This document shows positions 1-64,000 of a stretch of 64,000 bases of DNA, in pieces. Every line of letters begins with the position of its first letter. Within the stretch, counting starts at the first letter, position 1. This DNA comes from a virus. The stretch is taken from the IMG/VR virus record IMGVR_UViG_3300012928_000001, positions 1-64,000 of that record; one strand, written 5' to 3'. A program made the translations under genes and the position numbers. The notes beneath the pieces were generated by a model. That model was not told where the DNA came from. It searched no databases and saw nothing but the letters and a program-made list of their open reading frames with translations.

Positions 1-18
1 CACCGAGAACACCCCATC

Positions 19-348
19 ATGAGCCTCAACGACGACAACTTCACCCCCCGCTACTTGCTGCGCATCGCCTTCACGGCCGTGTGCATCCTCGGCCTGATCG
101 GCCTCACCACCGCAGCGTTCGGCTCATGTCGCGTCGTCGACACGGCCGTGCAGCGCAAGGTCTTTGAGAACTCGCATCAGTACCAAGAGAGCGCCAACGA
201 ACAGGTCCGCTTGCTCGAAGCGAGTCTCATCGAGATCGACGCCCAACTCTCCAACCCCAACCTGAGCGAGGACACTCGAACCTCGCTCTCGATCCAACGC
301 TCAACCGTCAACGCTCAACTACAGGCCGCCAAGGCCAAGACCCGATGA
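19..348 (+). CDS. Membrane-anchored coiled-coil hypothetical protein
   Basis: N-terminal hydrophobic helix then an amphipathic helical region; stop overlaps next ATG (ATGA). Confidence 0.6.
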   Translation: MSLNDDNFTPRYLLRIAFTAVCILGLIGLTTAAFGSCRVVDTAVQRKVFENSHQYQESANEQVRLLEASLIEIDAQLSNPNLSEDTRTSLSIQRSTVNAQLQAAKAKTR

Positions 349-929
349 GAACGTCCATGCACCGCAAGCCCACCTACACCCTCGCCGCCGTCGCCCTGAC
401 CACGGCTTTCGCCTCCATCCTCGCCTGCGATCCCAGCCCCAGCGCCGAGCAGGCCGACCGCAAGGCCGTCGCCAACCAGCAGGCCCAGTACGCCAAGGGT
501 CAACCCGTCCCCGCCTTCGACTGGTCCCTCGAACGCGAGCTCGTGATCCAGCTGTACAACGCCCGCAACCGCAAGGTCGCCACGCACAGCGTGTGGCGCA
601 GCGACACCGGCGTCATCGAGGGCGACTGCCCCAGCATCGGCTACGGCATCCCCTACGACACGAGCCTCACCAACCCGCTCGCGCCCTCGGTCCACGGGGG
701 AGCGAGCGCGCCCGCGGCCGTTGCCCTCGGGCAGGCCGAGCCCAACGGCGTGTTCGCGTCGACGAACACCTCCGCGACCTTCGTCACCTGCGCGGGTCCG
801 GGAGGCACCATCGCCCCGGTCTACGTCGAGTCGAAGGTCACGGTCTACCCGGGCCCCGTCTCGATCGACCACGACACCAACCGCGTCACCCCGGTCGGCC
901 CCTCGGCGGTCTCGATCTCGCTGGACTGA
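345..929 (+). CDS. Putative lipoprotein
   Basis: Basic N-terminus, hydrophobic stretch, lipobox-like ILAC; GC-rich codon bias. Confidence 0.65.
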   Translation: MRTSMHRKPTYTLAAVALTTAFASILACDPSPSAEQADRKAVANQQAQYAKGQPVPAFDWSLERELVIQLYNARNRKVATHSVWRSDTGVIEGDCPSIGYGIPYDTSLTNPLAPSVHGGASAPAAVALGQAEPNGVFASTNTSATFVTCAGPGGTIAPVYVESKVTVYPGPVSIDHDTNRVTPVGPSAVSISLD

Positions 930-1606
930 TGGACTACATCGCAAGCATGCGATTGGGCGCCGCGGAGTTCCGTGGCGCCTTTTTGCTTTCCAAAAATGAG
1001 CTGGCCGCACTCCTCTCGACGGCCGGACCCAAGCGAGCGCGTCCCGATGAGCGCACGCTTTGGATGTGCTGGGCCGAGCGAGAGGTCATCGCTTCGGATC
1101 GGACCATCATCATCCGCGCGTCGATGCTTCCGCGCGTCGACGTCGAGACCCCGATCAAGCCAAGCCCCGTGCTGGCCGAGGAACTCAAAGCCGCGGCCAA
1201 GGGCGCCAAGGCTTCGCACACCATCGTCATCGCCCGCGGGGTCGCACACACCATCATCGCCGTGGTCGAGACCGCGGCGCTACTGATCGATCGAGACAAC
1301 GACTCCGCGCACACGCTCGAAGACATGGTGCACGTGGATCTACTCCCGCCCGATGGTCTCGTCACGAGCCCGGACCGCATCCGCGCCGAGCTCGAAGGCG
1401 ACCCCGAGCAACCCCCGGCCAGTCACTTCGCGTGGTCGCTCCGCTACACGTCGACGCTGGAGAAGGTGGCCAAGGTCGCGGGCAAGGGCGAGAGCCTCGT
1501 GGTGTGGCCGCCCCTCGGCTCGGGGCCGTTCGTCGTCTCGGTCACCGTCGACGACTCGACCGCGTGGCAAGTCGCCATGATGCCGATGGATGCGGCCGAT
1601 GGCTGA
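929..1606 (+). CDS. Possible divergent DNA sliding-clamp (beta-clamp)-like protein
   Basis: ATG 929 overlaps upstream stop; VIASDRT resembles clamp vATDg motif and C-terminal VAMMPM resembles the clamp C-terminus. Weak, motif-level only. Confidence 0.3.
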   Translation: MDYIASMRLGAAEFRGAFLLSKNELAALLSTAGPKRARPDERTLWMCWAEREVIASDRTIIIRASMLPRVDVETPIKPSPVLAEELKAAAKGAKASHTIVIARGVAHTIIAVVETAALLIDRDNDSAHTLEDMVHVDLLPPDGLVTSPDRIRAELEGDPEQPPASHFAWSLRYTSTLEKVAKVAGKGESLVVWPPLGSGPFVVSVTVDDSTAWQVAMMPMDAADG

Positions 1607-2028
1607 GCTCAGCGGGGACAAGGCGATCACGATCATGGAAGTGCACACCCGCGGCTACACTTCGGAGTCCTGGGAGTGGCGAGATCAGCTGCGCGATGAG
1701 GGCTGGATTTTTTACGACGGGTTTGACCGGCAGTTCAAACTGACCGAGCTTTCGCTCTCCATGCTCGACGGGATCGAGACCATCGCGGTGATCCGACTCG
1801 ACGATCTGCGCGCCCGCGATGGCCCCTTGGACGAAAAAGGGCGAGCCCGCTTTGCGGGCTTCTACGGTGGGTAGCGCGTTCAGCGCTTGTCAAGCAAGAT
1901 CGTACCTGGCACGCCAGGACGATCTTTTTTCGATTTTTGCCAGAAAAGCGCTTGCACAGCCTGCACAACTTCGAGTAAGGTTCTTTCACCGGGCGAGAGA
2001 GACCGCCCGCAAGAAAGCAGACAGAACG

Positions 2029-3189
2029 ATGACCACCGACTCCAAGCTCACCGCCACCGCCCCCAACTTCACCAAGATCGACGACGTCTACTACTGCGCC
2101 GACGCCTACCGCATCGAGCCCTACTACACCAAATCGGGCAAGATCGGCGGTCGCAACCTCTTCGCCCTCACCGACGGCAAGGTCGCCCACGTGGGTTGGT
2201 ACCGCCGGCTCTCTCACGCCAAGACCGCGGCGCACACGCACTGGGTCAACGCTGGCTCGCCCGCCATCGACTTTGACATGCCCGTCAAGATCATCACGGA
2301 GATGACCCCGGTCGACCCCGAGCGCGAGGGCTGGGGCGCCGTGTCCAAGCGCGAGGGCTTGGGCATCGGCCCCGCGAGCACCGGCGACACGATCGAGCTG
2401 CTCACCCCCGCCCCGACCCCCGAGACCGACGAGGAGATTCTGGCCCGGCTCACCGCCCGCTTTGCCGCGATGTCCAACCTGGTCGACTGCATCATCACCG
2501 GGGCCGTTCGCTCCCTGATCATCACCGGCCCCGGCGGCGTCGGCAAAACCTACCCCACTGAGGCCGCCTGTCACGAAGCCATCGACGCCGGGGTGCTCCC
2601 CGCCTTTCAAAAGGTCTCGGGCACCATCTCCGCGAGCAAGCTCTTTCAGGCCCTGCACAACGTCAAGGATGGTGGCGTCCTACTGCTCGACGACGCCGAT
2701 CGGATTTTCGAGGACATCGACGCGCTGAACCTGCTCAAGGCCGCGCTCGACACGTCCAAGGTGCGCACCATCTCGTGGCTGAAAAACTCTAAGTGGCTCG
2801 AAAACGAGGGCATCCCGGCTCAGTTCAACTTTGACGGACAGGTCATTTTCATCAGTAACATCGACTTCCGCCGCGAGCAGTCGCGGACCACGAAGATCGC
2901 CCCCCACCTGAAAGCGCTCGTGAGCCGCTCGCTACTCCTCGACTTGGAAATGTCGAGCCAGCGTGACCTGCTCGTGCGGATCGAAGACATGGTCATCAAT
3001 CAAGGGATGCTCGATGACATGGGAGTCGACAAGGACGGCGCCCGCGAGATCGTCGACTTCATGAAAAAGCACGCCGATAGCTTCCACTCCCTGACCTTGC
3101 GCGAGGCGGTGAAGATCGCCCAGCTGCGCAACGCGGCTCCCTCGTTCTGGTGCGAGATGGCCATGAACACCGTCGCCGGCAAGCGCTAG
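2029..3189 (+). CDS. AAA+ family ATPase
   Basis: Walker A GPGGVGKT, Walker B LLLDDAD, sensor-like FISN, SR motif; start set at the ATG right after class-1 copy 1. Confidence 0.85.
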   Translation: MTTDSKLTATAPNFTKIDDVYYCADAYRIEPYYTKSGKIGGRNLFALTDGKVAHVGWYRRLSHAKTAAHTHWVNAGSPAIDFDMPVKIITEMTPVDPEREGWGAVSKREGLGIGPASTGDTIELLTPAPTPETDEEILARLTARFAAMSNLVDCIITGAVRSLIITGPGGVGKTYPTEAACHEAIDAGVLPAFQKVSGTISASKLFQALHNVKDGGVLLLDDADRIFEDIDALNLLKAALDTSKVRTISWLKNSKWLENEGIPAQFNFDGQVIFISNIDFRREQSRTTKIAPHLKALVSRSLLLDLEMSSQRDLLVRIEDMVINQGMLDDMGVDKDGAREIVDFMKKHADSFHSLTLREAVKIAQLRNAAPSFWCEMAMNTVAGKR

Positions 3190-3218
3190 CACCCACGGGG
3201 AGGGCCCAGCCCTCCCCC

Positions 3219-3277
3219 GGCGTCCGCCCCTGTTGCCGGGGCGCTGACGAGGGCCCGCAAGGCAGGGCCGAAACGCC
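3219..3277 (+). ncRNA. Hammerhead ribozyme, type III (copy A)
   Basis: GGCGUC^ / stem I CGCCCC:GGGGCG / CUGACGA / stem II GGCCC:GGGCC / GAAA / stem III GGCGU:ACGCC; predicted cleavage after C3224. Confidence 0.9.
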
Positions 3278-3291
3278 AAAGGAGAGAGACC

Positions 3292-3498
3292 ATGTCCCGC
3301 AACCGCAATCACGATCAGTCTTCCCCCCGAGCCCGAGCAAAGACCCGCGCCATGATGCGCAAGGCGTGGCGAGCCCGCCGCGAGGCCAAGCGAGCCCGCG
3401 CGGCCGGCCACAACTTCGACGCGGCGCAAGCCGAGATCCGGGCCGCCAAGCTCGACCCCGACGGCGCCCCGACCTTGCTCCCCGCTCCCGCGATCTGA
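3292..3498 (+). CDS. Small basic hypothetical protein downstream of hammerhead A
   Basis: AAGGAG upstream of ATG; 68 aa, Arg/Ala-rich. Confidence 0.6.
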   Translation: MSRNRNHDQSSPRARAKTRAMMRKAWRARREAKRARAAGHNFDAAQAEIRAAKLDPDGAPTLLPAPAI

Positions 3499-3543
3499 CA
3501 CGATCGTCTGTGACTCGCACCCGTGTTTGGCCTACGGTAACGC

Positions 3544-4461
3544 ATGACGCAACCGAACGCATGGACATGGGGCGGGCTCGAAGTTCACTACACAAAGGAC
3601 AACTTGCCCGGCGTGCTCCTGAACGCACTCGCGGTCAAGATCCAGATCAACGCGAGCACGCTCCGCGGGCGATGGCGACGAAGCTTCGCCGCGACGGATG
3701 ACAGCTTGCCGACCGAGTCCAAGACGCCATATCGCACCGTCGTGACCGAGTCGATCGCCGAGACGATCGCCACGGAGTACAACACCGACAACCCCAAGAT
3801 CGCGGCGAGCTTGCGATCGTTGGCCCGCGACCTGTCGGGCCTGTCCGTCATCGCCAAAGCGGGGGTCCAAGTCCCGCCGATCCAAGCCCCGCCGATCCAA
3901 GCCCCGCCGGCCGTGCCCCCGCTCCCCGGCGAGCCCAAGGTCGACCCCTTCGAGCCGGGGCCAACCCCCAGCTTCGATCCCCTCCCGCCTATCGACCGCT
4001 TGGGCCGGCTCCCGCGTCTCTCGCCCGGCCTCCCCCCGGTGCTTCGGACCACGCTCAAAGACACGCTCCGCGAGCTGCTCGCCGAGATGCTGCCCGAGGC
4101 CCTGCACCGCGCCGTGCACGGCCTGAGCGTGAACCTGGGAGACGACGATCTCGGGACGCTCCGGCGGATCGTCCGTGAAGAGCTCGCCGCCGCCCACGGC
4201 CTCGCGGACTACCCCGCCTGGGTGATCGAGGCCGAGCCCCGGTACATCGCGGGCGAGCTCGGGACCTACGCCGCGATCGCGTCCGCCTACGCCGTGCCGC
4301 TCGTCGACGTCGAGGAAGTCGGGCGCGCCCGCTCGTGGCACCGCCGGCAGACCGAGCACGCCCGCGCCAAGCTGGCCGAGGCCCACGCCCGCGCCCGCAA
4401 GGCCGCCGCCGAGACCCCGGCGCCCAAGCCCGCCCCCGGCGTCACCATCGGGCGCTCATGA
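3544..4461 (+). CDS. Putative DNA-binding protein with Pro-rich linker and C-terminal TerS-like HTH
   Basis: C-terminal PAWVIEAEPRYIAGEL...SWHRR matches the HTH region of 18193..19062; starts directly after a class-2 promoter. Confidence 0.5.
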   Translation: MTQPNAWTWGGLEVHYTKDNLPGVLLNALAVKIQINASTLRGRWRRSFAATDDSLPTESKTPYRTVVTESIAETIATEYNTDNPKIAASLRSLARDLSGLSVIAKAGVQVPPIQAPPIQAPPAVPPLPGEPKVDPFEPGPTPSFDPLPPIDRLGRLPRLSPGLPPVLRTTLKDTLRELLAEMLPEALHRAVHGLSVNLGDDDLGTLRRIVREELAAAHGLADYPAWVIEAEPRYIAGELGTYAAIASAYAVPLVDVEEVGRARSWHRRQTEHARAKLAEAHARARKAAAETPAPKPAPGVTIGRS

Positions 4462-4946
4462 GCTTGCGAGGGAAGCTCGAAGCGCTTGCGCGGGTGCTCC
4501 CCCGTCGACAGGTACACGTCGACGGGGAGCTTTACCTTGACCGCTATTACCTGTGGGGCCGGCCGCCCAATCAGGATGGGTGGGATGGGTTGATCGTCCC
4601 GCGCTTGCGCTTGCTCCCGACGGCCTACCTGCATCACTTCCATCGCCCCGACGGTGATCGGCTTTGCCACAATCACCCGTGGCACGCGATGGGCCGAGTC
4701 CTCGCCGGCCACTACACAGAGCAGCGCTATGCAGGGCATCCCGCCGATGGTGTGCCTACTGGGTTGATCAAGCGCGAGCCGGGAGAGTGGTACGGGATCA
4801 CGCCGGACACCTTCCATCGCCTCGCCCGAGTCAGCGAGGGCGGCGCGTGGACCCTGTTCATCATCATCGGGGACAAGCTCCAGTCGTGGGGCTACTGGGA
4901 TCCGGTCGGAAAGTTGTTCATCCCGTGGCGCGAGCGCTGCCACTGA
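4458..4946 (+). CDS. Cupin-like phage protein
   Basis: YLDRYYL...YLHHFHRPD...HNHPW...GHYTE...FHRL...WTLF...WGYW, a His-rich cupin-type pattern. Confidence 0.6.
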   Translation: MSLRGKLEALARVLPRRQVHVDGELYLDRYYLWGRPPNQDGWDGLIVPRLRLLPTAYLHHFHRPDGDRLCHNHPWHAMGRVLAGHYTEQRYAGHPADGVPTGLIKREPGEWYGITPDTFHRLARVSEGGAWTLFIIIGDKLQSWGYWDPVGKLFIPWRERCH

Positions 4947-4970
4947 GCCCCAGGGCGCACACCATCTCGG

Positions 4971-5007
4971 AAGATCGGTCAAGAGAAATCTTGACCGATC
5001 TTTTTTT
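4971..5007 (+). terminator. Intrinsic terminator fused to class-1 copy 2
   Basis: Perfect 14-bp stem AAGATCGGTCAAGA/TCTTGACCGATCTT, GAAA loop, T-tract. A related hairpin lies at 1896-1930 before copy 1. Confidence 0.8.
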
Positions 5008-5106
5008 CGAAAAATCGCCAGATACCGCTTGCACAGCCTGCACAACTTCGACTATATACGTCTGGCGGGGGCGAGAGAGACCGCCCCCGAGAAAGCAGAC
5101 AAGATC

Positions 5107-5400
5107 ATGGCCCGCAAGTTCACCAAAGACCCCGCCCTTACCGCTCGCGTCACCGGCACCATCAAGCTCCAGGCCATCGGAGAGACCAGCGCCATCCCCG
5201 CGGGTGACCTCAAGCCGGGTGACGTCACGATCTGGAACTTTGGCGGACAGAACACCGTGGTGCGCATCGACCGCGAGACCGCGAAAACCGTGTGGATCAC
5301 GTTCTCCTATTACTGCAACGTCAACAAAGAGGTTGTGGTGTCGAGCAAGCCGCGCCGCCTCAAAAAGGATCGTCTGGTCGGATTCAAGACCTGGCACTGA
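5107..5400 (+). CDS. Early array hypothetical protein (SH3/KOW-like beta pattern)
   Basis: ATG follows class-1 copy 2; AGDLKPGDV motif. Confidence 0.7.
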   Translation: MARKFTKDPALTARVTGTIKLQAIGETSAIPAGDLKPGDVTIWNFGGQNTVVRIDRETAKTVWITFSYYCNVNKEVVVSSKPRRLKKDRLVGFKTWH

Positions 5401-5423
5401 TCGAAGGGAAGGGACAAAAGACC

Positions 5424-5690
5424 ATGACCGCCAACACCGCCAAGATCATTAAGCGCCACTCCCGCAAGATCCTCGACGCCCTCACCGGCTGGCGCGAGGA
5501 TGCGGCCCGGCATGGCTACCCTAGCACCGGGATCGACCCGGAGCGGCGCGCGGTGATCGTGCTCGTGCGCGATGGTCGCCGCTACAGCGCGATCCCCCAA
5601 TACCGCACTGAGCCCGTGGGTGCTGAGATCGACTGCACTACTGGCCTCATGGCCGACTATGACTGGGCGGTGGTCGCGCAAGTCGCTTGA
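5424..5690 (+). CDS. Early array hypothetical protein
   Basis: Purine-rich leader before ATG 5424; stop abuts class-1 copy 3. Confidence 0.6.
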   Translation: MTANTAKIIKRHSRKILDALTGWREDAARHGYPSTGIDPERRAVIVLVRDGRRYSAIPQYRTEPVGAEIDCTTGLMADYDWAVVAQVA

Positions 5691-5800
5691 TCAAGATTTT
5701 TTCGAAAAATCGCCAGATACCACTTGCACAGCCTGCACAACTTAGACTAGAGTACTTTCACCGGGCGAGAGAGACCGCCCGCGAGAAAGCAGACAGAACG

Positions 5801-6583
5801 ATGACCACCGAGACTTTCATCCGCGCCAACCCCACCCGCCTCCCCTCCGGTTACTGGGGCGTCAAAGGCACCGGCCGTATTCCCGCGCTGAATGAGCCTG
5901 TTCGCGTCCAGACGCGTGGTGGAAAGACCTGGTACGCGCAGATCACGAGCAAGCCGCAGGTCACGGCTTGGGGCTGGCGCGCGAGCAGCGAGAGCATGAG
6001 CAAGGCCGACGCGCAGTCTTACGTGCGCAAGCTCCGCAACCGCCCCGTGATCCCCATGACTTGGCCCGAGGACCCCACGCCCGAGCCCGCTCCCGAGCGC
6101 AAGCCGGACGCGAACGGCTTCTATCCTGCGCCCCCGGCCAACGGTCGACCCAAGTGGGAGCCCATGACCCCCGCCGTGCACGGTGAGCCCGTGTGGTCCG
6201 GCGAGTGGTCCACGCTCACGCTCAACCGCTCCGGCAAGTTTGATCTGTCGGTGTTCGGGGACACGCACTGCGGGCTTGCCGACCGAGACGGTAACGTCCC
6301 CTGCACGTACGCGCTCACGCTCGTTTGCGAGGCTAGCGGCCTGGATAAGGACGGTTTCCTGGTCGAGCAGGTCGGGATCGATCGGTTCTTTAACGAGGAT
6401 CTCGGCCCCGTGGGTGTGAGCTGCGAACTGCTCGCCCTGAACTGTGCGCGCGAGCTGTACCGCAAGATTCGCCGCGAAAACCCCCACGTCAAGATCAAGG
6501 GCCTGCGTCTCACCATCGCCCCGACCCCCGAGGGTATGCAGGGCGCCGCGGACATGACTTTCGCGTGGGGGGAGGGGCTCTAG
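5801..6583 (+). CDS. Two-domain protein; C-terminal half possibly QueD/PTPS-like T-fold
   Basis: ATG follows copy 3; HCG...YALTL...LDKDGFLVE...SCELLA...LRLTI pattern resembles 6-pyruvoyl-tetrahydropterin synthase spacing but lacks the HGH motif. Confidence 0.4.
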   Translation: MTTETFIRANPTRLPSGYWGVKGTGRIPALNEPVRVQTRGGKTWYAQITSKPQVTAWGWRASSESMSKADAQSYVRKLRNRPVIPMTWPEDPTPEPAPERKPDANGFYPAPPANGRPKWEPMTPAVHGEPVWSGEWSTLTLNRSGKFDLSVFGDTHCGLADRDGNVPCTYALTLVCEASGLDKDGFLVEQVGIDRFFNEDLGPVGVSCELLALNCARELYRKIRRENPHVKIKGLRLTIAPTPEGMQGAADMTFAWGEGL

Positions 6584-6749
6584 CCCGTCCAGGGCTCGCG
6601 CCCGTTCTGCGCCAATCTGAGGGCCCCAAACGGGGCCCTCATTTTTTTTCAAAAATCTGGCGTTTACCCCTTGCACAACCTGCACAACTTAGACTAGAGT
6701 ACTTTCACCGGGGGCGAGAGAGACTGCTCCCAAGAAAGCAGACAAGATC

Positions 6750-6959
6750 ATGACCGCCGCCGACATCGCCATCAAGCTTACCCGCGAGCAACACATCATC
6801 CTCCGTGACTGCACCCACGGCCACACCCGCGAGCTTTCCCGCCTCCCCGCGCCCCTGATCGGGCTGCGCGATTACAAGCTGGCCCTGACTGACCGCGCGT
6901 TCGCGGTCGCCGCGTGCGGCGCGTTCCTGCATGAGGACATTTACTCGGTGGGGAACTGA
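6750..6959 (+). CDS. Early array hypothetical protein
   Basis: ATG follows class-1 copy 4. Confidence 0.7.
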   Translation: MTAADIAIKLTREQHIILRDCTHGHTRELSRLPAPLIGLRDYKLALTDRAFAVAACGAFLHEDIYSVGN

Positions 6960-6961
6960 GC

Positions 6962-7210
6962 ATGGCATCCGAGCACCCGATCACCGAAATCAGCGCCAAG
7001 TGCGTCTCTAACTCCCGCGTCAGGATCACCGCCAACCTCGACGGCCACGCCGAAATCACGATCGAGCTCCGCCGCGATGGCGCGCAGGTGATCGCAGAAT
7101 CGGCCAAGTGGCACAATGGGCAGGGCTTCGCTAGCACCGTGCATGTCTCGCGCGTCCCCCGCAACGTTATGCGCGTCTCGAAGAATCTGGCACGCGATCT
7201 GCTCGCCTAA
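6962..7210 (+). CDS. Early array hypothetical protein
   Basis: Coupled to the upstream ORF; stop abuts copy 5. Confidence 0.6.
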   Translation: MASEHPITEISAKCVSNSRVRITANLDGHAEITIELRRDGAQVIAESAKWHNGQGFASTVHVSRVPRNVMRVSKNLARDLLA

Positions 7211-7316
7211 ACTTTTTTCGAAAAATCGCCAGATTGGGGTTGCACAGCCTGCACAACTTAGACTAGAGTACTTTCACCGGGGGCGAGAGAGTCCCCGCCA
7301 GAAAGCAGACAAGACC

Positions 7317-7517
7317 ATGCCCACCGAGATCACCTACTTCACCTGCGTTCTCTCCTTCCCCACCAACCCCGACCATCGCACCGCGTGGCACCCCTACTAC
7401 GCCACCGGCAAGCGCTCGCGCCTCACCCGCGGCGCCTTCGACACCGAGCAGGAAGCCCACGATTGGGCGAGCGAGCAGGGGATCCACCCGAGCACCTACA
7501 CTGTCCAGGGCTACTGA
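7317..7517 (+). CDS. Early array hypothetical protein
   Basis: ATG follows copy 5; GAFDTEQEAHDWA motif typical of small phage proteins. Confidence 0.7.
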   Translation: MPTEITYFTCVLSFPTNPDHRTAWHPYYATGKRSRLTRGAFDTEQEAHDWASEQGIHPSTYTVQGY

Positions 7518-7545
7518 GCCCGCTCCGGGGCCCACGAGGGCCCCA

Positions 7546-7601
7546 CCCGTCCGACCCCTACCGCTGGGGCGCTGATGATGGCCCAGCAAGGCCGAAACGG
7601 G
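7546..7601 (+). ncRNA. Hammerhead ribozyme, type III (copy B)
   Basis: CCCGUC^ / stem I CG(A)CCCC:GGGGCG / CUGAUGA(U) / stem II GGCC:GGCC / GAAA / stem III CCCGU:ACGGG; predicted cleavage after C7551. Confidence 0.88.
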
Positions 7602-7616
7602 AAAGCAGGCAAGATC

Positions 7617-7823
7617 ATGACCACCACCGAGACTGTAATCGTCGTCACCTACGCGAATGGAGCGTCCAGCGCGTACCGCTCCCCCGAGACCATGCGCGAG
7701 TGGGCGGCCGACGCGGACCCGATCAACGCCCAAGCGTTCCGCACGATGGCCGACATGATTGATAGCGCCGCGTTGTCGGGCTCCGCGGGGGGCTTTCGCT
7801 TCCGCGTGATGCGCGTGCGCTAA
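7617..7823 (+). CDS. Early array hypothetical protein downstream of hammerhead B
   Basis: Leader GAAAGCAGGCAAGATC-ATG is a variant of the class-1 translation-initiation region. Confidence 0.7.
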   Translation: MTTTETVIVVTYANGASSAYRSPETMREWAADADPINAQAFRTMADMIDSAALSGSAGGFRFRVMRVR

Positions 7824-7941
7824 GCTCGCCAAAAGTTTTTTCGAAAATCTGGCGATCTGGGGTTGCACAACCTGCACAACTTAGACTAGAGTACTTTCAC
7901 CGGGGGCGAGAGAGACCGCTCCCAAGAAAGCAGACAGACAA

Positions 7942-8124
7942 ATGCAGATCTTCACCATCTCCGGCGTTACCTACACTTTCGAGATCCTCGGCGCCCTTGC
8001 CAACGCGCGCATTTTGGCCGCCATCGAGATCCGCGCCGAGCGCGGCGAGGACATGAGCTACTTTGACGACCGCATCGCGGCCGTCCAGGCCAAGGCCACG
8101 ATCCGCCCCCGCCGCGCGAACTGA
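7942..8124 (+). CDS. Early array hypothetical protein
   Basis: ATG follows copy 6; followed by hairpin terminator 8131-8162. Confidence 0.7.
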   Translation: MQIFTISGVTYTFEILGALANARILAAIEIRAERGEDMSYFDDRIAAVQAKATIRPRRAN

Positions 8125-8260
8125 GAGATCTAGGGCCCCAGGGATGGGGTCCTAACTTTTTTCAAAAAATCGCCAGATAGCACTTGCACAGCCTGCACAA
8201 CTTCGAGTAATACTTACTCACCGGGCGAGAGAGACCGCCCCCAAGAAAGCAGACAAGATC

Positions 8261-8437
8261 ATGACCATCGACAAGTCCAAGCCCCTCACCACCGGCACCC
8301 GTCACTCCATCGTTTGCATGATTCGCGCCGTTGGCGGCTGCAAAAAGCGCCGCGGACAGGATGTCTGGGACACGGTTGATGGTGATGTCCTCGAAATCCG
8401 CGCACACGGCGACACTCTTGCGCTTTTCGCTCGCTGA
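8261..8437 (+). CDS. 58-aa early array protein (not in the supplied ORF track)
   Basis: ATG follows copy 7; MTIDKSKPLTTGTRHSIVCMIRAVGG...LALFAR, stop TGA 8435-8437. Confidence 0.65.
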   Translation: MTIDKSKPLTTGTRHSIVCMIRAVGGCKKRRGQDVWDTVDGDVLEIRAHGDTLALFAR

Positions 8438-8466
8438 TCACGCACCCCCACCGGAAAGCCAAGATC

Positions 8467-8748
8467 ATGACCACCGCGACGCCCATCACCATCGAGACCC
8501 GCCCACTCGCCTACTTTCGCGCCCACGCGGAGCCCCACCCCGCACGGGTCGACCTGAACAGCTTCCGGGCCGGCTGGATCCTGTGGTGTTACCTGCGCGG
8601 TGACGAGGACTGCAAGAATGGCGCGGAGCTCATGGGCTACCAATACGCGGCCGAGTACAACGACAACGGGGGCGGCGCTCGCCCGAGTGCGGAAGACGCG
8701 CAAGATCTTGACGCGAGCGATATCAAGCAAGCGATCGAGTGGCTCTAA
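8467..8748 (+). CDS. Early array hypothetical protein
   Basis: Partial leader GAAAGCCAAGATC-ATG; stop abuts copy 8. Confidence 0.7.
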   Translation: MTTATPITIETRPLAYFRAHAEPHPARVDLNSFRAGWILWCYLRGDEDCKNGAELMGYQYAAEYNDNGGGARPSAEDAQDLDASDIKQAIEWL

Positions 8749-8855
8749 CTTTTTTCGAAAAATCGCCAGATTGCTCTTGCACAACCTGCACAACTTCGAG
8801 TAAGGTTCTTTCACCGGGGGCGAGAGAGACCGCTCCCAAGAAAGCAGACAAGATC

Positions 8856-9188
8856 ATGGCCCTTCCCAAGACCTCCCCCGCCCTCCCCGCCCTGACCCTC
8901 GCCATCCTCGCCGCCGATGGCCGCGAGCTCCGCGAGGCCATGTTCCCGAGCGCCAAGACCGCGGGCGACGCGCTCAAGGCGCTGGGCGCCAAGCGCCACG
9001 GCCGCTCCCGCGTCTTTGACGTCGAGTACGCCGGGCGCACCATGACCGTTCAGATCCACAAGATGGGGCACAACGCGTTCCGCGTTTGGCGCATCGACCA
9101 GCTTCAGGCTTTCTGGGCCGAGACCGTGAGCGAGAGTGTCCTTTCGGACTACAGCGAGGGCCGCGCCGTGATCGAGTACATCGGCTAG
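8856..9188 (+). CDS. Early array hypothetical protein
   Basis: ATG follows copy 8; stop abuts copy 9. Confidence 0.7.
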   Translation: MALPKTSPALPALTLAILAADGRELREAMFPSAKTAGDALKALGAKRHGRSRVFDVEYAGRTMTVQIHKMGHNAFRVWRIDQLQAFWAETVSESVLSDYSEGRAVIEYIG

Positions 9189-9295
9189 AACTTTTTTCGA
9201 AAAATCGCCAGATACCACTTGCACAACTCGCACAACTTCGAGTAGAGTACTTTCACCGGGCGAGAGAGACCGCCCGCAAGAAAGCAGACAAGATC

Positions 9296-9538
9296 ATGAC
9301 CGCCAAGACCGCTCCCGCCCTCGTCGTCCCCGCCCTCTACGATGTCAAGACCCGCCTGATCCTGGTCCGCGTGAGCGACACGCGCAGCGAGCTTCGCATC
9401 GCTACCAAGCGCGGCGCGGTGCGCCCTTTGGCCAAAAACTCGTTCATCATGGACGCTGCACACGAAAACGCGCTCGCTTACGCCAAAACTCTGCACGCGA
9501 CCCCGGGCGAGCTGTTCGGCTGCGCCATCTACGCCTGA
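9296..9538 (+). CDS. Early array hypothetical protein
   Basis: ATG follows copy 9; stop abuts copy 10. Confidence 0.7.
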   Translation: MTAKTAPALVVPALYDVKTRLILVRVSDTRSELRIATKRGAVRPLAKNSFIMDAAHENALAYAKTLHATPGELFGCAIYA

Positions 9539-9646
9539 ACTTTTTTCGAAAAATCGCCAGATACCACTTGCACAACCTGCACAACTTCGAGTAATACTTA
9601 CTCACCGGGGGCGAGAGAGACCGCTCCCAAGAAAGCAGACAAGATC

Positions 9647-10102
9647 ATGACCACCGAGATCGTTACCACCCCCGCCCTCATCGACATCACCAACATGAGC
9701 GATGCCGCCCTCGACGCCCTACTGGGCCTGGAGCCGGCGCGAGAGCTCTACCGCGTCGAGTGCGGGGAGATGGAGCGCGCCCACGCCAAGTGCCTGTCTG
9801 AGCTCGCCAAGGGCGAGATCGGGGCCAAGGCCCTCCGCGCCGCGGTGGCCCGCGGAGCCCACCCCGTGGAGCTCCAAGACTGGGCGGTCAACGTCCTGCG
9901 CGAGGGCGGGATGCGCCGGGTCGGCCCCGCGCACGTCGCGCTCATGGACAAGGAGCTGCGCGTCGCCCGCTCCCTCAAGATCGAGGCCGACGCCGAGGGC
10001 CTGGAGACCTACCTGCGCGCCCGCCGCGCCAGCCACGGGCTCCCCCGTCTCACCCGCGCCGGCCGTGCGCTCATGTTCGCGCTCATCGCTTACAAGCTCT
10101 AA
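9647..10102 (+). CDS. Early array hypothetical protein
   Basis: ATG follows copy 10. Confidence 0.7.
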   Translation: MTTEIVTTPALIDITNMSDAALDALLGLEPARELYRVECGEMERAHAKCLSELAKGEIGAKALRAAVARGAHPVELQDWAVNVLREGGMRRVGPAHVALMDKELRVARSLKIEADAEGLETYLRARRASHGLPRLTRAGRALMFALIAYKL

Positions 10103-10242
10103 ACCCGGTCCGGGGCCCGATCTAGGGCCCCTCGCAGATTTTTCGAAAAAAGCTGGCGATTTCACTTGCACAACCTGCACAACTTCGGATAAGGTCTCTT
10201 CACCGGGCGAGAGAGACCGCCCGCAAGAAAGCAGACAGCACG

Positions 10243-10701
10243 ATGACCGCCAAGCCCGCCCCCGCCCCCACCTTCACCGACGACGTCACCACCCGCGCCA
10301 CCCTGCTCACCGGCAAGATCGGCGACGACTGCACGGTCCGTTACGATTTCGCCGAGTACTGGATCATGGTCGATGGCGACCATGTCAAGACCGACGGCAC
10401 GCGCGATGCGCTGCTCAACTCGCTTTCCAAGGCGACCACCCTGGCCGAGGCGCAGGAAGACGCGCGCAATGTTCGCAGGGTCCTCTCGGGCCGCGCCGGT
10501 TACGACCTGCGCAGCATCCGCCTGGTCCGTAAAGTCGGTTTCGTGGTCATTGCGTACGGTTTCGAGCAGGATCTGAGCGAGGACGGCGAAGGGGCGATCA
10601 TGGCCACTGAAAAGGTGCTCGCTGGGGAGCGCCCCACGCATGAGCCGCGCTCGCGCGACTTTTTCCGGGAGTTCATCGCGGCCCGCGCTGCCGCGGCTTG
10701 A
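10243..10701 (+). CDS. Early array hypothetical protein
   Basis: ATG follows copy 11; followed by terminator TAGGGCCCC-TGAC-GGGGCCCTA-ACTTTTTT. Confidence 0.7.
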   Translation: MTAKPAPAPTFTDDVTTRATLLTGKIGDDCTVRYDFAEYWIMVDGDHVKTDGTRDALLNSLSKATTLAEAQEDARNVRRVLSGRAGYDLRSIRLVRKVGFVVIAYGFEQDLSEDGEGAIMATEKVLAGERPTHEPRSRDFFREFIAARAAAA

Positions 10702-10841
10702 GGGAAGATCTAGGGCCCCTGACGGGGCCCTAACTTTTTTCTCAAAAATCGCCAGATACCCCTTGCACAACCTGCACAACTTCGAGTAGAGTACTTTCAC
10801 CGGGGGCGAGAGAGACCGCTCCCAAGAAAGCAGACAGACCG

Positions 10842-11231
10842 ATGCAGACCTGGAAATCCGACCACTCCGACGTCACTCCCATCGTTTACCTCATGAACAT
10901 TCTCGACACGTTCATGTCCCTGCTCGCCGTGGACGGCGAGCGCGAGGCCTACGGCGCGCTTTTCCGCTCCCGCTTCGACGGCGCCGAGATCCCGTTTTGC
11001 GAGGAGAGCGCCCGCGAGCTCGCCCTCGCGGAGATCGCGCCCCTGCTTTACGACTCCGCCGTCGACGGTGACCGCGCGCGGCGCGAGGGCTTCGACTTCC
11101 TCTTCGACGCGGAGCCCGCCGACTACTACCCCGGGCGCTACATGCGCGGCACCCCGCTGGACGCCTACGTGTGCCAGATGCTCGATCTCCCCTACCGCTC
11201 CGCCTTTCCCATGATCTTGATCGCCTGCTAA
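10842..11231 (+). CDS. Acidic early array hypothetical protein
   Basis: ATG follows copy 12; stop abuts copy 13. Confidence 0.7.
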   Translation: MQTWKSDHSDVTPIVYLMNILDTFMSLLAVDGEREAYGALFRSRFDGAEIPFCEESARELALAEIAPLLYDSAVDGDRARREGFDFLFDAEPADYYPGRYMRGTPLDAYVCQMLDLPYRSAFPMILIAC

Positions 11232-11335
11232 CTTTTTTCGAAAAATCGCCAGATACCCCTTGCACAACCTGCACAACTTCGACTAGAGTACTTTCACCGG
11301 GGGCGAGAGAGTCCCCGCCGAAAGCAGACAAGATC

Positions 11336-11626
11336 ATGGCCCGCAAGACCCGCAAGCCCGCCCGCGCCTACAAGCCCGCCCGCAAGACCCGCAAGCCCGC
11401 CTCCCGGCGCAAGAGCGGAAAGCAGATCATCGCGGACGCGTGGAACGCGGTTGAGTGCGCGATGGACTGGACCATGGCGTGCCTCGATGACATGCCGGAG
11501 CTGCTGGCCGAGGCCGAGGCCGAGGAAGAAGAGGCGCGCCGCGCGTACAAGCTCGCGGTGGCCACGCACGGCGCCAACATCCCCCCGGCCCTGCGCGCCG
11601 CGGCGATCGCCAAGTTCGCGGCATGA
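11336..11626 (+). CDS. Early array protein with basic repeat N-terminus and acidic helix
   Basis: ATG follows copy 13; (ARKTRKPA)x2 then EAEAEEEE. Confidence 0.7.
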   Translation: MARKTRKPARAYKPARKTRKPASRRKSGKQIIADAWNAVECAMDWTMACLDDMPELLAEAEAEEEEARRAYKLAVATHGANIPPALRAAAIAKFAA

Positions 11627-11737
11627 TCAACTTTTTTCGAAAAATCGCCAGATTGCTCTTGCACAACCTGCACAACTTCGACTAGAGTACTTTCACCGGG
11701 GGCGAGAGAGACCGCCTCCAAGAAAGCAGACAAGATC

Positions 11738-12064
11738 ATGACCATCGAGATCACCGTCACCACGACCGCCCCCGCCCCCCCCCGCGTCACCGCCAACCCC
11801 GAGTGGTCCAGCATCGGCGCCACCCCCGACGCCGAGAACACCTGCCCCGCGGAGCGCGCCCGTCCCGAGCGCAAGGGCCGCCTGGAGATCGTGTCTCTGA
11901 GCAACGACTCGGTTTGGTCCCTGACGGATTGCACCTTGGATCAGGCCCGGCACATCCTGGATCAGGTTCAGGCCACCGGCGACAAGGATGCTGCGCTCAT
12001 GGTGGGCGGCGCGTGGGACGTTCGCCCCGCGAACTACCTGATCACCCTGTACCGCTGCGCCTGA
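11738..12064 (+). CDS. Early array hypothetical protein
   Basis: ATG follows copy 14. Confidence 0.7.
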   Translation: MTIEITVTTTAPAPPRVTANPEWSSIGATPDAENTCPAERARPERKGRLEIVSLSNDSVWSLTDCTLDQARHILDQVQATGDKDAALMVGGAWDVRPANYLITLYRCA

Positions 12065-12164
12065 GATTTTTTTTTTATAAATCGCTTGCACAACCTGCAC
12101 AACTTCGAGTATATAGATCTGGCGGGGGCGAGAGAGACCGCCCCCGCCGAAAGCAGACAAGATC

Positions 12165-12473
12165 ATGCGCTACTCCCAGACCGCCCCCACCAAATCCGAT
12201 CTACAAGCGATCCGCGCGCTTGGAAAGTCCCTCAACCTTTCAAGCCCGCTACGCGTGCGCAAAAACGCCGGATCTCTGCGTTACAGCGCCACGGTCAAGT
12301 GCCTCGATATCTCGACTGGCGAGGCTATCGCCCTCCTTGAAGGACTGAGCGCGCTGGGTTTTGACAGTGGCGTCCCGGGGGGCAAGTTTGATCTGGCGCA
12401 CACCATTGCGCAGACGAAAACGCATGGGTTTACCACCGTCAATCTACAGGTGTCGCGCTGGGTGCGCGGGTAA
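12165..12473 (+). CDS. Early array hypothetical protein
   Basis: ATG follows copy 15. Confidence 0.7.
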   Translation: MRYSQTAPTKSDLQAIRALGKSLNLSSPLRVRKNAGSLRYSATVKCLDISTGEAIALLEGLSALGFDSGVPGGKFDLAHTIAQTKTHGFTTVNLQVSRWVRG

Positions 12474-12497
12474 GCACAACTGAAAGGATCTCGACCG

Positions 12498-12974
12498 ATG
12501 ATCGTCTACCGCGCCAAGATCAATCGTCCCGCCTCCACTCGCCGCCCCGCAACCGACACGCGCGGCATGGATCCTCGCGTCGCCGCGCAGCACCGCAAGC
12601 GCGACAGCACGGGCCTCGCTGCCGAGGGCAGCCACGCGGGCGGACCCTGCCCCGCTGTGTGCCTCGCGTCGCTCACTGGGTGGTCCTACGGGGAGGCCAG
12701 CACCTTCCTCGCCCAGTACGGCTATCGCCGCGCAGGGTTGACGAGCACGGCGATCAACCGGGCGATCGCCAAGGCCATCGACGCACCCACCCGCCGGCTT
12801 TCGATCTCCATTGGGGCCACGGTCGCGCAGGTCGCCCGCGAGTTCCAGCGCCAAGGCGCAACCGGCTGGATCTACTCCAGCAATCATGTGATGCCCGTCA
12901 TTGACGGCGAGATCCAAAACGCATCGAAAACTCAGTTGCGCATGAAGTGTGAGGAGGCCCATGCGTTCGTCTGA
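12498..12974 (+). CDS. Hypothetical protein, possibly papain-like (Cys...His) fold
   Basis: GPCPAVCLASLTGWSYGEA and later NHVMPVIDG; AAGGA upstream. Confidence 0.45.
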   Translation: MIVYRAKINRPASTRRPATDTRGMDPRVAAQHRKRDSTGLAAEGSHAGGPCPAVCLASLTGWSYGEASTFLAQYGYRRAGLTSTAINRAIAKAIDAPTRRLSISIGATVAQVAREFQRQGATGWIYSSNHVMPVIDGEIQNASKTQLRMKCEEAHAFV

Positions 12975-14268
12975 TACTCACCCGAGCTTCGCTATCGTGG
13001 CGGTCCGCGTGACCGCGTCGGAAGCATCAATCATCCAAGACTTACTGGCCCAACGTGGCAAGGATTTTGAACCGCTCGCGCGCAAGTTCGCCGCTGCAAT
13101 GACGCAGTGCATTTTCACTCGCGCCATGGATCGGGACTATCACAACGGACTCGACGAGCGCCGCAAATGGCTTGTCCGTGTCCCGCTGGACAGCAACCGC
13201 AAGCCCGGTGATTTCGTGAACGTCTCGCGCCGAGACTCCACTACATCATCGGTCAAGCTCGGTCCCATGATCCGCAAGGGCCACCGCTACGCCTACCACA
13301 CCACGGACCGCAAGCGAGCCGAGGGCGAGCCCAAGGCCGAACGGAAATACCGCTACTCGGAAGTGTGACTCACGCCCCCATTCGGCCTACAGAGAGATAC
13401 CTCCAATGACCGCTCACCACTACACGCCCGATCCCTCGATCCTCATCATCACCGGCCCGCAGTTCCGAAAGCAGACACGCGCCGAGCAGGTCGCCCAGTA
13501 TGACGCACAGTTGCGATTCATCATGGAGGCCATCGCCAACACTCCGACCACGCCGACAAAGCCCACCGACGTGATCGAGATCCGCGTGCTACTCACGCGG
13601 AAGCTCTTCACCGCCGTGCATGACGTGCTGAATCGGAACGGGTGGGAAGTCCACGAGGGCGAGCCCAACCCCGCGGGTCACCGCGGTGACGGTACATGGC
13701 CGATCATGCTGCGCCCGTCGATCGTGCGCGGGCCCAGCACGCGCACACAGCCCGTAGACACCGTCGAGAGCCCGCCGGCCGGCTGGGCGCCGCCCCCCGA
13801 CTGGATCCGCACTCGGGACGAAGCGCGCGCCCGTCTCGTGGCCGCCACGGAGGGCGAGGAATGAGCGGCGCGTGTCAGGCCTACTACGCCCCGATCACCA
13901 TCGGACCGCGTACCGGCGTGGTCATCGTGAGCGCCCCCGACAAGCCCACCGCGCGGCGCATGATCGCGGAGCACGTGCGGGATAACGTGCCCATTGAATC
14001 GCGCTACATCTCAGGCAAAGGTCTCTACATGGGGCCCAGCATGAACGCGATCCAACCCGTCAACGGCGACCCCGGTAAAGTCGTCTACTTCGATTCGGGG
14101 GTGTCCTGATGAGCCTCGCCGACGCCAAAGTGGGGGACCAGCTTGTCTGGGTTGCTGGGTTCCGCCGCCATCGCACAATCGTCACGGTCACTCGCGTCAC
14201 GGCCACACAGATCATCGTCGGGACGCGCAACAGGGTAGACCGGATCCGCAAGCGCAACGGTAGCGTCA

Positions 14269-16323
14269 TTGGCCGGAAAGGCTATCACTGCCCTACTGTC
14301 CGTGTGCCCCGCGAGGGAGAGCTCGACGAGATTCGAGCGGAGGAACGCAGGTCCGAAGGGCTGCGGCGAATCGTCGACTTCTTCGCCTACGCGGACGAGC
14401 GCCAACATATTTCGATCGAAGATCTCGACAAGATCTGGGAGATCATCAGTGGCTATCAAAAGCCCGATCCTGACAGTTGATCGAGTGGTCGCGGACATCT
14501 TCGTCCAAGATTACGGCGACCGCGAACGCATCATCAACTGGCTTCGAGGATTCTACACAAGCGAAAAAGGCTCGCTACTGACAACGCGGGAACGTGTGTC
14601 TGTCGGGATTGAGTATCTGATTGCTAATGGGTGCATCGAGACCGGTGATCTAGTGTACCTCAACGATCACGACGCATACCGAAACTGGTCCATCACTGAG
14701 TTCGGTCAGCTAGTCTATGAGTGCGTCGAGACCATCGAAAGCATACGGAAAACATGAGCGCGCCTGATCCCGATCTCGTCGACCTGTCCGCGGCGATCGT
14801 CCTCGATGTCCGAAACCCAACCTGGGAAATCGGCTATCGGGCATGGTGGCTAATGCAGCTCGCCAATCACGACGGGGGCGTGCCCGAGGACCTGGCCGGC
14901 TATCTCGATATGCTCAAACGCAAGCGCACCCAAGATTGGGGCGACTTGCAAAGGATGTCGGAGTGGCGGCCCTATGAGTTCAAGCGCTCCCAAGCCTGCC
15001 ACGCGATGCGTCAACTACAGCTCGCCGACGCGGCTCGATGGGAGCGCAACACGTGGCTCGCAACTCCACTCACTGAGCCGGTGCTAGATCGGTGCATGCT
15101 GATCCTGTCGATCAAGAAAGCCACGCACACATGATTACCCCAACACACGAGATGGTCCTCATTAGTGAGGCCGTTCATCGCCTCACAGAGAAGACACCGG
15201 ACGCGCCTATCCTGCTTTTCTGGACCGTGCTCATTGGCGAGTTTCGGGTGATCTCGAATGTCTCCCACTGGACCACCATCACGCACGAAGCGTTGCGGCC
15301 GGTGATTGGCTACACCGACTTTTTCGGGGAGCGTCTAACGGCCTACCAAGTCCGCGCAATGGATCACATCACGCGGATCAACTTCCTCGGCTCACTCGAC
15401 GCGATGCGGGTCATCGAGCGAATCCCCCACCGACGCAGCGGCGACCCCCTCGACTCCCCGCCCCAGGAGGCATGGACCATCACGCGAATCGGGGAGCGGG
15501 TCATCGAGGCAATCGAGACAATCCAGGCCATCCGCAACGATGCCAAGGTCACGGCCAAAGCCGGCACCCCGGAGTGGGCTGTCCAAGCCGCCCGCGTAGC
15601 CCAGCAACGCCAACGCGACTACTCCGTGGCCTATGCCACCCGGGAAGAGCTGGCCCAAGCTAGCGCGGATGCCCTCGGCCAACTATTCAAAAAGTACTAC
15701 CACACAGCGATCAAACTCTAATGCTGAATCACGATCAGATCATCGTTGTGCTGACTGCTAACGACATCTGGGCACGTCATTACGCGCACTGGATTCACAC
15801 AGTCGTTCGGTTCCGTGTTTGGTACGCGATCAAAAATCTCATCCCGGTGTACCACGATCGGAATGTCCGAGGACTCGACGCGGCGAGCTTCCGCCCCCGC
15901 CATTCGCTGCCTACACGCAATGAGCATACTCTCGCCGACGACGCTTTCAAGACTATCGCCGACCTGCGCAAAGCTGGCCTGATCAAGATCGTACACATTG
16001 ATGATGAGCCCTTCTATGCAGTGACCGACCTGTGTAAGCAGGTCGCCGCCACGCTAAAGACCATCGACGCAATCAAGCGCGACACCCGTCGCGCCGAAGC
16101 TGACAAGCTCTGCGAGAGCATCACCATCGAAGTGGACGGCGAGGCCATCGCGTATCAGCTCTCGGACCTACAGCGACAACTACAGTTGCCGGAGAATCAG
16201 AGCGCCAATATGCAGACCATCCTGAATCAGACCATCCTGAATCAGACCGCACACCTGAAAGCACTAGAGCCCCGCTCAGCTCGACTCGAACAGTTCATTG
16301 CCGACTTGGAGAAACCCGAATGA
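14269..16323 (+). CDS. Four tandem winged-helix-like paralogs (?-14757, 14754-15134, 15131-15721, 15721-16323)
   Basis: Each has a W/Y-x-[IAV]-T-x-x-(G) wing motif followed by an ETI-x-[AS]I-[RK]-like helix; overlapping start/stop codons. Start of the first is uncertain. Confidence 0.6.
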
Positions 16324-18192
16324 TCGTAATCAAGATCGAACTCTGGCCCGCCAGCTCTCCCAACCCCGAAGCCAACGCCCACGAGATCGGGCGGATGCAC
16401 ATCTCGAACGATGGGACGTGCACCGACCCCTCCCGCGGCTCCTACGATGTCCGTGTGATGCGTCGAGGGAAGCGCACCCAAGTCCAGCGCACCGCCCACG
16501 TGAGGCACTTCCCGAGGCGCAGCTACAACGTGTGGCGTCTGGTCCTGCGGGCCCTCGCCCTCGCGTTCCCCGAGGACTCGACCGGCCGCGGCCTCGACCC
16601 CTTGCCCAACCTGAACGCCGACCCCGGCGGAGAGCTCCCCACCCCCGCCGAGTGCGAGCCATTCGAGGAGTAGAGACGATGACCATCGAGCCCGACGATC
16701 CAACACTCACCCACGATCTACCCCTCCCCGTAGGAACGCACTACGAAAACCCGCCGATCTGTCCGTGGTGTGAGCAGATCGCAGACGATATCCCGTGGGA
16801 TTGGAACCTCAGTGATGGCGAATCTGCTGAGGCCGAGTGCGCACACTGTGAGAAGCCAATCACCATCACGTGCAACATCTCGGTCACCTACTCGACCACT
16901 GCCCGGCGTGACCCTCCCGACCCCACGCCAGAAGAGGACCCCGACCGATGAGCCCAATCAAGTCCCCCCGCAACCCTCAGTGTGACTCATGCATCCACTA
17001 CACGGAAGGGCCTCCCGTCGACTGTGCAGCTGTCCGCGCTGATCATCCCTACCGCAACATCGCAGTTGTCCACAAACTGTGGTCCGCCGATAACCCTATC
17101 TGCCCCGACCACGATCCTGGCCCCATCATGATCAAGTCCAACACTCCCGCGCTCCCCAACTGCGAGAGCTGCTCCCACTTCGTCGACTGCTACTCAGCCG
17201 AAGCCGACGGATGGTGCTCCGACCACAAGCCCCACCCAGACCTCGACGTCAAAATCGAGCGACTCCGCCGGACCCTACACGGCTCCCCTCCCGAGCCCAC
17301 CGAGCCCAACACCTTCACCCTCCCGCTCCCCCGAGCTCGCTGGGCTTGGGACCCCCGAGGGCTCGCCGTCCTGGGAGTCTCGTGGGAGTCTCACTACATG
17401 CGCGGCATCGACTTGACCCTACACATCATCGGGTTCGAGCTCACGCTACACATCGGCCCACGATGATCATCACCGCCGCGGAGTATGTGCGAGTCGCGTA
17501 TCTCGCCCACAAAGAAGAGATCGAGCAAGCCCTCAATATCGTCGAGCACACGCTAATCGAGAAAGGCCGCATCGTATCGCAAACTCGCGTCAAAATCTCA
17601 TGTACTCCCGAAGCGCGAAGGCTAGTCGTCGCTATCCTGGAGTACCGCGGGTACAGGGTAGAAGTCGACGGAGCGTCTATGTACGTCAATCCAGACCCAT
17701 CCATCACCGCGGAGACCCTCGCGGCCATCATCGACGAGACCCCCGGCCCGAGCCCACTCCCCCCACGAGACGCAGATGCAGCCCCACGAACTAGCTAGCC
17801 GAGTGATGGATGTCGAAGCGTACAAAAACACAGAGTACATCGACACACTACATGTTCGGGTAGAAACACCAAACAATCGGACCGTCGAGGATTGCTTGTT
17901 TGATCTACCCGTCGACGCGCATTTTGAAGATTTCTACAACGATCGTCACTACTGGCGAACTCTCAGTTTCACCGGCCGCACTGCTGACGAAGCGCTACGC
18001 CGGGCGAATGCTTGGATACGTCGACGGGACCGACTCAGGGCAGGGACCTACGGGGGGCAAGGGTGGACCGAGAGGCCCAACACAACGGAGCGCGACCCCG
18101 AGTTTTTGCGCCGGCTCGGTGATGGTGCGGAGTATGACGACGGGGACGAAACTTGACCCGTCACCACTAGTCGGCACACACTCGTCAGGGTC

Positions 18193-19062
18193 ATGAGTGC
18201 CGATCCCAAGACGACGAGCGCCCCGCCTGTCCAAGCCGCACAACTCGGCCCGGTATCCGTGGGGCCGTCGCCCGACAAAGGGCTACTTTGCCAACCTGAC
18301 GATCATGCACAGTCCGATGTGTGCGAACGCGATGGGTGTGAAGTCGAAGAGACCGATTCGAACACACTCGCGGATGACTGGGATGGGGGTACCGACTGCC
18401 CCGCATGGGTGCTCGAAGGCGAAGCGAAGTACCTACGCGGCGAGCTCTCTTCGCAAGGCGCCGTCGCGCAGTTCGTCGACCGCCCGCGGACCACGGTCTC
18501 GTGGTGGGCTACCAAACGCGAGTGGACTACCCGCCGTGCGGCGATCAAGGAAGCGGCTGCCGAGCGCCTGCGCAAGAGCATGGACAGCGCGGCCACTCAG
18601 GATTTGGTCGACAGCTTCGAGGCCATCGACCACGACACGGTCAAGGCCGGTCGCTTCGCTGCCCGGGTCACGCTCACATTCGTGACGCAGGTCGCCCAAG
18701 ATCAAGCGAGGCACGTGCGCCAGAAAAAGCGCGGCGTGTACATCCCCCCGGCGTTCCCTTCGAGCTTCCTCGCCATCGCCGAGCGGGCCGACGCGCTGCG
18801 CCCTCAGACCTCCGAGGAGAGCGAGCAAAAGACCGCGCTCGACGAGATGGCCGAGGCCCTGAACCCTCGCCGTCGTGGTCGCACCGCGCTGGCCCTGCGC
18901 ATGCGCGAGGAGGAGGCCAAGCGAGCTCGCGCCGCCGGCATGATGCCGCCCACGGTGAAAGTCGAGCTCGCCACGGTCGCAAGCGAGGCGGAGATCGCCG
19001 AGGAGAGGCCCGACGACAAGGGGCCGGCTCCAGAGCTCGACAAAGATCGTGTGACTCACTAG
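18193..19062 (+). CDS. Probable terminase small subunit
   Basis: HTH pattern YLRGELSSQGAVAQFVDRPRTTVSWWATKREWTTRR followed by long helices, as in TerS N-terminal domains. Confidence 0.5.
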   Translation: MSADPKTTSAPPVQAAQLGPVSVGPSPDKGLLCQPDDHAQSDVCERDGCEVEETDSNTLADDWDGGTDCPAWVLEGEAKYLRGELSSQGAVAQFVDRPRTTVSWWATKREWTTRRAAIKEAAAERLRKSMDSAATQDLVDSFEAIDHDTVKAGRFAARVTLTFVTQVAQDQARHVRQKKRGVYIPPAFPSSFLAIAERADALRPQTSEESEQKTALDEMAEALNPRRRGRTALALRMREEEAKRARAAGMMPPTVKVELATVASEAEIAEERPDDKGPAPELDKDRVTH

Positions 19063-19088
19063 CCGACATGGGCTAGTTAAGTGGGCCA

Positions 19089-19661
19089 ATGTCTAGCACC
19101 GACAAAGACCCCACTCACCGCACCATCTCGATCAAGGTCGACAACTACACCGCCACGCTCGGCGCCCTCACCCTGCTATTCGCCCTGGGCATCGCGGCCA
19201 TCCTCTTCGGGTGCCCTCGGCCGGAGCAGCCCAAGCCGGAGCCCGACACGACCGAGGCGAGCGACAGCGACGGCGACGGGGCCGACGAGGCCGCCACGGT
19301 CACGGAGAGCGGCGACACGGCGCCCGCCGAGCGCCCGGACCCCAGCATCCCCCAGGGGCAGCTGTGGGGCCCGTGCTTCCCTGACGCGAGCTGTGAGCAG
19401 CCGGCCGGGCTCACCCTGACCTGCGCCGCGACCATCGACGAAGACGGGGTGACGGGGGCCATCTGCGCGCCCATGCTCGACGAGAGCATCACGTGCGCCG
19501 ATCCCTTCCTGACCTTCGGCCAGCCCGAGACCATCGAGGTGATCGAGCAACGGGGCCATTGCATGATCAAGAGCCCGTGTCCCTGGGAGGGGATGATCAT
19601 CGGCACGGGCTCCGTGTGCGTCTGGCCCTGGGCTCTCGACCGAGCCCTCGCGTTGCTGTGA
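19089..19661 (+). CDS. Cys-rich putative lipoprotein, myxobacterial style
   Basis: Hydrophobic helix ending LFGC, acidic D/G/S/T linker, Cys-rich C-terminal domain. Confidence 0.6.
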   Translation: MSSTDKDPTHRTISIKVDNYTATLGALTLLFALGIAAILFGCPRPEQPKPEPDTTEASDSDGDGADEAATVTESGDTAPAERPDPSIPQGQLWGPCFPDASCEQPAGLTLTCAATIDEDGVTGAICAPMLDESITCADPFLTFGQPETIEVIEQRGHCMIKSPCPWEGMIIGTGSVCVWPWALDRALALL

Positions 19662-19691
19662 CTCGCTGACCTGCTCGGCCTACGGTAGGGC

Positions 19692-19979
19692 GTGACCCCG
19701 CGCCCTGAGACCGTCGCCCTTTTGGAGTTGCCCGCATCGGCCTTTGCGCTGTTGCGGGCTCTTGACATACACAGCCCTCAAACGGGCAGCGGCCTAATGG
19801 CGTGGACTCGGGACGCGACATTCATCATTCTTGCAGAGCTTCGAGAGTTAGGCCTCATTCGGAATGACGCTAAGCCCCCGCGCCGCCACGCGCTCTGGCA
19901 AATCACTGAATTGGGCCAGCAGGTCTTTGCCGAAGCGAAGCCCATCGTCGAGACCCTCCGCGCGGTCAAAGAGGCCTAG
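19692..19979 (+). CDS. Winged-helix-like paralog
   Basis: LAELRELGLI...LWQITELGQQV...ETLRAVKEA; GTG right after a class-2 promoter. Confidence 0.65.
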   Translation: MTPRPETVALLELPASAFALLRALDIHSPQTGSGLMAWTRDATFIILAELRELGLIRNDAKPPRRHALWQITELGQQVFAEAKPIVETLRAVKEA

Positions 19980-20619
19980 CTGTGACTCGCATCGCCGAGC
20001 GGCCTACGGTAGGACCATGACCCCGATTCCCATCATGCTGATCCTCGACCGTTGCGGCGAGGGTACTCCTGATCTCTACTTTCTCACCGACCCGCCCGAT
20101 TGGCTCGTCGAGATTGACGGTGTGTACTTGGGCCAGTGGGTTGGCTCGGATGATCCGTCTCCCGAGCAGAAAGCCAATCACGAGCGACGGCAAGAGCTGT
20201 GTTTGCGGGTCTACACCGCAACCTGCGAGAACGCGAAGTACCTCGACGAAGACGCCGACCCGGAGCTGGCCCAGGCGTGGGTCAAACACAAGGTCGGGAC
20301 CGAGTTCACGCCCCCGCGCTCGACGGCTCGCTACTCGGTCCGCGTCGTGCGGACAGGCATCCTCCCCTAGGGCGAGCTCATGGCACACACGCCAGTATTC
20401 ACCGCCCGCGTTGTCGGGACCTTCCAGAGCAGCGAGGGCACGCTCGACAGCGCGGCGCGTCGACTCGCCACCGTCCAGTGGCGCAACGCCATGTGTGCGG
20501 CCGGTTATGTGTTTGTTGAGGAGACCGAGTTACAACTCTACGGCGGAGTCGAGGTCAAGATCGTCATGGAGCTTCCCACCTAGCTGTGACTCGCATACCG
20601 GATTGGCCTACAGTAGGGC

Positions 20620-20907
20620 ATGCAATCGGACAAGCCCATCGCGGCTATCTTCCTCGCGGCGCTGATCGTGTTCAGCGTCTCGGCCATCACCACTCTCGCA
20701 AGCTGCTCCGCGCCGGACAAGTCCCGTGAGACGCTCGAAGCGGCCGGCTACAAGGACATCGAGATCACGGGCTATCGCCCGCTCATGTGCAGCGAGGACG
20801 ACAGCCTCAGGACCGGCTTCACGGCCAAGGGCGCCAACGGGGCCCGGGTCTCCGGCGCCGTGTGCTGTCGGTACCTGTTCAAGGGCTGCACGATCCGCAC
20901 CGACTGA
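20620..20907 (+). CDS. Small Cys-containing phage lipoprotein
   Basis: LASC lipobox; LEAAGYKDIEITGY...CSEDD...TGF...VSGAVCC...KGCTIR. Confidence 0.65.
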   Translation: MQSDKPIAAIFLAALIVFSVSAITTLASCSAPDKSRETLEAAGYKDIEITGYRPLMCSEDDSLRTGFTAKGANGARVSGAVCCRYLFKGCTIRTD

Positions 20908-21646
20908 GGAACACACCATGTCCAACTACCACCCCACGACCGCCGCCGAGATCTTCCTACCCACCCTGCGCGACCCGACCATGGGCCTAGTGGCCACCAT
21001 GGTCGAGCTCGACCAGCTCATGCGTCGCCGCCCCGACATGCTGCGCACCGACGCCCCCCTGCCGGCGGTCCCCTTCGCCGACCTGCGCGTCGTCTGGGTC
21101 ACCCCCGACGACATCACCACGACCAAGGAGCGGACCCCCGGGGGCAAGACCACGCGGACCGTCTCCATCCCCATCGGCAAGAGCGACTCTCACCCCCGCG
21201 TCGTCGAGCTCCAGACCTTCTCAAACGAGATGACCCTCAACCCCATGACCGCGGTGCTGTGGAGCACGGCCGAGGAGATCATCAAGGCCGTGTCCGCCGA
21301 GCTGTATACCGTGCTCGTCGAGAGCGACCCGGAGCACGCCAACGACTGGCTCACCCAGTTCGAGGGCATCAACCTGCGGCACGAGCAGGGCAAGCCCGTG
21401 ACCACCCTCGTGCTGTGCCTCGACTCGCTCGACATCCTGTGGGGGACCAAGGGCAAGGAGGCAGGCCCCCCGCTCGCGGTCATGACCCGCACGGCGCTCA
21501 GCATCGGGCTGGCCTGAGTAGCTCATGCCCGAGCTACCCTGCCCCCGCGACGATCCGTTACCGCACCGACCCGGGCCCCCGGAGCACACCGCTCCGGGGG
21601 CTTTGTTGATCTGTGACTGACATCCCAGATTGGCCTACAGTAGATT

Positions 21647-22021
21647 ATGCAGATGCACAAATCAGTCCGCACCGCGTTGGTCCTCACCTTCGCCGCCGCG
21701 TGTACCACCACGGACGTCGACGGCGGCTACTCGGACAGCTCCGTCCCCGTCGACCCGTACGTGCAGCGCCTGCGCAATAGCAACGACTACCTCGGGTTCG
21801 CCGTGTTCGAGAACGGCGAGATCGTCGGCTTCGTCGACGGCGACGGCAACACCACCGAGGCCCTCGGGGGCGAGTGCTACGGCGAGCGTCTGTGCTGCGA
21901 CGTCGTCACCCTGGGGTGCTTTTGCGCCCCGGACAGCGAGCACAACGCGGTGTGCCCCTCGGGCTCCGTGGCGGCCCCCGAGACCACGGGGAGCCAGGTC
22001 GACGCGGGCGACGAAGACTAG
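21647..22021 (+). CDS. Putative Cys-rich lipoprotein
   Basis: AAAC lipobox; flanked by two near-identical terminator+promoter junctions. Confidence 0.6.
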   Translation: MQMHKSVRTALVLTFAAACTTTDVDGGYSDSSVPVDPYVQRLRNSNDYLGFAVFENGEIVGFVDGDGNTTEALGGECYGERLCCDVVTLGCFCAPDSEHNAVCPSGSVAAPETTGSQVDAGDED

Positions 22022-22469
22022 TCCGCGCTCGAACACAAAGCCCCCGGAGTGGTCATGCTCCGGGGGCTTTGTTGATCTGTGACTCGCACTCCCGATTGGC
22101 CTACAGTAGATCGATGCACTCGCTTGCTGTCAGCACCGGACCCAACGACGTCCACCCCGAGCACGCTCGACAGATCATGCGCCACCGCAAGAGTCTGCCC
22201 CGCATGAGCTCCGCCGACATGCACACGGCCTGGGGACTCGTCGATGAGCTCGCCTGCACATACCGTGCGGTCGATACAGTCCACGCGATGCGCATCGCAA
22301 AGGTGCTCGTCGACTCGCGCAACATCGGCAAGGCGGGCTTGCGGACGATGCAAAAGCTTCGGCCAGCGATGCACGCGATCCGGTGGACGGGCAAAGCACA
22401 GCACCCGGCGCCGCCCGTCCACGGCAACCCGGGGATGATCCTCGCCCTCCGCCGCGCCGGGTGGCTCAA

Positions 22470-24461
22470 GTGAGCATCTACCCCGCCGGGGCCAAGCTCA
22501 CCCGAGGAGAGCTCGCAGCGCTCCCCCTGGAGCGTCGCCGGGCCCTCGCGGTCGCGTGCCTCTCGTCGTGGCACATCGCCTCTCAGAACGCTTTGGAGCT
22601 GCTCCGTCTGTGCGTATATCGCAGCGAGCACGGCGTGAGTGTGGCGCTCATCGAGTCGGATCTACTGACCACCGAGACCCGCGCCGCGCAGGCCATGAAC
22701 ACGCTACAGCGATTCGAGCTTGTCCGGCTTGGGCCTCACCCCATACGGGGTTACCCGACTCTATGGGCGACCGAGGAAGGACAAGCCGTGTTCGAAGCGG
22801 TAGAGACAATCAAGGCAATCAGGAACTCATGAGCGCGCAAGCCTACACTGAGGAAGAGGCCAAACTGGCCGAGGTCTTGCTCGATTACCCTACAGCGATT
22901 GCGCTGTTCCGTGCGCTACTGGACAACCCGGGGGTTAGCGGTAGCGCCCTCGTGTTGACCGCCTATCACGGTCACCGCCGCGACATGGCGAAGCAAATCA
23001 TCGCCGCAGCTGAGTTCGGGCTCATCGAGCCGATCGACTCTTCCCAGGGCCTCGATTGGTACAAGAATCGATGGCGCATCACGACGAAGGGCTATCGTGT
23101 TTGGGACCTAGCGCTCATGCTTCGATCCGTGAGGGATGCATGAGGCCGAATCACGTCAACTTTGTTGAATACCTACTGCACGAGGGCCTTGTGTTCTCGG
23201 TGCTCGAAGCCATTGCACGGCCTCACTCTAAACCCCCGACAGGGACGCATATTGCAATAGCCTGCCGGACAACTAGCGTTCACGACAACACGAAAGTCGC
23301 AACCGCAATGGAAGGCGCCCAGCAGCTCGGGCTGATCACCCAAGTCGGTCCGCGTTCCTCGAATTGGTGGCGGCGCCGATGGGAGCTCACCGCGGAGGGG
23401 CGCGCCGCCTTCGAGGTTGCGGAGACCCTCCGCGCTGTGAGGGACGCATGATGCTTTGGACCATGCCCACTGACCCCCAAAAGTGCGCCTCGCTATCCAT
23501 CGCTGACGCGGTGACGCCGTGGCTCGACCAAGCGCGCGAGGGCTGGGCCCACGGGCACGACTTGACCGAGATCATCGCCCGGATGCCCTACACCCAAGCG
23601 CCGCGCGACGCGGACGATTTGCTCGTTTGGTGGCACCACAACGGTCTGGTCCGCCCGTCGGATCTCAGCTGCCCCACGACGTCACAACGCACGCTCGGTC
23701 ATGGGGGACGGCTCATGGGCTACGGCGGGAAGGGCAAGCCCAACGGAGAGCACCCACCGACGTGGCACCATTGGAAGATGTGCGGCCCTTTCTGGATTCG
23801 CGGATACTCCCCATGAGCGATTACCCCTATACCGAAAAGGACGCAGAACTGGCCCGACAGATCGCAGCCGATGGGCCCATGTTGCGCACGCTCTTGAAGC
23901 TCGCGCAGCACGGGCCCGGCGAAGCGTGGGTTGCCCACGACCTCGCCCGGAGCTTGCGACACGTGCACGGCATAACCCAACAATGCCTCCACGGCGCACT
24001 CAATGAGCGGCTCGTGGTCTTTGACGACCGCGGCGAGAGCCGATGGTGGCGTCACCTGTGGACCATGACACGGCGGGGGCGCGCCATCACGGAGCTCGCC
24101 GGGACCCTCGCCGCCGTCTCGCAGGCTGCCCAGGATCAGCTCGATGGCCGATGACTCCGAGCTCGCTCGCGCGAGCGAACTGCTCACCCGCACCAACCTG
24201 CACTACGCCGCATTCATGATGCGCATGCTTCGTGCGCTCAAAGAAAAGCCAGCATCTGCGTCTGACCTACAATACGAAGTGGTCTGTTCAGCTCGCACGA
24301 TTGAGGCGACGCTCAATAGCGCAGTCGGCTATGGGTTGATCGTTGGAACGGTCGCACACGTGTCGGTGTGCAATACGATCTACACGGTCTATGGGCTGAC
24401 CGACTTTGGTCGCACAGTTACTGAGCTCGCCGAGATGCTGATTGCTGTGACTCGCGCCTGA
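22470..24461 (+). CDS. Cluster of five winged-helix-like paralogs (22470-22832, 22829-23143, 23140-23451, 23813-24154, 24144-24461) plus one unrelated ORF (23448-23816)
   Basis: Shared (G)L[IV]...W/Y-x-[LIMA]-T-x-x-G...[TM][LI]-x-[AS][VI] C-terminus; translational coupling. Confidence 0.65.
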
Positions 24462-25184
24462 GATTGGCCTACGGTAGATCGATGCAAGACCACGACCCCT
24501 ACTCGACCCCGCGCTACTATGACGCTCTGCTGTCGGAAGACGACCGCCGCAAGCCGGTGCGCCCGCGCAAGCGGCCCGCTCGCCGCGAGCCCGAGCCCGC
24601 TCCCGAGCCCAACGCCTGGGAGAACGTGAAGGGTGGAGCGCTCAACTTGATCATCGGTTGCCTCGCCTTCGTGTTGGTGGTCGGGACCCTCGGCGCCGCC
24701 GCGGGCGTGGGGAACTACGCCTACACCGCGATCACTGGGGAGTGCTTCGGCCGATGACCGCTGAGGATCGCCCCTACAGCTCGACCTACCCGCATCCCAC
24801 GTGGGGCAAGTCGACGCTCACCCTGCAAGAGGGCCTCGATCTCGTCGAGTCCAACCCACGCGGCGTGATCGAGGCATGGCTAGAGCTGCTCGACGAGACG
24901 CCACAGAGCCAGCAAAGGGCCGGCGTCTTTGACTCCATCCGCGGCAGCGACGGGTGCACCCATTGCGCGATGGGCCTGCTGTACGCAGCCCTCGGCATCC
25001 CGAGCTGCAAACCGATGCTGACAATCGAGGTCAACGGGATGCTGCGCAGCTTCGGCATTCAGGTGTCCATCGTCATTCGGCACAACGACCGGTTGAACGC
25101 CCCATTCGACGGTTCCCGCTACGCGTCGGCCGCGGACTACATCCGCCGGCGCCTCGCCGTCTACGACAAAAAGCAGCTCCAGCA

Positions 25185-25691
25185 ATGATCACTCATCGCT
25201 ATCTCTTTCTCGACATCGACGGAGTGCTCAACTCCTCGATCTACCACAATCGGGTCACGTTCCTGCGCAACGCAAAGTGGCCTGAGATCAACGGCGTGCC
25301 CGTCCGGCTGGAGCCGTCCAAGATCCCGCTGCTCAATCAGCTGGTCCATCCGAGTGTGCAGATTGTGCTGAGCTCGATGTGGCGAGTGAAGGGGCACGCG
25401 CAGGTCGAGTCGTGGCTCCGCCACCTGGGATTCACCGGCCGGCTCGTCGACGCGACCGCGCTCGACATCACCGACCCCCGCCGCTGCCGGGGAAAGGAGA
25501 TCGCCGCGTGGCTCAAAGCGGCGGGCCACGAAGAGCGCGACTGGGGCGGGGCCGTCCGCTTCGCATGCCTCGACGACGATCGCCGCATGGAACCCGTCCG
25601 GCCCCACTGGGTGCCCGTTGACAGCGTCGACGGGCTCACCGGTAACGACGTCGAAAAGGCCCTCAAACTTCTGGCCCTGGACAAGGTCTGA
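25185..25691 (+). CDS. HAD-superfamily protein (phage RNA-repair-associated HAD type)
   Basis: FLDIDGVLN, IVLSSMWR, RGKEIAAWL, CLDDD, GLT motifs. Confidence 0.85.
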   Translation: MITHRYLFLDIDGVLNSSIYHNRVTFLRNAKWPEINGVPVRLEPSKIPLLNQLVHPSVQIVLSSMWRVKGHAQVESWLRHLGFTGRLVDATALDITDPRRCRGKEIAAWLKAAGHEERDWGGAVRFACLDDDRRMEPVRPHWVPVDSVDGLTGNDVEKALKLLALDKV

Positions 25692-25894
25692 TGCGGTTCT
25701 CTGAGGCTGAGGTGAGGGGTGCGGGAGCACTGCTCGGCGCTATCGCGTGTGCGTGTATCGCCGCGCATGCGTTCGAGAGTGGCGAATGGTCGTCTGGGAT
25801 CAACGCGACATTCGTGTGCCTGCTCTACGGTGCCTGCGCGGTGGCGTGGCATCGCAAGCTGTGACTCGCACACACGATTGGCCTACGGTAGATC

Positions 25895-28800
25895 GTGTCG
25901 CGGTCACCACCTGATCCAATCGGACAAGCGCTCGGGTTCATGGCCGTGTGGAACGGCCTTTTGTTCTCGTGGCGCCCGCAGCCCATGAACAAGTGGGCGG
26001 AGTTGGTGGCTGCTCCGCCCCTGCCATTGGACATCGATTTCACAACGCAACAGTGGGACCGGTGGGTGCATAATCACACCACTGGGATCTACATCGCGTT
26101 GACGGTGGTCGACACCATGCACCTGTGTACCGAGAAAATCGACTACGGCAGGTACGGCCCCAACGTCTGGCGATTGTCTGATAGGGGAATCGAGTTGGTA
26201 CGGGCCAACAATCTAGACGTGATTGCGGCGATCAAGCTGGACGGACGAGTCGGTAACAAGCCCCACTATGTTTGGGATTCGCGCTTGCAGTCATACGAGC
26301 TTTCACGGAGTGAACCGAAAGATGGATGATCACGGATACGAATGCGGAACGTGTGGCTACGTGCCCACCTACGAAGAGCTCCACAACGGCACGTGCCCGC
26401 AGTGCGAGCTGAATCGACAGATTGATCGCGCACGCGAGGAGACCGAGAATGGAGACTGAGCCCGACGAGGAAATCGTTACGGTCGCCATGCCGGCGAGCA
26501 TGGCCCGACTCGTGGCGTCGCTACTACTAGCATTCGACCTGTACGAGGCGGCGGAGGGCTTCGCAGAAATGCAACGGCCGTGCATCTTCGTGAGCGCAGA
26601 CGTTTCGCCAGACCCGGATACAGAGTGTAGGGAATGGTTTATTCGCGCTCCCAAGAATACATTCGCGGTCGGTGACTTGGTCATGGTCCGTCGACGGGAT
26701 GGAAGCAACCCGGTGATCGTGCAGCTCACCGGCCTAGTGCGCACGCGTCGGCTGTACGAATGGTACACATTCGAGAACGTCTGAGATGGCAAACACAACC
26801 GAAGTCAAGTGCATCGAGACCCTTACGCACAACGACGCTCTATTTGATCGTGAAGTGCTGCGCAAGCTGTCGGGATTCCAGCTGACCGCTACTGCGCTCA
26901 CGGCCTGCATGGATGAAGAGTTCCTAGACGCATTCTCCGCCGATGCTGTGATCGATGCTTTGGGCAACCTGCGCGTCCTCGGTCTGGTCCGACGTCGCGG
27001 TGACGAATACGTCGTGACGAAAAAGGGCAAGGCGGTGCTCGAGGTTGTGAACACGCTCTGTGCGGTGCGAAGCGCCGCCGAGACCTTGCCTGGGGGCTCG
27101 CTGTGAACGTGGGTCGCGGCGATCCTCCGGGGCTTTGGCGTCGGATCAGCAGTACCCCGGTCGCGCTTGGGTTGCTGACTCCCGCTGATCGGTATTTCAC
27201 ATTTCCACGGACCGGTGAGCTACCTGCTCACGCCGGGGAGCTGCTAAAGTGCGCCCGAGATCCGTGGGATTGCGTTATCTGGCGTCGCGAGGAGAGTGGG
27301 GAGCTGCTAAAGTGCGCCCGAGATCCGTGGGATTGCGTTATCTGGCGTCGCGAGGAGAGTGGGGCCTATAACGTTTTGGTCTTCTTTGGCGACACGGAGC
27401 TCGTTCCTAGGTCGGCGCTGCGTTTGGCTCAGTGCGCCGAGCCTGATGTTTACGAGCTCACCGACGAAGCGCGGGCCGACGCCCTCGCGCAAAACTTCGA
27501 TGTCCTCGCCGCGGTTTTTCTTTCAGATGGCCTGTGACTCGCACCGCCGACCGGGCTACAGTAGATTGTCGCCGGTCGAGCAAACTGCGACCGTGGCCGA
27601 CCTACCTCCTAGGCTTGGGTTGGGTTCCAGCGGCCACGTAAGTCTCGGATTTCGATCCTCCTTCCAACACGACGCGTCCGAGACTAGAACGCTCCCGGGA
27701 ATGGTCCCGGGAGCGTTCACCTTTTGAGGGGACCAAAACAAATGAACGCGTACACCATCCAAGAAATGATCTCATCTGCCGAAGTGCTGCAAGGGCTCAT
27801 GGTCACGCCTGGACGTGTCCTGCATTTGTGCACAGCCGGAATGGTCTCTGGCGAGCTTTGGGATTGTGCCCCGGTTCAACTTCGTCTCAACGACAGAACG
27901 TCTCTCGGTCAGGCCAGCCAAGCCATCGGGGGTGCTCCCTCCAAATGGACCTACATGGGGCCGGTGAGCGCGACTGTACTCGATGTGCTCGGCTTTTCTC
28001 CCGAGTCTGCGCCTCCCGGATTTGTCGCGGTGGAAAGCACGGTCCACGATATCGGACGCACCCGATTTCAGGGCCCGCTGTATGTGCTCACGGATGCTGG
28101 CCGACAACGTGCGCAAGAGCAGAACTTCGATACACTCGCGGCCGTGTTCCTAGCTTAGGCCTGTGACCCGCACGCGCTTTCGGCCTACAGTAAAGCGCAT
28201 GCGGACCATCATCCAAAAGCACACGATCATCGAGGTTCCCGGCAGGCCCTACGATCCGCACACGCTCAACGCGGAGATGATCGAGCGGTTCGCCGCGGAT
28301 CACAGCGACGACCCTGCACCGCTCTGGAAGCTGCGCATGATCGCCGGGTTCCCCATCGTGCTGGAGTGGCTCGCTAGGGTGCTCTCGCCAATCGTGGGCG
28401 CGTCGTGGCTGTACTTGATGGCGTATCCGCTGCTCCCGTGGTGGCTCGCGGGGGGCATGTTCGCGTTCGCAGCATGGCCGACCCTCACGGCGCACGTCGG
28501 GCTCATGGGCGAGCTTCGATCTCTCAAGACCATTCGCTACAGGACCCCTGAGGATGACGAAAAGTACGATCTATGACCGTCTTTCAGCGCTGTTTTCGGA
28601 GGTTCACGATATCACCGCTGAAAGCGTAGACCTGTCGCACCCTTCTCCACGGGTTAGCGACCAACAACTCGTGCTCGGGATGCTGGCTTTGCCTGATACG
28701 GTGCTGCTAATGCTCGACACGCCGAAGCTGGACACCTGCCCTATTCGGCAAGAGATCGAGCCCACGTCGATGAGAGGCCCTTGGGGTTACGTGGACATCG

Positions 28801-30234
28801 CTAGGATTCCGCGCACGCTCGCGGAGCGCCTTGTCGATAGCGGGTACTTTCGAGGCAAAGAAGGCTTCGGGCGCTACCGGTTGCGCGCTAGCGTGCGCAG
28901 GTATTGTCGCCAGTATAACTACGATGTCCTCGCGTCGATCCGCTTGCAGGACCACCCCGATGGATGAGAAGAGCATCGCCCTCGGGCTACTCGCTAATCC
29001 GGCGCATCAGATTTTTGCGGGGTTCAGTTGGTGGCTCATCGCAAACGTCGAAACGAATACCACAGTTATGCGCATGTCCGATAGCCTATTTAAGGTACTT
29101 GGCGCCGACGGTTGGCTTGAGCGTGACGAGGAATACCGCGAAGTTTGGCGGCTCGCGCCGGAGCGGCGGGCCGAGCTCGTCGAGCAAAATCTTGACGTAC
29201 TGGCCACAGTTCACCTGATGCAGGATGTCGATTAGTGGATCATCTCAAATACCGGGGGTTCATGATAGCGCTTGGCCTACTAGCCAAGGGTGGGGGTGGG
29301 CGTATACGGTGCTCCGGTTCCGGCGATGTCGTGATTCTTCAACCGGCCGAAACGGGGGTCCACTGCCGTGCGCTCGCTCTCGCTACACGTGAAGTGTTTG
29401 CCGATCTGTGCGATAGCGGTTGCTTGTCTGAACTCGTCGCTAAACCTGGGGTGTACGTAATCACGGAGCATGGTAAGAAGCTGGCGCGCGAGCTCAATGC
29501 TGACATCGTCGCATTGCTCGCCAAGGAGTCGGCCGGCCAAACTATGCTCGAGTGCGGCGGACGTGCTTGGCCGCCGGAGTCGGAGGATCCGCCGGAGCCG
29601 GATCCCGATTTTCGGTGATCGCCTGTGACTCCCTCCGCCGTTCGGCCTACAGTACATCGAGGGCGGCGCGGAACCTGTCTGCTCTGCGCTGACCTCACGG
29701 GGGTGAGAGTGTCTCTCTCTCTCTCTTTCTCTCACTGCCCAACCGAGGGCCCGGGACGCCCCTCCCGGGCCCTCACCTATTTGAGCCATGCACGATCTCA
29801 GCCCAGCCATGATTCAGCAGCTCTCAGTTGCCTTCGAAAAGCCGCCGCTTTTGGAGATAGGTACTGATTCAATCAAGGCATGGGAAAAGCTGGTCGAACT
29901 TGGCTACTTGCTCCCGATCTATGCCCCGGCAAAGTGGCCCGACGAGGAGTTTCTCGCGGTCGAGCTTTGCGAGGGCGGGGTGTGGGAAAATCATGTCCAG
30001 CTGCGCCCGACCATGCGGGCCGAACGGTGGCGCGATTCGATCGAGACGGTCGCCGCAATCGCCCTCATGGACCGCCAACCCTATCGCGTACTGGCAAAGA
30101 CCGCGCGCTTTGGGATTGACTACGGCACCGCGGAGATGCGGGCTCTCGCGCACGCGAGCGCATCGATCCGCGCGCAAATCGAGATGACCCATGAGAGGCT
30201 TCGCCAGTTCGCTGATCGGTGGGGGAAGCTGTGA
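25895..30234 (+). CDS. Cluster of winged-helix-like paralogs (25895-26329, 26786-27106, 27103-27537, 27742-28158, 28554-28967, 28960-29235, 29235-29618, 29788-30234) with interspersed ORFs
   Basis: Mostly Y/W-x-[LIV]-[TS]-x-x-[GA] followed by N-[FLYA]-D-[VTI]-[LIV]-A; 26786 and 29788 have the ET/NT-type helix. Confidence 0.6.
27235..27360 (+). repeat. Exact 63-bp in-frame tandem duplication
   Basis: 27235-27297 equals 27298-27360; bounded by GGGG microhomology; duplicates GELLKCARDPWDCVIWRREES. Confidence 0.95.
27567..27726 (+). ncRNA. Candidate sRNA 1 (anti-Shine-Dalgarno loops)
   Basis: Class-2 promoter at 27533, no credible ORF, stems CGTGGCCG/CGGCCACG and AGTCTCGGA/TCCGAGACT, 14-bp terminator stem + ACCTTTTG. 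Confidence 0.65.
29659..29783 (+). ncRNA. Candidate sRNA 2 (antisense to class-1 early leaders)
   Basis: Class-2 promoter at 29624, three hairpins, last one GAGGGCCCGGGA/TCCCGGGCCCTC + ACCTATTTG; loop regions contain CTGTCTGCT and GTCTCTCTC. Confidence 0.7.
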
Positions 30235-32645
30235 CTCGCGCCTGCCCTCGGCCTACAGTAGGCCGTGAGCATGTCCCCCACAAAGCCTGACCATCTCGCG
30301 GTCTTCCGGTCGAGCCACGCAAGCGTGCGCCGAAAATACTACGCTGTCGATCAAGGCGTGGGAGAGCTCCCCCATGTCTGCCACGACCACCCCGTGACGG
30401 GAGAGCGCCGCATCACGGAGAGCCTCGAATCGCGCGAGTTGGCCTACATCGTGTTGCATGGCTCCGCCCGAAAAACTCTGGCCCCCAAAGCGCGCGAGCG
30501 GTTGACCCTGCGCGCGCGGGCGGTCGAGCTCTGCGGCATCGAGCACACCGTGCGCACCGCGGGCGGATGGATCACGACCACGATCGTTTTCGCCGATGGC
30601 AAGTTCGAATCCGCGGAAGCCGAGTACTTCCGTGAGCAAGCTCCGAATCAACACAGTGAACAAACGGTCGTGTCATGATCAAGCCTGAGCCTCCCAGCTT
30701 TACGTACCCGCTGACTCCCGAGCACGCGCAGTCAATCGCGCGCTTTGTCCTGCACAGCTTCGAGCGAGCAACCCTGCATCCGCGTCTGGTCTCGATATTC
30801 ACCGACGGGCTCGTCGGCGCCGGAGATCTCGCCGAGATCCGCGAGCGCTTGCTAGAGCTCATGGTGGACAACATCGATCTCATCGTCACGGCTAACGGCG
30901 CGACGCTTTCCCCCGGGTCTCTCGTCAACATCAAGAAGCACCTGCGGAAAGTCCTGCGGGCCCGTGCGAGCAAAATCGATGAGGGCTTTGTGCACGATCT
31001 TCGAGTCTTGCACTGATAGCTGTGACCCGCATCGCTGCACGGCCTACAGTAGGACACCATGAGCAAGTCTCAGTTCACCTACACACTCCGCGGACGCAAG
31101 TTCCGGCGCCTGGACCCCCCAGCCATCATGGCCAAAGTCGACGGGCGCACGTGGCCGCGAAAGGTCCCGCTGCTCGACGCGGAGGACATCTACACCGGCG
31201 CCTACGCGTCCCCGGAGAACCCGGAGTGCCGGTGCCTGCTCGGCCACGCGCGGCACGTCTTCGGCGCCAAGACGGCGCGGCTCAAGGCCGTCAAGGTGGC
31301 GCTTGTCAACCGGATCCGCGACATCACCGACGCCGCCCCCGTCGGTGGAGAGTTCGGCACGATCACGAACTTCAACGACTGCTACGCGTCCCCGGGTCTC
31401 GTCGCTCGGGTGTGGAATGAGACCATGGCGGATCTCGGCTACACCCAGACCGTGAGCGCCTGATGTTCCGCAACGGCTACTACATCGTCGACAGTTCAGA
31501 CATCTACCGGCTGCCCACACTGCACACGGGCGAGTCGCTAGAGCTCGACCTCTCGAAGCCGCGCGGCTTCTACATGGTGCGCGTGATTCAGACTGCTCAG
31601 TTGCGCCACCGCAGTCAGCACGAATACCGCGAGTCCTACATCGGCGATGGCTGGGCTCAAGACTACCACGAGGTATACAGCTATCGCGCTACCATCATTC
31701 AGTCGTGCGATGAGAACACCTTCAAGGTGGCAGCAATGCTGCACCGCGGGGACAAGGTCTTTACCGACGTGCAGCTGCCCGCGGTGGTGTTCAAGCGCAA
31801 TGGGTCTCTCACGACATTTCGCACCGCCACCGGCCACGACATCATCCATCGGCATGGATTCTTGACGCCGGACCCGATCGCCCGGAGCATCGGATACTAC
31901 ATGATCAACATCGACGACATGGGAGAGATCTCCGTCGGCGACAAGATCAGCGAGACCGTGTTCATGGCTCATTACGCCATGTACCAAAAACTGGTCGGAC
32001 TCAGGATCCCTGACTACGATTCAGAGACACACAACCTCGAAGCGCGCGAGCGCATCGAGGCCGCGGGCAAGCGCAAGCAAAAGCCCGTGCAACCCAAGCC
32101 CCAACCCCAACCCCAACCCGAGATCAAAGACAACGCGGAGACCAAGCCCATGAGCAAGCCCACCGAGACCACCACCGACCCCAACCCCTTCGGCGACCTC
32201 AAAGACGCCTTCACCGAGGGCGCCAAGGATGGCACCGCCGCCGGCTTCGCCCAGATCGCCGGCAAGTCCCTGGCCCGCCACGCCGGCCGGAGCCTGGGCA
32301 TCCCCTCGACCTTCTTCGAGGGCCCGCTCGCCGCCGCCTTGCTCGGGGTCCTCGCGCCGCTCTTCATCATCGCGCTCGGGTGGCTCTGGGCCGACATGCC
32401 CCGCCGCGCGTGGCTGCTGGAGCAGAGCAACCGGGCCCTGCGCGGCGCCGCGACGCAGCACTCCGCCAAGCTCATCGAGTTCGCGGGCGGGTGGCTCGTC
32501 GAGCTCTTCTCGGCCGTCGACGGCGAGCCCCCGAAGGGCAAGGACAAGGGCAAGCCGGCCAGCGACGACATCGACGACACGGGCCCCCACGACTCGCCCA
32601 ACTGAACCTCTCGCGCAGCTCATGGATGAGCGCGAAGGCCATCGC

Positions 32646-32678
32646 AAAGAGCCGCCCACGGATGGGCGGCTCTTTTTT
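32646..32678 (+). terminator. Intrinsic terminator
   Basis: AAAGAGCCGCCC-ACGGAT-GGGCGGCTCTTT-TTT, directly upstream of a class-2 promoter. Confidence 0.8.
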
Positions 32679-32855
32679 GTGTCTCGCACTCGGTTTTGGC
32701 CTACGGTAGATCGACATGATCGAACTCTGGAATCGCTACCTGCACGACCCGACCGTGTTTGTGGAATACACATTCTGCGGCGGTCTGATCTTGGTCTTTG
32801 TCGCCTGCGCGCTGCGGTCGGCCTGGGTCGAGCTACTCAAAAAGGCGGGGTGGTG

Positions 32856-33308
32856 ATGGCTGACCTGCTCGTCGAGGTCACCACGGCGCCCCAGGCCCCG
32901 ACCAAGGGCACGCCGCTCGCCGCTGGGTGGGACTGCTACGCGCCCACCCCCGGCTGCGTCCGGCCGGGCGAGACCGCCGTCATTCCGCTGGGGATCAAGC
33001 TGGCCCCCTCGATCGGCCTGACCCGCGACACGGCGCACGGCCACGACTTCATGGTCGAGCTGCGCGGGCGGTCGAGCCTCGCCGCTCAGGGCGTCCTGAC
33101 GCACGTCGGGACCATCGACGCGGACTACCGCGGCGAGGTCTCGGCCATCGTCACCAACCTCGGCGGCGCCCCCTTCGAGTGGCGCCGCGGCGACCGGGTC
33201 TGCCAGCTCGTCGTGGTCCCGCTGATCCCCGTCGAGATGCGCCGCGTCGAGCGAGTCGAGGCCGACACGGAGCGCGGCGACGGAGCCATGGGGAGCACGG
33301 GACGATGA
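32856..33308 (+). CDS. dut: dUTPase (trimeric type)
   Basis: AAGWDC, GRSSLA, GTIDADYRGEV, GDRVCQL, TERGDGAMGSTG: all five motifs. Confidence 0.95.
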   Translation: MADLLVEVTTAPQAPTKGTPLAAGWDCYAPTPGCVRPGETAVIPLGIKLAPSIGLTRDTAHGHDFMVELRGRSSLAAQGVLTHVGTIDADYRGEVSAIVTNLGGAPFEWRRGDRVCQLVVVPLIPVEMRRVERVEADTERGDGAMGSTGR

Positions 33309-33873
33309 GCGACCCGACGGCGCCCTCGAAGCTGCCCGAGACCTACGCGCCCCACTCCAGCCCCGCCCGCGCGTGGCGGCTCCTGGAGTGGCACGCCCGC
33401 GGGCGCCTGCTCGTGCACGGGGCCGAGGCCTATCGCTGCATGCACGGCGACGGCTACGATCTCAAAGACGTGATCAAGGCCATGGTCGAGGCCAAGATCC
33501 TGGTCCCGTGCAAGGTCGACTTGACCGGCACCGCGACGTTCCGCGGCGGACGTTTGGCGTTGCAGTTCAAGAGCCCAAAGCACATCGCCAAGGCGCCATG
33601 GTGCACCGACCATGCAACTTTCTGGACCTACACGCCCGGCAACCCGGTACCGATGATCTCGCCGCACACGCCCACGCGGGCGCAACGAATCGAGGCCTAC
33701 GAACGCGCCACCGAGCAAGCCCTCTCCGTGCGTGACGCGTGCAAGCTGCTCAACCTCTCCGTGGTCCCCACCCAAGTGCAGCCGCACTCGCGTGCGGTGA
33801 TCCTGGACGCGGCATCCATCGAGCACGCGGAGGGCACCCCGTCGATGTTGTGGGAGTGGCTCCGGGGCGGGAA

Positions 33874-34959
33874 GTGATCCGCGACGCCGCGACCTTTTGG
33901 TACTGCTTCGGCAGGCTCCCCGATCACCGAAAGCGGATGGTCGGGGAGCTCGCTGCTAGGGGCCGGGTTGAGTGGTCGCTACAGCGCGACTTTCTTGGCG
34001 ACCATTTCGGCGTTGAGGTTGTCTCTCGCGGGTCGGTGATTAGTGCGGTGCTCATCATCGAAGCGTCCCCACTACTGCGCGAGCTGTCCGATCAAGTCTT
34101 GACCATGATCGCAGTACTCGACTCGTGACTCGCATGCTCGATCGGCCTACGGTAGATCGATGGCAAAGCCCGCCATAGCACTACGCATACGTCGCACCCT
34201 GATTGTGCTCGGCCAAGGCGGCGAGCTGCGCGAGATAATCCGCCTCCCGAAAGACACCTACAGGCGCAGCGCCAACATAGCGTATTCGTTCTACGGCAAA
34301 GATAGGACGCTGAACACCTACGCGCTTTTTCTGGACGGCAACCCGTACGCATTCAAGGGCAAGCCGATAGAGCTCGGCCACAAAGTGCTCAGCATCTTGC
34401 TCGAACTGGACCTGATCACGAACGAATGGCCAGAGTTTGCGTGCTCGAAAACCTACGTGATTTCAGATGCCGGGCGGGCCCTCATCGAGGCGACCAACAT
34501 GGACGTGATCGACGCGGTGAAACAGCTATGACCAAAGGACCCACAAAGAAAGATCGAAAGGCTCGGGCCCTGCGCAAGCGATTGCAGGGTCTACCGGATG
34601 ATCATATCATGGTACTGGGCGGGCTGCTGGCATGGTATCCCGTGCTGTTGCCTGAGTCGGCGGGCACTGTTGCCGAGGCCCATGAGTACCTGACGCGCGG
34701 GTACTCGCCCATTTGCTGGCCCCACTACAAGACCTCGCTCGGTGCGCTGTTCTCCCGAAATCTGTTGACTCTCGCACGGTGGACTGTCGAATATAGGTTC
34801 GACGATTGGACCACAAAAGAGCGGCGCTTTTCAGTTGAGCTATGCGATGATTTGGCCGAACTGGCGAAAGCGCGTAACTTCGATGTGCTGTTTGCAATCA
34901 AGCATGGAGAGTCACGCGACGGCGTGAGCAGGTACATGGAGAGTCACGCGACGGCGTGA
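33874..34959 (+). CDS. Three further paralogs of the wHTH/C-terminal-helix family (33874-34128, 34160-34531, 34528-34959)
   Basis: YVISDAGRALIEATNMDVIDAV; NFDVLFAIK; VLTMIAVLDS. Confidence 0.5.
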
Positions 34960-34966
34960 GCAGGTA
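34903..34966 (+). repeat. Exact 32-bp tandem duplication
   Basis: CATGGAGAGTCACGCGACGGCGTGAGCAGGTA x2, followed by CAT. Confidence 0.95.
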
Positions 34967-35231
34967 CATTGGGAAAACGGCCGTACGATGATCGCAACAT
35001 GGGACCAAGCGCGCGCGACCTTTGAACACATGATGGATTTGCGCGAGCAGATGGCCGCCGTCAAAGCGGTGATTGCTGATCTCTACTTTTGGGAGTGGCG
35101 CGAACGCAGACGGCTCAATGCGCAACTGAACCGGCTAGCCGGTTTGGAAGCGGAATGCGCACGCATGTATTGGTGGTCGATCCGTCAGCTTACCGTGTGA
35201 CTAGCAGGTCTATTCGGCCTACAGTCATTCG

Positions 35232-36014
35232 ATGCTGATTCACCCAAAACTGATCATACCCCTCCTGATAGCTAGCCTCGCGGGCTGTGTCATCGACGAT
35301 GGCACGACGCCTTGCGAGGAATCGGCCGACGAAGACGGGGGCGACGAGAACGGCGAAGAGGGAGCGACGTGCGAGGCTCTGATCATGCCCGAGTACACCC
35401 GTAACGGGTACATGTACTGCGGGCAATCGGAGTCTCTCGGCGAGCACCTTCCCGATGGCACGGTCACGGCCTACGGCGTGACCGACTACGTCTTCGAGAC
35501 GAGCACGCACACCCAGACGATGCTCTGGGATTACGTGGATCTCAACTGGCAATCGCCAGACCCGTGGTCGGCCGAGTACAACGCCTATGTGCAGTTGCCG
35601 GGCGTCGTCTCGCACACCGTGCTCGGGCAAGAGTACATGGCCTTCATGTCGCGCGGTTGCTGCCCGCAACGCGTGATCGAAGGTTGGTACGGCGACCCGC
35701 TGCCCAACGCCGCGTGCAGCGGCGGGCACCAACTCAACGACACGCCGATGGCGTGGTGCCTCGACCTGCTCGACGGCACCGACTCGGGTGCGTGCGTGTA
35801 CCCGTGCGACGACGATCTCGACTGCCCCAACCCCGCGCAAGAGTTCTGCGACACGACCGTCCAGGACTTCTACGGCACCGCCGCGGGCGTGTGTCGCTAC
35901 GATGCGACGTGGCAGGTTCCCACGTCGCTGGAGATGATCGGCGACCCGATGCCCCCGCCCCCGCCCTCGCCCGAGGGCCAGCCTTCCACCCACACCCCCA
36001 ACGTCAACCGCTGA
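35232..36014 (+). CDS. Cys-rich lipoprotein, myxobacterial style
   Basis: LAGC lipobox, acidic linker, GACVYPCDDDLDCP...FC...GVC motif. Confidence 0.7.
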   Translation: MLIHPKLIIPLLIASLAGCVIDDGTTPCEESADEDGGDENGEEGATCEALIMPEYTRNGYMYCGQSESLGEHLPDGTVTAYGVTDYVFETSTHTQTMLWDYVDLNWQSPDPWSAEYNAYVQLPGVVSHTVLGQEYMAFMSRGCCPQRVIEGWYGDPLPNAACSGGHQLNDTPMAWCLDLLDGTDSGACVYPCDDDLDCPNPAQEFCDTTVQDFYGTAAGVCRYDATWQVPTSLEMIGDPMPPPPPSPEGQPSTHTPNVNR

Positions 36015-36025
36015 CCCACAAGCCC

Positions 36026-37837
36026 ATGAACACGACCAAGACCAAGATCAAGCTTCGCCTCGCCGCGCTCCTGCTCGGCCTCCCCATCGCCGCGTGCGGC
36101 GTCCTGGAGGGCGAGCAGAACGACGGACAGATCGGCGACGACGACATCGGAGCCGCCGACGAGGTGGGCGACGAGGCCGACGGCGGCGACGAGTGGAACG
36201 AGCCCGAGCCCGTGGTCGACCACGGCGTCGCTGACTTCTGCGTCGAGCGGGTGCAGGACCACACGGAGAACGGGACCTACTTCGTCCCCGGCGCCGAGCA
36301 GATCGCAGACCACGAGCGCTGGGCGACGCACATCGGGCGGACCTACGATGGCCACTTGTCGATCAAGGACAAGCCCTCGCCCAAGCAAGTTCCGCTCATG
36401 TGCCCCATCGACTGGCCGCACTTCGAGGACTACGCCGGACAGGCGCTCAAGGATGGCGGCTCGCCGTCCTGCCTGAACGCGAACTACCACTTGCAACTCC
36501 CCTTCCTCGGGTTCTCGGACTGGTCCGATCCGGGCTACCGCGTGCACGGCTACAGCCGCGACATCATGGTGTCCACGATCGGCAACCCGCCCGAGAGCGG
36601 TCGGCACACGCTCATGGACGTGGGGTGCTGCGCGGTCCCGCCGACCGAGCTCGAACTCGACTCGCCGACGTGGCATCCCGTCGTGTCGACCTACGGGCTG
36701 ACGGCCTTCGCCGGCAAGCCCGATGCCGACTGTGCGGCCTACGTCGGTTCGGTGGGCGTGCACAGCGACGCGGAGGGCTACCCGGCCTTGTACGCGCCGG
36801 CCGAGAACATCTCGGGCGTGATGACGTTCTCGACGTGCAACAACTCGACGAGTTACGACGGGATTCACGATGCGATGTTCGGCGCGCTCAAGATCGGCGC
36901 CCCGATCCACTTCCACCCGACGCGCTCGGCGGACCAGGCCCCGATCAACCTCAACTATGAGTATATGGTGAAGTTCAACACCTTCTCGTGGGAGGACTTC
37001 GCCGCCTTCGGGCCGATCATCGACGGCGCGATCAAGTGGCTGATCGGCAAGCTGTACTTGCCCCCGGGCGAGGAGGACTACCCCCACGCCCGCATGCGCG
37101 CGGGCGGGTTCTGTCACTTCCCGGTGGCGCTGCGTTGGTCCAACAGCAGCAACACGATCGGGGCGCGCTTCACCTGCCCGCTCGGCTACTACGCGGATTT
37201 CCCCAACTTCTACGTGGCCGAGGAGACCACGCAAATCAACGGCGTGGTCGGGACGTGTCGTCTCGACGGCGGCGAGTACGGGAGCGGCTCCGGCTTCGCT
37301 CCCCAAGGCCGCGTGGTCGACTACATCGACGGGCACAACAGCGGCTTCGGGCAGGTCGGGCAGGGCGGGGCCTACTACGTCGTGTCGGACCCGGCCAAGC
37401 TCGGCGAGCTCTTCGAGGCCGCCGAGGGCGACGGGCGCATCGGCCCCGAGCTCGCCCAGCTGCTCTCGGCCGTCGACGCCGACGGGAGCGAGCTCGACGT
37501 GGTGAGCGAGAACGCGGCGATCGAGTGGTGGAGCTCGCCCCACCGCGCCGACCCGCAGCCCATCGCCGACGCCCTCGTGCAGACCTTCGAGTATGACCTC
37601 GACGCGCTGCTGGCCGAGGGCATCGACGCCGACGATGCCAAGCGCTGGGCGGACGGCCCGATCCAGCGGCTCTCTGAGCTCGTCGAGGGCCTGCCCGAGC
37701 ACCTCGCCGACCGCTCGACCGTGACGCTGCGGGAGCACCACACGTGGCACCTGCGCGTCCGCGATCGGGTCGACGGCCAAGAGGTGATCAAGTTCCTCCA
37801 CTTCGTGGAGAACCCGAACCTCGACAACCCCGAGTGA
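36026..37837 (+). CDS. Large Cys-containing lipoprotein (603 aa)
   Basis: ATG 36026, MNTTKTKIKLRLAALLLGLPIAAC lipobox, acidic GDDDIGAADEVGDEADGGDE linker. Confidence 0.7.
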   Translation: MNTTKTKIKLRLAALLLGLPIAACGVLEGEQNDGQIGDDDIGAADEVGDEADGGDEWNEPEPVVDHGVADFCVERVQDHTENGTYFVPGAEQIADHERWATHIGRTYDGHLSIKDKPSPKQVPLMCPIDWPHFEDYAGQALKDGGSPSCLNANYHLQLPFLGFSDWSDPGYRVHGYSRDIMVSTIGNPPESGRHTLMDVGCCAVPPTELELDSPTWHPVVSTYGLTAFAGKPDADCAAYVGSVGVHSDAEGYPALYAPAENISGVMTFSTCNNSTSYDGIHDAMFGALKIGAPIHFHPTRSADQAPINLNYEYMVKFNTFSWEDFAAFGPIIDGAIKWLIGKLYLPPGEEDYPHARMRAGGFCHFPVALRWSNSSNTIGARFTCPLGYYADFPNFYVAEETTQINGVVGTCRLDGGEYGSGSGFAPQGRVVDYIDGHNSGFGQVGQGGAYYVVSDPAKLGELFEAAEGDGRIGPELAQLLSAVDADGSELDVVSENAAIEWWSSPHRADPQPIADALVQTFEYDLDALLAEGIDADDAKRWADGPIQRLSELVEGLPEHLADRSTVTLREHHTWHLRVRDRVDGQEVIKFLHFVENPNLDNPE

Positions 37838-37842
37838 TCCGA

Positions 37843-37870
37843 AGGGCCCGCGAGAGCGGGCCCTTTTTCT
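37843..37870 (+). terminator. Intrinsic terminator
   Basis: AGGGCCCGC-GAGA-GCGGGCCCT-TTTT; a near-identical hairpin follows the tail tube gene (62705-62733). Confidence 0.8.
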
Positions 37871-37907
37871 GTGACTTGCACTCGTCTACGGCCTACGGTA
37901 GGGCACC

Positions 37908-38177
37908 ATGCCCAAAGACCCCAAGACCAAGACCAAACCCCGCCTCGACCTCAAAGACAAGGCCTTGATCACCGGCGTCGTGATGTCGCTGATCGCCGGG
38001 CTCTGTCTCTTGCTGATCCCCAGTCTCGTGTGGTCCGTGATGACGTACATCATCATCGCCCTCATCGGGATGAGCTTTCCGCACATGTACAACATGCGGA
38101 ACGCGACCAACCTCGCCCTGGTCATCGACCTGCTGTTTCTGCTCGCGTGGGCCCTCTTGCAGGTCCAGCAAAACTAG
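37908..38177 (+). CDS. Small multi-pass membrane protein
   Basis: Three hydrophobic segments in 89 aa; own class-2 promoter. Confidence 0.65.
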   Translation: MPKDPKTKTKPRLDLKDKALITGVVMSLIAGLCLLLIPSLVWSVMTYIIIALIGMSFPHMYNMRNATNLALVIDLLFLLAWALLQVQQN

Positions 38178-38211
38178 CTGTGACTCGCAGGCCCGAGCGG
38201 CCTACAGTAGG

Positions 38212-38346
38212 GTGCCCGGATGGTCCGGGCATGCGCGCCGAGTTCAAAAAACTTTGGCGAGTGGAGGGCTCGGCGCGTTTCGGGGAGAAGTCGCAAGACA
38301 CCCAACGAACCCCGGAGATCGGTGGATCTCCGGGGTTCACCTTTTG
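38212..38346 (+). ncRNA. Candidate sRNA 3
   Basis: Class-2 promoter at 38179; stems GTGCCCGGA/TCCGGGCAT and GCGCGCCGAG/CTCGGCGCGT; terminator GAACCCCGGAGATC/GATCTCCGGGGTTC + ACCTTTTG. Confidence 0.6.
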
Positions 38347-38363
38347 TGTGCTACCATGATTAG

Positions 38364-39098
38364 ATGCGCTACGTAGGCGGCAAGACTCGGATCGCAAAAG
38401 AGCTCACCCCGTTCATCCTCGCGGCGGCCAAGAAAGCTGGCACATCGACGATCATCGAGCCCTTTTGCGGGGGCCTGGGCATGACGTGCGCACTCGTGAA
38501 AGCGTCGCCGTTCGTTCGCGTCGAGGCCAGTGATTACGCGCCCGGACTCATCACGCTCTATCGCAGCATCCGCGCCGGATGGAAGCCGCCCACCGATCTA
38601 GACAAAGCGCAGTGGGCGGAGCTCAAAAAGCGCGCGGGCGAAGATCACCGCCTAGTTGCATTCGCGGGGTTCGGGTGCAGCTTCAATGGGATCTACTTTT
38701 GCGGGTACGGGACCGAAAAGTTCCCCGGACAGGCCGCGCGAGGGCTCCGCAAAAAGCTCGACATCTGCACGCCCAAGCGGGTCACCCTAGAGTCCCGCAG
38801 CTATGCGGACATCGAGGTCACCGGCCCGTGTGTGATCTACTGCGATCCGCCCTATCGTGGCTGTGACCGCGACTCCTATCGCGCCCTGCACGGCACCCCA
38901 CACGAGCGATTCGACAGCGACGCGTTTTGGGAGTGGGCTCGCGTGTGCGCGGACAAGGGCGCGCATGTGCTCGTGAGCGAGTACGTAGGCCCGGACTGGG
39001 CGCGCGTACTGTGGCAGCGCGAGATCGTCTCCATGACCGGGAATCACAACGGTAAGGGCGACAAGGCAACCGAGAGGTTGTTTTACGTCGCGCCTTGA
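38364..39098 (+). CDS. DNA adenine methyltransferase (Dam/D12 class)
   Basis: MRYVGGK, EPFCGG, IYCDPPY, VLVSEY motifs. Confidence 0.9.
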   Translation: MRYVGGKTRIAKELTPFILAAAKKAGTSTIIEPFCGGLGMTCALVKASPFVRVEASDYAPGLITLYRSIRAGWKPPTDLDKAQWAELKKRAGEDHRLVAFAGFGCSFNGIYFCGYGTEKFPGQAARGLRKKLDICTPKRVTLESRSYADIEVTGPCVIYCDPPYRGCDRDSYRALHGTPHERFDSDAFWEWARVCADKGAHVLVSEYVGPDWARVLWQREIVSMTGNHNGKGDKATERLFYVAP

Positions 39099-40639
39099 TT
39101 CATGCTGGTCCCACCATGGGCGTACCAAAAGAGCAATTCGATGAATGGGTAGAGATCCCCTGGACGTTTCCCGAGGACACCATGTGTTGGGACGGCGACC
39201 GAGGTGGGACGGCGCCGCTACTCCTCGAAGACTATCAGCGGCAGTTCATGGACTGTCCGGCGAAGTATCGGGGTGTGAACAAATCGCGCCAGGTGGGGTA
39301 CTCATTCGTGTTCGCGGTCGAGTCGCTCACTCGGGCGATCATGGACCCCGGCCACACGTCGATGTTTGTCAGCTACAACCTCGACGACGCGCGAGAGAAG
39401 ATCACGATCATCCACAAGCTGCTCGATCTCAGCCCGGCGCTGCACGGTCTCGCTGATTTCGACGCGCTGAAAAATGACGTGAAAGTGAAGCCCAAGTGGG
39501 CGCGCAAGTGGTCGCTGATTCGGTCCCTCCCGTGCAGGCCCGTGCGAGGAAAGACCAAGGCTGATCTGTACCTCGACGAGATCGCCCACTATCAGGACGC
39601 AGAGCAGGTCTATCTCGGCAGCGCGCCCGCGACCGTGCGCTCCCTGACCGGTGGACAGATCACCGTTGCCAGTACCCCGAACGGGCGTGCTGGCATTTTC
39701 TGGGAGTGCATCGAGGGCCCGCGCTCGCGCCCGTACTGGAAGCAAAACGTCCCGTGGTGGGAGAGCCGGTATCTGTGCAGCGATGTCGAGCTCGCGCGCC
39801 GCGAGGCCGGGCTCATGACCACGGACGCGCGCATCTCAAAGTTCGCGCTGCCCAACCTCGTCGAGCTCTACGATGGCATGGCGCTGATCGACTTCCAGCA
39901 GGAATTCGAATGCGATTTTGTCGACGATGGATCGTCATACTTCCCGATGGACCTTCTCAACAAGAACGTCTGTCGGGATCGCCGATTGTGCCGAGATTTT
40001 GATGAGGTCTTGGAGAAGCGCCACCCCAAGGGCCAGCTTTTCGCCGGGGTCGACATCGGGCGATTCAAGGACACCACCGAAGTGGTGATTCTCGATCGGT
40101 GGCCTACGGAAAGCGCGTCAACGGGGTACGCCTATAGCCCGATGATGGTCATGACCATGGACCGCGTGAACACTCAGGAGCAAGGCGACCGGCTAGAGAC
40201 GCTCTTGAAGCATCCTGCGATTGAGCGGCTCTGGATCGACACTACTGGCATTGGTCTCGCCATCGGCGAGCGCCTGCGCAACGCCTTCCCTCGCAAGGTT
40301 GTGGGCGTCATGTTCACGACCCCGAGTAAAGAGCTCATGTGCGTGCTAGCTCGGCGCTCGTTCGAAAGGCTACTCGTCGACTTGCCTGATCCCGAGCACG
40401 AGGACAGCCGCGCCGGCCGTGAGGCCCGACTGTTCATCGATCACATCCACTCGATCAAGCGCCACGCGGGGACGGGCCGGCACGCTCGCTATGAGGCCGA
40501 GAGCACGACACACCACGGCGATCAGTTCTGGGCCTTTGCGCTCGTCATGCTGTGCGCCCATGAGGACCTGAAACCGCGACGCGATACGGCAACCCTGCGA
40601 GACGTTATCGACGTTTCGCTAGAGGCGAGTTTGGTATGA
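39095..40639 (+). CDS. terL: Terminase large subunit
   Basis: KSRQVGYS (Walker A), LYLDE (Walker B), ASTPNG, nuclease GVDIGRFKD, IDTTGIG, HGDQFWA. Start may be ATG 39116. Confidence 0.93.
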   Translation: MIHAGPTMGVPKEQFDEWVEIPWTFPEDTMCWDGDRGGTAPLLLEDYQRQFMDCPAKYRGVNKSRQVGYSFVFAVESLTRAIMDPGHTSMFVSYNLDDAREKITIIHKLLDLSPALHGLADFDALKNDVKVKPKWARKWSLIRSLPCRPVRGKTKADLYLDEIAHYQDAEQVYLGSAPATVRSLTGGQITVASTPNGRAGIFWECIEGPRSRPYWKQNVPWWESRYLCSDVELARREAGLMTTDARISKFALPNLVELYDGMALIDFQQEFECDFVDDGSSYFPMDLLNKNVCRDRRLCRDFDEVLEKRHPKGQLFAGVDIGRFKDTTEVVILDRWPTESASTGYAYSPMMVMTMDRVNTQEQGDRLETLLKHPAIERLWIDTTGIGLAIGERLRNAFPRKVVGVMFTTPSKELMCVLARRSFERLLVDLPDPEHEDSRAGREARLFIDHIHSIKRHAGTGRHARYEAESTTHHGDQFWAFALVMLCAHEDLKPRRDTATLRDVIDVSLEASLV

Positions 40640-41214
40640 GCAAACGGAACATCAACGCACTGATTGAAAAGCGCTACCAACAGCACGTCGCCGCGGCGCG
40701 CAAGCGCAATGGGGGCAAGTCGCTGACGCCGATAGAGCAATCGAAGCTGCGCCAATTCGCCGAGCTCGACGTGCTCGGAACCGATCGCACGTCACTCGCC
40801 GACTACGACAAGGAGCAGGCCGAGAAACGGCGTCACGAGCAAGTGGTCAGCGATTTGAAGCGCGACGAAGCGCGCGAGGTGTTCGAGGCCCGGCGACTGC
40901 TGGAGCTTTTTCCTGACGATCCATTGTGACTCGCATTGCTGGCCAGCCTACAGTCGAGCATGGAGAACGCGATCCCCGATCGACTGTACACACTCGCGCA
41001 AGCTGGCCTCGCTACCGACGACCCCGATTCAGGGCTAGAAGTCACGTTTGAGCTGCGCCGCGGCATCACGGAGCAGGCCGCGAGCGGCTACTTGACCCCG
41101 TGGCGCCTCGCGGGGTGGCGCGTGCACGTGGCCATGCGCCGCAAGCGAGTTCGCGTCACCCTCGACGGGCGGCTCCCCCGTGCGCCCCGTTGCCGGCTCG
41201 TGTAAGCTCGCCTC

Positions 41215-42474
41215 GTGGCAACGCTCACCGATGCTGATTGGTACACGCTCACCGGGGATACGTATGTCCAAAACACGGCGCAGCTTTTTGCCGCTAGTTT
41301 CGAGGACACGATCACTCGTGCGCTCGCAGTCTTTGGCCCACGCACTGGACCGTTTGGCGCCGAGCTGGACAACGCGCAGCTTTACGGGATCTTGCAGACG
41401 CAGGGGATCACGTTCACGTCCGCGCAAGTGATCGACTCGGTCAACGTGCTTTTGCAGCGCGGGATCTTCTACCGCACGCTCGGCCCGAACCGTGCCGAGT
41501 ACATCAAAGCCGAGAATCAGGTGCCGCCTTTTTCCGAGGGTGGTGCTGGCTTTGGCGACGCGGCCACGAGCACGGCCGTCCCGGTGATCCGCCGCGGCCC
41601 TCAGGGGGAGCCCGGGCTGCAAGGCCCCGCCGGCCCCCAGGGGCCGCGAGGAATTCAGGGCACGACCGGCGTCCAGGGTCCCCAGGGAGCCACAGGCCCG
41701 GCCGGTGCCATGGGACCCCCAGGGCCCCAGGGCGACCCAGGGCCCGCGCTCGTGCCCGAGTCGTTCGCGTGGGCGTCGACGCAGCTCATCACCGCGGTCG
41801 CCAACACCTTCTACCTCATCTTCCCGGGGGCGCCCTCGGGCATGTTGACGCTTCGGCTCCCGGTCACGCCCCCGAACGGGACGCGGATCGGCCTGAGTCT
41901 CCCGACGAGCTCGCTCGCGGCGGCGGGGCAGCCCCTGACCTTGCTCGGCGGCGGCGCGACCATCTCGCTCCCGGTGGCCAATGAAGCCATGACTGTCCTC
42001 CTACAGCCAACCGATCCGCTGCTCCGCCCCGGCTTCGGATTGATCTTGACCTACTCGCAGAATGGCAATAGGTGGGTTACGTCTACCTGGTTTCAGGATG
42101 AGATCAATTTGCCGATTGGGCCTGATCGGCGAAACTCGTTTACGTCGACCGGAACTTACATCGATCTCGAAACACTCGGTACGGTTGCCGAAGGCGAAGC
42201 GTTCACATTCGAGGGGTCGGTGTCCGCGAGCTATCAGACCGGAGCGGGCGCGCGCTTCGTGGACATCATCCAAGTTCGTGGCACTGCTCGGCGCAACATG
42301 GGTGCACCCGGAACAACCGTGACAAGCAACATGCTTCCGAGCGGCAACCTACCCGGCGGCGACGCGCGGATCTTCGTGGTCGCCGGACAGAACGACGTGC
42401 GTCTACAGGTTCGCACGACCACCGCGGGCCAGACGTTGATCGTCGCGTGGAATGGAATTTGGCGATCGCTGTGA
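41215..42474 (+). CDS. Collagen-repeat virion/fiber-like protein
   Basis: About 17 Gly-X-Y triplets followed by beta-rich domains. Confidence 0.75.
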
Positions 42475-43188
42475 CTCGCATGATCGTTCGGCCTACAGTA
42501 GGCCGTGCCACGCAAAAAGACATACGACCCCAGCCGGGGTAAGCAGACCTGCAAGCGCTGCGGCACCGAAGCCCGGCCGCTCCGCCACAACAAAACGTGC
42601 GCGCTTTGTGGGGTCACGTGTTGCATGAATCAGCCCGGCACCGTCTCCGGCTTGGTCTGCGAAAAGCCGACCCGGCAGTCTCGCCGTAGCCGCCGGATAA
42701 ACCCGGAGGGCGTGTGGGTGACCAAGGTTTTTTGCTCACAAAAATGCGTCGACAACTTCGCCGTTGTGCAGACGATCAGAGGTCTTTGACATGAACGAAA
42801 ACGAGCTACTTCAATCCGTATTCAGCAAATGCCCCGTGTGCGAGGGCCCGGTCGACATCACCACGGCGGAGACCGTGAGCGTGCCGCGAACAGACGGGGG
42901 CGACTTCACCGAAGTCGTGGTGGTCTGCTCGGAGAGCTGCGCCGCCGCGGCCGAGACCATCGCAGCGATCGAGGCCGACGACGGCCGCCACCGCGAGCAC
43001 GAGGAAGAGCCCGAGGCCGACGTGAAGCCCGGAGCCAAGTTCCACGCGTACACGCTCGACGAGTTCAAGCGGCCCGAGCCTGACGAGGCCGACGACATCT
43101 CGCGCAAGTCGATGGCCGAGCTCATGGCCGGCGAGCTCCAAGAGCGCAGCGACGCATACTGACTCGGGTGTGGTAGGCTGGGCGCTCC

Positions 43189-43755
43189 ATGACCGCGCCT
43201 AACCTCGAACACATCGTGACGCCGTTGCGCCAGTTCGCCGTCCCGATTTCCGACCTGACCCCGGACCCGAAAAACGTCCGAATCCACAGCAAGCGCAACC
43301 GCGATGCGCTGCGCGTCAGCTTGACGAAATACGGGTTCATTGAGCCGATCATCGTCCAGCGGCAGGGCATGATCATCCGCGCGGGGAACTGTCGCACGAA
43401 GCTCGCGGGAGAGCTCGGATGGACCCACGTCCCCGCGCTCATCGTCGACCACAACGACGTCGAGGCGACGGCCTTCGCCATCACGCACAATCGCACAGGC
43501 GAGCTCGGCGAGTGGGATGAGAAGGCCCTCGCGCAACAGCTCGCGGAGCTGCAAGCGAGCTCGATCGAGCTGTTCACGACGACGGGTTTTGACGCGGCCG
43601 AGGTCGATAGGCTGCTCGGGACCCCGCTCGTGATTCCTGACGACCCCGTCGAAGAGCTGACCCCGCCGGACAGCTTCCCGGAGATCGACGGGACCGAGCC
43701 CACCGATCACCGCTGCCCCTCGTGCGGCTACGAATGGAACGGGAAGTCGAAGTGA
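43189..43755 (+). CDS. ParB/Srx-like N-terminal domain protein with C-terminal CPSCG
   Basis: ISDLTPDPKNVRIH, SLTKYGFIEPIIV, AGNCR, NRTGELGEWD, CPSCGYEW; family commonly adjacent to phage DNA-modification genes. Confidence 0.85.
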   Translation: MTAPNLEHIVTPLRQFAVPISDLTPDPKNVRIHSKRNRDALRVSLTKYGFIEPIIVQRQGMIIRAGNCRTKLAGELGWTHVPALIVDHNDVEATAFAITHNRTGELGEWDEKALAQQLAELQASSIELFTTTGFDAAEVDRLLGTPLVIPDDPVEELTPPDSFPEIDGTEPTDHRCPSCGYEWNGKSK

Positions 43756-44006
43756 TCGAGCAGCTCCGCCGTCGGCTCGACTATACCGACCGCCTACTGG
43801 TCCGGCTGCTCTCGCAGCGGTCGGGTCTCGTGGCCAAGGTCCAGCGCGCCCGCGCAGCCGGGGGCGGGCCCTCGCGGGACCCTGAGCGTGAGGAGGTCGT
43901 GCGAGCCCGCGCCGAGCAGCTCGCCCGCGAGCTCGGGGGCTACCCGCCCGATGTTGTGCTCACGATCTTCGAGATTCTGTTCGCCAACGCGGAGCGGGCC
44001 CAATGA
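43752..44006 (+). CDS. Chorismate mutase, AroQ class
   Basis: IEQLRRRLDYTDRLLVRLLSQR...RDPEREEVV...IFEILFANAERAQ retains the AroQ Arg/Arg/RDxxRE/terminal Gln pattern; GTGA and ATGA overlaps with both neighbours. Confidence 0.85.
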   Translation: MIEQLRRRLDYTDRLLVRLLSQRSGLVAKVQRARAAGGGPSRDPEREEVVRARAEQLARELGGYPPDVVLTIFEILFANAERAQ

Positions 44007-45091
44007 AGCCGCCGTACTACGTGCCGACCATGGCTGTGGTCGAGGCCGCGCGGGGGACCAATGGCTACACCGCGGTCTCGACGTTCTCGGGCGCGGGCGG
44101 CAGCTGTCTCGGGCACACCCTCGCCGGCTTCGCTGTGCTGTGGGCGAATGAGTTCATTCCCGCTGCGCAAGATACCTACATGCGGAATCATCCTACCTCG
44201 CATCTCGATACCCGAGACGTGCGAGAGGTGCAGGGCGCCGACATCCTGAACGCGGTCGGAAAAGACATCGGGGAGATCGATCTTTTCGATGGCAGCCCGC
44301 CGTGCTCCGCGTTCTCGAATGCGGGGAGTCGGGGCCAGCAGTGGGGAAAGATCAAAGGCTACAGCGACACCAAACAGCGGGTTGATGATCTGCTCTTCGA
44401 GTTCGCGCGTCTCGTCGCGTTCACGCGCCCGCGGGTGTTCGTCGCTGAGAACGTTGGGGGGTTGCTCCGCGGTAAGGGGTTGGGACGGTTTCGGGAGCTC
44501 GTCAAGCGTCTGCCGGGGTACACGATCCGCGCTCAGACCATGGACGCGGTTTGGATGGGCGTCCCCCAACGCCGCGAGCGGGCGATCATCATCGGTGTTC
44601 GCAGTGATCTAGGAGTGCCGCCAGCATTCCCGAAGCCGCTGAAATACTACTACACGGCCGGAGACGCGCTCCCGTGGCTACGCGCTCCCGCGGGCACCCG
44701 CGTTGCGCGTCTGGGCGAGATCACCGATCGCGTCCCTCTAGCCAAGAGCCGGCGCGAGGGCAAAAAGTACAACACCTACGAAGTGCTCCCACATAGGCCC
44801 TGTCCCACCGTCACCGTGGCGAGCGATGGCAATGACCTGTTTATCATCGGTCCGACTGAGCAGGAAGCCAATGCTGGCATCATCGCGCCCGCGGACCCGC
44901 GGAAGATCAATATCTCCGAGCTCCGCCGCCTGTGTGGCTTTCCTCCAGACTTCCAGCCTACTGGGTCGTTCTCGAAGCAATATGAGCGACTCGGCCGCGC
45001 TGTTCCGCCACCCATGATGTGCGCCGTAGCCTCGACGATCCGCGATGCTGTGCTACGAAAAGCAGACCATGGGCAGCAACAGCAGCATTGA
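44003..45091 (+). CDS. DNA cytosine-C5 methyltransferase-family enzyme, probable carboxymethyltransferase
   Basis: FSGAGG (I), GSPPC (IV), ENV (VI), QRRER (VIII); motif X reads GRAVPP instead of the usual GNAVPP. Confidence 0.9.
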   Translation: MKPPYYVPTMAVVEAARGTNGYTAVSTFSGAGGSCLGHTLAGFAVLWANEFIPAAQDTYMRNHPTSHLDTRDVREVQGADILNAVGKDIGEIDLFDGSPPCSAFSNAGSRGQQWGKIKGYSDTKQRVDDLLFEFARLVAFTRPRVFVAENVGGLLRGKGLGRFRELVKRLPGYTIRAQTMDAVWMGVPQRRERAIIIGVRSDLGVPPAFPKPLKYYYTAGDALPWLRAPAGTRVARLGEITDRVPLAKSRREGKKYNTYEVLPHRPCPTVTVASDGNDLFIIGPTEQEANAGIIAPADPRKINISELRRLCGFPPDFQPTGSFSKQYERLGRAVPPPMMCAVASTIRDAVLRKADHGQQQQH

Positions 45092-45782
45092 TCACACCCC
45101 CGAGGACCGCTGGGTCTTTGACGAGTCCGTCGCGGATTGCTTCGAGGACATGTTGTCCCGATCCATCCCACAACACGACGAGATGCGCCGACTCGTCGGC
45201 AACGTCGGCGGGGTCGGGGTGGCCGACGGGACCCTTGTCGTTGACTTGGGATGTAGCCTCGGTCAGGCGATTGTCGACGTGCGCCGAGTAGCTCTCTCGC
45301 GTGGCATCAATGCGGTGTATCATGGGCTGGAGACGAGCGCTCCGATGCTTGATCGTGCCAAAGCGCGATTCGACTCTGTCGATGTCTTTGTAACGAACGA
45401 AGATGTGCGGACATGGAACGGCGACAACTGTAGCGTGGTGCTGGCAGTGCTTACGCTACAGTTCATCCCGATCAACTACCGACAGCAAATCATCCGCAAC
45501 GTATTCGAGTCCCTGAACCCCGGTGGGCGCTTCGTGCTCGTCGAGAAAGTGCTGGGCGAAGGGGCGCAGGTCGATGATCTCATGGTCGCGCACTATCACC
45601 ACAACAAACTCCAACAGGGCTATTCGAGGCAAGCTGTACGAGCGAAAGCGGAGTCCCTCGAAGGTGTGTTGGTCCCGGTGACTGCTGGCATGAACGAATC
45701 GATGCTTCGCCGTGCGGGCTTCCGTGAGGTAGACTGCTTTTGGCGATGGATGAATTTCGCGGCATGGGTGGCGATCAAGTAG
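45069..45782 (+). CDS. cmoA: CmoA-like carboxy-S-adenosylmethionine synthase
   Basis: WVFDESVADCFEDMLSRSIP, DLGCSLG, LTLQFI, LNPGG..VLVEK, GYS...K..SLEGV, AGF...NF match the CmoA family pattern end to end. Confidence 0.8.
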   Translation: MGSNSSIDHTPEDRWVFDESVADCFEDMLSRSIPQHDEMRRLVGNVGGVGVADGTLVVDLGCSLGQAIVDVRRVALSRGINAVYHGLETSAPMLDRAKARFDSVDVFVTNEDVRTWNGDNCSVVLAVLTLQFIPINYRQQIIRNVFESLNPGGRFVLVEKVLGEGAQVDDLMVAHYHHNKLQQGYSRQAVRAKAESLEGVLVPVTAGMNESMLRRAGFREVDCFWRWMNFAAWVAIK

Positions 45783-46490
45783 CCTGCGAACACCCGAGCC
45801 CCACAGAGCTCGTGCCCGGCGTGAAGTTGTGTCGGGGCTGTGGGGCTCTCCATGTGAACGGTCGATGGGGGCGCGTCCCGTTGCCCCCAAAGCCGTGCTG
45901 TGAGGAGTGCGAGCAGAACCGTCGACGGCTCGCCGATACTTGGTACAGAGAGCGTAAGTGTGCAGGTTGCAAATGAGATCCGGCGCGCGTTTCTCCGCGC
46001 CCAAATGCGCGTTGATCTGGAGCGCAACCTAGACGCGCTAGCAGATGCGCATGGGGTGAGCGTCGAGTACGTCGCGGGTATGATCAAACACGTGATCGAG
46101 ACCTGCGCGGGGGACCACGTTGACATGCTCTTCGCCGTAGACAGTCGGCTCCAGCGGGGCGTGCATGTCGAGCCCGTCGCGCCCCTGACCGAGACCGTCA
46201 ACAAAGTACAGGCGGCGCTGTCGTCAGGCCTGAAAGACGTGGTATCGTCTGGCCCGAATGCGCTACAGCGTGAAAGTCTTCGCCGTCCGGTGTGACGAGA
46301 AGGGCCGGCGCCTGCCCACCCCCGAGGGCAAAAAGCCCTACGTCGCCCAGGACCGGGTTCACGTCGAGGCCCAGGGACACGATGCCGCCAAGGCAGCTGC
46401 GCGCGCCGAGCTGTCCAAGGGCCGTGGCCGGGTCATCTCGATCAACTTCGAAAGCGATACCGCGCTCGTGGCGTACGTGGAGAGCAGCAA

Positions 46491-47791
46491 ATGAGTCGCC
46501 GTGCAATCATTGGTAACGAGGCCGATCTAACGCGGCATCTCCCGACCGACCCCAACGACCCCGACACGCTCGTCACGGGCAATTCGGAGACCTACGATGT
46601 GTCGCGGTTTCAGATGCAGACGGCGGCGGTACACTTCGGTTTTGACGCGGGCTCTTCTGGCGACTACACGCTACAGGGAGCCGTTGGTAGTTCGAGTCCT
46701 TGGGTGGATATTCAATCGAACATCACAAGCGATACGCTGATCAACTTCTCGGAGCCGCCGAATAATCATTACTGGGCTCGGTTGCGTGTTGTTGTGAATA
46801 CTGTAGGCGCCGAAGATGATACAATCACCCTCGGCGCGCACGAGTACGTTTGGTAGTCGCAAAAAGGAAATAAAAGATGCCCGGCCGCAATCCAGTTTTT
46901 CCTGCCCCGCGAGATATTCGTCGTCAAACGTACTATCCCGGCGTTTCGCTATCGCTTGCCGAGATGGTCGCGCTCGGCCATATCGCGGGCGCAAAAATTG
47001 TGCACTTTACCGGACGCCGAGAAGATGTAGACGGTGAGGCCGAAGCATGGTCGGCACTCCTACCGACTACGCGTGCCCCATACCGGCCCGATATTTCTGG
47101 CGGACCTATTGGGTGGACTCCCGAGCCTTTGACGGCGCAGAGTACTTCGTCAGATGACGGGGGCGCCGGATCGGGTGCGCAGGTACTACTAGTTGAATAC
47201 CTGAACGCGGATGGGTTTGAACGCATTGGTCTCGCACTGCTCGCGGGAACGGGGACAGTACCGGTTCTCGAAGCAACGTCACAAGGTGTTGGTAATGCAA
47301 ACACCATTGTCCCGTTGATGCCTCCAACGCCTGCTACGGGAGTACGCGTAAACCGCGTAACAGTAGTTGCCGGTGGTGTGCCAGCAGGGAACTGCACCGT
47401 CGAACTTGGTGGTCAAGCTGCACAGCGGCTGCTTCCGGGTCAAGCGCTGTCATCGACAAGTCGCTTTACTGTGCCACGTGGATTTATTGGGTTGATTCAC
47501 GGTCTCGGCTATGGTGTTGATCGTGAACAGCGGGGGCTCGTGCGTGTTTATGCACAGCCGCTCGGGCGGCTGGACTATGAGTTCACCGCCTACGAGGCCA
47601 GTAACGGTGCCCTTGCGGTACCGCTTGCAGAGCCAATTCGGCTAGCACCGCTGGGTGAGTTGGGACTAACTTTTGAAAAGGACTCGGGTGGTGGAAACAT
47701 CGATGTATCCAGCATTCTGCAACCGATCTTCCTCCCGGATCCCAACGACCCTGATCCAGCGCCAGAACGACAAGCGCCGCCGTTGGGCTGA
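46491..47791 (+). CDS. Two beta-rich putative virion proteins (46491-46856, 46877-47791)
   Basis: G/S/T/V-rich beta-strand composition; immediately upstream of portal. Confidence 0.5.
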
Positions 47792-47798
47792 GTAGAAC

Positions 47799-49778
47799 AT
47801 GAGTGCTCTAGACGCTTTTTTTGCTACTGAGTTGCCGCCTCAACGCTCCTCGGTAGAAAAAGTCGACACAGCAAATGACGCCGTAAGTAAGGGGTCTGTG
47901 CGTACGTCATACACGGGACGAGACGGTACAGAGCGAAGCAACGTACTACAGACAGACGCAGGGACGCGACGGTTGTTCGCACGGCATGGTGCCATTGAGC
48001 CGCCTTTGGACCCTATTATGCTTGCGCATTTGCACGAGATGAGTGGGGCGCTGCGCTCAAACATCGATGCATATGTCACTAACATTGACGGTTTCAGCCA
48101 CACGTTTGAGCCGTCACTAGATCTTGACGATGACGAGACCCGCGAGCGCATCGCCCAGGCCATGCTCGAAGAGCGGATCCTCGGGGTGGTCCAAGAGGCG
48201 AGTGTCGAGGAGCAGGCCAAGCGCCTGCTGAAAGAGTTCGCCGCCGCGAATGATGGGGAGGATGGAGAGCCGACCGGGGCCGACGATCAAGCCCCCCTCG
48301 ACGTCACGCCACCGACCGATGCCGAGGTCGAGGCACGGATCGACGCCATCCGCCGGGAGATGATCCGCGAGCGCATGCGGCTCGAACGGTTTTTTGAGTT
48401 CTGCTGCGTCACGGAGAGTTTCATGTCTCTTCGCATGCGCACGCGGCAGGACATCGAGCTGATCGGGAATGGCTATTGGGAGGTGCTGCGCAACTCCAAC
48501 GGCGACATCGTGCAGTTCACGTATGTGCCAGCATTCACGGTGCGACTACTCCCGGCCGACAAGGACCCGATCGAGGTCGAGATGCCGGTGAAGCTCACCG
48601 CCATCACGGAGAACACCGAGACCGTCGTTCGCCGCTTCCGCCGATTCTTGCAGATCAGCGAGACCCGCGAGCGCACGGTGATCTACTTCAAGGAGTTCGG
48701 CGACCCACGCGTGGTGAGCTCGAAGACCGGCGAGGTCTACGAAACCCCCGAACTACTGGCAAAGGCGGAGGGCGACACTCGCCCCGCTACCGAGATGATC
48801 CACTTCAAAGTTCACAACTCCCGGACGCCCTACGGCGTGCCCCGGTGGGCGAGTGAGCTGCTCGGAGTGCTCGGCAACCGCAACGCCGACGAGGTCAACC
48901 TCGCGTACTTCGAGAACCGTGCGATCCCGCCGATGATCCTCACCGTCTCGGGTGGTCGTCTCGCGGGTGACTCCGCGACGGTCTTTGAGAACTACTTCAA
49001 ATCCCAGATCCGCGGCAAGCGGCACCATCACAGTGTGGCGATTGTCGAGGCCGAGCCCCCGGGACTCGCGGGCGGCATGACGAACGGCACCGTCAAGCTC
49101 GACGTGATCAAGCTGCGCGATGTCCAGCAGGATGACGCGATGTTCATGGGCTACCGCGAGGCCAACGTCGACGCGATCGGCTCCGTGTTCCGCATGCCCC
49201 GGCTGCTCCGCGGCGACGTGCGAGACTTCAACCGCGCGACCGCCCAGACCGCCCTCGACTTCGCCGAAATGCAGGTGTTCGCACCGCTCCGCGCTGAGTT
49301 CGATTTCACGATCAACCGGCAGATCCTCGCCGACTTTGGCGTGCGGTTTTGGAAGTTCAAGAGCGGCACGCCGGACTTCTCCGACCCCGCCGAAGTGCTG
49401 CAAAATCTCCAGCTCGCGGAGAAGTACCTCGTGCCCAACGAACAGCGCGAGGCGGCCGCGGGAGCCCTCGGCCGCGAGCTCGAAAAGCTCGACGCGGCCT
49501 GGGCCCGGGAGCGTCCTCTCGCCGTCACGCTCGCCGCCATCGAGCGCAAGACGAACCTGGTCGACGTCGACGGCGAGGCCCTGCCCGAGCAGGAGCCCCC
49601 GCCCCCACCCGAGGCCAAGCCGCTCGCGGGCGGGCCCCCAGGAGTCGACGAGGGCGAGGAAGAGCAGGCCAAGGCTATCCGCAAGAGCGTCGACGAGCGC
49701 GTGCGCGACCTGATCGAGCTGCGCGACGCCGCCGATCGGCTCGGGTTCCTGTCGACCAAGGACATGCTCGATGTGTGA
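47799..49778 (+). CDS. Portal protein (PBSX/XkdE-like)
   Basis: IEPPLDP, GNGYWEVLRN, EMIHFK, YGVPRW, YFENRAIP, FRMPRLLRG, NRATA motifs. Confidence 0.92.
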   Translation: MSALDAFFATELPPQRSSVEKVDTANDAVSKGSVRTSYTGRDGTERSNVLQTDAGTRRLFARHGAIEPPLDPIMLAHLHEMSGALRSNIDAYVTNIDGFSHTFEPSLDLDDDETRERIAQAMLEERILGVVQEASVEEQAKRLLKEFAAANDGEDGEPTGADDQAPLDVTPPTDAEVEARIDAIRREMIRERMRLERFFEFCCVTESFMSLRMRTRQDIELIGNGYWEVLRNSNGDIVQFTYVPAFTVRLLPADKDPIEVEMPVKLTAITENTETVVRRFRRFLQISETRERTVIYFKEFGDPRVVSSKTGEVYETPELLAKAEGDTRPATEMIHFKVHNSRTPYGVPRWASELLGVLGNRNADEVNLAYFENRAIPPMILTVSGGRLAGDSATVFENYFKSQIRGKRHHHSVAIVEAEPPGLAGGMTNGTVKLDVIKLRDVQQDDAMFMGYREANVDAIGSVFRMPRLLRGDVRDFNRATAQTALDFAEMQVFAPLRAEFDFTINRQILADFGVRFWKFKSGTPDFSDPAEVLQNLQLAEKYLVPNEQREAAAGALGRELEKLDAAWARERPLAVTLAAIERKTNLVDVDGEALPEQEPPPPPEAKPLAGGPPGVDEGEEEQAKAIRKSVDERVRDLIELRDAADRLGFLSTKDMLDV

Positions 49779-50832
49779 CCTGCACGTCGACTGGCACGAG
49801 GCTGCCAAGGCGGCCGATGATCTGTTGCGGATGCTCCGAATCGACGTCTCGAAGGCGCTCGATCCGATGGACCCGGACGACTTTATCAAGATCACCGCTC
49901 AGCTCTCGCGGGATCTCGAAGCAAAGCGCCGCGAGCTTGTCGCTGCCGATGTCGACGAAGCGCTCGCCGGCCTCGACGTCGATTGGGTCGGCCTCGATCC
50001 AGCGAGCCGGGACGCGCTCGTGCAGGCGACGAATCTTGCGATCACACAAGCCGAGCTCCGCACGCTGCCGACCATCAACGCCACGATCACGACCAAGGCC
50101 GAGGCCACGATCAAGGGCGCCAAACAATCGGTATCCTCGACTTTCGATCTCAACATCGGAATCAGCACAGACTTGATCGACGAGACGGTGGTCAACTCGG
50201 TCGCTCGCCAAGATGTCTACTTTCGAACCGAGATCGGCAACCGCTCGCAGGCGTTCACACAGAAAGGTCAAAAGATCATTCGTGATGGTCTCGACCAAGG
50301 ATTGCGCTCCGCCGACATCACCGCGGACCTTGTGAAGGCCGGACGGGCTGTCCACTTCGAGCGGTCCGCTCACTACATGCGCGTTGTGGCGACCCAGGCG
50401 ATGAACTCCAGTCGCGTGTTTGGAGCGCTGCGCAGCTTCGACGCGGCGGGCTTCGAAACCTACGCCTTCGACGCGGTGCTCGACGAGCGCACCACCGAGA
50501 TTTGCCGAATGCTCGACGGCTCCGTGTTCCGTGTGGGCGCCGCTCTACAGCGCTTTGCAGACATCGCGGCCAACCCCGACCCGGAAGCGGTGCGCGACCT
50601 GAAACCGTGGGTGCGCGAGCGCATCGACCCCGTGACCGGCAAGCGCGAGCTCTTCGTGCAGGACCGGCAGGGCCACCGCACCAGGCTCGCCGTGGTCGAG
50701 TCCCCGGGCTTTGGGGTGGCCGATCGCGTCGGTGTGTACTCCGACAAATTGGCGATCCCGACCATGGAGCAGCTCGGGATTAGCTATCCCCCCTTGCATG
50801 GATTGTGTCGGTCCACCATCATCCCAGAGTGA
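49771..50832 (+). CDS. Minor head morphogenesis protein (SPP1 gp7/Mu gpF family)
   Basis: AVLDERTTEICRMLDG and PPLHGLCRSTI motifs. Confidence 0.9.
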   Translation: MCDLHVDWHEAAKAADDLLRMLRIDVSKALDPMDPDDFIKITAQLSRDLEAKRRELVAADVDEALAGLDVDWVGLDPASRDALVQATNLAITQAELRTLPTINATITTKAEATIKGAKQSVSSTFDLNIGISTDLIDETVVNSVARQDVYFRTEIGNRSQAFTQKGQKIIRDGLDQGLRSADITADLVKAGRAVHFERSAHYMRVVATQAMNSSRVFGALRSFDAAGFETYAFDAVLDERTTEICRMLDGSVFRVGAALQRFADIAANPDPEAVRDLKPWVRERIDPVTGKRELFVQDRQGHRTRLAVVESPGFGVADRVGVYSDKLAIPTMEQLGISYPPLHGLCRSTIIPE

Positions 50833-51175
50833 CCATGCAGCTGGCGGACCTACACGACCAAGCCAACTTGGACCGCGTCGCCTCGGCCATCGCGCGCGCC
50901 GTGTCGATGTCCTATCTCGACGAGGACATCGGCGGCACGCAAACCGCCGACGAGACCAAGCGGCGCACCCAGCTGTGCACCGAGTATTTCAAGATCATGC
51001 GACACGACATGAACTGGTCGATCGCCAAGATCTGTGACCTCATGCCGCGTGTCCTCTTCGCCGCGATGATGGGCGAGGCTGACAAGTACATCGAATCCAT
51101 GAACAAGCGCGCCTGGGCGCGGCCCGTTGAGTACCGCACCCCCGCGGGCCTGATCATCCCCAACTGAGAGCCATC

Positions 51176-51850
51176 ATGAAGAGCCAACTGACCGCCCTCC
51201 AGACCTCGCTTGCCGAAGTGCTCGGCGAGACGCCCGACACCGGCTTCGCCTGCGAGGTCATGACTCCCGAGCAGCTGCTCACCTACGCCCACAGCGAAGT
51301 CGATCTCAGCAAGGCCGAGACCGACGACGAGGCGCGCCCGCGCCTGAGCCACCTGCTCAAGAACGTCACGACGATGCTGAGCAAGAACGCCTTCGACGGC
51401 ATGGGCACCGCCGTCCCCGTCTACCGCGGCGAGAACTCGCGCACGTCCATGACGGCCGCGTCCGAGATGAAGGCCGCCGACATGGGCAAGGGCATGGGCA
51501 TGCGCGTCAGCTTCGAGTCCGCGAACACCGAGGCCAACCCGGGCAGCAACGCCTTCGGCCGCGGCGGCCCGCAGCACGGGAACATCGGCTACAGCTTCCG
51601 CGGCATGATCGGCAAGTCGGCCGACGGCGGCGGCGAGGAGCCGACCGAGGAGAACCGCTCCGAGACCGTCGAGGCCATCGCCAAGGCCGCCAAGAGCGAC
51701 GCCAAGTTCCGCGAGATGCTGCTGGCGCAGCTCGCCGGTGAGGCCGACGACCCCGACGGCTCGCCCGCGACCAAGAGCAACCTCGGCGACGGGTGGCCCC
51801 GGGACATGGCCGCCGACGAGATCGACAACGATCCCGACCTCCAGTTCTGA
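51176..51850 (+). CDS. Putative internal head/scaffold-like protein
   Basis: Located in head module; C-terminal motif shared with 52791..53960. Confidence 0.5.
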   Translation: MKSQLTALQTSLAEVLGETPDTGFACEVMTPEQLLTYAHSEVDLSKAETDDEARPRLSHLLKNVTTMLSKNAFDGMGTAVPVYRGENSRTSMTAASEMKAADMGKGMGMRVSFESANTEANPGSNAFGRGGPQHGNIGYSFRGMIGKSADGGGEEPTEENRSETVEAIAKAAKSDAKFREMLLAQLAGEADDPDGSPATKSNLGDGWPRDMAADEIDNDPDLQF

Positions 51851-51858
51851 GGGCCAGC

Positions 51859-52749
51859 ATGCGCGCCCGAGTCCGCAAAGACAGGGGCGGCGAGCAGCTG
51901 CCCCCTTGGCCCGCGTTGGTGGCCGCCACGCTCCCGCGCGGGGTCGCCGTCGTCTCGCCCTACGATGAGCCCGACGTTCCCGCGGCGCTGATCAAGGCGA
52001 TGGCGAGCGACGCGGTGATCGTCCTCGACACGCCGAACGGCGAGCTCACCCCGGTGCTCGGCCTGCTCCCGACCCGCAAGGCCGGGAGCTTGGTCGGGTG
52101 CGCCGACTCGGCGGTCAACCGCCGGGCCCTGCTCGGCGCGGGCTTCAACGTCTTCAAGGTCCACGGCGCCGCGTCGCGGTTGTTCGGGGCGACCTACGAT
52201 CTCGCTGCCGCGCCGTGGGTCGACGTGATCAAGGCCGACCCCGTCTCGAAGCCCTTCGCCGGCTTCGAGGACTTCGGTGCGTGCGTCTCGGCTCAGCTCG
52301 CCGCGGGCAAGAGCCAAGAGAGCGCGGAGAGGATCTGCGGCTCCCTGCAAGCCGAGACCAAAAAGGCTTTTGATGATCGTCCCGTTCGCTTGATCAAGAC
52401 GGCAGACGAGGGCGAAGAGCGGTTGGTGTACGGAATCGTGTTGGAGCCCAATGGGGTCGACGCACAAGACGACACCATCTCCCCCGAGGAGATTCGACAG
52501 GCCGCGCACAAGTTCATGCAGTCCTACGGCAACGTGGGGCTACAGCATCAGACATTCATCAACGGGCAGGCCCGGATCCTCGAAAGCTACATCGCTCCCG
52601 CCGACATGGTGATCGGTGGCTACGCGGTCCGCAAAGGGACTTGGCTGATGGCGATGCGCGTCATCAGTGACGACATTTGGAAGGCCGTGAAGAGCGGTCT
52701 AATCACCGGGTTCTCGATTGGTGGGAGCGCCGTGCGAAAGCCGGCTTGA
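51859..52749 (+). CDS. XkdF-like prohead serine protease
   Basis: RLVYGIVLEPNGVDAQDD, AAHKFM, QH, ESYIAP, KGTWL, IWKAVKSGLITGFSIGG. Confidence 0.9.
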   Translation: MRARVRKDRGGEQLPPWPALVAATLPRGVAVVSPYDEPDVPAALIKAMASDAVIVLDTPNGELTPVLGLLPTRKAGSLVGCADSAVNRRALLGAGFNVFKVHGAASRLFGATYDLAAAPWVDVIKADPVSKPFAGFEDFGACVSAQLAAGKSQESAERICGSLQAETKKAFDDRPVRLIKTADEGEERLVYGIVLEPNGVDAQDDTISPEEIRQAAHKFMQSYGNVGLQHQTFINGQARILESYIAPADMVIGGYAVRKGTWLMAMRVISDDIWKAVKSGLITGFSIGGSAVRKPA

Positions 52750-52790
52750 CAACCCACCAATCGCCAGACCAGAATCAGAGCACTCTCCCG

Positions 52791-53960
52791 ATGCCCGAGA
52801 TGCAAACCGGCACCGTCTACCGCCTCCATGACCTCCTCGTGAAAGAGGTGTCCATGGTGGACGTCCCGGCCAACGAACGCCCCTTCTTGATCGTCAAGAG
52901 CGACGACATGACCAACCCCACCGCCACCACGAAGACCGACGAGAACGTCGACGCGGCCATGGGCGCGAAGGCAGCCACCGAGACGGCGCTGCTCACCGCG
53001 ATCCACCCCGAGATCCAGCTCGCTTTTGGCGAGACGCTGGAGAAGGCCGGGCAACGAATCCTCGCGCTCGCGGGCGCGGTGAAGTCGGCCAAGGCCGCGG
53101 ACACCGAGAAGCCGCAGATCCCCGCGAAGCTCATGGAGGAAGTCGTGAACATCACGGCCGCGCTCGGTGGGCTCGTGGGCGTCGACAAGGCCCCCGCGCC
53201 CCCGCAGCCCCCGGGTAAGAAGCCGCCCGGCGCCGGCCAGGGCCAGGCTCGCCCCGAGGGCGAGAGCACCGACGACGAGCTGCCCGAAGGCGGGAGCAAC
53301 GTCGCCGGGGGCAAGGGCAAGGGCAAGCCGCAGTACAAGGCCGAGGAGCTCGACGCCCTCGTCAAGAGCATCGCCACCATGGAGAAGCTCGGCGACATCG
53401 ACATGTCCGCGATGGGCATGCTCTACATGACCGCGGGCAAGGAAGCTCTCCGCACGGCGATGGACGCTTGCTACGATGGCGACTACGCCAAGGCCGGCAA
53501 CTACGCGGGCATGGCCTACAAGCTGCTCGGCAAGTACACCGGCGGCATGTCGATGGACATGACGATGGCGGCCAAGATCGACGCGCTGCACAAGCAGCTC
53601 GGCGAGATGGTCGAGAACGGCGTCAGCAAGGCCGGGCGCAAGATGAGCTCGGCCCGCTTCGCCGAGTTCGACAAGTCGATCCGCGCCCTCCTGGAGCTCG
53701 CCGAGCAGGTCTCGCCCGGCTACCTGGAGTCGCTCGGCACCGTCGCCAAGGCGGCCCAACCCAAGCTCATGCGCGGGCTCGTCGAGCTCGTGCGCAAGCA
53801 AAAGGCCGAGCTCGCGGCGGCCACGGCCGCGCGCACCGAGAGCAACGCCAACCCCGTCGGCGAAGGTTCCGCCGCGCCCGAGGACAAGGACCCGGGCTGG
53901 CAAGTGGACATGGCCGCCGACTACAACGGGGAGGACTTCCCCGCTGACCTCAAGTTCTGA
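52791..53960 (+). CDS. Capsid scaffolding protein
   Basis: N-terminal RLHDLLVKEVSMVDVPAN..FLIVKS, helical low-complexity body; lies between protease and capsid. Confidence 0.7.
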   Translation: MPEMQTGTVYRLHDLLVKEVSMVDVPANERPFLIVKSDDMTNPTATTKTDENVDAAMGAKAATETALLTAIHPEIQLAFGETLEKAGQRILALAGAVKSAKAADTEKPQIPAKLMEEVVNITAALGGLVGVDKAPAPPQPPGKKPPGAGQGQARPEGESTDDELPEGGSNVAGGKGKGKPQYKAEELDALVKSIATMEKLGDIDMSAMGMLYMTAGKEALRTAMDACYDGDYAKAGNYAGMAYKLLGKYTGGMSMDMTMAAKIDALHKQLGEMVENGVSKAGRKMSSARFAEFDKSIRALLELAEQVSPGYLESLGTVAKAAQPKLMRGLVELVRKQKAELAAATAARTESNANPVGEGSAAPEDKDPGWQVDMAADYNGEDFPADLKF

Positions 53961-53984
53961 TCCAGATCGAGACGAGACAAAACC

Positions 53985-54944
53985 ATGCGAGTGACCACCA
54001 ACCGTGAAATTCTGACCAAGGCCAACCTGGAGCTCGCCGACCTCCAGAGCGACGGCGGCCTCCTCGTGCCTGAGCAGGCTCGACGGTTCATGCGGATTCT
54101 GATCTTGCGCTCTGTCGTGATCGGGATGAGCACGGTCGAGCCGATGAAGTCGCCCCGCAAGGAGATCGACAAGATCAACTTCGGGTCCCGCGTGCTCCGG
54201 GCCGCGAGCCCCGGCGTCGCCCTCGGCCACAACGACCGCAGCAAGCCCGACCTGTCCAAGGTCGAGCTCGACTCGAAGCTGTTCAAGGCCGAAGTGCGCC
54301 TGAACAACGAGGTCCTCGAAGACTCGATCGAGCAAGGCAACCTCCGCAACACGGTCATGCAAGAGTTGACCAAGGCCGTCGCGCGCGACATGGAGGACAT
54401 GGTCATCAACGGCGACACCGACAGCTCGGTGCCCTTCTACGCCCAGTTCGACGGCATCCTCAAGCAGGCCACGAGCAACGTCGTCAACGCCAACGGGGCC
54501 AAGCTGTCCAAGTCGATCCTGCGCGACCTGAAGAAGGTCATGCCCAACCAGTTCCTGGTCTCGCCCAGCTCGATGCGCTACTACACGAGCGTCGACGCCG
54601 AGATCGACTTCCGCGACTCGATCGCGGACCGGGCCACCGACCTCGGCGACGTCGGCTTCGGCGGCAAGGTCGGCTCCGCGCCGACGGTCGCCTACACGGG
54701 CATCCCCGTGATGCCCGTGCCGATCTTCCCGGAGAACCTCGGCGCCAACACCAACCAGACCAACGTGCTGTTCCTCGACCCGAAGAACGTGCACATCGGC
54801 ATCCACCGCGAGATCCGCATGGAGACCGACAAGGACATCTCCGCGGGTCAGGTGATCATCGTGGTCACCCTCCGCTTCGACACCCGCTACGCGCACGAGC
54901 CCGCGGTCGCCAAGGCCACCAACGTCCTGACCGGCGTCGGCTGA
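53985..54944 (+). CDS. Major capsid protein (HK97 fold, XkdG-like)
   Basis: GGLLVPEQARRF, EVLEDSIE, ARDMEDMVINGD, DGILKQA, GIPVMPVP, LDPKN motifs. Confidence 0.92.
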   Translation: MRVTTNREILTKANLELADLQSDGGLLVPEQARRFMRILILRSVVIGMSTVEPMKSPRKEIDKINFGSRVLRAASPGVALGHNDRSKPDLSKVELDSKLFKAEVRLNNEVLEDSIEQGNLRNTVMQELTKAVARDMEDMVINGDTDSSVPFYAQFDGILKQATSNVVNANGAKLSKSILRDLKKVMPNQFLVSPSSMRYYTSVDAEIDFRDSIADRATDLGDVGFGGKVGSAPTVAYTGIPVMPVPIFPENLGANTNQTNVLFLDPKNVHIGIHREIRMETDKDISAGQVIIVVTLRFDTRYAHEPAVAKATNVLTGVG

Positions 54945-55001
54945 TCCTCGCCTCGCTACGCCAACCCCTACCCGGTTCAACACCAACAGGAAGGACAGAT
55001 C

Positions 55002-55572
55002 ATGCCCCTTGGAACTGCCACCCTCGGCTCTCGCTCCGGCGAGTCGGCGAGCCAGCCGACCTTCACCGAGATCCTCACCTTCGCGGGCGACGACGCCTAC
55101 CCGGCCGGCGGCACCACCGGCTTCGCGGCCTACGTCGCGGCGGCGCGCTCGATCGAGAACTTCGAGGTACTCTCGGTCGTCACCCTCAACGCCCCCGCCA
55201 ACCCCAACTACATGGAGTACGACAAGGCCAACGAAAAGCTGGTCGTGTACGTCCGCGCGACGGGGCTCCAGCGGGCCGCGGGCGACGACTCGGCCAACTC
55301 CTACACCGTCGCGGTCACGGGGCGCTGAGACCATGGCCACCATCACCTCGAACATGTTCTCGGGTGGGGCCAACATCACCCCGAACGACTCCGCCGGTGT
55401 GCCGTCGCTCGCCACGGTCCTGCAAGACGTGGCCGACGACCTGACCGCGATCCGCACCGCGCTCACCGGTGCCGCGGCCAAGCTCGACGCGGACACGGGA
55501 GTCACCGACACCGACTACGCGGCGAACCTCAACACCGCGCTTGGCACCCAGAAGACGATCAACGGCGGCTAG
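55002..55572 (+). CDS. Two small head-associated proteins (55002-55328, 55333-55572)
   Basis: Follow the capsid gene; AYPAGG motif typical of decoration-type proteins. Confidence 0.55.
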
Positions 55573-55651
55573 CCGCTGACAACGACCGACCGTGCATTCG
55601 CACGGTCGGATTTTTGTGGACCCTGACAAAACCCAAACCAGGAGATCATCG

Positions 55652-56188
55652 ATGCCCTACTACGTTCGCCTCAAGCCCTACGACAAGTCGAAGGGATTCA
55701 CCTGTCGCCGCTACATCACGCACGGCGTCCTCTTCGAGGGCGGCAAGTGGATGAAGCTCGCCAAGGATGCCGCGAGGGAACTCGCCAAGCACACGCAGCC
55801 GGGCTCGCGCCCGCACGTGCCGATCCCTCTCTTCGACATCGCGCCGAACCGCAAGGCCGCGCTCGCCATGGACCGCAAGGCGATCCCGCAGACCGAGGTG
55901 GACGGCGCCGTCGCGGTGACCGAGATGCGAGCCCTCCCCGTCGACAACCTCGCCGCCGACGACGGCGAGCTCGACTTCGACCGGGCGCTCGCCGTCGAGA
56001 AAGCCCGCATGGCCCTCGAACAGGCCGAGGCCGTGGCCGCCGAGGGGGCCCAGGCCGACGCCCAGGCCCTCGCGCAGCTGGAGACCCAGGACCTGCCGAC
56101 CGTCGCCGCCGCGGCCGAGACCGCGGCGCCCGAGGACGAGTCCAAGGCCGACGCGGACGCGCGCGCCCGCATGCGCCCGCGCAAGTAG
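55652..56188 (+). CDS. Hypothetical head-module protein
   Basis: AGGAG upstream; followed by hairpin/T-tract terminator at about 56258-56297. Confidence 0.6.
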   Translation: MPYYVRLKPYDKSKGFTCRRYITHGVLFEGGKWMKLAKDAARELAKHTQPGSRPHVPIPLFDIAPNRKAALAMDRKAIPQTEVDGAVAVTEMRALPVDNLAADDGELDFDRALAVEKARMALEQAEAVAAEGAQADAQALAQLETQDLPTVAAAAETAAPEDESKADADARARMRPRK

Positions 56189-56338
56189 TTGCGGCACACC
56201 GTCGCGCCGGGCACCATGGGATCGGCGCTCATGGACTCGGCGCCTCGCCAGCGTCACCGCTGCCCCCTTCGCACTCGCGTTGGGGGCAGCACTTTTTGCC
56301 CGAGGGACGCGCGCCCTCGCGTGGGGTAGACTGAGCCC

Positions 56339-57475
56339 GTGGCCGCGTTGAAGCCTGGACAGAGCAGCTCGAAGACCGACCCCGCGCCCGCGGGCCTGTT
56401 CGGCTATCAGGAGCGCGACGTCGACGAGGGAGGCTTTTTCCGAGACCTCGCAGAGCTGGAGTACCGGCTGGTCGACAGCAACGGAGCAGAGGCGCAGGCG
56501 TGGACCGTGGTCATCGTCGACCGCGACGCGGCGAACACCGACGCGGTGCTCGACGTCAAGCAAGGCCTGTACGCGCCGACCATCACGATCCCCGACCCGG
56601 CCGCGGTGGGGGAGTGGCGGATCGAGTGGCGCTTTCGCGTCGAGACCGGCGACCCGCAAAAGACGAGCTTCACCCCGCTGTATGTCGTGGCCGCGGACCA
56701 CCCGATCGCGGACGGCTACGTGCAGGTGCAAGAGATGCTCGACGAGGGCGTGCCCGTGGCCATGTTCACGTTCACCCGGATCGCTCGCGCGATCAAGACG
56801 GCGAGCGAGCTCTTCGAGACTTGGACCGGCCGCCACTTCGAGCCCCGCTTGATCACCGTGGACGTCGATGGCGAGGGCAGCCCGATCAAGCAAATGGGAA
56901 TGCCCATCATCGGGCTCGCCAATGTTGAGTTCACGTTCACCACGTTCTCGCCCGCCGACCTGCCGATCGAAGAGGGCGATTTGCGGGTGTACAATCGGCA
57001 CATCCGAAACGCGATGACCCAGCCCGACGACCGCGATGATCCGCGGATCGAGTTCCTGCGCATCGAGAACTTTCGCTACCCCCGTGAAACCCTGCTCGGC
57101 GACACCGACTTGCTGAGCTCGACTATCGGCTTTCCCCTAAGCCAGCAGAACATCAAGATCTCGGGCATGTTCGGATTCACCGACCCCGACGGCTCCGCGT
57201 TCGGGCGCACGCCCTCGCTCGTGAAAGAGGCCGTGATGCGAATCGCCATGGGCAAGCTACAGCCCCTGTGGGTGACCACCGGCGGCGGGGCAAACATCGG
57301 AGTCACCGGCCCGGTTGCGAGCGAGCGCACCATTGATCAACACGTCACCTATGGTGACCTCGCGGACAAGGGAACGACGGGTGCATTCACCGGCTATTTC
57401 ACGGGTGATCCTGCCATCGATCAGATCATCTCCACTTTCCGCCGCCCCCCGCGGCTGCGCTCGACGAGTCCCTGA
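56339..57475 (+). CDS. Head-tail connector/adaptor with N-terminal extension
   Basis: YVQVQE...IKTASELFETWTGRHF, FG, TPSLVKEAV, TGDPAIDQIISTFR patterns; gene order. Confidence 0.7.
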   Translation: MAALKPGQSSSKTDPAPAGLFGYQERDVDEGGFFRDLAELEYRLVDSNGAEAQAWTVVIVDRDAANTDAVLDVKQGLYAPTITIPDPAAVGEWRIEWRFRVETGDPQKTSFTPLYVVAADHPIADGYVQVQEMLDEGVPVAMFTFTRIARAIKTASELFETWTGRHFEPRLITVDVDGEGSPIKQMGMPIIGLANVEFTFTTFSPADLPIEEGDLRVYNRHIRNAMTQPDDRDDPRIEFLRIENFRYPRETLLGDTDLLSSTIGFPLSQQNIKISGMFGFTDPDGSAFGRTPSLVKEAVMRIAMGKLQPLWVTTGGGANIGVTGPVASERTIDQHVTYGDLADKGTTGAFTGYFTGDPAIDQIISTFRRPPRLRSTSP

Positions 57476-57993
57476 TGCCCAACTATCGCGGACGCCTGAT
57501 CTGGCCTTTCGTGGCCGACATCGCACGCCTCGACACGGCCGGCACCGTCGCGGAGCCTGGGGCGGGCAACGTCGTGACCGGCTATGACCCCGACTTCCGC
57601 GAGCCGGTGGTGTACGCGGCCGGAGACAGCCCACGCGCCGAGATCGAGGTGCTCGGCTTGCCCTGCCAAGTGCACCCAGACAAGGGCGATTTCAACAACC
57701 TGCAAATGATGCTGTCCGGCGCCGTCAAAGCGTACAGCCTGCATTTGTGCTTTCACTACATCGACCTCGAAGCCCGCAATCTCGTCGACACGGACGGATC
57801 AGCGCTGATCAAGAACAACGATCGCCTGATTCGGATTCGGCACTTGATTACCGGTCAAATCGTGTCTGACTTCACCAACCGCCCGGTCTACGTGACCCAG
57901 CCGCAGGATCGCGGAATGGGCATGTCGGCGCTCAGTCGGAACCTGCTCATGGTGCGATTCGAAGAGCGCGAGACCAGCATTTTGTCTGTCTAA
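57475..57993 (+). CDS. Putative head closure protein
   Basis: Synteny in the neck module; GYDPDFREP motif. Confidence 0.5.
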   Translation: MPNYRGRLIWPFVADIARLDTAGTVAEPGAGNVVTGYDPDFREPVVYAAGDSPRAEIEVLGLPCQVHPDKGDFNNLQMMLSGAVKAYSLHLCFHYIDLEARNLVDTDGSALIKNNDRLIRIRHLITGQIVSDFTNRPVYVTQPQDRGMGMSALSRNLLMVRFEERETSILSV

Positions 57994-58604
57994 TGGTCGC
58001 CACCGTCAAACGCACTGGGGATTGGAAGCTGCTCAAGCGCACGCTGAGCGGGCTACCCACGCGCGTGAAGGCGGCACAGAAAATCGCCACCTTCGAGGAA
58101 GCGCATCACTATCGCCGGATGGTGCTCAAGGCGTTCAAAACCTCGGGCCGATCCAACGGCAAAGCGTGGGAGCCAAACAAGCGATCTGTGCTCGCAAACA
58201 AGGGGTCAAGCAAGCCACTGATCGACCGCGGCGACCTGCGAAACTCGATCGTGGTCGTGAAGCGCGGTAAAGGCTTTTGGGTGGGCGTGTCGAGCCGCAA
58301 GCGCAGCCGCGACGGCTCCCGGCTTGTCGACATCGCAGCGGTGCACGAGTTCGGCCGAGTCATCGCTATGCAGGTCACCCCGAAAATGCACGCTTACGTG
58401 ATGGCGCAGCTCGCCAAAAACGGGGGAGGTGGTGGCGGTGGCTCGGGCAAATTCAAGCCCGGTGCGATCATCGTGATCAAGATCCCTGAGCGGTCATTCC
58501 TCCGCGCTACCGCGAAAGCCCACTTCAAACCGGCGCAAGTTCAGGTTCGGATGGTCAAGCGTATGTCTCGGCTACTCGGGGGCGCATTCAGGGGGCCCCG
58601 CTAA
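57993..58604 (+). CDS. Virion morphogenesis/neck protein (HK97 gp10/Mu gpG-like)
   Basis: KPLIDRGDLRNSI, AAVHEFG, IPERSFLR. Confidence 0.8.
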   Translation: MVATVKRTGDWKLLKRTLSGLPTRVKAAQKIATFEEAHHYRRMVLKAFKTSGRSNGKAWEPNKRSVLANKGSSKPLIDRGDLRNSIVVVKRGKGFWVGVSSRKRSRDGSRLVDIAAVHEFGRVIAMQVTPKMHAYVMAQLAKNGGGGGGGSGKFKPGAIIVIKIPERSFLRATAKAHFKPAQVQVRMVKRMSRLLGGAFRGPR

Positions 58605-59581
58605 TGGCTGTCCCGACTATCGACACCATCGCGCCCACCGAGGGCGCGCCCACGGGCGGGCAGGTGATCGAGATCAACGGCACCAACTTTCAGATGCCGC
58701 CCGCGCCTCCGGCTGAGGGCGTTGTTCCGATCCCCGCCCCGACGGTCCGGGTCACCTTCGCTGGAGTCGCGGCACCCGTCGTGGCTGTCGTGAGCGAGAC
58801 GCGGTTGTTTGTCCGCGTGCCTCGAATCTCCATGCCCGTGGTCAGCGGTCTGACTCAGGGCAGCTTGGCCGCTGACGTCGTGGTCGAGAACATCGACACC
58901 GACGGCGTGCTGATTCCCGGCGAGACCGTGACGCTCGCGGGCGGGTACACCTACCAACGGCCGCGCCTCGGGACCGCGGCCGAGTCGTCGCTTGCGTCGG
59001 TGGTCCGGCAGCTGTTGCGCCGCCTCAAGTCGGAGGTGATCGGCGAGGTCATCCTCTCGATGCACACCGATTACGACCGCGACACTGGCACGATTGCAAC
59101 CGACGTTGCGGTCGTTCCCGCGATGGTCCTCGTCGGCCCAACGCTGACCAAAAACACGATCTTCACTGAGAACGCGCCGACCACTAACATTTTCGGGAAT
59201 GACGAATTCGGGGAGCGTCGACGCGCGATTTATTTCGACGTTGGATTCGACGTCATCTTGATCACGCAAAGCGATGTCCAGCTTTTGAACTTGATGGAGC
59301 TGACGACTACGGTCATTGATCGAAGCTCTGCGTTTCAGTTCTCCAGCCCGGCATTGCCAGCAGGATTCCAGCTCAACTTGGAGTGGACCGACGGGCTCGC
59401 GGTCTCAAAGCAGACGAATCAGCTGAATTCCAATGTGCGCGTGGCCGAGGGAACGTTTACAATCATCGGGCTCCCGTTCAACACCCTGATTGGCAGCACC
59501 CGCGACGCGATTCAGGAAGTCGGCGCCGCGCTTGCTGGCTCGCCCAGCTTGCAAACCCCCCAGAACTTCGGCGACACTTAG
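58604..59581 (+). CDS. IPT/TIG-domain protein, probable tail terminator
   Basis: PTIDTIAPTEGAPTGGQVIEINGTNF is an IPT/TIG start; located before sheath. Confidence 0.7.
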   Translation: MAVPTIDTIAPTEGAPTGGQVIEINGTNFQMPPAPPAEGVVPIPAPTVRVTFAGVAAPVVAVVSETRLFVRVPRISMPVVSGLTQGSLAADVVVENIDTDGVLIPGETVTLAGGYTYQRPRLGTAAESSLASVVRQLLRRLKSEVIGEVILSMHTDYDRDTGTIATDVAVVPAMVLVGPTLTKNTIFTENAPTTNIFGNDEFGERRRAIYFDVGFDVILITQSDVQLLNLMELTTTVIDRSSAFQFSSPALPAGFQLNLEWTDGLAVSKQTNQLNSNVRVAEGTFTIIGLPFNTLIGSTRDAIQEVGAALAGSPSLQTPQNFGDT

Positions 59582-59596
59582 GTCGCCGGTCGAGTC

Positions 59597-59944
59597 ATGC
59601 CCAAGTTGTACACGCTCAAGTCCCGGGCGAAGCGCATCCTCACGGTGCAGCTCCCCGCCAGCCTCGCGTCGCCGCGCTTCCCCGCGCAGACCCAGACCGT
59701 CTACCGCACGCGCCGGGTCCCGAAGTCGGACGAGCGCGTCGTGCGTGGCGAGGCGCACCGCTTCCCGCCCACGATGACCATCCTCCCCGGCGAGGCCCTC
59801 GACAACCTGCCCCAGACCATCGCCGAGCTCCCGGCGGTGCGAGCCCTCGCCCTGGGCCGCGAGCTCGTCATCATCGAGCAGACGCCCGCCCCCGCGCCCA
59901 CCCGCGCCCCCTCGACTCGCCGCGTCCGTCGGCGCAAGGACTGA
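59597..59944 (+). CDS. Hypothetical pre-sheath protein
   Basis: Basic 115-aa ORF between tail terminator and sheath. Confidence 0.55.
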   Translation: MPKLYTLKSRAKRILTVQLPASLASPRFPAQTQTVYRTRRVPKSDERVVRGEAHRFPPTMTILPGEALDNLPQTIAELPAVRALALGRELVIIEQTPAPAPTRAPSTRRVRRRKD

Positions 59945-59947
59945 CCC

Positions 59948-62200
59948 ATGCCCGAGCTGCTTTCGTCCAAGATCATCATCCGCGAAGAGCCCCCGCAGAT
60001 CCGCAGCATCACCGCGCTGCCCACCGCCGTCCTCGGCATGATCGGCATCACCCAACGGGGCCCCGTGGGCCAGCCGGTGCTCGTGCTGTCCTTCGAGGAA
60101 TGGCGCAACACCTTCGGCGGCTACACCCTCACGAGCCGCGACACGATCGCCGCGGTCGAGGGCTTTTTCGAAGAGGGCGGCCAGTTCCTCTGGTTCACCC
60201 GGACGGTGCACTACACCGACGTCACCGACAACACCACGAGCACGTCGACGCGTGGCTCGGTCGACCTGAGCACGCTGCTACTCGCGGCCCAGGGCGCCCA
60301 GGCCCTGAGCACCCTCGCCGGCCCCTTCTCGCTCCCCGACGGCGCCACCATCACCACGAGCGAGGACGGCAACGCCGCGGTCACCACGACGATCAACGGC
60401 GGCCCCGCGCAGGTCACCGCCGTGGCCGCGGGCAACGTCGCGCTCGCCGACGGACAGACGCTCACCCTGCGCGTGAACAACGGGCCCGAGCAGACGCTCA
60501 CCCTGCAAGCCGCGAGCTTCGCCAACATCGCCGCCGCGACCCCGGCCGAGGTGGCTACGGTGATCTCCGCCTTCACGGGGGCCACGGGCGACGTCGATGG
60601 GACTTCGCCGCGCCTGTCCACCGACGGGGCCGGCAACGGATTCTCGATCCAGGTCACCGGCGGCACCGCCAACGCCGTACTGCAATTCCCGACCACCGTC
60701 CAGAACGGCACGGGCAACGTCGGCAACCTCGCCGCCATCTCGAACGCCGAGCTCATCTCGCTGGTCGAGGCCGCGACCACGGGCCTCTCGGGCTCGGAGA
60801 TCAACAGCCGACTCGCCATCACCACCGACGCCACCGGGGCCGCCAAGACCCTGACCATCGGCGGCACTGCGGCGGCCACCCTCGGGCTCCCGACCGCCGA
60901 GCAGACCGGCGCCGACGCGGTGGCGGCTACGCCAACCCTGCGCGTCCAGGGACGCTGGGATGGGGCCTACACCGACGACCTCACGGTGAGCATCACCGCC
61001 GCGAGCTCGGGCGAGGCCGACCGCTTCAACCTCGTCATCCGCGAGAGCGGGGTCATCCGCGAGACCTGGGCCAACCTGTCCATGCTCGACACGGACCCCA
61101 ACTACGTCGAGACGGTGATCAACGCGGAGATCCCCGCGGGCTCGGTCTACATCACCGTGACCGACCTCGACGCGGGCCTGGGCTCGCCCACCAACGACCG
61201 CCCCGCGACGCTCGCCAACACGGCGATCCCCGGCGGCGGCGACGGGCTCGTGGGCATCGCGGACACCGACTTCATCGGCGATGTCGACGAAAAGACCGGT
61301 CTCTACGCCCTCGACGCGGACAACTCCCAGCCGATCACGCTGCTCGCCTCGCCGGCTCGCATCACTGCGGTCGTGCACAACGCGATGTTGACCTACGCGG
61401 AGATCCACCGGAACGGCTCGATGCTCGCGCTCATCGACGCGCCCGCGGGGAGCACCGCCCAGGGCATCGTCGACTACGTGCGCGAGCAAGCGCTACTCGA
61501 AGGCGCGAGCGAGTTCGGGGCGCTCTACTGGCCCCACGTCCGCGTGATCAACCCGAACACCACGCTGTTTGGGGATCAGGACTACATCACCATCCCCCCG
61601 TGTGGGCACGTGGCGGGCGCCATGGCGCGCACCGACGCGAGTCAGCCGGGCGGCGTATACCTGACTCCCGCGGGGCAGGAGAACGGCCGGCTGCGGTCGA
61701 TCGTGGGCTTCGAGATCCTGCCCGGTCGGCAGATCCCCGAGAGCTTCGACGAGACCAAACGCGATCTCGTCGTGCCCGCGCGCGTCAACCCGCTCGACGC
61801 GAACGGAGGACTCCGCATCATCGACGGCGCGCGCACGCTCCGGGCCGACGGGTCCTTCCCCTTCGTGGGTGAACGCCGCGGCGTGATCTTCATCGAGCAG
61901 AGCGTCAAGGCGGGGATCGAGTTCGCTCGCTTCGCCAATCACGACGCCCGCTTGCGGGCCGAGGTGGCGCGCGTGATCGACAAGTTCCTCGCGGACCAGA
62001 TGAGCGTCGGAGCCTTCCGCACGCGCAACCCCGAGACCGCCTACTTCGTCGACGTCGGCGAAGGCCTCAACCCGCCCAGCGTCGTCTTCAACGGCGAGCT
62101 TCGGGCGCGCATCGGGCTCGCCACGCAAAAGCCGGCCGAGTTCATCACCCTGACCTTCACCCAAGACACGCGCGCGCTCACCCAAGAGCTCTCGCAGTAA
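59948..62200 (+). CDS. Contractile tail sheath protein
   Basis: GITQRGPVGQPVLV.SFEEW..TFGG, FFEEGG, ALYWPHV, PPCGHVAG, VNPL, GARTL, KPAEFI; large Ala/Thr-rich insertion. Confidence 0.95.
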   Translation: MPELLSSKIIIREEPPQIRSITALPTAVLGMIGITQRGPVGQPVLVLSFEEWRNTFGGYTLTSRDTIAAVEGFFEEGGQFLWFTRTVHYTDVTDNTTSTSTRGSVDLSTLLLAAQGAQALSTLAGPFSLPDGATITTSEDGNAAVTTTINGGPAQVTAVAAGNVALADGQTLTLRVNNGPEQTLTLQAASFANIAAATPAEVATVISAFTGATGDVDGTSPRLSTDGAGNGFSIQVTGGTANAVLQFPTTVQNGTGNVGNLAAISNAELISLVEAATTGLSGSEINSRLAITTDATGAAKTLTIGGTAAATLGLPTAEQTGADAVAATPTLRVQGRWDGAYTDDLTVSITAASSGEADRFNLVIRESGVIRETWANLSMLDTDPNYVETVINAEIPAGSVYITVTDLDAGLGSPTNDRPATLANTAIPGGGDGLVGIADTDFIGDVDEKTGLYALDADNSQPITLLASPARITAVVHNAMLTYAEIHRNGSMLALIDAPAGSTAQGIVDYVREQALLEGASEFGALYWPHVRVINPNTTLFGDQDYITIPPCGHVAGAMARTDASQPGGVYLTPAGQENGRLRSIVGFEILPGRQIPESFDETKRDLVVPARVNPLDANGGLRIIDGARTLRADGSFPFVGERRGVIFIEQSVKAGIEFARFANHDARLRAEVARVIDKFLADQMSVGAFRTRNPETAYFVDVGEGLNPPSVVFNGELRARIGLATQKPAEFITLTFTQDTRALTQELSQ

Positions 62201-62213
62201 TCGGAGCTGATCA

Positions 62214-62681
62214 ATGCCAGTCGTCGGAGCCCCTCGCGTTTTTGAGGATCGATTCAAGTACCGCGTCGAGATCGATGGGGTCGCGCACGCGGGATTCAAC
62301 AAGTGCAGCGCCCTCGAAGCTGAGATCGACAAGATCGAGTACCGGGAGGGCGGGCGGCTCACGCCGCAAAAGAGTCCCGGGCTCGTCAACATTTCCGACA
62401 TCACGCTCGAACGCGGCGCCGTCTCGTCGGATTCGGATCTCTACGATTGGTTCACGCAGGTCGTGGATCTCGTGGCGAACACCGGACAGATCGAGGACAC
62501 CTTTCGGCGCAACTTCGACATCGTGGTGCTCGACCGGGACAACAACCCGATCAAGCGGTGGCGGTGCACCGACGCGTGGCCGACCAAGTTCACCGCGGGC
62601 GATTGGGACAACGACGCGAGCGAGCACAACATCGAGATGGTCGTGGTCACCATGAACTCGTTCCGTCGCGTGCCTGTCTGA
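62214..62681 (+). CDS. Tail tube protein (T4 gp19-like)
   Basis: FKYRVEIDG, F..CSALE, IEYREGG, KSPG, ITLERG, LYDWF, AWPTKF motifs. Confidence 0.95.
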   Translation: MPVVGAPRVFEDRFKYRVEIDGVAHAGFNKCSALEAEIDKIEYREGGRLTPQKSPGLVNISDITLERGAVSSDSDLYDWFTQVVDLVANTGQIEDTFRRNFDIVVLDRDNNPIKRWRCTDAWPTKFTAGDWDNDASEHNIEMVVVTMNSFRRVPV

Positions 62682-62775
62682 GCCTCGCCGGCTCGTGGCG
62701 ACCTAGGGCCTGCGAGAGCGGGCCCTTTGTCTTGGGCTGCGCCAGCCCCCGACCGCGTGTATCATTGCCAGCACC

Positions 62776-63594
62776 ATGGGACGCCAAATCACCACCACCA
62801 CCCCGTCTGGACTCATCGCCACCGTGCGCGGCTTGAAGGGCGCCGAAATCAACCTCTTCGCCAACAAGACCGAGGCCGAGCAGCGCAACGTCGGCATGGA
62901 GCTGCTCGACAGCATCACGCTCTCGGTCGAGGACGCGGGCCCGCTGTACGAGCTCGACGACAAGGGCCGCCCGGACTGGGAAAAGCTGATCGACGCCGAT
63001 CGCTTTTGGCTCTACATGTTCGGGCGGATCGCCACCTACGGGGCCGACTACGTCTTCCGCTACCAATGCGGCAAGGCGACGTGTCGGCATCGCTTCGGAT
63101 GGGGCGTGCAGCTCGATCGGGACTTGAAGCAAAAGCAGCTGCCCGCAAGGAGCATCGAGCAGTTCCTCGAAGGGAACTGCTTTGGTCCGATCCACTTCGG
63201 CGACGACGAGATCCACTTTCAGCTGCTCACGGGTGAGATCGAAAAGGCCGGACTCGCCATGAAGAACCGGCGCCCCGACGAAGCGACTACGCTCACCGTG
63301 GCCAACCGGATCAAGGCCCTCAACGCCGACGAGTCAAAGGTCAACATCCACAATTGGGTGAAGGCGCTCGACCTGCTCGACCTGCTCGACCTGATCGACG
63401 AGCTCGATCGGGTCGACGGCGGCATCGACACGGACATTGAAATCCAGTGTCCCAAATGCGGGCACATCCAGGAGGTGCGCCTCCCTTTGGGCGTCGATTT
63501 CTGGACCCCGGACAAGCGGCTGCGCTCGCTCGTGAAGAAGGGCGTGAAGATCCCGGAGGGCGGTGGGCATATCCGGCTGAGCTCGGATTCCTGA
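62776..63594 (+). CDS. Tail assembly chaperone/baseplate-hub-assembly-like protein with two CxxC-type motifs
   Basis: DR..L...RIATYG, QCGKATC, IQCPKCGH; between tube and tape measure. Confidence 0.75.
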   Translation: MGRQITTTTPSGLIATVRGLKGAEINLFANKTEAEQRNVGMELLDSITLSVEDAGPLYELDDKGRPDWEKLIDADRFWLYMFGRIATYGADYVFRYQCGKATCRHRFGWGVQLDRDLKQKQLPARSIEQFLEGNCFGPIHFGDDEIHFQLLTGEIEKAGLAMKNRRPDEATTLTVANRIKALNADESKVNIHNWVKALDLLDLLDLIDELDRVDGGIDTDIEIQCPKCGHIQEVRLPLGVDFWTPDKRLRSLVKKGVKIPEGGGHIRLSSDS

Positions 63595-63830
63595 GCGTCT
63601 TTCCTCTCCCAGATCTCAAAGACTACTGGGAGATGGCGTTCAATCTCACCTATCAGCGATACCCCGGTTCAGGTACTACGCTTACCCTCGCCGATGTACA
63701 CGCAATGGATTGGGATCAGATTCTGTGGTGGTCAAAGCGACTACGTCGCGCGTGGGATGAGGAAGTCTCCGCACTGAGTGGGCGCAAAGAACTCGATCAA
63801 CTGAACGACGATCACCAACTAGACGAATGA
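63447..63830 (+). CDS. Probable frameshift-accessed chaperone extension
   Basis: -1 frame relative to 62776..63594, overlaps its end, ends just before tape measure. Confidence 0.5.
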   Translation: MSQMRAHPGGAPPFGRRFLDPGQAAALAREEGREDPGGRWAYPAELGFLSVFPLPDLKDYWEMAFNLTYQRYPGSGTTLTLADVHAMDWDQILWWSKRLRRAWDEEVSALSGRKELDQLNDDHQLDE

Positions 63831-63848
63831 CAGCAGAGGTGTGAGCAC

Positions 63849-64000
63849 ATGGCATTGAACGGACTCGGCCTAGGGCTCACCTTTTCCGCGGCGGATCTTG
63901 CTAGCGGACCGATCCGGCGACTGACTCACTCGGTCGCTTCCTTGGACATCGCGTTGACGCGAGTGACCAAGCGGATCGCAGGATTCAACGCTTCGCAGCG
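63849..64000 (+). CDS. Tape measure protein, N-terminus (truncated by window)
   Basis: MALNGLGLGLTFSAADLASGPIRRL; expected position after the chaperones. Confidence 0.75.
   Translation, partial: MALNGLGLGLTFSAADLASGPIRRLTHSVASLDIALTRVTKRIAGFNASQ

Follow-up and report, generated by a model that had tools for sequence, protein, structure and literature searches.

The closest described counterparts of the locus analysed here are the PeSL (promoter-early stem-loop) cassettes of T4-type phages (Arbiol, Comeau & Krisch 2010, PMC2839356; Comeau et al. 2014, PMC4122927), whose plasticity has been proposed to be driven by recombination from repeat to repeat (PMC2839356, PMC4122927). With these cassettes the locus shares a composite element repeated between genes (AT-rich tract 5′ of the −35 element, sigma-70-like promoter, GC-rich terminator stem-loop), a concentration beside small ORFans, and the presence of T4-style recombination genes in the phage. 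It is also like the early module of SPO1, a stretch of ~10-12 kb in which about two dozen small early genes form short operons that each have a strong promoter of their own; the SPO1 products shut off host processes. In cluster K mycobacteriophages, start-associated sequences of ~13 bp are linked to translation and are not part of a full promoter-hairpin unit. These too place a short conserved motif right before many start codons in one genome, a resemblance only.

In the complete genome of an uncultured marine phage (105,163 bp, 65% GC), 15 near-identical promoter-like and leader units of ~105 bp front 22 genes. All 15 lie in one orientation (+) at 1925-12164 of the window, the 64,000-nucleotide stretch analysed. 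Scanning with the core TTGCACARCCTGCACAACTT (≤3 mismatches) gave 15 matches, all on the + strand, and none in 100 shuffles; no further copy was found outside the array in the whole genome (chance expectation 0). The array of 15 repeats proposed in the preliminary description is therefore borne out and is unique genome-wide. The units, given from the T-tract to the last base ahead of the ATG, are as follows.

1925-2028, + strand: U1, variant upstream block, −10-like TAAGGT, short hairpin
5001-5106, + strand: U2, −10-like TATATA, 8-bp perfect hairpin
5697-5800, + strand: U3, TAGAGT, short hairpin
6642-6749, + strand: U4, TAGAGT, inverted upstream 8-mer (ATCTGGCG)
7213-7316, + strand: U5, TAGAGT, hairpin 3′ arm altered
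7836-7941, + strand: U6, TAGAGT, inverted upstream 8-mer (TCTGGCGA)
8157-8260, + strand: U7, TAATAC, short hairpin
8750-8855, + strand: U8, TAAGGT, long hairpin
9192-9295, + strand: U9, TAGAGT, core variant AACTCGCAC
9541-9646, + strand: U10, TAATAC, long hairpin
10139-10242, + strand: U11, TAAGGT variant, inverted upstream 8-mer (GCTGGCGA)
10735-10841, + strand: U12, TAGAGT
11233-11335, + strand: U13, TAGAGT, hairpin 3′ arm altered
11632-11737, + strand: U14, TAGAGT
12067-12164, + strand: U15, TATATA, without upstream 8-mer block, 9-bp hairpin

From T-tract to ATG the units measure 98-108 nt. Compared in pairs they are on average 0.81 identical (range 0.65-0.94), whereas the value for coding nucleotides 19-78 downstream is 0.38. 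Each consists, in order, of a T6-CG-A5 palindrome, which is set within a 65% GC genome, a conserved 8-mer, TTGCAC(A), 17-18 nt, TAnnnT, a hairpin, and (A)GAAAGCAGACA-N5 leading to the ATG. That every unit ends at an ATG, as had been claimed, holds for 15/15, and each ATG begins a reading frame whose GC3 is 0.69-0.93. Past the ATG homology is weak (identity 0.56 over nucleotides 1-18), with ACC as codon 2 in 8 of the 15 units.

Conservation is 0.92 in the −35/spacer block, 0.69 in the −10 block, 0.84 in the hairpin and 0.87 in the initiation region, compared with 0.38 in the downstream coding sequence. The first two bases (TA) of the −10-like hexamer are invariant, and the remainder falls into four types. 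The leader hairpin, of 5-9 bp with loop AGAGAGAC, has its positions paired in 95.7% of cells, versus 48-69% with slid partners, and a GG insertion in its 5′ arm goes together with a G-to-C change in its 3′ arm; two-sided covariation was not found in it across the units, and the fold z-score is only −1.85. When the representative unit U10 was folded, the hairpin was predicted at the 5′ end of the leader and the initiation region, which contains no core Shine-Dalgarno sequence, was predicted to be open (P(unpaired) 0.59-0.89).

Six units (U1, U2, U4, U7, U11 and U12) are preceded by terminator-like hairpins.

1898-1924, + strand: terminator-like hairpin adjoining the U1 T-tract
4973-5000, + strand: 12-bp hairpin adjoining the U2 T-tract, intrinsic-terminator geometry, −24.2 kcal/mol
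6618-6641, + strand: 10-bp GC hairpin with T8, terminator before U4
8131-8154, + strand: 10-bp hairpin with T-tract, terminator before U7
10112-10131, + strand: 7-bp GC hairpin, 7 nt 5′ of the U11 T-tract, weaker terminator geometry
10711-10732, + strand: 9-bp GC hairpin with T-tract, terminator before U12

Judged from the sequence, the T-tract of these six units doubles as the U-tract of the upstream intrinsic terminator. Since the units directly follow such hairpin and T-tract terminators, the genes behind them need a start of their own. The preliminary description had upstream stop codons lying within a few nucleotides of the next T-tract; this is true of 8 of the 15 units (1-6 nt), whereas a strong GC hairpin, and not a close stop codon, precedes six others.

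The AT-rich tract, the −35/−10-like elements, the leader, the upstream terminator (6 units) and the orphan genes fit the published account of PeSLs (PMC2839356), and at the sequence level the array resembles these cassettes of T4-type phages. It differs from them in several respects. At roughly double the length, the conserved unit takes in the hairpin leader and the initiation region as far as the ATG, with weak homology in the first codons beyond it, and only 6/15 units have an upstream terminator. The array is one contiguous co-oriented block of 15, whereas PeSLs are scattered over several hyperplastic regions, and its units match the E. coli consensus weakly. In contrast to the T4-type phages that carry PeSLs, the phage is not T4-like, having an HK97/XkdG-type capsid (phrog_1623) and a divergent sheath, <28% identical to any cultured phage; moreover, exchange and mini-circles have been shown for PeSLs, not for the array. 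The analogy with SPO1 fails on two points, the location of the array, which is outside any terminal redundancy, and the absence of strong Shine-Dalgarno sites from its leaders. The SPO1 module lies in the terminal redundancy and has strong ribosome-binding sites, whereas here the array shows no doubling of read depth, the genome end repeat is a 123-bp assembly overlap only, and no core Shine-Dalgarno is present.

We think it probable that the units are reiterated sigma-70-family promoters joined to a standardised 5′ leader, giving one mRNA per gene or short operon, and that they originated by duplication with later exchange. Each module would provide one orphan gene, or an operon of 2-4 genes, with a separate mRNA. 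Transcription would most likely take place early in infection and by host polymerase, where 'early' is said by analogy only. If transcription starts ~7 nt after the −10 element, the 5′ end of the RNA would be 0-3 nt away from the hairpin. 5′-terminal stem-loops are stabilisers against 5′-end-dependent decay, and a hairpin so placed would shield the message from it. The AGAAAG of the initiation region would be in register for pairing with the ...CCUCCUUUCU-3′ 16S tail, and the terminators that share the T-tract of six units would insulate neighbouring cassettes.

An E. coli-type sigma-70 scan called 0/15 units, which reach only ~8/12 consensus matches, and no RNA run was found to contain this DNA. 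Conservation in the −35/spacer block exceeds what a sigma-70 spacer would require, and a 9-nt direct repeat within the block is found again, there with no −10 after it, upstream of the single phage sigma gene (a Sigma70_r2 protein); another factor is thus possibly involved. Outside the array, CACAAC-N3-CACAAC occurs only before three consecutive genes, of which the sigma gene is one. These observations, together with the almost invariant −35/spacer block and the sub-threshold scan, would suit promoters that need the phage sigma factor, or an activator or repressor on the TGCACAAC direct repeats, as in a middle-class or co-regulated regulon; the MotA box at T4 middle promoters is a parallel. 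We nevertheless regard this as unlikely: the A/T-rich upstream tract, the −35 TTG and TAnnnT at 17-18 nt are housekeeping sigma signals, early regions typically contain such blocks of tiny orphan genes, and the sigma gene bears the CACAAC motif too, yet must precede anything sigma-dependent. A better later-class candidate is a separate and commoner promoter-like class (GTGACT-17-TACRGT), with ~27 sites before replication, recombination and other genes and one within the array. No T7-like RNA polymerase gene was found in the phage genome.

3510-3539, + strand: class-2 promoter-like site, GTGACTCGC-N11-GGCCTACGGTA, 4 nt 5′ of the U1c ATG

The genes behind the units are listed below, lettered by unit.

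2029-3189, + strand: U1a, 386 aa, AAA+ ATPase, C-terminal two-thirds homologous to T4-type NrdC.10
3292-3498, + strand: U1b, 68 aa, Arg-rich, pI 11.9, AAGGAG Shine-Dalgarno, orphan
3544-4461, + strand: U1c, 305 aa, Pro-rich centre, orphan
4458-4946, + strand: U1d, 162 aa, cupin-like, phrog_4786 'cysteine dioxygenase', E = 1.3e-27
5107-5400, + strand: U2a, 97 aa, orphan
5424-5690, + strand: U2b, 88 aa, orphan, decayed leader-like stretch GAAGGGACAAAAGACC-ATG in front
5801-6583, + strand: U3a, 260 aa, orphan, one partial homolog only
6750-6959, + strand: U4a, 69 aa, orphan
6962-7210, + strand: U4b, 82 aa, orphan
7317-7517, + strand: U5a, 66 aa, weak sub-threshold Arm-DNA-bind_4 match (20.7 bits, cut-off 22.3)
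7617-7823, + strand: U5b, 68 aa, orphan, class-1 initiation motif without promoter
7942-8124, + strand: U6a, 60 aa, orphan
8261-8437, + strand: U7a, 58 aa, orphan, GC3 0.69
8467-8748, + strand: U7b, 93 aa, orphan, unit remnant CACCGGAAAGCCAAGATC-ATG in front, without promoter or hairpin
8856-9188, + strand: U8a, 110 aa, orphan
9296-9538, + strand: U9a, 80 aa, orphan
9647-10102, + strand: U10a, 151 aa, orphan, self-match only among 5.8 billion clusters
10243-10701, + strand: U11a, 152 aa, near-orphan, two remote matches (E ~1e-5) among 1.84 billion representatives
10842-11231, + strand: U12a, 129 aa, acidic, pI 4.3, orphan
11336-11626, + strand: U13a, 96 aa, basic N-terminus, acidic centre, orphan
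11738-12064, + strand: U14a, 108 aa, orphan
12165-12473, + strand: U15a, 102 aa, orphan
12498-12974, + strand: U15b, 158 aa, orphan

Within 1925-12473 there are 22 cargo ORFs (15 promoter-proximal and 7 inner), not the ~19 first counted; they are mutually unrelated, as had been noted, with no protein pair matching at E < 0.01. Known families were matched at or above threshold in Pfam and PHROG by 2/22, the NrdC.10-like ATPase and the cupin, and no such match was obtained for the other 20. U1a matches phrog_1250 with E = 4e-87 and is ~42% identical to proteins of KVP40 and other T4-likes, its matches being named nrdC.10. For U3a, a structure-atlas lead only suggests that the C-terminal half is possibly a T-fold (PTPS/FolB-like). 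That the cargo ORFs are good anti-defence candidates is only a prior, drawn from position alone.

At two places within multi-gene units, a candidate hammerhead stands at the promoter's usual position.

3197-3217, + strand: 9-bp GC hairpin without T-tract, directly 3′ of the U1a stop, 5′ of hammerhead A
3219-3277, + strand: candidate type III hammerhead A (GGCG-UC^, stem I, CUGACGA, extra G, stem II, GAAA, CGCC)
7527-7544, + strand: 7-bp GC hairpin without T-tract, 3′ of the U5a stop, 5′ of hammerhead B
7546-7601, + strand: candidate type III hammerhead B (CCCG-UC^, stem I, CUGAUGA, extra U, stem II, GAAA, CGGG)

The core of hammerhead A was found by eye and with a structural regex, and matched nothing in Rfam even at E ≤ 10. 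Hammerhead B, which continues directly into GAAAGCAGGCAAGATC-ATG, scored 24.1 bits against RF00008 (E = 0.002 in a 116-nt stretch), short of the gathering score of 48.5, and was not reported at E ≤ 1 in a 16-kb Rfam scan. Both candidates lead into GAAAGC..AAGATC-ATG, a motif common to the units. Type III-like cores between genes of one transcription unit are likewise found in phage and prophage hammerheads (Perreault et al. 2011, PMC3088659); a variant in haloviruses HF1 and HF2 lies 13 nt 5′ of an early-gene start codon, and the cutting of long transcripts into single-gene mRNAs has been proposed as the role (PMC3088659). The candidates here differ in that one additional base separates A9 from stem II and in that they follow a GC hairpin, in slots otherwise holding a promoter-leader unit. 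Since they occur only where the −35/−10 block is absent, the two would be alternative routes to a 5′ end, self-cleavage giving promoterless inner genes a similar structured terminus.

The hammerhead-like modules, by which the phage apparently processes polycistronic RNA, and the initiation motif without promoter at U5b and U7b could also mean that all units are intercistronic RNA elements (processing sites, stabilising hairpins, initiation regions) in one or a few long early transcripts, which would agree with the absence of sigma-70 calls. This is very improbable, however, given the six units right behind strong intrinsic terminators, the confinement of hammerheads to sites without the −35/−10 block, and the fact that the most conserved parts, the −35/spacer DNA and the A/T palindrome, have no obvious RNA role.

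Returning to the origin of the promoter-leader modules, the units are mosaic, each multi-nucleotide −10 block type being combined with either hairpin form and with either core allele, and must therefore have recombined with one another in the past. With the phage's own UvsX-like, SSB and SbcC-like genes, this upholds the exchange between units that formed part of the earlier recombination claim. The units would have been duplicated and then have swapped segments by homologous recombination or gene conversion, and, given the repeat homology and these genes, whole cassettes could plausibly be deleted, duplicated or swapped. The claim in its full form, that unit recombination now shuffles, excises (as circles) and captures host-takeover and anti-defence genes, is a possibility that we hold to be doubtful. 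The 15 direct repeats of ~105 bp (65-94% identity), the past exchange and recombination genes, the orphan and mutually unrelated cargo, the unit remnants before U2b, U5b and U7b, and the experimental precedent in T4-type phages (PMC2839356) all favour it. Yet no joints at unit boundaries were found in the contigs of two runs (X1 and X2), which break at the repeats, and cassette-specific contig depth was near-equal (88-102 in X1, 262-290 in X2); this is weak evidence, because contigs drop rare variants. Furthermore, none of the cargo proteins was found around nrdC.10 in 31 other NrdC.10-encoding phages, and the anti-defence role assumed for the cargo is positional.

A regular series of short cassettes between repeated elements also recalls an integron, but site-specific recombination of that kind is scarcely credible: tyrosine integrase and serine resolvase are absent from the complete genome, while control genomes gave positives; every cassette has its own promoter-like unit, whereas integron cassettes have none; and the repeat contains no attC-like imperfect palindrome across the cassette junction.

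The boundaries first given for the array are exact, 1925 being the start of the U1 T-tract and 12473 the end of the U15a stop. U15b lies beyond this range; since it has no promoter of its own, it is probably part of the U15 transcription unit, which probably continues to about 13368.

The promoter-leader units U1–U15 all lie on the + strand, and each carries one copy of the core TTGCACARCCTGCACAACTT, which is found 15 times in the window, not once in 100 shuffles, and at no further place in the whole genome. The distance from T-tract to ATG (98–108 nt) agrees with the 15 near-identical units of ~105 bp reported in a preliminary description of this DNA, the coordinates and wording of which are accurate. 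The layout shared by the units is as follows.

Layout of the promoter-leader units (1925–12164, + strand, 5′ to 3′)
5′ part: stop codon or hairpin, T5-10-CG-A5, TCGCCAGA, then 5–6 variable bases
−35/spacer: TTGCACA(A/G)CCTGCACAACTT(C/A)GA(C/G)
−10 block: TAGAGT, TAAGGT, TAATAC or TATATA, then 7–9 bases
Leader: hairpin GGGGGCG-AGAGAGAC-CGCTCCC, then A-AGAAAGCAGACA-N5-ATG

Pairwise identity among the units averages 0.81 (range 0.65–0.94); by block it is 0.92 in the −35/spacer, 0.69 in the −10 block, 0.84 in the hairpin and 0.87 in the initiation region, compared with 0.38 over coding nucleotides 19–78. It is also correct, as had been described, that every unit ends at an ATG, each opening a frame with a GC3 of 0.69–0.93, and that in many units the upstream stop codon is only a few nucleotides from the next T-tract (1–6 nt before it, with no hairpin, in 8 units). 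The run of 5–10 T followed by A-rich bases is present in 15 of 15 units, and exact palindrome words occur in 12 of them (TTTTCGAAAA in 10 copies, TTTTTCAAAAA in 2), with one further site in the genome at 86412. The 8-mer TCGCCAGA, located between this A/T palindrome and the −35 element, is inverted in U4 and U6, with an almost exact inversion in U11, and looks as if it were a small element that functions in both orientations.

Reverse-complement copies of the 8-mer
6655–6662: ATCTGGCG, in U4
7848–7855: TCTGGCGA, in U6
10152–10159: GCTGGCGA, in U11

In six units (U1, U2, U4, U7, U11 and U12), the T-tract is preceded by a strong GC-rich hairpin of −18.6 to −27.8 kcal/mol over the folded stretch, which directly abuts the T-tract in five cases and ends 7 nt before it at U11. 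Intrinsic terminators have this arrangement of a hairpin followed by a T-tract, so that the T-tract would serve both as the tail of a terminator and as the A/T element upstream of the promoter. Three of these six putative terminators are, independently, the top + strand matches of a consensus scan, and a fourth, the one before U1, stands lower in the list.

Several features of the sequence suggest that the units are promoters. The TTG and TA are invariant, with a spacing that can be read as TTGCAC-18-TAnnnT or TGCACA-17-TAnnnT; the four types of −10-like hexamer vary only beyond their first two bases; and an A/T tract lies upstream of the units against a genome of ~65% GC. Since six units stand directly behind putative terminators, the genes downstream of them would need a new transcription start. 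Against a promoter role, none of the 15 units was called in a scan with the E. coli-type sigma-70 consensus, to which they match at ~8 of 12 positions. A T7-like polymerase was not detected in the genome, which is weak evidence as the control genomes were silent too, and the phage has one gene of the sigma-70 family, with its end at 88941. A crude k-mer look before the structural genes gave no late-promoter motif.

A second promoter-like motif, class 2, is present in the same genome in ~27 good copies (30 by a loose pattern) of the form GTGACTCGC-N11-GGCCTACRGTA (GTGACT-17-TACRGT), located in the window at 13365–42500 (13–43 kb) and further on in the genome at 80266–104686 (80–105 kb). These sites precede genes for winged-helix paralogs, for small RNAs and for replication and recombination, as well as the terminase region, and one class-2 site is found within the array, at 3510–3539, before U1c (the third ORF behind U1). 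A start codon, ATG or GTG, stands only 4–8 nt past many of the class-2 sites, which implies leaderless mRNAs. The genome thus appears, judging from these motifs, to have at least two sigma-70-shaped promoter classes. The analogy of other large lytic phages somewhat favours class 1, i.e. the elements of U1–U15 with their upstream A/T element and their block of tiny orphan genes, as the early class read by the host. The transcription unit starting at U15 probably extends to ~13368.

A transcription start ~7 nt past the −10 element would place the RNA 5′ end 0–3 nt before a hairpin of 5–9 bp with the loop AGAGAGAC. A stem-loop at the extreme 5′ end of an mRNA is a classical stabilizer. Pairing in the hairpin holds for 95.7% of cells versus 48–69% in slid controls. 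The fold z-score of the leader is modest (−1.85), and its remaining part is predicted to be open (probability of being unpaired 0.59–0.89). No two-sided pair changes are found in the hairpin across the 15 units, and the sole covariation-like feature is a GG insertion in the 5′ arm that co-occurs with a G-to-C change in the 3′ arm. A core Shine–Dalgarno 4-mer is absent from all 15 leaders and present before ~30 of 127 genes of this genome, by crude start calls. Instead, (A)GAAAG is located exactly 11 nt before the ATG, a register that might allow pairing with the last bases of a 16S tail, if that of the host ends in ...CCUCCUUUCU-3′. The promoterless U5b and U7b (the second ORFs behind U5 and U7) reuse GAAAGC..AAGATC-ATG, indicating that the initiation region is a module by itself.

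In addition to the units, two sites between genes of multi-gene units were found by inspection to have one common layout, namely a stop codon, a GC hairpin without T-tract, the 5′ strand of stem III with UC, stem I, CUGAYGA, one extra base, stem II, GAAA, the 3′ strand of stem III, the initiation region and the ATG.

Candidate hammerhead sites (+ strand)
3219–3277: copy A, before U1b
7546–7601: copy B, before U5b

The type III core features are present in both copies, i.e. C3–A9 (CUGANGA), G12–A14 (GAA), the A15.1–U16.1 pair, the H17 cleavage site and three stems, of which stem III is open, and each copy has one extra base past A9. Stem III differs between A and B by two pairs changed on both sides (GGCG/CGCC vs CCCG/CGGG). 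Against RF00008, copy B scored 24.1 bits (E = 0.002 with a stretch of 116 nt as query), which is below the gathering score of 48.5; copy A had no Rfam match at E ⩽ 10, and a search of Rfam over 1–16000 gave none at E ⩽ 1. From their sequences, A and B are credible candidates for hammerhead ribozymes but are not established as such. They fill slots that have no promoter-hairpin. Cleavage, predicted after C3224 in A and after C7551 in B, would provide the upstream gene with a 3′ hairpin and leave the 5′ end of the downstream gene structured. Hammerheads are known to flank single genes in prophages (PMC3088659), and in the haloviruses HF1 and HF2 one is found 13 nt before an early-gene start (PMC3088659).

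When the variable blocks of the units are compared, each of the three multi-nucleotide −10 block types occurs in units with and without the GG of the hairpin, and together with either A/G allele of the core. Such a mosaic is hard to obtain by recurrent mutation but can arise by exchange between units. Adjacent units share variants (for example TTAGAC-TAGAGT in U3–U6), and unit remnants are present before U2b, U5b and U7b. The genome also encodes an SSB (99373–100227), a UvsX-like recombinase (100292–101284; phrog_97, E = 1e-84) and an SbcC/gp46-like protein (102777–104639), a T4-style recombination set. An integron-like reading was rejected, since neither an integrase nor a resolvase is encoded: the complete genome lacks PF00589 and PF00239, and the control genomes were positive. 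Together, the mosaic units and these recombination genes, in a genome lacking integrase and resolvase, lead us to conclude from the sequences that homologous exchange between units has occurred and is mechanistically still plausible. As side observations, the recombination set is found in a phage otherwise not T4-like, and an unassigned 392-aa gene lies directly 5′ of the SbcC/gp46-like gene.

The proposal that recombination between units shuffles, excises or captures genes is supported for the units themselves; at the level of whole cassettes, no gain, loss or capture was seen in the contigs of two public DNA runs, which break at most units and cannot show linkage. These contigs also contain no joints at unit boundaries, and the cassette-specific ones have near-equal depth, both weak evidence; U2 is the only unit inside a listed run contig. 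The joints that were listed were judged spurious, having sides of 21–24 nt and lying within genes, not at unit boundaries.

The units precede 22 cargo ORFs within 1925–12473 (15 promoter-proximal and seven inner), so that the earlier count of ~19 was too low, while the description of the cargo as mutually unrelated is confirmed, with no pair of proteins similar at E < 0.01. Neither Pfam nor PHROG gives a match that reaches threshold for 20 of the 22 ORFs, and for 19 they give no match of any kind. The three others are the following.

Cargo ORFs with a Pfam or PHROG match
U1a: AAA+ ATPase (phrog_1250, E = 4e-87)
U1d: cupin (phrog_4786)
U5a: sub-threshold Arm-DNA-binding match

The C-terminal two-thirds of U1a is ~42% identical to a protein conserved among T4-likes that carries the UniRef name nrdC.10. 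Of the other ORFs, U3a has one partial homolog among 5.8 billion clusters and U10a none; a U3a homolog with 62% identity (P0122) lies on an NCBI contig of 794 bp. U11a has two remote matches among 1.84 billion representatives, and the protein atlas returned nothing usable for U12a. The C-terminal half of U3a (5801–6583) may be a T-fold, as suggested by a low-confidence atlas model. Residues ~135–260 of this model align with small T-fold proteins (PTPS/FolB-like) at a TM of 0.74–0.76 by target, and the nearest cluster is mostly viral. That the cargo ORFs are candidate anti-defence genes is a reasonable prior.

In T4-type phages, PeSL cassettes consist of an AT-rich tract, an early promoter and a terminator stem-loop; they stand next to ORFans and undergo repeat-mediated recombination (PMC2839356, PMC4122927). 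The analogy drawn to them in the preliminary description stands in part: the array works like T4-type PeSL cassettes, with its AT-rich tract and promoter-like elements, and its units stand preferentially beside ORFans. The phage, however, is not T4-like (not of the Tevenvirinae type), a terminator stem-loop is present in only 6 of 15 units, and the promoter-like motif, invariant in TTG and TA, is a weak match to the consensus of E. coli. Furthermore, exchanges between relatives and mini-circles define the PeSL class, whereas the present array is known from the sequence of one genome alone. For these reasons the array is PeSL-like and is not a strict PeSL member. It also differs in that the whole 5′ leader through the ATG is conserved, and in forming one contiguous block in which some slots have candidate ribozymes.

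The second analogy, with the SPO1 host-takeover module (PMC6873191), is apt for gene content, since here too there are many small genes, each group with its own promoter-like unit, but not for location or ribosome-binding sites. There is no long terminal redundancy here (the end repeat is 123 bp, and the array contigs are not twice as deep as the flanks), and the strong ribosome-binding sites of SPO1 contrast with the Shine–Dalgarno-free leaders.

The window covers bases 1–64,000 of a 105,163-bp IMG/VR record, which is graded complete by CheckV. The exact repeat shared by its ends (123 bp) has the size of an assembly overlap, and the record is therefore probably circular or circularly permuted, which makes a 'left end' meaningless. 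Nearly all genes are on the + strand, and they include a myovirus set (large terminase, portal, HK97/XkdG-type major capsid, head-tail adaptor, sheath, tape measure and baseplate) and a replication set (DNA polymerase, two helicases, primase and SSB). Among 50,697 phage records there is no close cultured relative, the identities being at most 28% for the sheath and at most 39% for the capsid; the capsid is of the phrog_1623/XkdG type, and its best identity (39%) is to siphovirus and myovirus capsids. With T4-likes, this phage has only the NrdC.10-like, UvsX-like and SbcC-like genes in common. Both public runs that contain the sequence are marine metagenomes of 2017, with no RNA run listed among those containing it, and over 16 kb their contigs show the same three differences from the record (3990 T>C, 11778 C>T and 15428 C>T), indicating a near-identical strain there and not the very same assembly.

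Relatives carrying the array were looked for at several levels. By megablast, the array DNA had no match in the 50,697 phage records. The one exact match of the core in IMG/VR (L009) was dismissed as a chance 20-mer in an unrelated, lower-GC sequence. In JGI metagenomes, the core 18-mer gave at least 118 matches, none of them with the T-tract, hairpin and pre-ATG context, and many were set aside as an unrelated low-GC repeat family sharing the 18-mer by chance. This family (...GGGCCCTTGTGCA-TTGCACAACCTGCACAACCCATTGCTACGCCACTG...) is found on dozens of short contigs of one sample series (L050, L053, L058, L066 and others; Ga01263xx, Ga0081606). Searching IMG/VR with the leader hairpin 16-mer and the class-2 motif returned only chance matches with no proteins in common, and the sheath protein found no relative there. 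The U1a alignment retrieved 31 IMG/VR loci, all lower-GC phages with ⩽41% identity and, in 507 kb, no other cargo homolog. The best U1a homologs (P0001–P0004) had 43–57% identity in the search, 46–51% to U1a when aligned, and lie on Logan or ENA contigs of 5–36 kb; P0001 is on a Logan contig of 36,037 bp, P0002 on one of 12,445 bp, P0003 on an ENA contig of 15,620 bp and P0004 on one of 4,789 bp.

If this reading is true, the array is an unusually clean natural case of standardized expression parts, in which the same promoter, 5′ stabilizer hairpin and Shine–Dalgarno-free initiation region are reused 15 times before unrelated genes that are insulated by terminators or ribozymes. The PeSL idea, according to which regulatory repeats direct expression and also act as the recombination sites through which ORFans turn over, would then no longer be confined to T4-type phages infecting enterobacteria and vibrios, but would extend to an unrelated marine myovirus of high GC. 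The 22 probable early genes, 20 of them familyless, would form a list for host-takeover or counter-defence screens, and the unit itself would be a compact part, promoter and leader in one, for use in high-GC hosts.

The −35/spacer block contains a 9-nt direct repeat (TGCACAAC twice), and its conservation exceeds what a spacer needs. Outside the array, the periodic motif CACAAC-N3-CACAAC is found only at 86395–86425, 87245–87275 and 88228–88260, with no TAnnnT after it, and these sites precede three consecutive genes that encode a 199-aa orphan, a DUF6744 protein and the phage sigma factor. The 86.4-kb site also has the TTTTTCAAAAA palindrome, positioned after the repeats and not before them. 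At 29625–29785, the stretch behind a class-2 site contains no ORF and folds into three hairpins; it is a candidate small RNA (29.66–29.78 kb) with a CU-rich loop (GUCUCUCUC...CUUUCUCUC; as RNA GUCUCUCUC...CUUUCU) and a CUGUCUGC stretch. The GUCUCUCUC loop and CUGUCUGC are complementary to the leader hairpin loop, AGAAAG and GCAGACAG (GCAGACA(G)), and in a crude whole-leader duplex ranking the small RNA is in the top 1.4%, though not the best window. We would give only a small chance to the idea that the leader is kept invariant as a shared handle for one trans-acting off-switch, either this small RNA or a DNA-binding protein acting on the TGCACAAC repeats that the units share with the sigma gene; in that case, the promoters, ribozymes and leaders would together make up a standardized one-gene-one-mRNA early regulon silenced in a single step, the repeats also serving cargo swapping. 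In the same part of the genome, a tRNA-like T-arm (GGTTCGAATCC and flanking stem) is located at ~87130–87200, in the intergenic stretch before the gene at 87281–88177.

Follow-up and report, generated by a model that had tools for sequence, protein, structure and literature searches.

The stretch of DNA analyzed here (the window, 64 kb long) is the first part of a phage record of 105,163 bp, which has direct terminal repeats and a G+C content of 64% and comes from marine metagenomes. The sequencing runs listed for this sequence were two marine metagenome DNA runs, which may be its source, and no RNA run. Near the start of the window, a gene for an AAA-type ATPase is followed by a gene for a 68-aa basic orphan protein, and the junction between them holds an element, hereafter copy A, that an earlier note had read as a type III hammerhead ribozyme. 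We found both neighbors as that note had described them, the ATPase gene (phrog_1250) on the 5′ side and the 68-aa basic ORF on the 3′ side, as well as a second element of the same kind, copy B, between a 66-aa ORF and another 68-aa ORF. The features of the two junctions are as follows, R1 being a covariance model described below.

2029–3189, plus strand: AAA-type ATPase gene, phrog_1250; stop codon TAG at 3187–3189; probable start ATG 2029, not 1819
3197–3217, plus strand: 9-bp GC hairpin with a 3-nt loop, read from the sequence (z = −4.4), without a U-tract
3219–3223 with 3273–3277, plus strand: helix III of copy A, 5 bp; the 5′ strand includes U16.1 (3223), paired with A15.1 (3273)
3224, plus strand: C17, with the predicted cut between 3224 and 3225 (from the sequence, the R1 alignment and hammerhead numbering)
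3225–3243, plus strand: helix I, 6 bp (3225–3230 with 3238–3243), and the 7-nt loop I (sequence and covariation)
3244–3250, plus strand: core box C3–A9 (CUGACGA), read from the sequence
3251, plus strand: extra G between A9 and G10.1, aligned at the insertion column of the family
3252–3269, plus strand: helix II, 5 bp (3252–3256 with 3265–3269, G10.1–C11.1 first), and the 8-nt loop II
3270–3277, plus strand: G12, A13, A14 and A15.1 (GAAA, 3270–3273) and the helix III 3′ strand (3274–3277)
3279–3284, plus strand: Shine-Dalgarno sequence AAGGAG, 7 nt 5′ of the ATG, read from the sequence
3292–3498, plus strand: 68-aa basic orphan protein gene downstream of copy A
7527–7544, plus strand: 7-bp GC hairpin with a 4-nt loop, upstream of copy B
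7546–7601, plus strand: copy B, type III hammerhead (24.1 bits with RF00008, 60.1 bits with R1)
7551, 7572–7578, 7579 and 7594–7597, plus strand: C17, core box, extra U and GAAA of copy B
7617–7823, plus strand: 68-aa gene downstream of copy B, with a class-1 leader motif 5′ of it and without a promoter

Two junctions without a promoter in an early promoter array

The long ORF at 1819–3189 contains, inside its 5′ part, a class-1 promoter (1952) and a leader (1991–2028), and the homologues of the ATPase, which are 280–350 aa long, align solely with the C-terminal 56% of this ORF. Both the extent of the homologues and the position of the promoter support the view that the ATPase probably starts at ATG 2029, directly after the first promoter-leader unit. 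Its closest relatives are P0001 (58% identity) and P0004 (54%). A single-protein scan of IMG/VR with the ATPase returned no relatives, and the phage GenBank records yielded nothing beyond a weak ATPase match to Rhodobacter phage RcRudolph. A profile scan gave 80 ATPase loci at about 40% identity, none of which has a type III hammerhead adjoining the gene, and the ribozyme is therefore not linked to the ATPase family.

The promoter at 1952 is the first of 15 near-identical promoter-plus-leader units, all on the plus strand, that extend to 12149 and in which the promoter word and the pre-ATG motif are a near-constant 61–63 nt apart. A simple sigma-70 consensus scan calls none of these 15 units. 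Most units are preceded by a T-run/A-run palindrome. Both hammerheads lie inside this early array, at junctions that have no promoter; at the second of them, the conserved pre-ATG motif of the array follows copy B. A further promoter-less leader motif, at 13467, was discarded as a chance match, being located inside a coding frame.

We also asked whether the hairpin at 3197–3217 is an intrinsic terminator. It is followed by a C- and G-rich stretch with no U-tract, and a terminator scan neither called this hairpin nor found a terminator-like site at either ribozyme junction, while the same scan does call the hairpin-plus-T-run sites of two neighboring units (6618 and 8131). A setting with neither promoter nor terminator fits transcription reading through the junction, followed by cleavage.

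On reading positions 2900–3600, we found the complete core and three stems described in the earlier note, in base-for-base agreement. Copy A carries every base that defines the hammerhead core (C3–A9, G12–A14, A15.1–U16.1, and a base other than G at position 17), and its topology is that of type III, with helix III open and helices I and II closed by loops. The one extra nucleotide that the note had placed between CUGANGA and stem II is G3251. The 9-bp GC hairpin just 5′ of the cut is likewise present; it ends 7 nt 5′ of the predicted cleavage site and is a candidate 3′-end cap for the upstream cleavage product.

When the whole 105-kb genome was scanned on both strands with a type III descriptor, the site of copy A (3219–3277) was the sole match. 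CUGANGA occurs 35 times in the genome and is followed by a helix II and GAAA in two cases, copy A and position 7572, which belongs to copy B. The latter has a helix II of 4 bp and one bulged A (7554) in helix I. Aligned with each other, the two copies agree in the core, in helix I and at the beginning of helix II, while in helix III both strands differ at the outer two pairs, a compensatory change; the loops and the upstream hairpin differ, with their pairing kept. Both copies share one layout: a stop codon, 7–9 nt, the hairpin, 1 nt, the ribozyme, 14–15 nt (14 nt in copy A and 15 nt in copy B, counted after helix III) and the ATG.

A hammerhead family with a nucleotide inserted after A9

The earlier note had proposed the Rfam Hammerhead_3 model (RF00008) as a check, and on this point the identification was not borne out. 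No Rfam family reaches its gathering score anywhere in the window, and no hammerhead family was reported on positions 3100–3400 (copy A) even at E ≤ 10; the matches obtained there at that threshold, to mir-3188, a CRISPR repeat and a Burkholderia sRNA, are weak and unrelated, and we rejected them as chance matches in GC-rich hairpins. Searched against the whole genome, RF00008 has no match. In a 201-nt search, it aligns copy B over all 54 model positions with the extra U shown as an insertion, at 24.1 bits (E 0.0034), far below its gathering threshold of 48.5 bits. At E ≤ 0.1, the Rfam hammerhead models likewise miss clear relatives in other contigs (described next), suggesting that the failure reflects the models more than the motif.

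An exact 31-mer of copy A has no match in IMG/VR. We searched with a pattern in which the core box and GAAAC enclose a single unspecified base and a helix II of 4 bp, while helices I and III are left free; since its template was the core and helix II found in the window, the members of the family have about 19 positions in common by construction. This pattern matches at least 119 loci in IMG/VR and at least 120 prokaryotic loci from many phyla, and the prokaryotic matches listed include several further type III members in Alphaproteobacteria. Among the 128 IMG/VR matches listed, 122 have a complete hammerhead architecture that the pattern does not demand: 95 with helix III closed and helix I open and 27 of type III, the other 6 being unclear. 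Type III members were chosen by at least 4 pairs in helix I and at least 2 pairs in helix III; the 6-bp helices observed and the success rate of 122 out of 128 are well beyond what this filter selects. At the insertion site, 19 of the first 25 type III members have U, 4 have A and 2 have G, and most relatives among the matches listed are located 10–35 nt upstream of a start codon.

We then examined whether the helices are conserved as base pairs. In an alignment of 23 sequences (A3), all four types of Watson–Crick pair occur at most positions of helices I and III, and doubly changed cells number 105, compared with 36 ± 5 after shuffling; the covariation score reaches 0.597, compared with 0.07–0.13 when the partners are slid. 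These values cover helices I and III, helix II being fixed by the search pattern. For an independent test, 18 type III sequences from other viral contigs, with the window excluded, were used to build a covariance model, R1. R1 aligns copy A (3217–3279) at 60.2 bits (E 2.7e-16, model positions 1–61 of 61) and copy B (7544–7603) over its full length at 60.1 bits (E about 3e-16), of which about 38 bits come from the roughly 19 positions fixed by the pattern and the remainder from the GUC, helices I and III and loop I. These are the sole matches in the genome, the next best being a 10.9-bit fragment. In 151 genomes of the order of Martelella, R1 has a match solely in the genome that had supplied a known member.

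The two hairpin loops are constrained as well. The note had suggested a tertiary contact between loop I and loop II based on their complementarity in copy A, where loop I has two 4-nt Watson–Crick complements within loop II. Of 36 unique type III members, 23 have in loop II a perfect complement to the final 3 nt of loop I, compared with 6.5 ± 2.1 after permutation of the partners, and an earlier test with 25 members gave the same answer. Moreover, the base at the end of loop I and the one just 5′ of GCA in loop II change together (U-A in 10 members, C-G in 7, including copy A, and G-C in 1). The covariation supports the contact, and the predicted register in copy A that it supports is 3234–3237 with 3261–3264, in the C-G class. 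Base-paired loop contacts have been described for all three hammerhead types (PMC3088659).

The closest relatives of copy A among the matches listed are L243, L217 and L244, whose helix I has the same sequence; in L243, the inserted base is likewise G, and a hairpin directly adjoins the ribozyme on its 5′ side. As a feature of the whole family, the upstream hairpin is not significant: it abuts the ribozyme in about 9 of 25 members (Wilcoxon P = 0.10). The proteins encoded on the contigs L243, L217 and L098, which carry the most similar ribozymes, have no similarity to those of the source genome. The ribozyme being shared and the proteins not, the element either travels between unrelated phages or is very old.

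Several relatives lie in loci with more than one ribozyme. The 45-kb viral contig L243 has two type III hammerheads 800 nt apart, at 2181 and 2993, with U in one and G in the other at the insertion site and with loop pairs of different classes (U-A vs. C-G). In L091, a type III hammerhead (3899–3958) and a type II hammerhead recognized by Rfam (4701–4768, 45.5 bits) are separated by 750 nt; the insertion after A9 is of two bases in the type II copy. On the phage contig L093, a stretch of 3.5 kb is dense in ribozymes, with two hammerheads, two twister-sister ribozymes (88 and 79 bits) and a sub-threshold RAGATH-5 match (44.5 bits); the coordinates of these elements are 193–245, 957–1041, 1253–1336, 3309–3338 and 3605–3634. 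L093 also belongs, with L088, L144 and about 90 other IMG/VR loci listed, to a large class in which helix I is open, A9 is followed by an extra U, and loop II is complementary to the tail that follows helix I; for this class, Rfam reports nothing at the gathering score or at E ≤ 0.1.

Predicted cleavage at copy A and its possible functions

The second copy, the natural family with its insertion, the covariation and the 60-bit score of an independent model all uphold the type III identity that had been proposed for copy A. As judged from sequence comparison, positions 3219–3277 are a genuine type III hammerhead, belonging to a widespread phage and prophage subfamily marked by the insertion after A9 and a Watson–Crick loop contact, and would probably cut a two-gene transcript into separate messages. 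According to this model, the ATPase and the small basic protein would be co-transcribed from the class-1 promoter near 1952. Hairpins I and II would form first during transcription, helix III and the loop contact would then close the core, and the RNA would cut itself after C3224. The upstream mRNA would end in a 2′,3′-cyclic phosphate 7 nt past the 9-bp GC hairpin, and the downstream mRNA would begin 67 nt upstream of the ATG with a 5′-OH whose nucleotide is immediately paired in helix I. The hairpin may in this way protect the upstream 3′ end, and the two mRNAs may be stabilized separately, as the earlier note had proposed, given that terminal hairpins slow exonucleases and that a 5′-OH does not stimulate RNases that depend on the 5′ end. 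Copy B may act likewise for a second two-gene unit.

A somewhat unlikely alternative is that the RNA does cleave, but that the main role of the cut is not to stabilize two mRNAs: it could instead tune translation, destabilize one of the products, or mark the boundary of a gene cassette. The 3′ strand of helix III ends 1 nt before the Shine-Dalgarno sequence and could be freed beside the ribosome-binding site, in line with the clustering of the listed relatives just 5′ of start codons. Self-cleavage enables translation in some RNA viruses (PMC13725137), the 5′-OH product of Bacillus glmS is degraded rather than protected (PMC6765202), and hammerheads flank variable small genes in prophages (PMC3088659). 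However, the hairpin-capped ends that both products would have fit stabilization, and the ribosome-binding site is unpaired in the hammerhead fold and in the minimum free energy (MFE) fold alike, so that cleavage is not needed to expose it.

Another alternative, which we regard as unlikely, accepts copy A as a true descendant of the family but holds that it is weak or inactive, either a relic or a slow or conditional cutter, such that most transcripts stay bicistronic. The MFE structure of copy A is a rod in which loop I is base-paired to loop II and to part of helix II, and it is more stable by 4.8 kcal/mol than the hammerhead fold, for which −28.4 kcal/mol is predicted; the corresponding gap is 3.2 kcal/mol for copy B and 0–3 kcal/mol for most relatives, which makes copy A the second-worst of 25 members. 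In addition, the inserted base is a G: in the ribozyme of chrysanthemum chlorotic mottle viroid (CChMVd), which tolerates an extra base here, activity reportedly rose with a U at this site and was strongly impaired by a G or a C (PMC3705267). Because of the G insertion and the competing fold, copy A may be slower than copy B. It also has no Rfam score, and according to Perreault et al. some genomic hammerheads may be non-functional (PMC3088659). Against a loss of activity, the core bases, the three helices and the covarying loop contact are all intact, while an unselected relic would be expected to have lost some of them, and a G at this site is also found in other natural members (L098, L243 and two of type I). 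Furthermore, hairpins I and II should form first during transcription, since they are local and GC-rich.

Finally, it is extremely improbable that copy A lacks ribozyme ancestry and is a set of intergenic GC-rich hairpins, for example of a terminator or attenuator, that resembles a hammerhead by chance; copy B, the helix covariation and the R1 score effectively refute this reading. In its favor, the genome is rich in G+C, copy A has no Rfam hit and, the scan spanning very many windows, a lone rare motif could be an accident. Against it, 3 permissive matches arose in a simulation of 453 genomes by a second-order Markov chain, in none of which the helices reach 6, 5 and 4 bp, copy B shares both the layout and the unusual insertion of copy A, and the hairpin has no U-tract. 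The comparative evidence (copy B, the family and the covariation) removes the worry about a lone accident.

Known hammerheads and the possible meaning of the array

Hammerheads of types I and III were described in bacterial intergenic regions in 2010–2011, together with prophage clusters that flank small variable genes (PMC6155905, PMC3088659). Clustered phage hammerheads cleave in vitro (three clusters) and, for one, in E. coli, and in a halovirus, a 5′ end has been mapped near a hammerhead located 13 nt before the start of an early gene (PMC3088659). According to the standard, unproven proposal, ribozymes of this kind divide polycistronic RNA into fragments that differ in stability or translatability (PMC6765202). 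The ribozyme kind found here is thus already known in phages, and both the hammerheads and the processing idea date from 2011.

The phage and prophage clusters of Perreault et al. 2011 (PMC3088659), including the ardA triple of Agrobacterium tumefaciens and the HHphage hammerheads of the haloviruses HF1/HF2, are the nearest published counterparts that we compared. They occupy the same intergenic position in polycistronic transcripts, often just 5′ of the start codon, and likewise combine several copies per element, a Watson–Crick (pseudoknot-type) contact between helices I and II, and a proposed cutting of long transcripts to mRNAs of gene length. Compared by description, the copies in the window differ in that they replace a terminator-promoter-leader module in a regular array, an arrangement of which we found no description in the literature. 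Separately, L281 (Martelella mangrovi, NZ_JBEPLY010000011.1; G001:C11:115442-117827) has four R1 matches in 2.4 kb on one strand, by an ArdA-like gene, which recalls the published Agrobacterium triple hammerhead around ardA.

The viroid, satellite and eukaryotic hammerheads of RF00008, such as that of sTRSV, have the same topology, core and GUC cleavage site as the copies in the window. They differ from them by lacking the nucleotide inserted after A9, and the Watson–Crick loops seen here contrast with the non-canonical loop-loop motif of viroids (PMC2632901). The insertion itself has precedents: the CChMVd (+) hammerhead, with its extra A10, tolerates an additional nucleotide between A9 and G10.1, as here (De la Pena and Flores 2001, via PMC3705267), and an extra nucleotide at this place is conserved in the hammerheads of Penelope-like elements (PMC4209133). 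However, these cases concern a viroid RNA and a eukaryotic retroelement rather than phages, and the phage family mostly has U, with G in copy A. Twister and other ribozymes occur in the same neighborhoods of bacterial and phage operons and have a similar suggested role in polycistronic processing, but their folds are unrelated (PMC6765202); neither twister nor any other Rfam self-cleaving ribozyme is present in the window at the gathering score.

The blindness of Rfam to this subfamily is a useful side result. Its hammerhead models do not report the abundant class with an insertion after A9, whether of type III or with stem I open, and annotation pipelines therefore probably undercount phage hammerheads.

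The array, in turn, provides a convenient test case, given that published accounts call the function of hammerheads in bacteria and phages largely elusive (PMC6765202, PMC6155905). The two ribozymes fill a slot that is held elsewhere by near-identical promoter-leader units. We tentatively propose, as a possibility that falls short of likely, that the hammerhead module (hairpin, ribozyme and ribosome-binding site) is a stand-in for the terminator-promoter-leader module of the 15-unit array, such that each early gene would have its own mRNA, produced by initiation or by self-cleavage, with a hairpin at both ends, and that copy A would be a slower, tunable cutter setting the ratio of bicistronic to monocistronic mRNA. 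As the ribozymes lie in the promoter-leader slot, cleaved and promoter-initiated mRNAs would be directly comparable, and if the stand-in reading is true, this locus would be a natural side-by-side experiment on the purpose of phage hammerheads.

Follow-up and report, generated by a model that had tools for sequence, protein, structure and literature searches.

A predicted type III hammerhead ribozyme with an additional core nucleotide in the promoter position of a phage early gene junction

The genome studied here is an IMG/VR virus record of 105,163 bp with direct terminal repeats and 64% G+C, whose first 64 kb (64,000 nucleotides, referred to as the window) were analysed; a run search placed the phage sequence in two marine metagenome DNA runs and in no RNA run. 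The window contains an early gene array with 15 near-identical promoter cassettes, all on the plus strand, between positions 1952 and 12105. The elements of a cassette follow one another in a regular order – often a GGGCCCC-type hairpin, then a palindrome with a T-run, TTGCACAACCTGCACAACTT, a -10-like TAGAGT, a 5′ hairpin, and a leader, GAAAGCAGACAAGATC, immediately 5′ of an ATG – and the palindrome TTTTTTCGAAAAA precedes each of the 15. Leader copies with three or fewer mismatches number 11, against a chance expectation of 0.02. A terminator scan calls T-run terminator-like hairpins at 6618, 8131 and 10711. A sigma-70 consensus scan of positions 2500-13000 reported zero promoters, the 15 cassettes included, and as it is blind even to these it is uninformative on a cryptic promoter within 7518-7616.

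The interval 7518-7616 separates two small co-oriented genes (stop at 7517, start at 7617), downstream of the cassette at 7240. Neighbouring junctions hold a promoter cassette in this place, whereas here there is no promoter core and the interval is occupied instead by a GC-rich hairpin, a hammerhead motif on the strand of the genes (copy B), and the array leader (Table 1). Copy B is intergenic and on the coding strand, with the stop codon 28 nt upstream and the start codon 15 nt downstream, and this junction of hairpin, hammerhead and leader is the sole one of its kind among the 15 promoter-leader cassettes. The first-pass annotation of this DNA had proposed a hammerhead that replaces a promoter inside the early array, and both the motif and its placement are borne out: all of the hammerhead elements it assigned to 7527-7616 can be located in the sequence, including the predicted cut site after C7551, and the motif sits between a hairpin and a leader that are both of the array type. 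The product of the downstream gene, 7617-7823, has no Pfam or PHROG match. A longer reading frame at 7575-7823, starting from an ATG within the hammerhead core, was rejected in favour of the ATG at 7617, which directly follows the conserved leader.

Table 1. Features of the copy B junction, its putative promoter, and the second hammerhead copy, in window coordinates
Feature	Position	Strand	Basis or remark
Promoter cassette core, TTGCACAGCCTGCACAACTT	7240-7259	+	One of 15 copies; putative promoter of a transcript with gene 7317-7517, the hammerhead and gene 7617-7823
Upstream small gene, 66 aa, stop TGA 7515-7517	7317-7517	+	Leader motif in front; translation; weak sub-threshold Arm-DNA-bind_4 match
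GC hairpin, 7 bp: GGGGCCC 7527-7533, loop ACGA, GGGCCCC 7538-7544	7527-7544	+	Sequence
Type III hammerhead, copy B	7546-7601	+	Descriptor, covariance model, loop-loop complementarity of the family
Stem III, 5 bp: CCCGU with ACGGG	7546-7550, 7597-7601	+	Sequence
C17, GUC triplet, predicted cut after 7551	7551	+	Sequence
Stem I, 6 bp: CG(A)CCCC with GGGGCG, A7554 bulged	7552-7558, 7566-7571	+	Sequence
Loop 1, UACCGCU, between the stem I strands of copy B		+	Sequence
Core CUGAUGA, then extra U 7579	7572-7578	+	Sequence
Stem II, 4 bp: GGCC with GGCC; loop 2 CAGCAA	7580-7583, 7590-7593	+	Sequence
GAA, then 3′ strand of stem III	7594-7596	+	Sequence
Post-hammerhead leader, AAAGCAGGCAAGATC, leading to ATG 7617		+	Sequence
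Leader common to promoter cassettes, GAAAGCAGGCAAGATC	7601-7616	+	First G is the last stem III base
Downstream small gene, 68 aa	7617-7823	+	Translation; frame GC3 0.84
GC hairpin, 9 bp, preceding copy A	3197-3217	+	Sequence, fold
Type III hammerhead, copy A, extra G after A9	3219-3277	+	Descriptor; covariance model

The hairpin upstream of copy B ends 7 nt 5′ of the predicted cleavage site. A similar GGGGCCC/GGGCCCC hairpin stands in front of the promoter cassette at 10100. The hairpin at 7527-7544 is kept in the minimum free energy (MFE) fold and has a local stability below that of 300 of 300 control windows. Terminator-like hairpins at other places in the array carry T-runs, and this one is without; its stem runs into ACCCGUCC and lacks the U-tract of an intrinsic terminator, and the terminator scan does not call it.

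The core of copy B reads C3-U4-G5-A6-N7-G8-A9 at 7572-7578 and G12-A13-A14 at 7594-7596, with an A15.1-U16.1 pair formed by A7597 and U7550 and with C7551 as the H residue at position 17. Three helices surround this core, of which stems I and II are closed by loops and stem III is open. Assignment of the extra residue U7579 to position 10.1 was considered and rejected, since the residue that precedes G12 pairs with it in no register.

A strict descriptor was written from these elements. Its core part comprises CUGANGA, zero or one extra base, a stem II of at least 4 bp, and GAAA; its outer part comprises a stem I with 5 or more bp and no more than one bulge, U16.1, any residue but G at position 17, and a stem III with 4 or more bp. 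On both strands of the 105,163-bp genome it matches exactly twice, at 7546-7601 and at 3219-3277 (copy A), each time in an intergenic position on the coding strand, and none of 150 simulated genomes of matched dinucleotide content contains a match. We also trained a covariance model on 30 type III hammerheads drawn from other viral contigs, the window not being among its sources, and ran it on the window with filters off. Copy B scores 59.3 bits (E 1e-13); for copy A the score is 64.6 bits (E 4e-15), and the next-best match in the window, which is not a hammerhead, reaches 10.5 bits. The descriptor, with its zero matches in simulated genomes, and the independent covariance model strongly support the identity of copy B as a type III hammerhead.

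The Rfam hammerhead models give no match in the window at the gathering threshold, none at E<=10 in the stretches 7400-7750 (351 nt) and 3100-3400, and RF00008 run over the whole genome leaves both copies unscored. In control searches the Rfam hammerhead models also miss every tested relative with the extra nucleotide, and RF00008 gives the canonical type III phage relative L054 39.3 bits, under its gathering score of 48.5. Since relatives used as controls are likewise missed or under-scored, we read the Rfam result as a limit of the models' reach rather than of the RNA. It is the one observation that would favour a chance resemblance in GC-rich intergenic DNA, an explanation effectively refuted by the absence of descriptor matches in the simulated genomes against two in the real one, and by the covariance model E value of 1e-13 for copy B. 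From its sequence, copy B is very probably a real hammerhead.

Copy B also belongs to a larger group. A partial pattern – the core, one free base, a GGCC stem II and GAAAC, with stems I and III left free – matches at least 119 IMG/VR loci (L086-L204), and 116 of the 123 distinct matches complete a hammerhead, 93 of type I and 23 of type III. The free base after A9 is U in 116 of the 123 and G in three. The phage subfamily with an extra nucleotide, usually U, therefore has at least 116 complete members in IMG/VR, and the extra U of copy B, being the norm of a large subfamily, is no defect. An earlier pattern, made from the 3′ strand of stem I and the core, had returned 44 loci, two of them with hammerheads (L024 and L050); the remaining loci were rejected as chance matches in coding DNA. 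A pattern of stem I plus the core retrieved hammerheads that have the CGCCCC/GGGGCG stem I in common.

An additional residue at this core position has a precedent in the (+) hammerhead of CChMVd. As relayed in PMC3705267 from De la Pena and Flores (2001), this hammerhead tolerates an extra residue between A9 and G10.1, naturally an A, and gave its highest trans-cleavage with an extra U, 3-4-fold over the natural extra A. On that account CChMVd and copy B each carry one extra nucleotide at the same place in the core, and they are also alike in having a 7-nt loop 1 that begins with U and a 6-nt loop 2 that ends with A (PMC2632901). CChMVd is, however, a viroid RNA replicon and copy B lies in the mRNA of a DNA phage, and no sequence relationship is implied outside the core.

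Copy A lies between an AAA ATPase gene and a small basic gene. The leader downstream of it contains an AAGGAG Shine-Dalgarno sequence, whereas the cassette leader GAAAGCAGACAAGATC-ATG is without a Shine-Dalgarno sequence. The extra residue of copy A after A9, at window position 3252, is G. An extra G is rare in the phage family and, as relayed in PMC3705267, is strongly detrimental at this position in the CChMVd context, so by analogy copy A may be slower than copy B. The two copies are 70% identical to each other, and 77% and 81% identical, respectively, to one hammerhead of the 45-kb viral contig L050, which is the nearest sequence relative of both. As each is closer to hammerheads of other contigs than to its partner, they do not represent a recent duplication. 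L050 has three type III hammerheads within 1.3 kb (L050:1741-3021), each between small ORFs and two of them behind strong hairpins, and repeats the order stop, hairpin, hammerhead, ribosome-binding site, start. A very stable hairpin lies directly upstream of 10 of 35 type III members (binomial p 6e-6, relative to random windows taken irrespective of intergenic position).

Searches for close relatives of the phage covered INPHARED, IMG/VR and metagenome contigs, and none was found there. A blastn search of 7000-8300 against INPHARED returned nothing, tblastn with the ATPase found T4-like proteins alone at no more than 43% identity, and a related-locus search gave none with the ATPase as query and, with an ATPase alignment, only loci of 41% identity or less; the closest ATPase homologues (P0005-P0008) are 43-58% identical. 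The leader pattern has zero matches in IMG/VR, and the 29 matches of the promoter 20-mer in metagenome contigs all lie in unrelated sequence, where neither BLAST similarity nor a hammerhead is present. The AAA ATPase ORF (window 1819-3189) probably starts at ATG 2029 rather than at 1819, because its homologues begin at M71, which is invariant in the alignment, and a promoter cassette and leader occupy 1952-2028. The C-terminal half of the protein resembles phrog_1250 and T4-like phage proteins, with identities of about 40%.

The loops of the family point to a tertiary contact. In copy B, loop 1 and loop 2 could form the pairs G7563-C7587, C7564-G7586 and U7565-A7585 (GCU/AGC). Across the family the longest Watson-Crick match between the two loops averages 2.91, compared with 2.24 +/- 0.11 after loops are re-paired among members, and none of 2000 permutations reaches 2.91; the loop contact formed no part of any sequence selection. 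The matching loop segments covary, as in UGCU/AGCA, UCCU/AGGA, GCC/GGC and AGCA/UGCU. Stem I of copy B exceeds stem II by 2 bp (6 and 4 bp), a length difference that goes with pseudoknots in type III hammerheads (PMC3088659, Fig. S4 legend), and its loops fit the motif described in PMC2632901, loop 1 beginning with U and having a pyrimidine at position 6, and loop 2 ending with A. A short pairing of loops 1 and 2 is accordingly a probable feature of the subfamily, and in the RNA of copy B itself the three pairs listed are possible ones.

The stems give a more qualified picture. It had been suggested at first pass that the stems of copies A and B differ while pairing is kept, as expected under selection for function. 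This applies to stem III, where two base pairs are compensated, but not to the others, as stem I is nearly identical apart from the bulged A and stem II has the same GGCC core. The argument from the two copies is thus thin, and the real evidence for covariation comes from the wider family: when 34 type III members are aligned, 94-98% of the cells in the three stems are paired and double changes are numerous. There is some circularity in this count, since a descriptor that requires pairing had selected the sequences, and the case therefore rests on the covariance model and on the counts from the partial IMG/VR pattern.

Two features of copy B bear on how well it might cleave. In the nearest-neighbour model its MFE structure is not the hammerhead fold but an alternative rod, more stable by 3.2 kcal/mol; copy A shows a gap of 4.8 kcal/mol in the same direction, against a family median of 0.3. 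In both copies the rod amounts to the loop 1-loop 2 pairing extended into stems I and II. In addition, the bulged A7554 in stem I is absent from the other 34 members of the family. Together with the finding that insertions and other small changes around the loop contact of one tested hammerhead lower its activity by orders of magnitude (PMC3088659), these features raise the prospect that copy B is a hammerhead by descent that is weak or decaying, with slow or negligible cleavage, and that gene 7617-7823 is translated from uncut bicistronic mRNA by way of the conserved leader. We regard this as rather unlikely, as all of the core residues, the three stems and the loop complementarity are intact and the covariance score is near that of copy A. 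Moreover, stem I could fold before its competing 3′ partner is transcribed, and similar energy gaps occur in other members such as L142 and L194.

The same energetics could be taken to indicate a conditional switch, in which the rod (GCUGGG with CCCAGC, the extended loop 1-loop 2 pairing) competes with the active fold, and temperature, Mg2+, translation of the upstream gene or a factor sets the cleaved fraction and tunes the ratio of the two gene products. In both copies in the window, unlike in most members, an alternative fold is favoured (by 3.2 and 4.8 kcal/mol, against the family median of 0.3). The energy model leaves out the tertiary contact and the core, however, no ligand or partner is indicated, and GC-rich stems may produce the alternative helix incidentally; a switch of this kind seems improbable.

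Copy B has the anatomy of a type III hammerhead, belongs to the extra-nucleotide phage subfamily, and lies between an array-type hairpin and an array leader. We infer from this arrangement that the site would be transcribed and cleaved, with consequences for the stability and translation of the products, and consider it likely that 7546-7601 on the plus strand is a functional type III hammerhead of that subfamily which processes a bicistronic early mRNA. In this proposal copy B is transcribed as part of a two-gene message from the cassette at about 7240, whose promoter activity is suggested by its anatomy. Because the junction has no promoter core, gene 7617 would need transcription from this cassette through the upstream gene, and as the hairpin at 7527-7544 has no U-tract, RNA polymerase would read through it. 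Stem I would fold first, followed by stems II and III, and the RNA would cut itself after C7551, so that the hammerhead probably divides the two-gene message into single-gene messages.

The upstream product, the mRNA of gene 7317-7517, would then end in a 2′,3′-cyclic phosphate seven nt past the stable hairpin. The mRNA of gene 7617-7823 would begin with a 5′-OH, with its first base paired in stem I, and would continue through two hairpins to the standard leader, an arrangement approximating the 5′ hairpin and leader of promoter-made transcripts. The downstream gene, which has no promoter to itself, would in this way gain a defined, structured 5′ end like those of its neighbours, and each of the two messages would have a separate fate. 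That the 5′ end of the downstream gene might be generated by ribozyme cleavage was already part of the first-pass annotation, and the suggestion agrees with what has been proposed for phage hammerheads (PMC3088659).

Copies A and B could alternatively act as a pair, not serving local junctions but releasing, and perhaps circularising or splicing, the 4.3-kb RNA between them. In favour of this, both belong to one subfamily and are encoded on one strand, and ligation or circular products have been considered possible for phage hammerheads in tandem (PMC3088659), but such products were sought and not found in that study. Five promoter cassettes and a strong terminator lie between the two copies, which makes a single A-to-B transcript unlikely, and each copy is nearer to hammerheads of other phages than to its partner. 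We therefore think joint action of this sort highly improbable, and favour local processing of the two-gene message at the copy B junction.

That hammerheads can flank phage genes has been recognised since the work of Perreault et al. (2011), and copy B is a further member of this group (PMC3088659). That study described bacterial and phage hammerheads by the hundred, in prophages often arranged in series around a single gene; tandem phage and prophage examples cleaved in vitro, one array also did so in E. coli, and it was proposed that hammerheads cut long phage transcripts into single-gene mRNAs (PMC3088659). Copy B is like these phage and prophage cases, for example the triple hammerhead around ardA in Agrobacterium tumefaciens, in being intergenic, on the coding strand, one of several in its genome and adjacent to small genes, as well as in its possible pseudoknot-type loop contact and the proposed cutting of transcripts (PMC3088659). 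It differs from them in carrying an extra U after A9, and in lying inside a regular array of 15 cassettes, in the slot of one promoter, with the array hairpin and leader kept. A further parallel is HHphage of haloviruses HF1 and HF2, which lies 13 nt upstream of an early gene start and for which the mapped transcript 5′ end matches the cleavage site to within 3 nt (PMC3088659). HHphage has core insertions near C3 and is tied to high salt, whereas the core of copy B is consensus except for the extra U. Rfam RF00008 (Hammerhead_3) describes the same topology and core as copy B, although the model leaves both copies unscored. According to a 2019 review, the function of phage hammerheads is still open (PMC6765202).

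The proposed arrangement also recalls an engineered one. In RiboJ-type synthetic insulators a hammerhead and a hairpin are placed between promoter and ribosome-binding site, and cleavage gives a defined 5′ end that makes the translation start region independent of upstream sequence. RiboJ is an engineered part taken from a satellite RNA hammerhead, while copy B is natural and is proposed to set the 3′ end of the upstream message as well.

A broader reading, which we put forward tentatively and doubt more than we credit, combines two separate suggestions: that hairpin, hammerhead and leader form an exchangeable module which replaces terminator, promoter and leader in phage early arrays, and that the extra-U hammerheads are a distinct clade. 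If the first were true, the module would be a natural insulator that confers a standard structured 5′ end without a promoter and is swapped by recombination at the shared hairpin and leader. The array itself provides a natural comparison, with 15 genes or gene pairs behind a near-identical promoter cassette and one behind a hammerhead, all with the same leader. As the two types of junction stand side by side, the effect of the hammerhead on phage mRNA is directly testable by swapping them.

With regard to the second suggestion, the extra-U hammerheads may be a distinct and under-annotated clade of phage ribozymes. The subfamily escaped the Rfam 15 hammerhead models at every locus tested, which matters for ribozyme annotation. 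Other self-cleaving ribozyme matches occur in viral contigs whose hammerheads have the extra U or share the CGCCCC/GGGGCG stem I: at L098:193-1336 there are two copies of twister-sister, with 88 and 79 bits, and a RAGATH-5 match below threshold, L134:3805-3890 has a sub-threshold twister-P1 match, and type II hammerheads are present at L052:12206-13243 and L054:3338-3401.

Follow-up and report, generated by a model that had tools for sequence, protein, structure and literature searches.

Phages usually have a few small winged-helix regulators. MarR proteins are about 140-150 aa long and have a larger dimerisation and ligand domain formed by N- and C-terminal helices. In PadR-s2 proteins, the C-terminal helix is the dimer interface and holds a conserved Trp, and the wing carries the motif G(P/R)RKYYx(L/I)TxxG (PMC3506622). 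A survey of jumbo phages reported 1-15 transcription factors per genome with a median of 2, and Bacillus phage G has about 35 zinc-ribbon copies together with Myb-type HTH factors (PMC7824862). The locus described here belongs to an uncultured 105-kb tailed phage (myophage), of which a window of 64,000 nucleotides was analysed (IMG/VR record IMGVR_UViG_3300012928_000001, positions 1 to 64,000). A family of winged-helix paralogs spans 14.5-35 kb of it in the non-structural early/middle region, lies on the + strand throughout and takes up about 7.3 kb (about 7%) of the genome; no member was found elsewhere in the 105 kb by HMM or own-genome search.

An all-vs-all BLASTP over every six-frame ORF was the starting point and yielded a five-member core of subtype A. 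The HMM iterated from this core converged on 10 subtype A genes with E-values of 1e-16 to 1e-35 (best reversed decoy, 5.3), and the HMM iterated from a single BLAST pair gave six subtype B genes with E-values of 1e-12 to 7e-18 (best decoy, 0.85). No decoy was better than E 0.2 over all HMM searches. The strict combined motif had 10 occurrences in the real six-frame translation, against none in the reversed translation or in 100 shuffles, and recurrence of the motif by chance is excluded. The codon-usage score was positive in the frame given below and negative in both shifted frames for all 19 genes. Identity at the three codon positions of the conserved region was 0.49/0.58/0.33 in subtype A and 0.46/0.51/0.31 in subtype B, which argues for selection on the protein rather than on the DNA. 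The nearest paralogs are mostly adjacent genes, and ATGA/GTGA overlaps occur between genes. An earlier note made from the sequence had proposed about 20 paralogous ORFs here; their positions were confirmed, all of them on the + strand, whereas the count is 16 firm members (10 of subtype A and 6 of subtype B), with two probable subtype B genes and one or two doubtful ones bringing the total to 18-20. The mutual homology that it expected from profile comparison was borne out by both HMMs, the strict motif and leave-out hhalign, with decoy controls.

The subtype A genes begin with 14485..14757 (+; 90 aa, acidic with a pI of 4.6; HMM E 1e-19), which contains the strict motif, was found in the own-genome search and has a coding score of 0.37. 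Its start is uncertain, with GTG at both 14449 and 14485; position 14485 is more likely than 14269, where the first gene had been placed previously. The following ORF, 14754..15134 (+; 126 aa), is a possible degenerate member that was not picked up by the family HMMs; its sole evidence is an hhalign match to the A profile (P 0.0064), in which the wing strand and the C-terminal helix are aligned with their homologous counterparts. The two genes after it are 15131..15721 (+; 196 aa; E 2e-16; strict motif), in which the domain is flanked by N- and C-terminal extensions, and 15721..16323 (+; 200 aa; E 2e-17), the C-terminal extension of which contains a 15-bp tandem repeat in 2.4 copies at 16213-16248. 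Gene 19692..19979 (+; 95 aa; E 1e-22) showed only a sub-threshold Replic_Relax match in Pfam. Further downstream are 22470..22832 (+; 120 aa; BLAST core cluster; E 5e-27), 22829..23143 (+; 104 aa; detected by BLAST core and HMM), which has ATGA overlaps with its adjoining genes, 23140..23451 (+; 103 aa; E 1e-35), the structure of which was modelled, 23813..24154 (+; 113 aa; E 6e-30) and 24144..24461 (+; 105 aa; E 7e-29). The last gene shares its final codons with the -35 element of the class-2 promoter that follows, and its protein matched the Pfam family HVO_A0261_N at 6.7e-6, under the cut-off of that family. The remaining subtype A gene, 26786..27106 (+; 106 aa; E 6e-27), lies within the subtype B cluster and had sub-threshold matches to both HTH_45 and HVO_A0261_N.

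Subtype B comprises 25895..26329 (+; 144 aa from a leaderless GTG start; HMM E 2e-16), the BLAST pair 27103..27537 (+; 144 aa) and 27742..28158 (+; 138 aa), both also detected by HMM, 28960..29235 (+; 91 aa, the shortest member; E 6e-17), 29235..29618 (+; 127 aa; E 1e-12; sub-threshold Pfam match to DUF4364, 0.022) and 34160..34531 (+; 123 aa, basic with a pI of 9.1; E 2e-15). Gene 27103..27537 contains a perfect in-frame 63-bp tandem duplication (repeat at 27235-27364). The two probable members, 28554..28967 (+; 137 aa) and 34528..34959 (+; 143 aa), were scored by hhalign against a B profile built without them, and both reached 25.5 (P 0.0014 and 0.0015, respectively). In the controls, the shuffled maximum was 16.6-17.9 (16.6 for 28554) and five neighbouring genes scored 8.5-18.4. 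The former has an N-terminal LG-L motif and scored poorly (E 3.6) when the short HMM was used; the latter gave an HMM E-value of 0.07, and its 3' end is altered by a perfect 32-bp tandem duplication (repeat at 34903-34969).

Most family genes are preceded by a class-2 promoter, a conserved sigma-70-like element that is probably leaderless. It was located at 19656..19688 (+), upstream of gene 19692, at 22077..22109 (+), upstream of an operon with five subtype A genes, at 25859..25891 (+), upstream of gene 25895, at 28161..28193 (+), upstream of the operon 28199-29618, and at 34123..34155 (+), upstream of gene 34160. Because the start codon of gene 19692 is only 3-4 nt downstream of its promoter, the mRNA is predicted to be leaderless there.

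Subtype A is a single winged-helix domain of about 100 aa. The HMM alignment covers positions 2-105, and since it spans the whole length, the protein is read as one domain and not as a variable domain with a tail. The AlphaFold model of 23140..23451 (pLDDT 87.7, pTM 0.79) has the topology H1-H2-H3-H4-hairpin-H5, in which H3-H4-hairpin corresponds to a recognition helix followed by a wing, and a winged helix-turn-helix is the fold predicted for subtype A. Foldseek returned 23 PDB matches at E <= 1e-3, and almost all of the top matches listed were winged-helix regulators, including ST1710 and other MarR proteins, F-93 (1tbx) and the PadR-s2 proteins 5dym and 4esb (E 1.5e-4 to 1e-3, TM up to 0.72). 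The subtype A profile matched MarR-family chains of the PDB at E 2.8e-4, with an alignment through the recognition helix and wing. None of the 19 members reached a Pfam gathering score, and the sub-threshold Pfam matches were nearly all to HTH or winged-helix families. The PadR/MarR-type fold suggested by the earlier note is thus upheld for subtype A by the PDB profile, the model and its Foldseek matches.

The best conserved parts are the final strand of the wing and the helix at the C-terminus, and the recognition helix is hypervariable: pair identity was 0.33 for the former two (strand b3, helix H5) versus 0.13-0.14 for H1, for H3 and for the recognition helix. The proposed pairing of a constant helix with a variable recognition domain therefore holds for the helix, but the variation lies in the winged-helix core rather than in a recognition domain of its own. 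The N-terminal part described as divergent can still be aligned in subtype A. Conserved residues are found on both faces of H5, including the polar E92, E95, T96 and R101. The whole-protein pI is acidic to neutral (4.6-7.9) in 15 of 19 members. In subtype A, the net charge ranges from -2 to +1 in the recognition helix and from -3 to +3 in the wing, and a clearly basic wing is present in only about four members, which is atypical compared to MarR/PadR repressors.

Whether subtype B shares this fold bears on the size of the family. The wing strand and C-terminal helix are common to both subtypes, and the two helix subtypes distinguished previously are both present, but as one motif, in which E-T-[LI]-x-A-[VI] aligns with D-[VT]-[LI]-x-A-[VI]. 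A and B could instead be unrelated small families with a similar ending of strand and amphipathic helix, only A (10 copies) being winged-helix. Consistent with this, the hhalign comparison of A with B had a probability of just 9% over the last 24 or so aligned columns, the cross-HMM values (B model to A gene, E 0.009; A model to B gene, E 0.78) were near the best decoys (0.24-0.8), the subtype B profile found no match in the PDB, and the AlphaFold model of 28960..29235 was of low confidence (pLDDT 56.7). On the other hand, the hhalign score of 23.5 was about 9 SD over the column-shuffled null (7.9 +/- 1.7, maximum 14.3 in 200 trials) and came from the C-terminal position that is homologous in the two subtypes, their motifs match up one residue after another, subtype B has a helix ending G-[LWC]-[LI] ahead of the hairpin as in subtype A, and the A gene 26786 lies among the B genes with the same promoters. 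The structural matches of the B model were weak (Foldseek E 0.17-1.3, VIA Z 4.4-6.6), yet nearly all were winged-helix chains, and the neighbours of gene 34160 in the ESM Atlas were HTH/PadR-like (TM 0.47-0.59). Separate origins of A and B appear improbable on this evidence.

The data show the paralogy of these genes, their conservation pattern and the fold of subtype A. We interpret them, with a probability of roughly 0.6, as the lineage-specific expansion of a single family of small winged-helix proteins that is an orphan by sequence and would consist of PadR-s2-like dimeric DNA-binding proteins. Repeated, mostly local gene duplication would have built the family. Its layout, with one C-terminal helix behind a winged helix-turn-helix core, is that of short PadR (PadR-s2) and minimal MarR regulators and of F-93. 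By analogy with PadR-s2, the conserved end of the domain (final wing strand plus C-terminal helix) would be the structural and dimerisation element, the constant helix being most simply a dimerisation helix, and the hypervariable recognition helix and wing would set the binding specificity paralog by paralog. At least the members with a basic wing would then act as dimeric DNA-binding regulators of phage or host transcription while the phage takes over the cell, and those whose recognition surface is acidic may now bind other ligands. No paralog was linked to a candidate operator. Because several members are acidic, some may bind proteins. An arsenal of adaptors or anti-defence proteins, as suggested by the earlier note, is an unlikely alternative. 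There, the winged-helix core would be a diversified protein-recognition surface and the C-terminal helix would dock all paralogs to the same partner (host RNA polymerase, a protease or a phage factor, for example), so that varied host proteins are neutralised or redirected. The many acidic members without a basic recognition helix or wing, the conserved polar residues on both H5 faces, and the combination of a hypervariable surface with an orphan family, typical of conflict genes, are consistent with it. However, no similarity to known anti-defence proteins was seen and PHROGs gave no match, a partner gene is not evident, and dimerisation fully accounts for the conserved single C-terminal helix in the closest structural analogues. 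Many copies might also suggest abundant, non-specific proteins that coat or organise the phage DNA rather than sequence-specific regulators. Architectural DNA proteins are usually basic and conserved, whereas most members here are acidic to neutral and the DNA-facing helix is precisely where they are hypervariable, and such a role is very improbable. A more elaborate version of regulation by dimers would have all 16-19 paralogs heterodimerise freely, because all of them would keep the same C-terminal dimerisation helix, giving dozens of DNA or protein specificities and a combinatorial regulatory or counter-defence code. We know of no such phage-encoded code described in bacteriophages, and we regard this version as a long shot.

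The copy number is unusually high, and the kind of protein itself is familiar. The earlier note was correct that the number of paralogs is large for a phage, as 16 firm members exceed the entire transcription-factor complement of any jumbo phage in one survey (1-15 per genome, median 2; PMC7824862). Should the copies differ in their targets, they would represent a natural library in which a single scaffold carries many binding specificities, and the family could offer a handle on host takeover by an uncultured phage. If they are ordinary redundant regulators, the locus would mainly be a catalogue entry for a new winged-helix family.

Searches of 5.8 billion word-indexed proteins and, exhaustively, of 1.84 billion representative proteins returned only the phage's own proteins, no relatives were found in PHROGs, and the family was absent from contigs of distantly related phages. 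Homology beyond chance is thus confined to one lineage within these searches. The family resembles PadR-s2 proteins (bcPadR1/BC4206, 4esb; LmrR; CdPadR_0991, 5dym) in its length (about 100-110 aa in PadR-s2), in having one C-terminal helix after the winged helix, in the wing-strand motif [WY]-x-[LIV]-T-x-x-G, and in Foldseek TM-scores of 0.64-0.69 both ways to 5dym and 4esb. Unlike PadR-s2, it has neither the basic G(P/R)RKYY half of the wing motif nor a conserved tryptophan in its C-terminal helix, as only one Trp occurs among ten members (position 91), and it carries an additional N-terminal helix. All 19 proteins failed to match the PadR family PF03551 at E <= 1, with only DUF4364, HTH_45 and HVO_A0261_N seen below threshold; moreover, PadR-s2 is one regulator beside its target gene, whereas one phage has 16-19 paralogs here. 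MarR proteins (ST1710, 3gfj; 3bj6; MepR) gave the best profile and the best Foldseek matches, with an alignment of subtype A covering the recognition helix, the wing and the next helix. In contrast to MarR, the subtype A domain is about 100 aa long and has one helix following its wing (TM-scores of 0.44-0.54 when normalised to MarR targets), most members lack the conserved basic wing residues, and neither MarR (PF01047) nor MarR_2 (PF12802) was matched at E <= 1. SSV1 F-93 (1tbx; Foldseek rank 8, TM 0.64/0.72) and STIV F93 are likewise virus-encoded MarR-like winged helices of about 90-100 aa with a C-terminal helix; however, they have no detectable sequence relation to this family and are single genes in archaeal viruses rather than an expanded tailed-phage family. 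The expansions of Bacillus phage G are similar in that many paralogs of a small putative DNA-binding module are present in one genome. They differ in fold and in genome size (about 500 kb versus about 105 kb), and only the family described here takes up about 7% of its genome and has a shared C-terminal helix as its most conserved element.

The C-terminal motifs of the small winged-helix paralogs were visible directly in the ORF translations. Members were not picked by eye; all six-frame ORFs in the genome were compared with one another by BLASTP, which yielded a five-member core of subtype A (14485, 22470, 22829, 23140, and 23813, named by start coordinate) and one pair of subtype B (27103 and 27742). 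An HMM iterated from the subtype A core was searched against the real ORFs and reversed decoys, and settled after three rounds on ten genes (E 1e-16 to 1e-35), with matches spanning nearly all of the 105-position model and a best decoy E of 5.3. The same ten genes were recovered by a profile search of the genome. The subtype B HMM, iterated from the pair 27103/27742 using the last 45 residues only, converged on six genes (E 1e-12 to 7e-18; best decoy 0.85). Genes 28554 and 34528 matched this 45-residue model more weakly; against a full-length six-gene B profile that excluded both, each scored 25.5 (P 0.0014), compared to maxima of 16.6-17.9 for their own shuffles and 8.5-18.4 for five neighbouring control genes. 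ORFs 22113-22473, 23466-23816, 26422-26784, and 30675-31016, run as controls against the B profile, were rejected as members. A short hydrophobic stretch close to the N-terminus (consensus ALGLLA) was also present in the B alignment, its glycine being invariant in 8/8 sequences.

Two further ORFs were borderline. ORF 14754-15134 may be a degenerate member (P 0.0064), and the 148-aa ORFan 29788-30231 a further, rearranged one (hhalign P 0.03 against B and 0.13 against A). The N-terminal helix of the latter ends E-L-G-Y-L, and an internal E-T-V-A-A-I helix is present.

A strict wing-plus-helix regular expression gave 10 matches in the real translation, 0 in the reversed translation, and 0 in 100 shuffles, ruling out chance motif matches. 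Non-coding ORFs were ruled out by codon-usage scores, which were positive in frame and negative in the shifted frames for 19/19 genes. Starts overlapped the stop of the preceding gene (ATGA/GTGA) or were located a few bases 3' of a promoter copy. The HMM, hhalign, motif, and codon-usage tests therefore place the family at 16 firm members, 18 with the probable ones, and up to 20 with the possible ones; these + strand genes lie within 14.5-35 kb and add up to ~7.3 kb (7% of the genome). The paralogy described in the earlier note was upheld within each subtype for the firm and probable members, the HMM, leave-out hhalign, and strict motif all outperforming decoys or shuffles.

To place the fold, the subtype A profile was compared with the PDB, where MarR-family chains matched at E 2.8e-4 and 9e-4, followed by tens more MarR, ArsR, and PadR chains at weaker E-values; the MarR alignment passes through the recognition helix, the wing, and the next helix. 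AlphaFold, supplied with the ten-sequence alignment, modelled gene 23140 (23140-23451) with a pLDDT of 87.7 and a pTM of 0.79, as four helices (H1 to H4, H4 being the recognition helix), a beta-hairpin, and an 18-residue C-terminal helix, H5. Foldseek against the PDB matched this model to MarR proteins (ST1710 and others), SSV1 F-93, and the short PadR structures 5dym and 4esb (E 1.5e-4 to 1e-3; TM ~0.65-0.72 normalised to the small targets), and among predicted viral structures only generic small HTH or winged-helix proteins matched. None of the 19 proteins exceeded a Pfam gathering score, the sub-threshold matches being nearly all to HTH or winged-helix families, and PHROGs gave no match for the family. 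The data support the winged-helix fold previously proposed for subtype A. The proposed division into a variable domain and a constant tail did not hold for this subtype, in which the HMM covers nearly the whole model as one domain.

The fold of subtype B is less certain than that of A. The AlphaFold model of the shortest member, 28960, was poor (pLDDT 56.7), and the B profile had no match among PDB sequences. The top Foldseek rows were weak (E 0.17-1.3) and nearly all winged-helix domains, as were those of a VIA-align search (Z 4.4-6.6); an ESM Atlas model of 34160 had HTH/PadR-like neighbours (TM 0.47-0.59), and in B sequences, likewise in A, a helix ending G-[LWC]-[LI] precedes the hairpin. 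All of these weak signals point to a winged helix. The link between A and B is a single profile-profile comparison, in which hhalign paired the homologous C-terminal position over 24 columns with a score of 23.5 (own probability 9%, P 0.0035), while 200 column-shuffled B profiles scored 7.9 ± 1.7 with a maximum of 14.3. In this alignment, E-T-[LI]-x-A-[VI] of A aligns with D-[VT]-[LI]-x-A-[VI] of B, and the two helix subtypes distinguished earlier become one motif. A common origin of A and B is likely on this comparison, short of proof.

Conservation was calculated by mapping the A alignment onto the A model. The last wing strand (b3) and H5 had a mean pairwise identity of 0.33 each, with mean BLOSUM62 scores of +1.9 and +1.5, respectively, compared to 0.13-0.14 and about 0 for H1, H3, and H4. 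Conservation in H4 was confined to buried hydrophobic positions. Thr84 was invariant and Gly87 nearly so, and both cap H5 in the model. H5 has a conserved hydrophobic face and a second conserved face (E92, E95/T96, A99), suggesting packing against two sides of the helix. Within the b3/H5 region, identity at the three codon positions was 0.49/0.58/0.33 in A and 0.46/0.51/0.31 in B; third positions were the least conserved, and selection therefore acted on the protein rather than the DNA, ruling out a helix conserved at the DNA level by gene conversion or an embedded Shine-Dalgarno sequence. In two genes, the ribosome-binding site of the next gene sits in the last codons.

Several family operons follow the class-2 promoter, a conserved promoter-like motif (CTGTGACTCGCA, 11 nt, GGCCTAC[AG]GTAG) present in 24 copies genome-wide. 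Twenty are on the + strand, at window 3532-42493 (including 19680, 20004, 22101, 25883, and 34147) and genome 98921 and 101309, and four are on the - strand, at 46806, 80273, 84127, and 86375. Allowing <=2 mismatches, the 12-nt core had 28 matches in the window compared to 3.2 expected. Most copies are followed by a start codon 3-8 nt downstream, implying leaderless messages, and six copies precede operons with family genes. The A gene 24144-24461 ends in codons (A-V-T-R-A) that double as the -35 element of the class-2 promoter following it (window 24445-24477), and coding helix and promoter occupy identical bases. The core CTAC[AG]GTAG is a 9-bp palindrome, extending to 15 bp in some copies.

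The closest architecture to that of the paralogs is PadR subfamily 2, a winged helix of ~105 aa with the wing motif Y-x-(L/I)-T-x-x-G, in which dimers form through contacts of the single C-terminal helix with its counterpart and with the partner's helix 1 (PMC3506622). By analogy, the conserved C-terminal helix would serve in dimerisation, and the target of each paralog would be set by its recognition helix and wing, which are variable. A winged-helix fold would by default be expected to bind DNA. The charge data are mixed in this respect: the whole-protein pI was 4.6-7.9 in 15/19, only ~4 subtype A members had a clearly basic wing, and some A members were acidic on both DNA-facing elements. 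Genes 19692, 23140, and 34160 are examples with a basic wing, and 14485 and 28960 are among the acidic ones. Given this mixture, we put the probability that at least part of the family consists of dimeric DNA-binding regulators at about 0.5-0.6, and keep as a rival that the paralogs bind protein rather than DNA, a role that the pI range and the scarcity of basic wings favour and that we nevertheless consider unlikely. For dimeric DNA-binding regulators, the palindromic promoter core would suit as a putative operator; no paralog could be tied to it.

One contig of 105,163 bp (G+C ~64%) contains the window as its opening 64 kb and is classed in the database as a complete virus with direct terminal repeats. 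A 41-residue translated stretch was 100% identical between the contig ends (window 1-345 and genome 104717-105163), consistent with this class. Large terminase, portal, major capsid protein, and tail sheath are encoded, and the phage is therefore contractile-tailed. The phage collection gave no Megablast match for window 30000-40000 and at most ~28% identity for the tail sheath (tblastn); by these searches, the phage is without a close relative in the collection. The family occupies a non-structural region upstream of the terminase, where the other genes are mostly ORFans except a phosphatase-like HAD_SAK_2 domain protein (25185-25688, E 2e-21; the HAD phosphatase of 'Swiss Army Knife' RNA-repair proteins) and a dUTPase (32856-33305, E 2e-23). 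Window 1700-12300 contains a large DNA-level repeat family, with short blocks of 60-95% identity common to six-frame ORFs (36 on the + and 25 on the - strand), which appears to be the promoter-leader array recorded separately from the earlier note.

In a word-indexed collection of 5.8 billion proteins, neither profile matched anything beyond proteins of the phage itself. The A profile was also run exhaustively with HMMER on 1.84 billion representatives; besides the phage's own proteins, generic proteins and 0 orthologues were returned. Most generic matches had 2-6 matched stretches each, so that summed scores inflate the E-value; Pfam identified MarR, PadR, HxlR, and Fic-like_C winged-helix domains in nine of them. 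Distant relatives were collected through the major capsid protein (IMG/VR, 50-55% identity) and the large terminase (<=41% identity; 60 metagenome loci, 0.6 Mb). Family and class-2 promoter were both absent from the contigs of these two sets, one contig (62 kb) extending ~45 kb upstream of its own capsid gene, and an exact-pattern scan of viral contigs did not find the promoter motif. The metagenome contig Ga0209755_10000254 (105,161 bp) has a terminase 31% identical and a fetched locus of 39% G+C, and its near-match in length to the phage is probably a coincidence.

Nearest paralogs mostly adjoin each other, as would be expected from tandem duplication in place. Internal tandem duplications that are perfect, and therefore probably recent, occur in two members. 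In the B gene 27103-27537, a 63-bp x2.1 duplication (27235-27364) repeats 21 aa in frame, and either arose very recently or is an artefact of assembly; in 34528-34959, a 32-bp x2.1 duplication at the 3' end (34903-34969), its unit not being a multiple of three, altered the tail reading frame and the stop position.

Small winged-helix proteins are common in phages. By sequence, this family is a new orphan, of which both the fold and the evolutionary pattern are known. Lineage-specific expansions of DNA-binding modules occur in very large phages, phage G carrying ~35 zinc-ribbon copies and Myb-type HTH factors, and jumbo phages encode 1-15 specific transcription factors, with a median of 2 (PMC7824862). 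What stands out here is the copy number in a mid-sized genome, together with a helix common to the members.

Follow-up and report, generated by a model that had tools for sequence, protein, structure and literature searches.

The element described here lies on the plus strand of a virus record of 105,163 bp that carries direct terminal repeats. The stretch of DNA that we analysed (hereafter the window) corresponds to its first 64 kb. An upstream operon spans 25860–27537, and the class-2 promoter found at its end is followed by a series of hairpins and then by a gene without assigned family (Table 1). The C-terminus of the product of this downstream gene is paralogous to that of the upstream gene 27103–27537, and in both flanking paralogues the C-terminal block is followed by the same promoter. 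A perfect 63-bp duplication is located near the element, which indicates that the region rearranges.

The phage is a high-GC myovirus that encodes a tail sheath, a portal and a large terminase. The nearest copies of the large terminase are found in genomes of Myxococcus, Corallococcus, Polyangia and 'Deltaproteobacteria' at 36–45% identity, and the host is therefore probably a member of the Myxococcota. The terminase relatives, at 45% identity or less, are not accompanied by the promoter motif, and searches with the tail sheath and with a 757-residue protein returned no close relative. In three Myxococcota genomes the 3' tail of the 16S rRNA is the canonical GGAUCACCUCCUU. To our knowledge, no regulatory RNA has been described from a phage of this phylum.

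Table 1 Features of the element and its sister modules (window positions).
Feature	Start	End	Strand	Description
Class-2 promoter	27533	27562	+	TGTGAC-N18-TACAGT, 0 mismatches in either hexamer
Predicted transcription start (G)	27568		+	Placed from the start-codon position in 22 leaderless copies
Hairpin H1 (5' end)	27568	27591	+	Present in MFE and centroid folds
Hairpin H2	27592	27638	+	8-bp outer stem round a small inner hairpin; ACCUCCU (27604–27610) pairs with UGGGUUGGGU
Hairpin H3	27641	27685	+	10-bp stem 27641–50/27676–85; 25-nt loop with GAUCCUCCUU (27654–63)
Terminator-like hairpin T	27687	27725	+	Stem-loop 27687–27718, perfect 14 bp, loop AUGG, then ACCUUUU
SD-like GAGGGG of downstream gene	27726	27731	+	10 nt ahead of its ATG
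Downstream gene, 138 aa, no family	27742	28158	+	No own promoter; next promoter at 28162
Sister module at 29624	29624	29784	+	Class-2 promoter; two hairpins; T of 12 bp with ACCUAUUUG; gene 29788–30234 behind it has no promoter
Sister module at 38179	38179	38346	+	Class-2 promoter; three hairpins; T of 14 bp with ACCUUUUG; methylase 38364–39098 behind it

The preliminary description of this DNA had placed a class-2 promoter ahead of a candidate small RNA, and for the promoter the sequence bears this out: it matches both hexamers perfectly, and its position weight matrix score (38.7 bits) falls within the range of the family (27.7–50.5 bits). Against 1.6 copies expected, the window has 22 copies of the motif TGTGAC-N18-TAC(A/G)GT, 21 of them on the plus strand. 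The genome as a whole contains about 29 credible copies, in which CGCA and GGCC flanks are conserved as well. In 22 copies an ATG or GTG start lies 6–9 nt past TACRGT, most often 6 nt, and the genes behind them are therefore leaderless. This agrees, for the first genes behind the promoters, with the earlier claim that class-2 genes are leaderless and that class-1 leaders lack GGAGG, since the latter carry GAAAGCAGACA instead. At the expected +1 of the unit starting at 27568, on the other hand, stands GUC, which is not a start codon, and the unit thus has no leaderless start.

Transcription from the class-2 promoters probably relies on a sigma factor of the phage itself, as judged from a phage protein with sigma-70 region 2 (Sigma70_r2) encoded at genome positions 88243–88941. 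Because this gene sits behind an early-type promoter region, its position suggests that class-2 promoters would come into use after the early phase.

Since the promoter precedes about 158 bases of hairpins, including a terminator-like one, and not a gene, the element is probably a small non-coding RNA. The statement that it contains no credible open reading frame needs qualification, as a frame of 53 codons, from TTG 27566 to TGA 27727, is in fact open; yet 49% of shuffles contain an open run as long as this one, which places its length at chance level, and the TTG precedes the predicted +1 by 2 nt. The codon score of this frame (−0.17) tops those of the other two frames and exceeds most non-coding frames (mean −0.81), but it lies under the 5th percentile of coding windows (mean +0.48). 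A translated small protein gene would, moreover, have to cross the 14-bp hairpin, and the tail conserved among the sister modules is read in different frames, with all three frames open in the module at 38179, so that the similarity of the modules is one of nucleotides. With a chance-level length and an intermediate codon score, we rejected the small-protein reading as unsupported and regard it as extremely improbable. The evidence leans towards a non-coding element, and we treat it as such.

As had been proposed, hairpins follow the promoter. The RNA starting at 27568 is predicted to fold into H1–H3 and T with a minimum free energy of −76 to −77 kcal/mol, compared to a shuffle mean of −54 (z −4.3 to −4.55), and only 0–1 of 200 shuffles folded as stably. 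The 25-nt loop of H3 is the sole large single-stranded region of this RNA. The fold of the sister modules is similarly stable, with z scores of −4.47 for the module at 29624 and −5.62 for the module at 38179.

The last hairpin, T, had been called a strong terminator. This holds for its perfect 14-bp stem, which at −28.5 kcal/mol ranks with the strongest perfect hairpins of the 105-kb genome, but not for its tail, ACCUUUUG, in which the U run has just four residues (UUUU) and is set off from the stem by ACC. With this short and offset run, T is absent from a standard terminator scan whose criterion is a minimum of 5 T within 8 nt, 0–2 nt from the stem. On the plus strand the only hairpins followed by the tail TCACCT(A)TTTG are the T hairpins of the three modules, and the tail also follows a hairpin at a conventional minus-strand gene end near 85097. 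T is probably a real but leaky terminator, as judged from its sequence.

Three modules of the same design are found in the phage genome, namely the element itself and the two sister modules. They have in common the order of promoter, hairpins, T, TCACCT(A)TTTG and promoter-less gene, while the sequence shared among them is confined to the flanks of T. In both sister modules the class-2 promoter likewise has no start codon at +1. The gene behind the module at 29624 has no assigned function; that behind the module at 38179 encodes a Dam-like, D12-class adenine methylase and is followed by the large terminase gene. Because none of the genes directly behind the three modules has a promoter of its own, their transcription depends on read-through of T, and for the element this means that 27742–28158 would be transcribed only through T. 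A fourth class-2 promoter drives an array of tRNA-like RNAs, which indicates that promoters of this class do make stable RNAs.

This arrangement raises the possibility that the element acts in cis only, as a leader with an attenuator or a conditional antitermination gate in the manner of lambda PR'-tR', which sets the level or timing of downstream expression and yields the short RNA as a by-product. Consistent with this, each of the three modules has a promoter-less gene next to it, expression of the methylase and the large terminase behind the module at 38179 is a necessity, and the suboptimal T tails, with ACC ahead of UUUU, suit partial read-through. The 5' strand of H1 (27569–81) can also pair with the 5' arm of T (27691–27700) as a possible antiterminator. 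However, this H1–T pairing gains only −3.9 kcal/mol, which makes a riboswitch-like alternative fold weak, and all alternative pairings in the element range from −3.9 to −8.8 kcal/mol, as chance predicts for a GC-rich RNA. Rfam gave no match at gathering level in the window, and thus no riboswitch or leader family; in E-value mode, 26000–29500 returned only a chance-level 2dG-II hit of 17.9 bits (gathering threshold 60). A Pfam scan of about 90 phage proteins, all larger than the small open reading frames, gave no antiterminator family among the families listed, which were all but three. Hairpins in the late region likewise precede promoter-less genes, so leaky terminators are ordinary in this phage and no elaborate leader is needed to account for one. 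A leader acting only in cis would also leave unexplained the complementarity, described below, between two loops of the module at 29624 and the early leaders. Taken together, we consider a purely cis-acting leader rather unlikely, yet a serious rival of the reading favoured below.

We also considered that T merely insulates, blocking read-through from the upstream operon, with the promoter a leftover of the tandem duplication that gave rise to the flanking paralogues and H1–H3 an incidental fold devoid of function. The shared C-terminal block and promoter of the flanking paralogues and the rearrangement indicated by the nearby duplication are in line with this, as is the outcome of searches that yielded neither target nor homologue. 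On the other hand, both the order of elements and the T tail recur in three independent modules, and the stability of H2 and H3 goes well beyond that of shuffles. For insulation alone this phage puts the terminator ahead of the promoter: the ordinary terminators at 21575, 22035, 32646 and 37842 directly precede promoters, unlike the T hairpins of the modules. The insulator explanation is, in our judgement, unlikely, though it too is a serious rival.

The searches referred to above covered several levels. No homologue of the DNA 27100–28200 was found among 50,697 phage records, and a 24-mer taken from H3 had no exact match elsewhere in IMG/VR. The downstream protein has no homologue in IMG/VR and matched only itself among 5.8 billion proteins. 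The class-2 promoter pattern found no relative in IMG/VR and metagenome contigs, and the class-1 leader pattern gave only 75 single chance matches in the same collections. No tRNA or tmRNA was detected in the window by ARAGORN or Rfam. A search of the literature on phage anti-SD small RNAs and on leaderless transcription in Myxococcus returned nothing relevant.

Evidence that a module of this design may act in trans comes from the module at 29624. The loop of its first hairpin holds UGUCUGCU, which is complementary to AGCAGACA, a motif found immediately ahead of the ATG in the leaders of 15 early genes, and the 19-nt CU-repeat loop of its second hairpin holds GUCUCUCUC, the complement of GAGAGAGAC, which occurs in the leader-hairpin loop in 14 copies. 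These matches were identified by exact-word complementarity; RNAduplex target scans were non-discriminating, and by that measure the two loops score no better than shuffles. Since two exposed loops complement motifs present in 14–15 early leaders, at least this one module looks trans-acting. By analogy this supports a trans role for our element as well, although exact words revealed no repeated complementarity to the early-leader array in the loops of the element or of the module at 38179.

If the element acts in trans, the H3 loop would be the part to do so. The preliminary description had counted two anti-SD sequences, of which one remains accessible in the predicted fold: CCUCC at 27657–61, in the H3 loop, has a mean unpaired probability of 0.95, whereas ACCUCCU at 27604–10 forms a strand of the inner H2 hairpin and is mostly paired (0.19). 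There are 89 copies of CCTCC on the plus strand of the 105-kb genome, and at least two copies occur in 1.0% of genome windows of the size of the element. Dinucleotide shuffles of the element contain at least two copies in 4.75% of cases and an exposed copy in 4%. The CCTCC content of the element is thus mildly unusual and, for a motif picked after the sequence had been seen, suggestive only.

To look for partners of the loop, we compared it with the initiation regions of predicted phage genes, 157 in all, and its pairing was no better than that of shuffled loops. Pairing in cis with the GAGGGG of the downstream gene ranked 74th among these 157 regions, and masking of the downstream SD by the H3 loop was rejected on this basis. 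Exact-word and BLAST searches of the genome for targets of the element gave chance-level matches only. Two individual matches were likewise judged to be chance, namely 27630–47 against 95290–95307 (17 of 18 positions complementary, E 0.055) and a 13-nt identity between the 5' end of the element and 59582–94.

The exposed loop nevertheless invites the idea, put forward in the preliminary description, of a global SD mask, in which the RNA mimics the 3' tail of the 16S rRNA and shifts translation from SD-led host mRNAs to leaderless or non-SD phage mRNAs. In its favour, the exposed GAUCCUCCUU resembles GAUCACCUCCUU, the tail being canonical in the three Myxococcota genomes, an SD is missing from the first genes behind promoters of either class, 1 or 2, and the module at 29624 offers a possible precedent, by analogy, for matching the initiation motif of a whole class of mRNAs. 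However, the RNA presents only one accessible motif, and the phage is itself not SD-free. An SD-like core (GGAG, GAGG or AGGA at −18 to −4) precedes 37 of 156 predicted phage genes, an approximate figure of about 24% given the rough gene starts, compared to 10–19 genes (6–12%) for control windows. One of these 37 is the downstream gene itself, with its GAGGGG, and a global mask would therefore strike phage genes too. A single RNA would also have to titrate thousands of mRNAs, and the statistics in its support are weak and post hoc, as 4% of shuffles expose a CCUCC too. On the host side, SD usage was tested crudely on 200 kb of Corallococcus sequence; the value obtained, 26% compared to 18% for the control, was uninformative. 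We regard global SD masking as very improbable.

A broader version of this idea would make the three modules a set of small RNAs dependent on the phage sigma factor, each of which silences one class of initiation signal. The module at 29624 would act on early leaders and our element on SD-led, mainly host, mRNAs through mimicry of the 16S tail, so that translation is reprogrammed towards leaderless phage messages. This scheme, too, is in our estimation highly improbable.

The reading that we tentatively favour, as a reasonable possibility, is that the element specifies a non-coding RNA of the middle phase, about 158 nt in length, whose leaky, promoter-proximal terminator gates the downstream gene, and which possibly acts in trans via its exposed CCUCCUUCC loop. 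We infer from the sequence that RNA polymerase with the phage-encoded sigma factor would initiate at about 27568, transcribe three hairpins and mostly halt at 27687–27725, thereby releasing a structured RNA. A minority of polymerases would read through T and provide the sole transcription that reaches 27742–28158. The released RNA may then base-pair in trans via the 25-nt loop of H3, with its CCUCCUUCC core predicted to pair with purine-rich sequence at the ribosome-binding sites of particular mRNAs, either of the host or of the phage. On this reading, the element is best regarded as a plausible, uncharacterised small RNA.

If transcribed as predicted, it would be one of three small RNAs in a phage lineage that has no sequenced relatives and probably infects Myxococcota, and in a phage that largely dispenses with SD sequences when translation starts. 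The set of modules would then represent a compact system in which to see how a phage orders its gene expression by means of RNAs, a sigma factor of its own and promoter-proximal terminators that leak. Should the idea of SD mimicry prove true, it would constitute a new route to the takeover of host translation.

Several known systems help to place these proposals. At lambda PR'-tR' a 194-nt '6S' transcript is made and Q acts in antitermination. The modules resemble it in that the promoter is predicted to give a short, structured, non-coding RNA ending at a putative terminator, with promoter-less genes directly behind, among them, behind the module at 38179, the terminase. They differ from it in comprising three small units and not one late switch, the element gating a single small gene, and in having no sequence relation; no Q-like protein was identified among the Pfam families listed, nor was a Q-binding element or pause signal identified.

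With regard to action in trans, the CI RNA of P4 and the c4 RNA of P1/P7 are phage small RNAs that are cut or terminated from the leader of the operon they precede, and their exposed loops act on complementary sites that include ribosome-binding sites. The element is predicted to be likewise a leader-derived RNA with an exposed loop, although the CI and c4 targets are known and lie in the same transcript, whereas no complementary site was found for the element in the phage. RsaE/RoxS of Firmicutes and 6C of Actinobacteria carry several conserved C-rich loops, pair with SD regions and have defined regulons. The element would share with them an unpaired C/U-rich loop on a terminator-ended RNA of 100–200 nt, with a proposed seed against G-rich ribosome-binding sites; unlike them, its RNA has one exposed CCUCC, no Rfam match and no relatives that we could find.

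Finally, two systems bear on the outcome proposed for the element. T4 RegB is an endoribonuclease that acts on the phage's own early mRNAs via GGAG-type SD sequences; discrimination among mRNAs by their SD is also what has been proposed for the element, except that RegB is a protein nuclease and not an RNA decoy. SreA and SreB of Listeria are terminated riboswitch leaders, with a known ligand-binding aptamer, that act in trans. The element, in contrast, matches no aptamer family and its alternative pairing is weak, but what we propose for it is a similar design, in which a single module would serve both as a gate in cis and as the source of a small RNA acting in trans.

The sister module e2, which shares the design of the element (class-2 promoter, hairpins, terminator-like hairpin, promoter-less gene), is, judged from its sequence, a strong candidate source of an RNA with which the phage would silence its own early genes. 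One of its exposed loops, UGUCUGCU, is the exact complement of AGCAGACA, a motif present in 15 copies in the early-gene leaders, and the other, GUCUCUCUC, is the exact complement of the leader motif GAGAGAGAC (14 copies). These leaders form the early array, in which the preliminary description had proposed hammerhead ribozymes. Our Rfam search over window positions 1-64,000 returned no family at the gathering score, and the ribozymes are thus not confirmed at that threshold.

Coordinates of features in the window and in the remainder of the phage genome
Feature	Coordinates	Strand	Remark
Canonical terminator	window 21575-21601		A-tract, hairpin, T-tract
Canonical terminator	window 22035-22072		A-tract, hairpin, T-tract
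Canonical terminator	window 32646-32675		A-tract, hairpin, T-tract
Canonical terminator	window 37842-37865		A-tract, hairpin, T-tract
Sister module e2, two exposed loops	window 29659-29782		complementary to two early-gene-leader motifs
Sister module e3	window 38179-38346		directly 5' of Dam-like methylase and large terminase
Gene-free stretch, ~700 nt	genome 79551-80296 (outside window)	minus	3' of class-2 promoter at 80296
Phage protein with sigma-70 region 2	genome 88243-88941 (outside window)		36.2 bits

No other promoter was recognised for the methylase and terminase genes behind the second sister module, e3. This module is open in all three reading frames over its length, and the TAG that closes one of them adjoins the methylase ATG. 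The four canonical terminators all lie 2-10 nt 5' of a class-2 promoter, an order of terminator and promoter that is the reverse of the one in the three RNA modules. Class-2 promoters are likely read by the phage protein with sigma-70 region 2; its own gene is preceded by an early promoter region of the TGCACAAC type.

The genes flanking the element (27103-27537 and 27742-28158) have in common a C-terminal block of 26 residues (62% identity), and each carries a class-2 promoter at its end. This suggests that the two genes arose by tandem duplication and that the RNA element was placed into it. The upstream gene additionally holds a perfect in-frame 63-bp tandem duplication (window 27235-27364, 2.1 copies, 100% match), by which 21 residues are repeated; the second copy is either of recent origin or an artefact of the assembly. 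Throughout the genome most predicted genes lack a Shine-Dalgarno sequence, and many starts lie only a few nucleotides past the preceding stop (for example CTGAGNCC-ATG), suggesting that translational coupling or re-initiation is the main internal start mechanism.

Outside the window, motifs resembling the T-arm of tRNAs (GGUUCGAAUCC, GGUUCAAAUCC) occur several times in the gene-free stretch, together with acceptor-like stems; neither ARAGORN nor Rfam recognised them. The first transcribed bases at its promoter (TTGTCGTCG) are similar to those of the element (TTGTCGCCG).

A 123-aa protein (window 14109-14480) matches PF24203, the 'Phage ProQ C-terminal-like domain' of Pfam, over its full length with 33.5 bits (cut-off 27 bits). 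Since the main RNA-binding part of ProQ is its N-terminal FinO domain, this match alone does not demonstrate RNA binding. Of the genes scanned as a group between window positions 18319 and 46856, one encodes a protein with a match to the HAD domain of the RNA repair proteins called 'Swiss Army Knife' (PF18143, E 2.3e-21).
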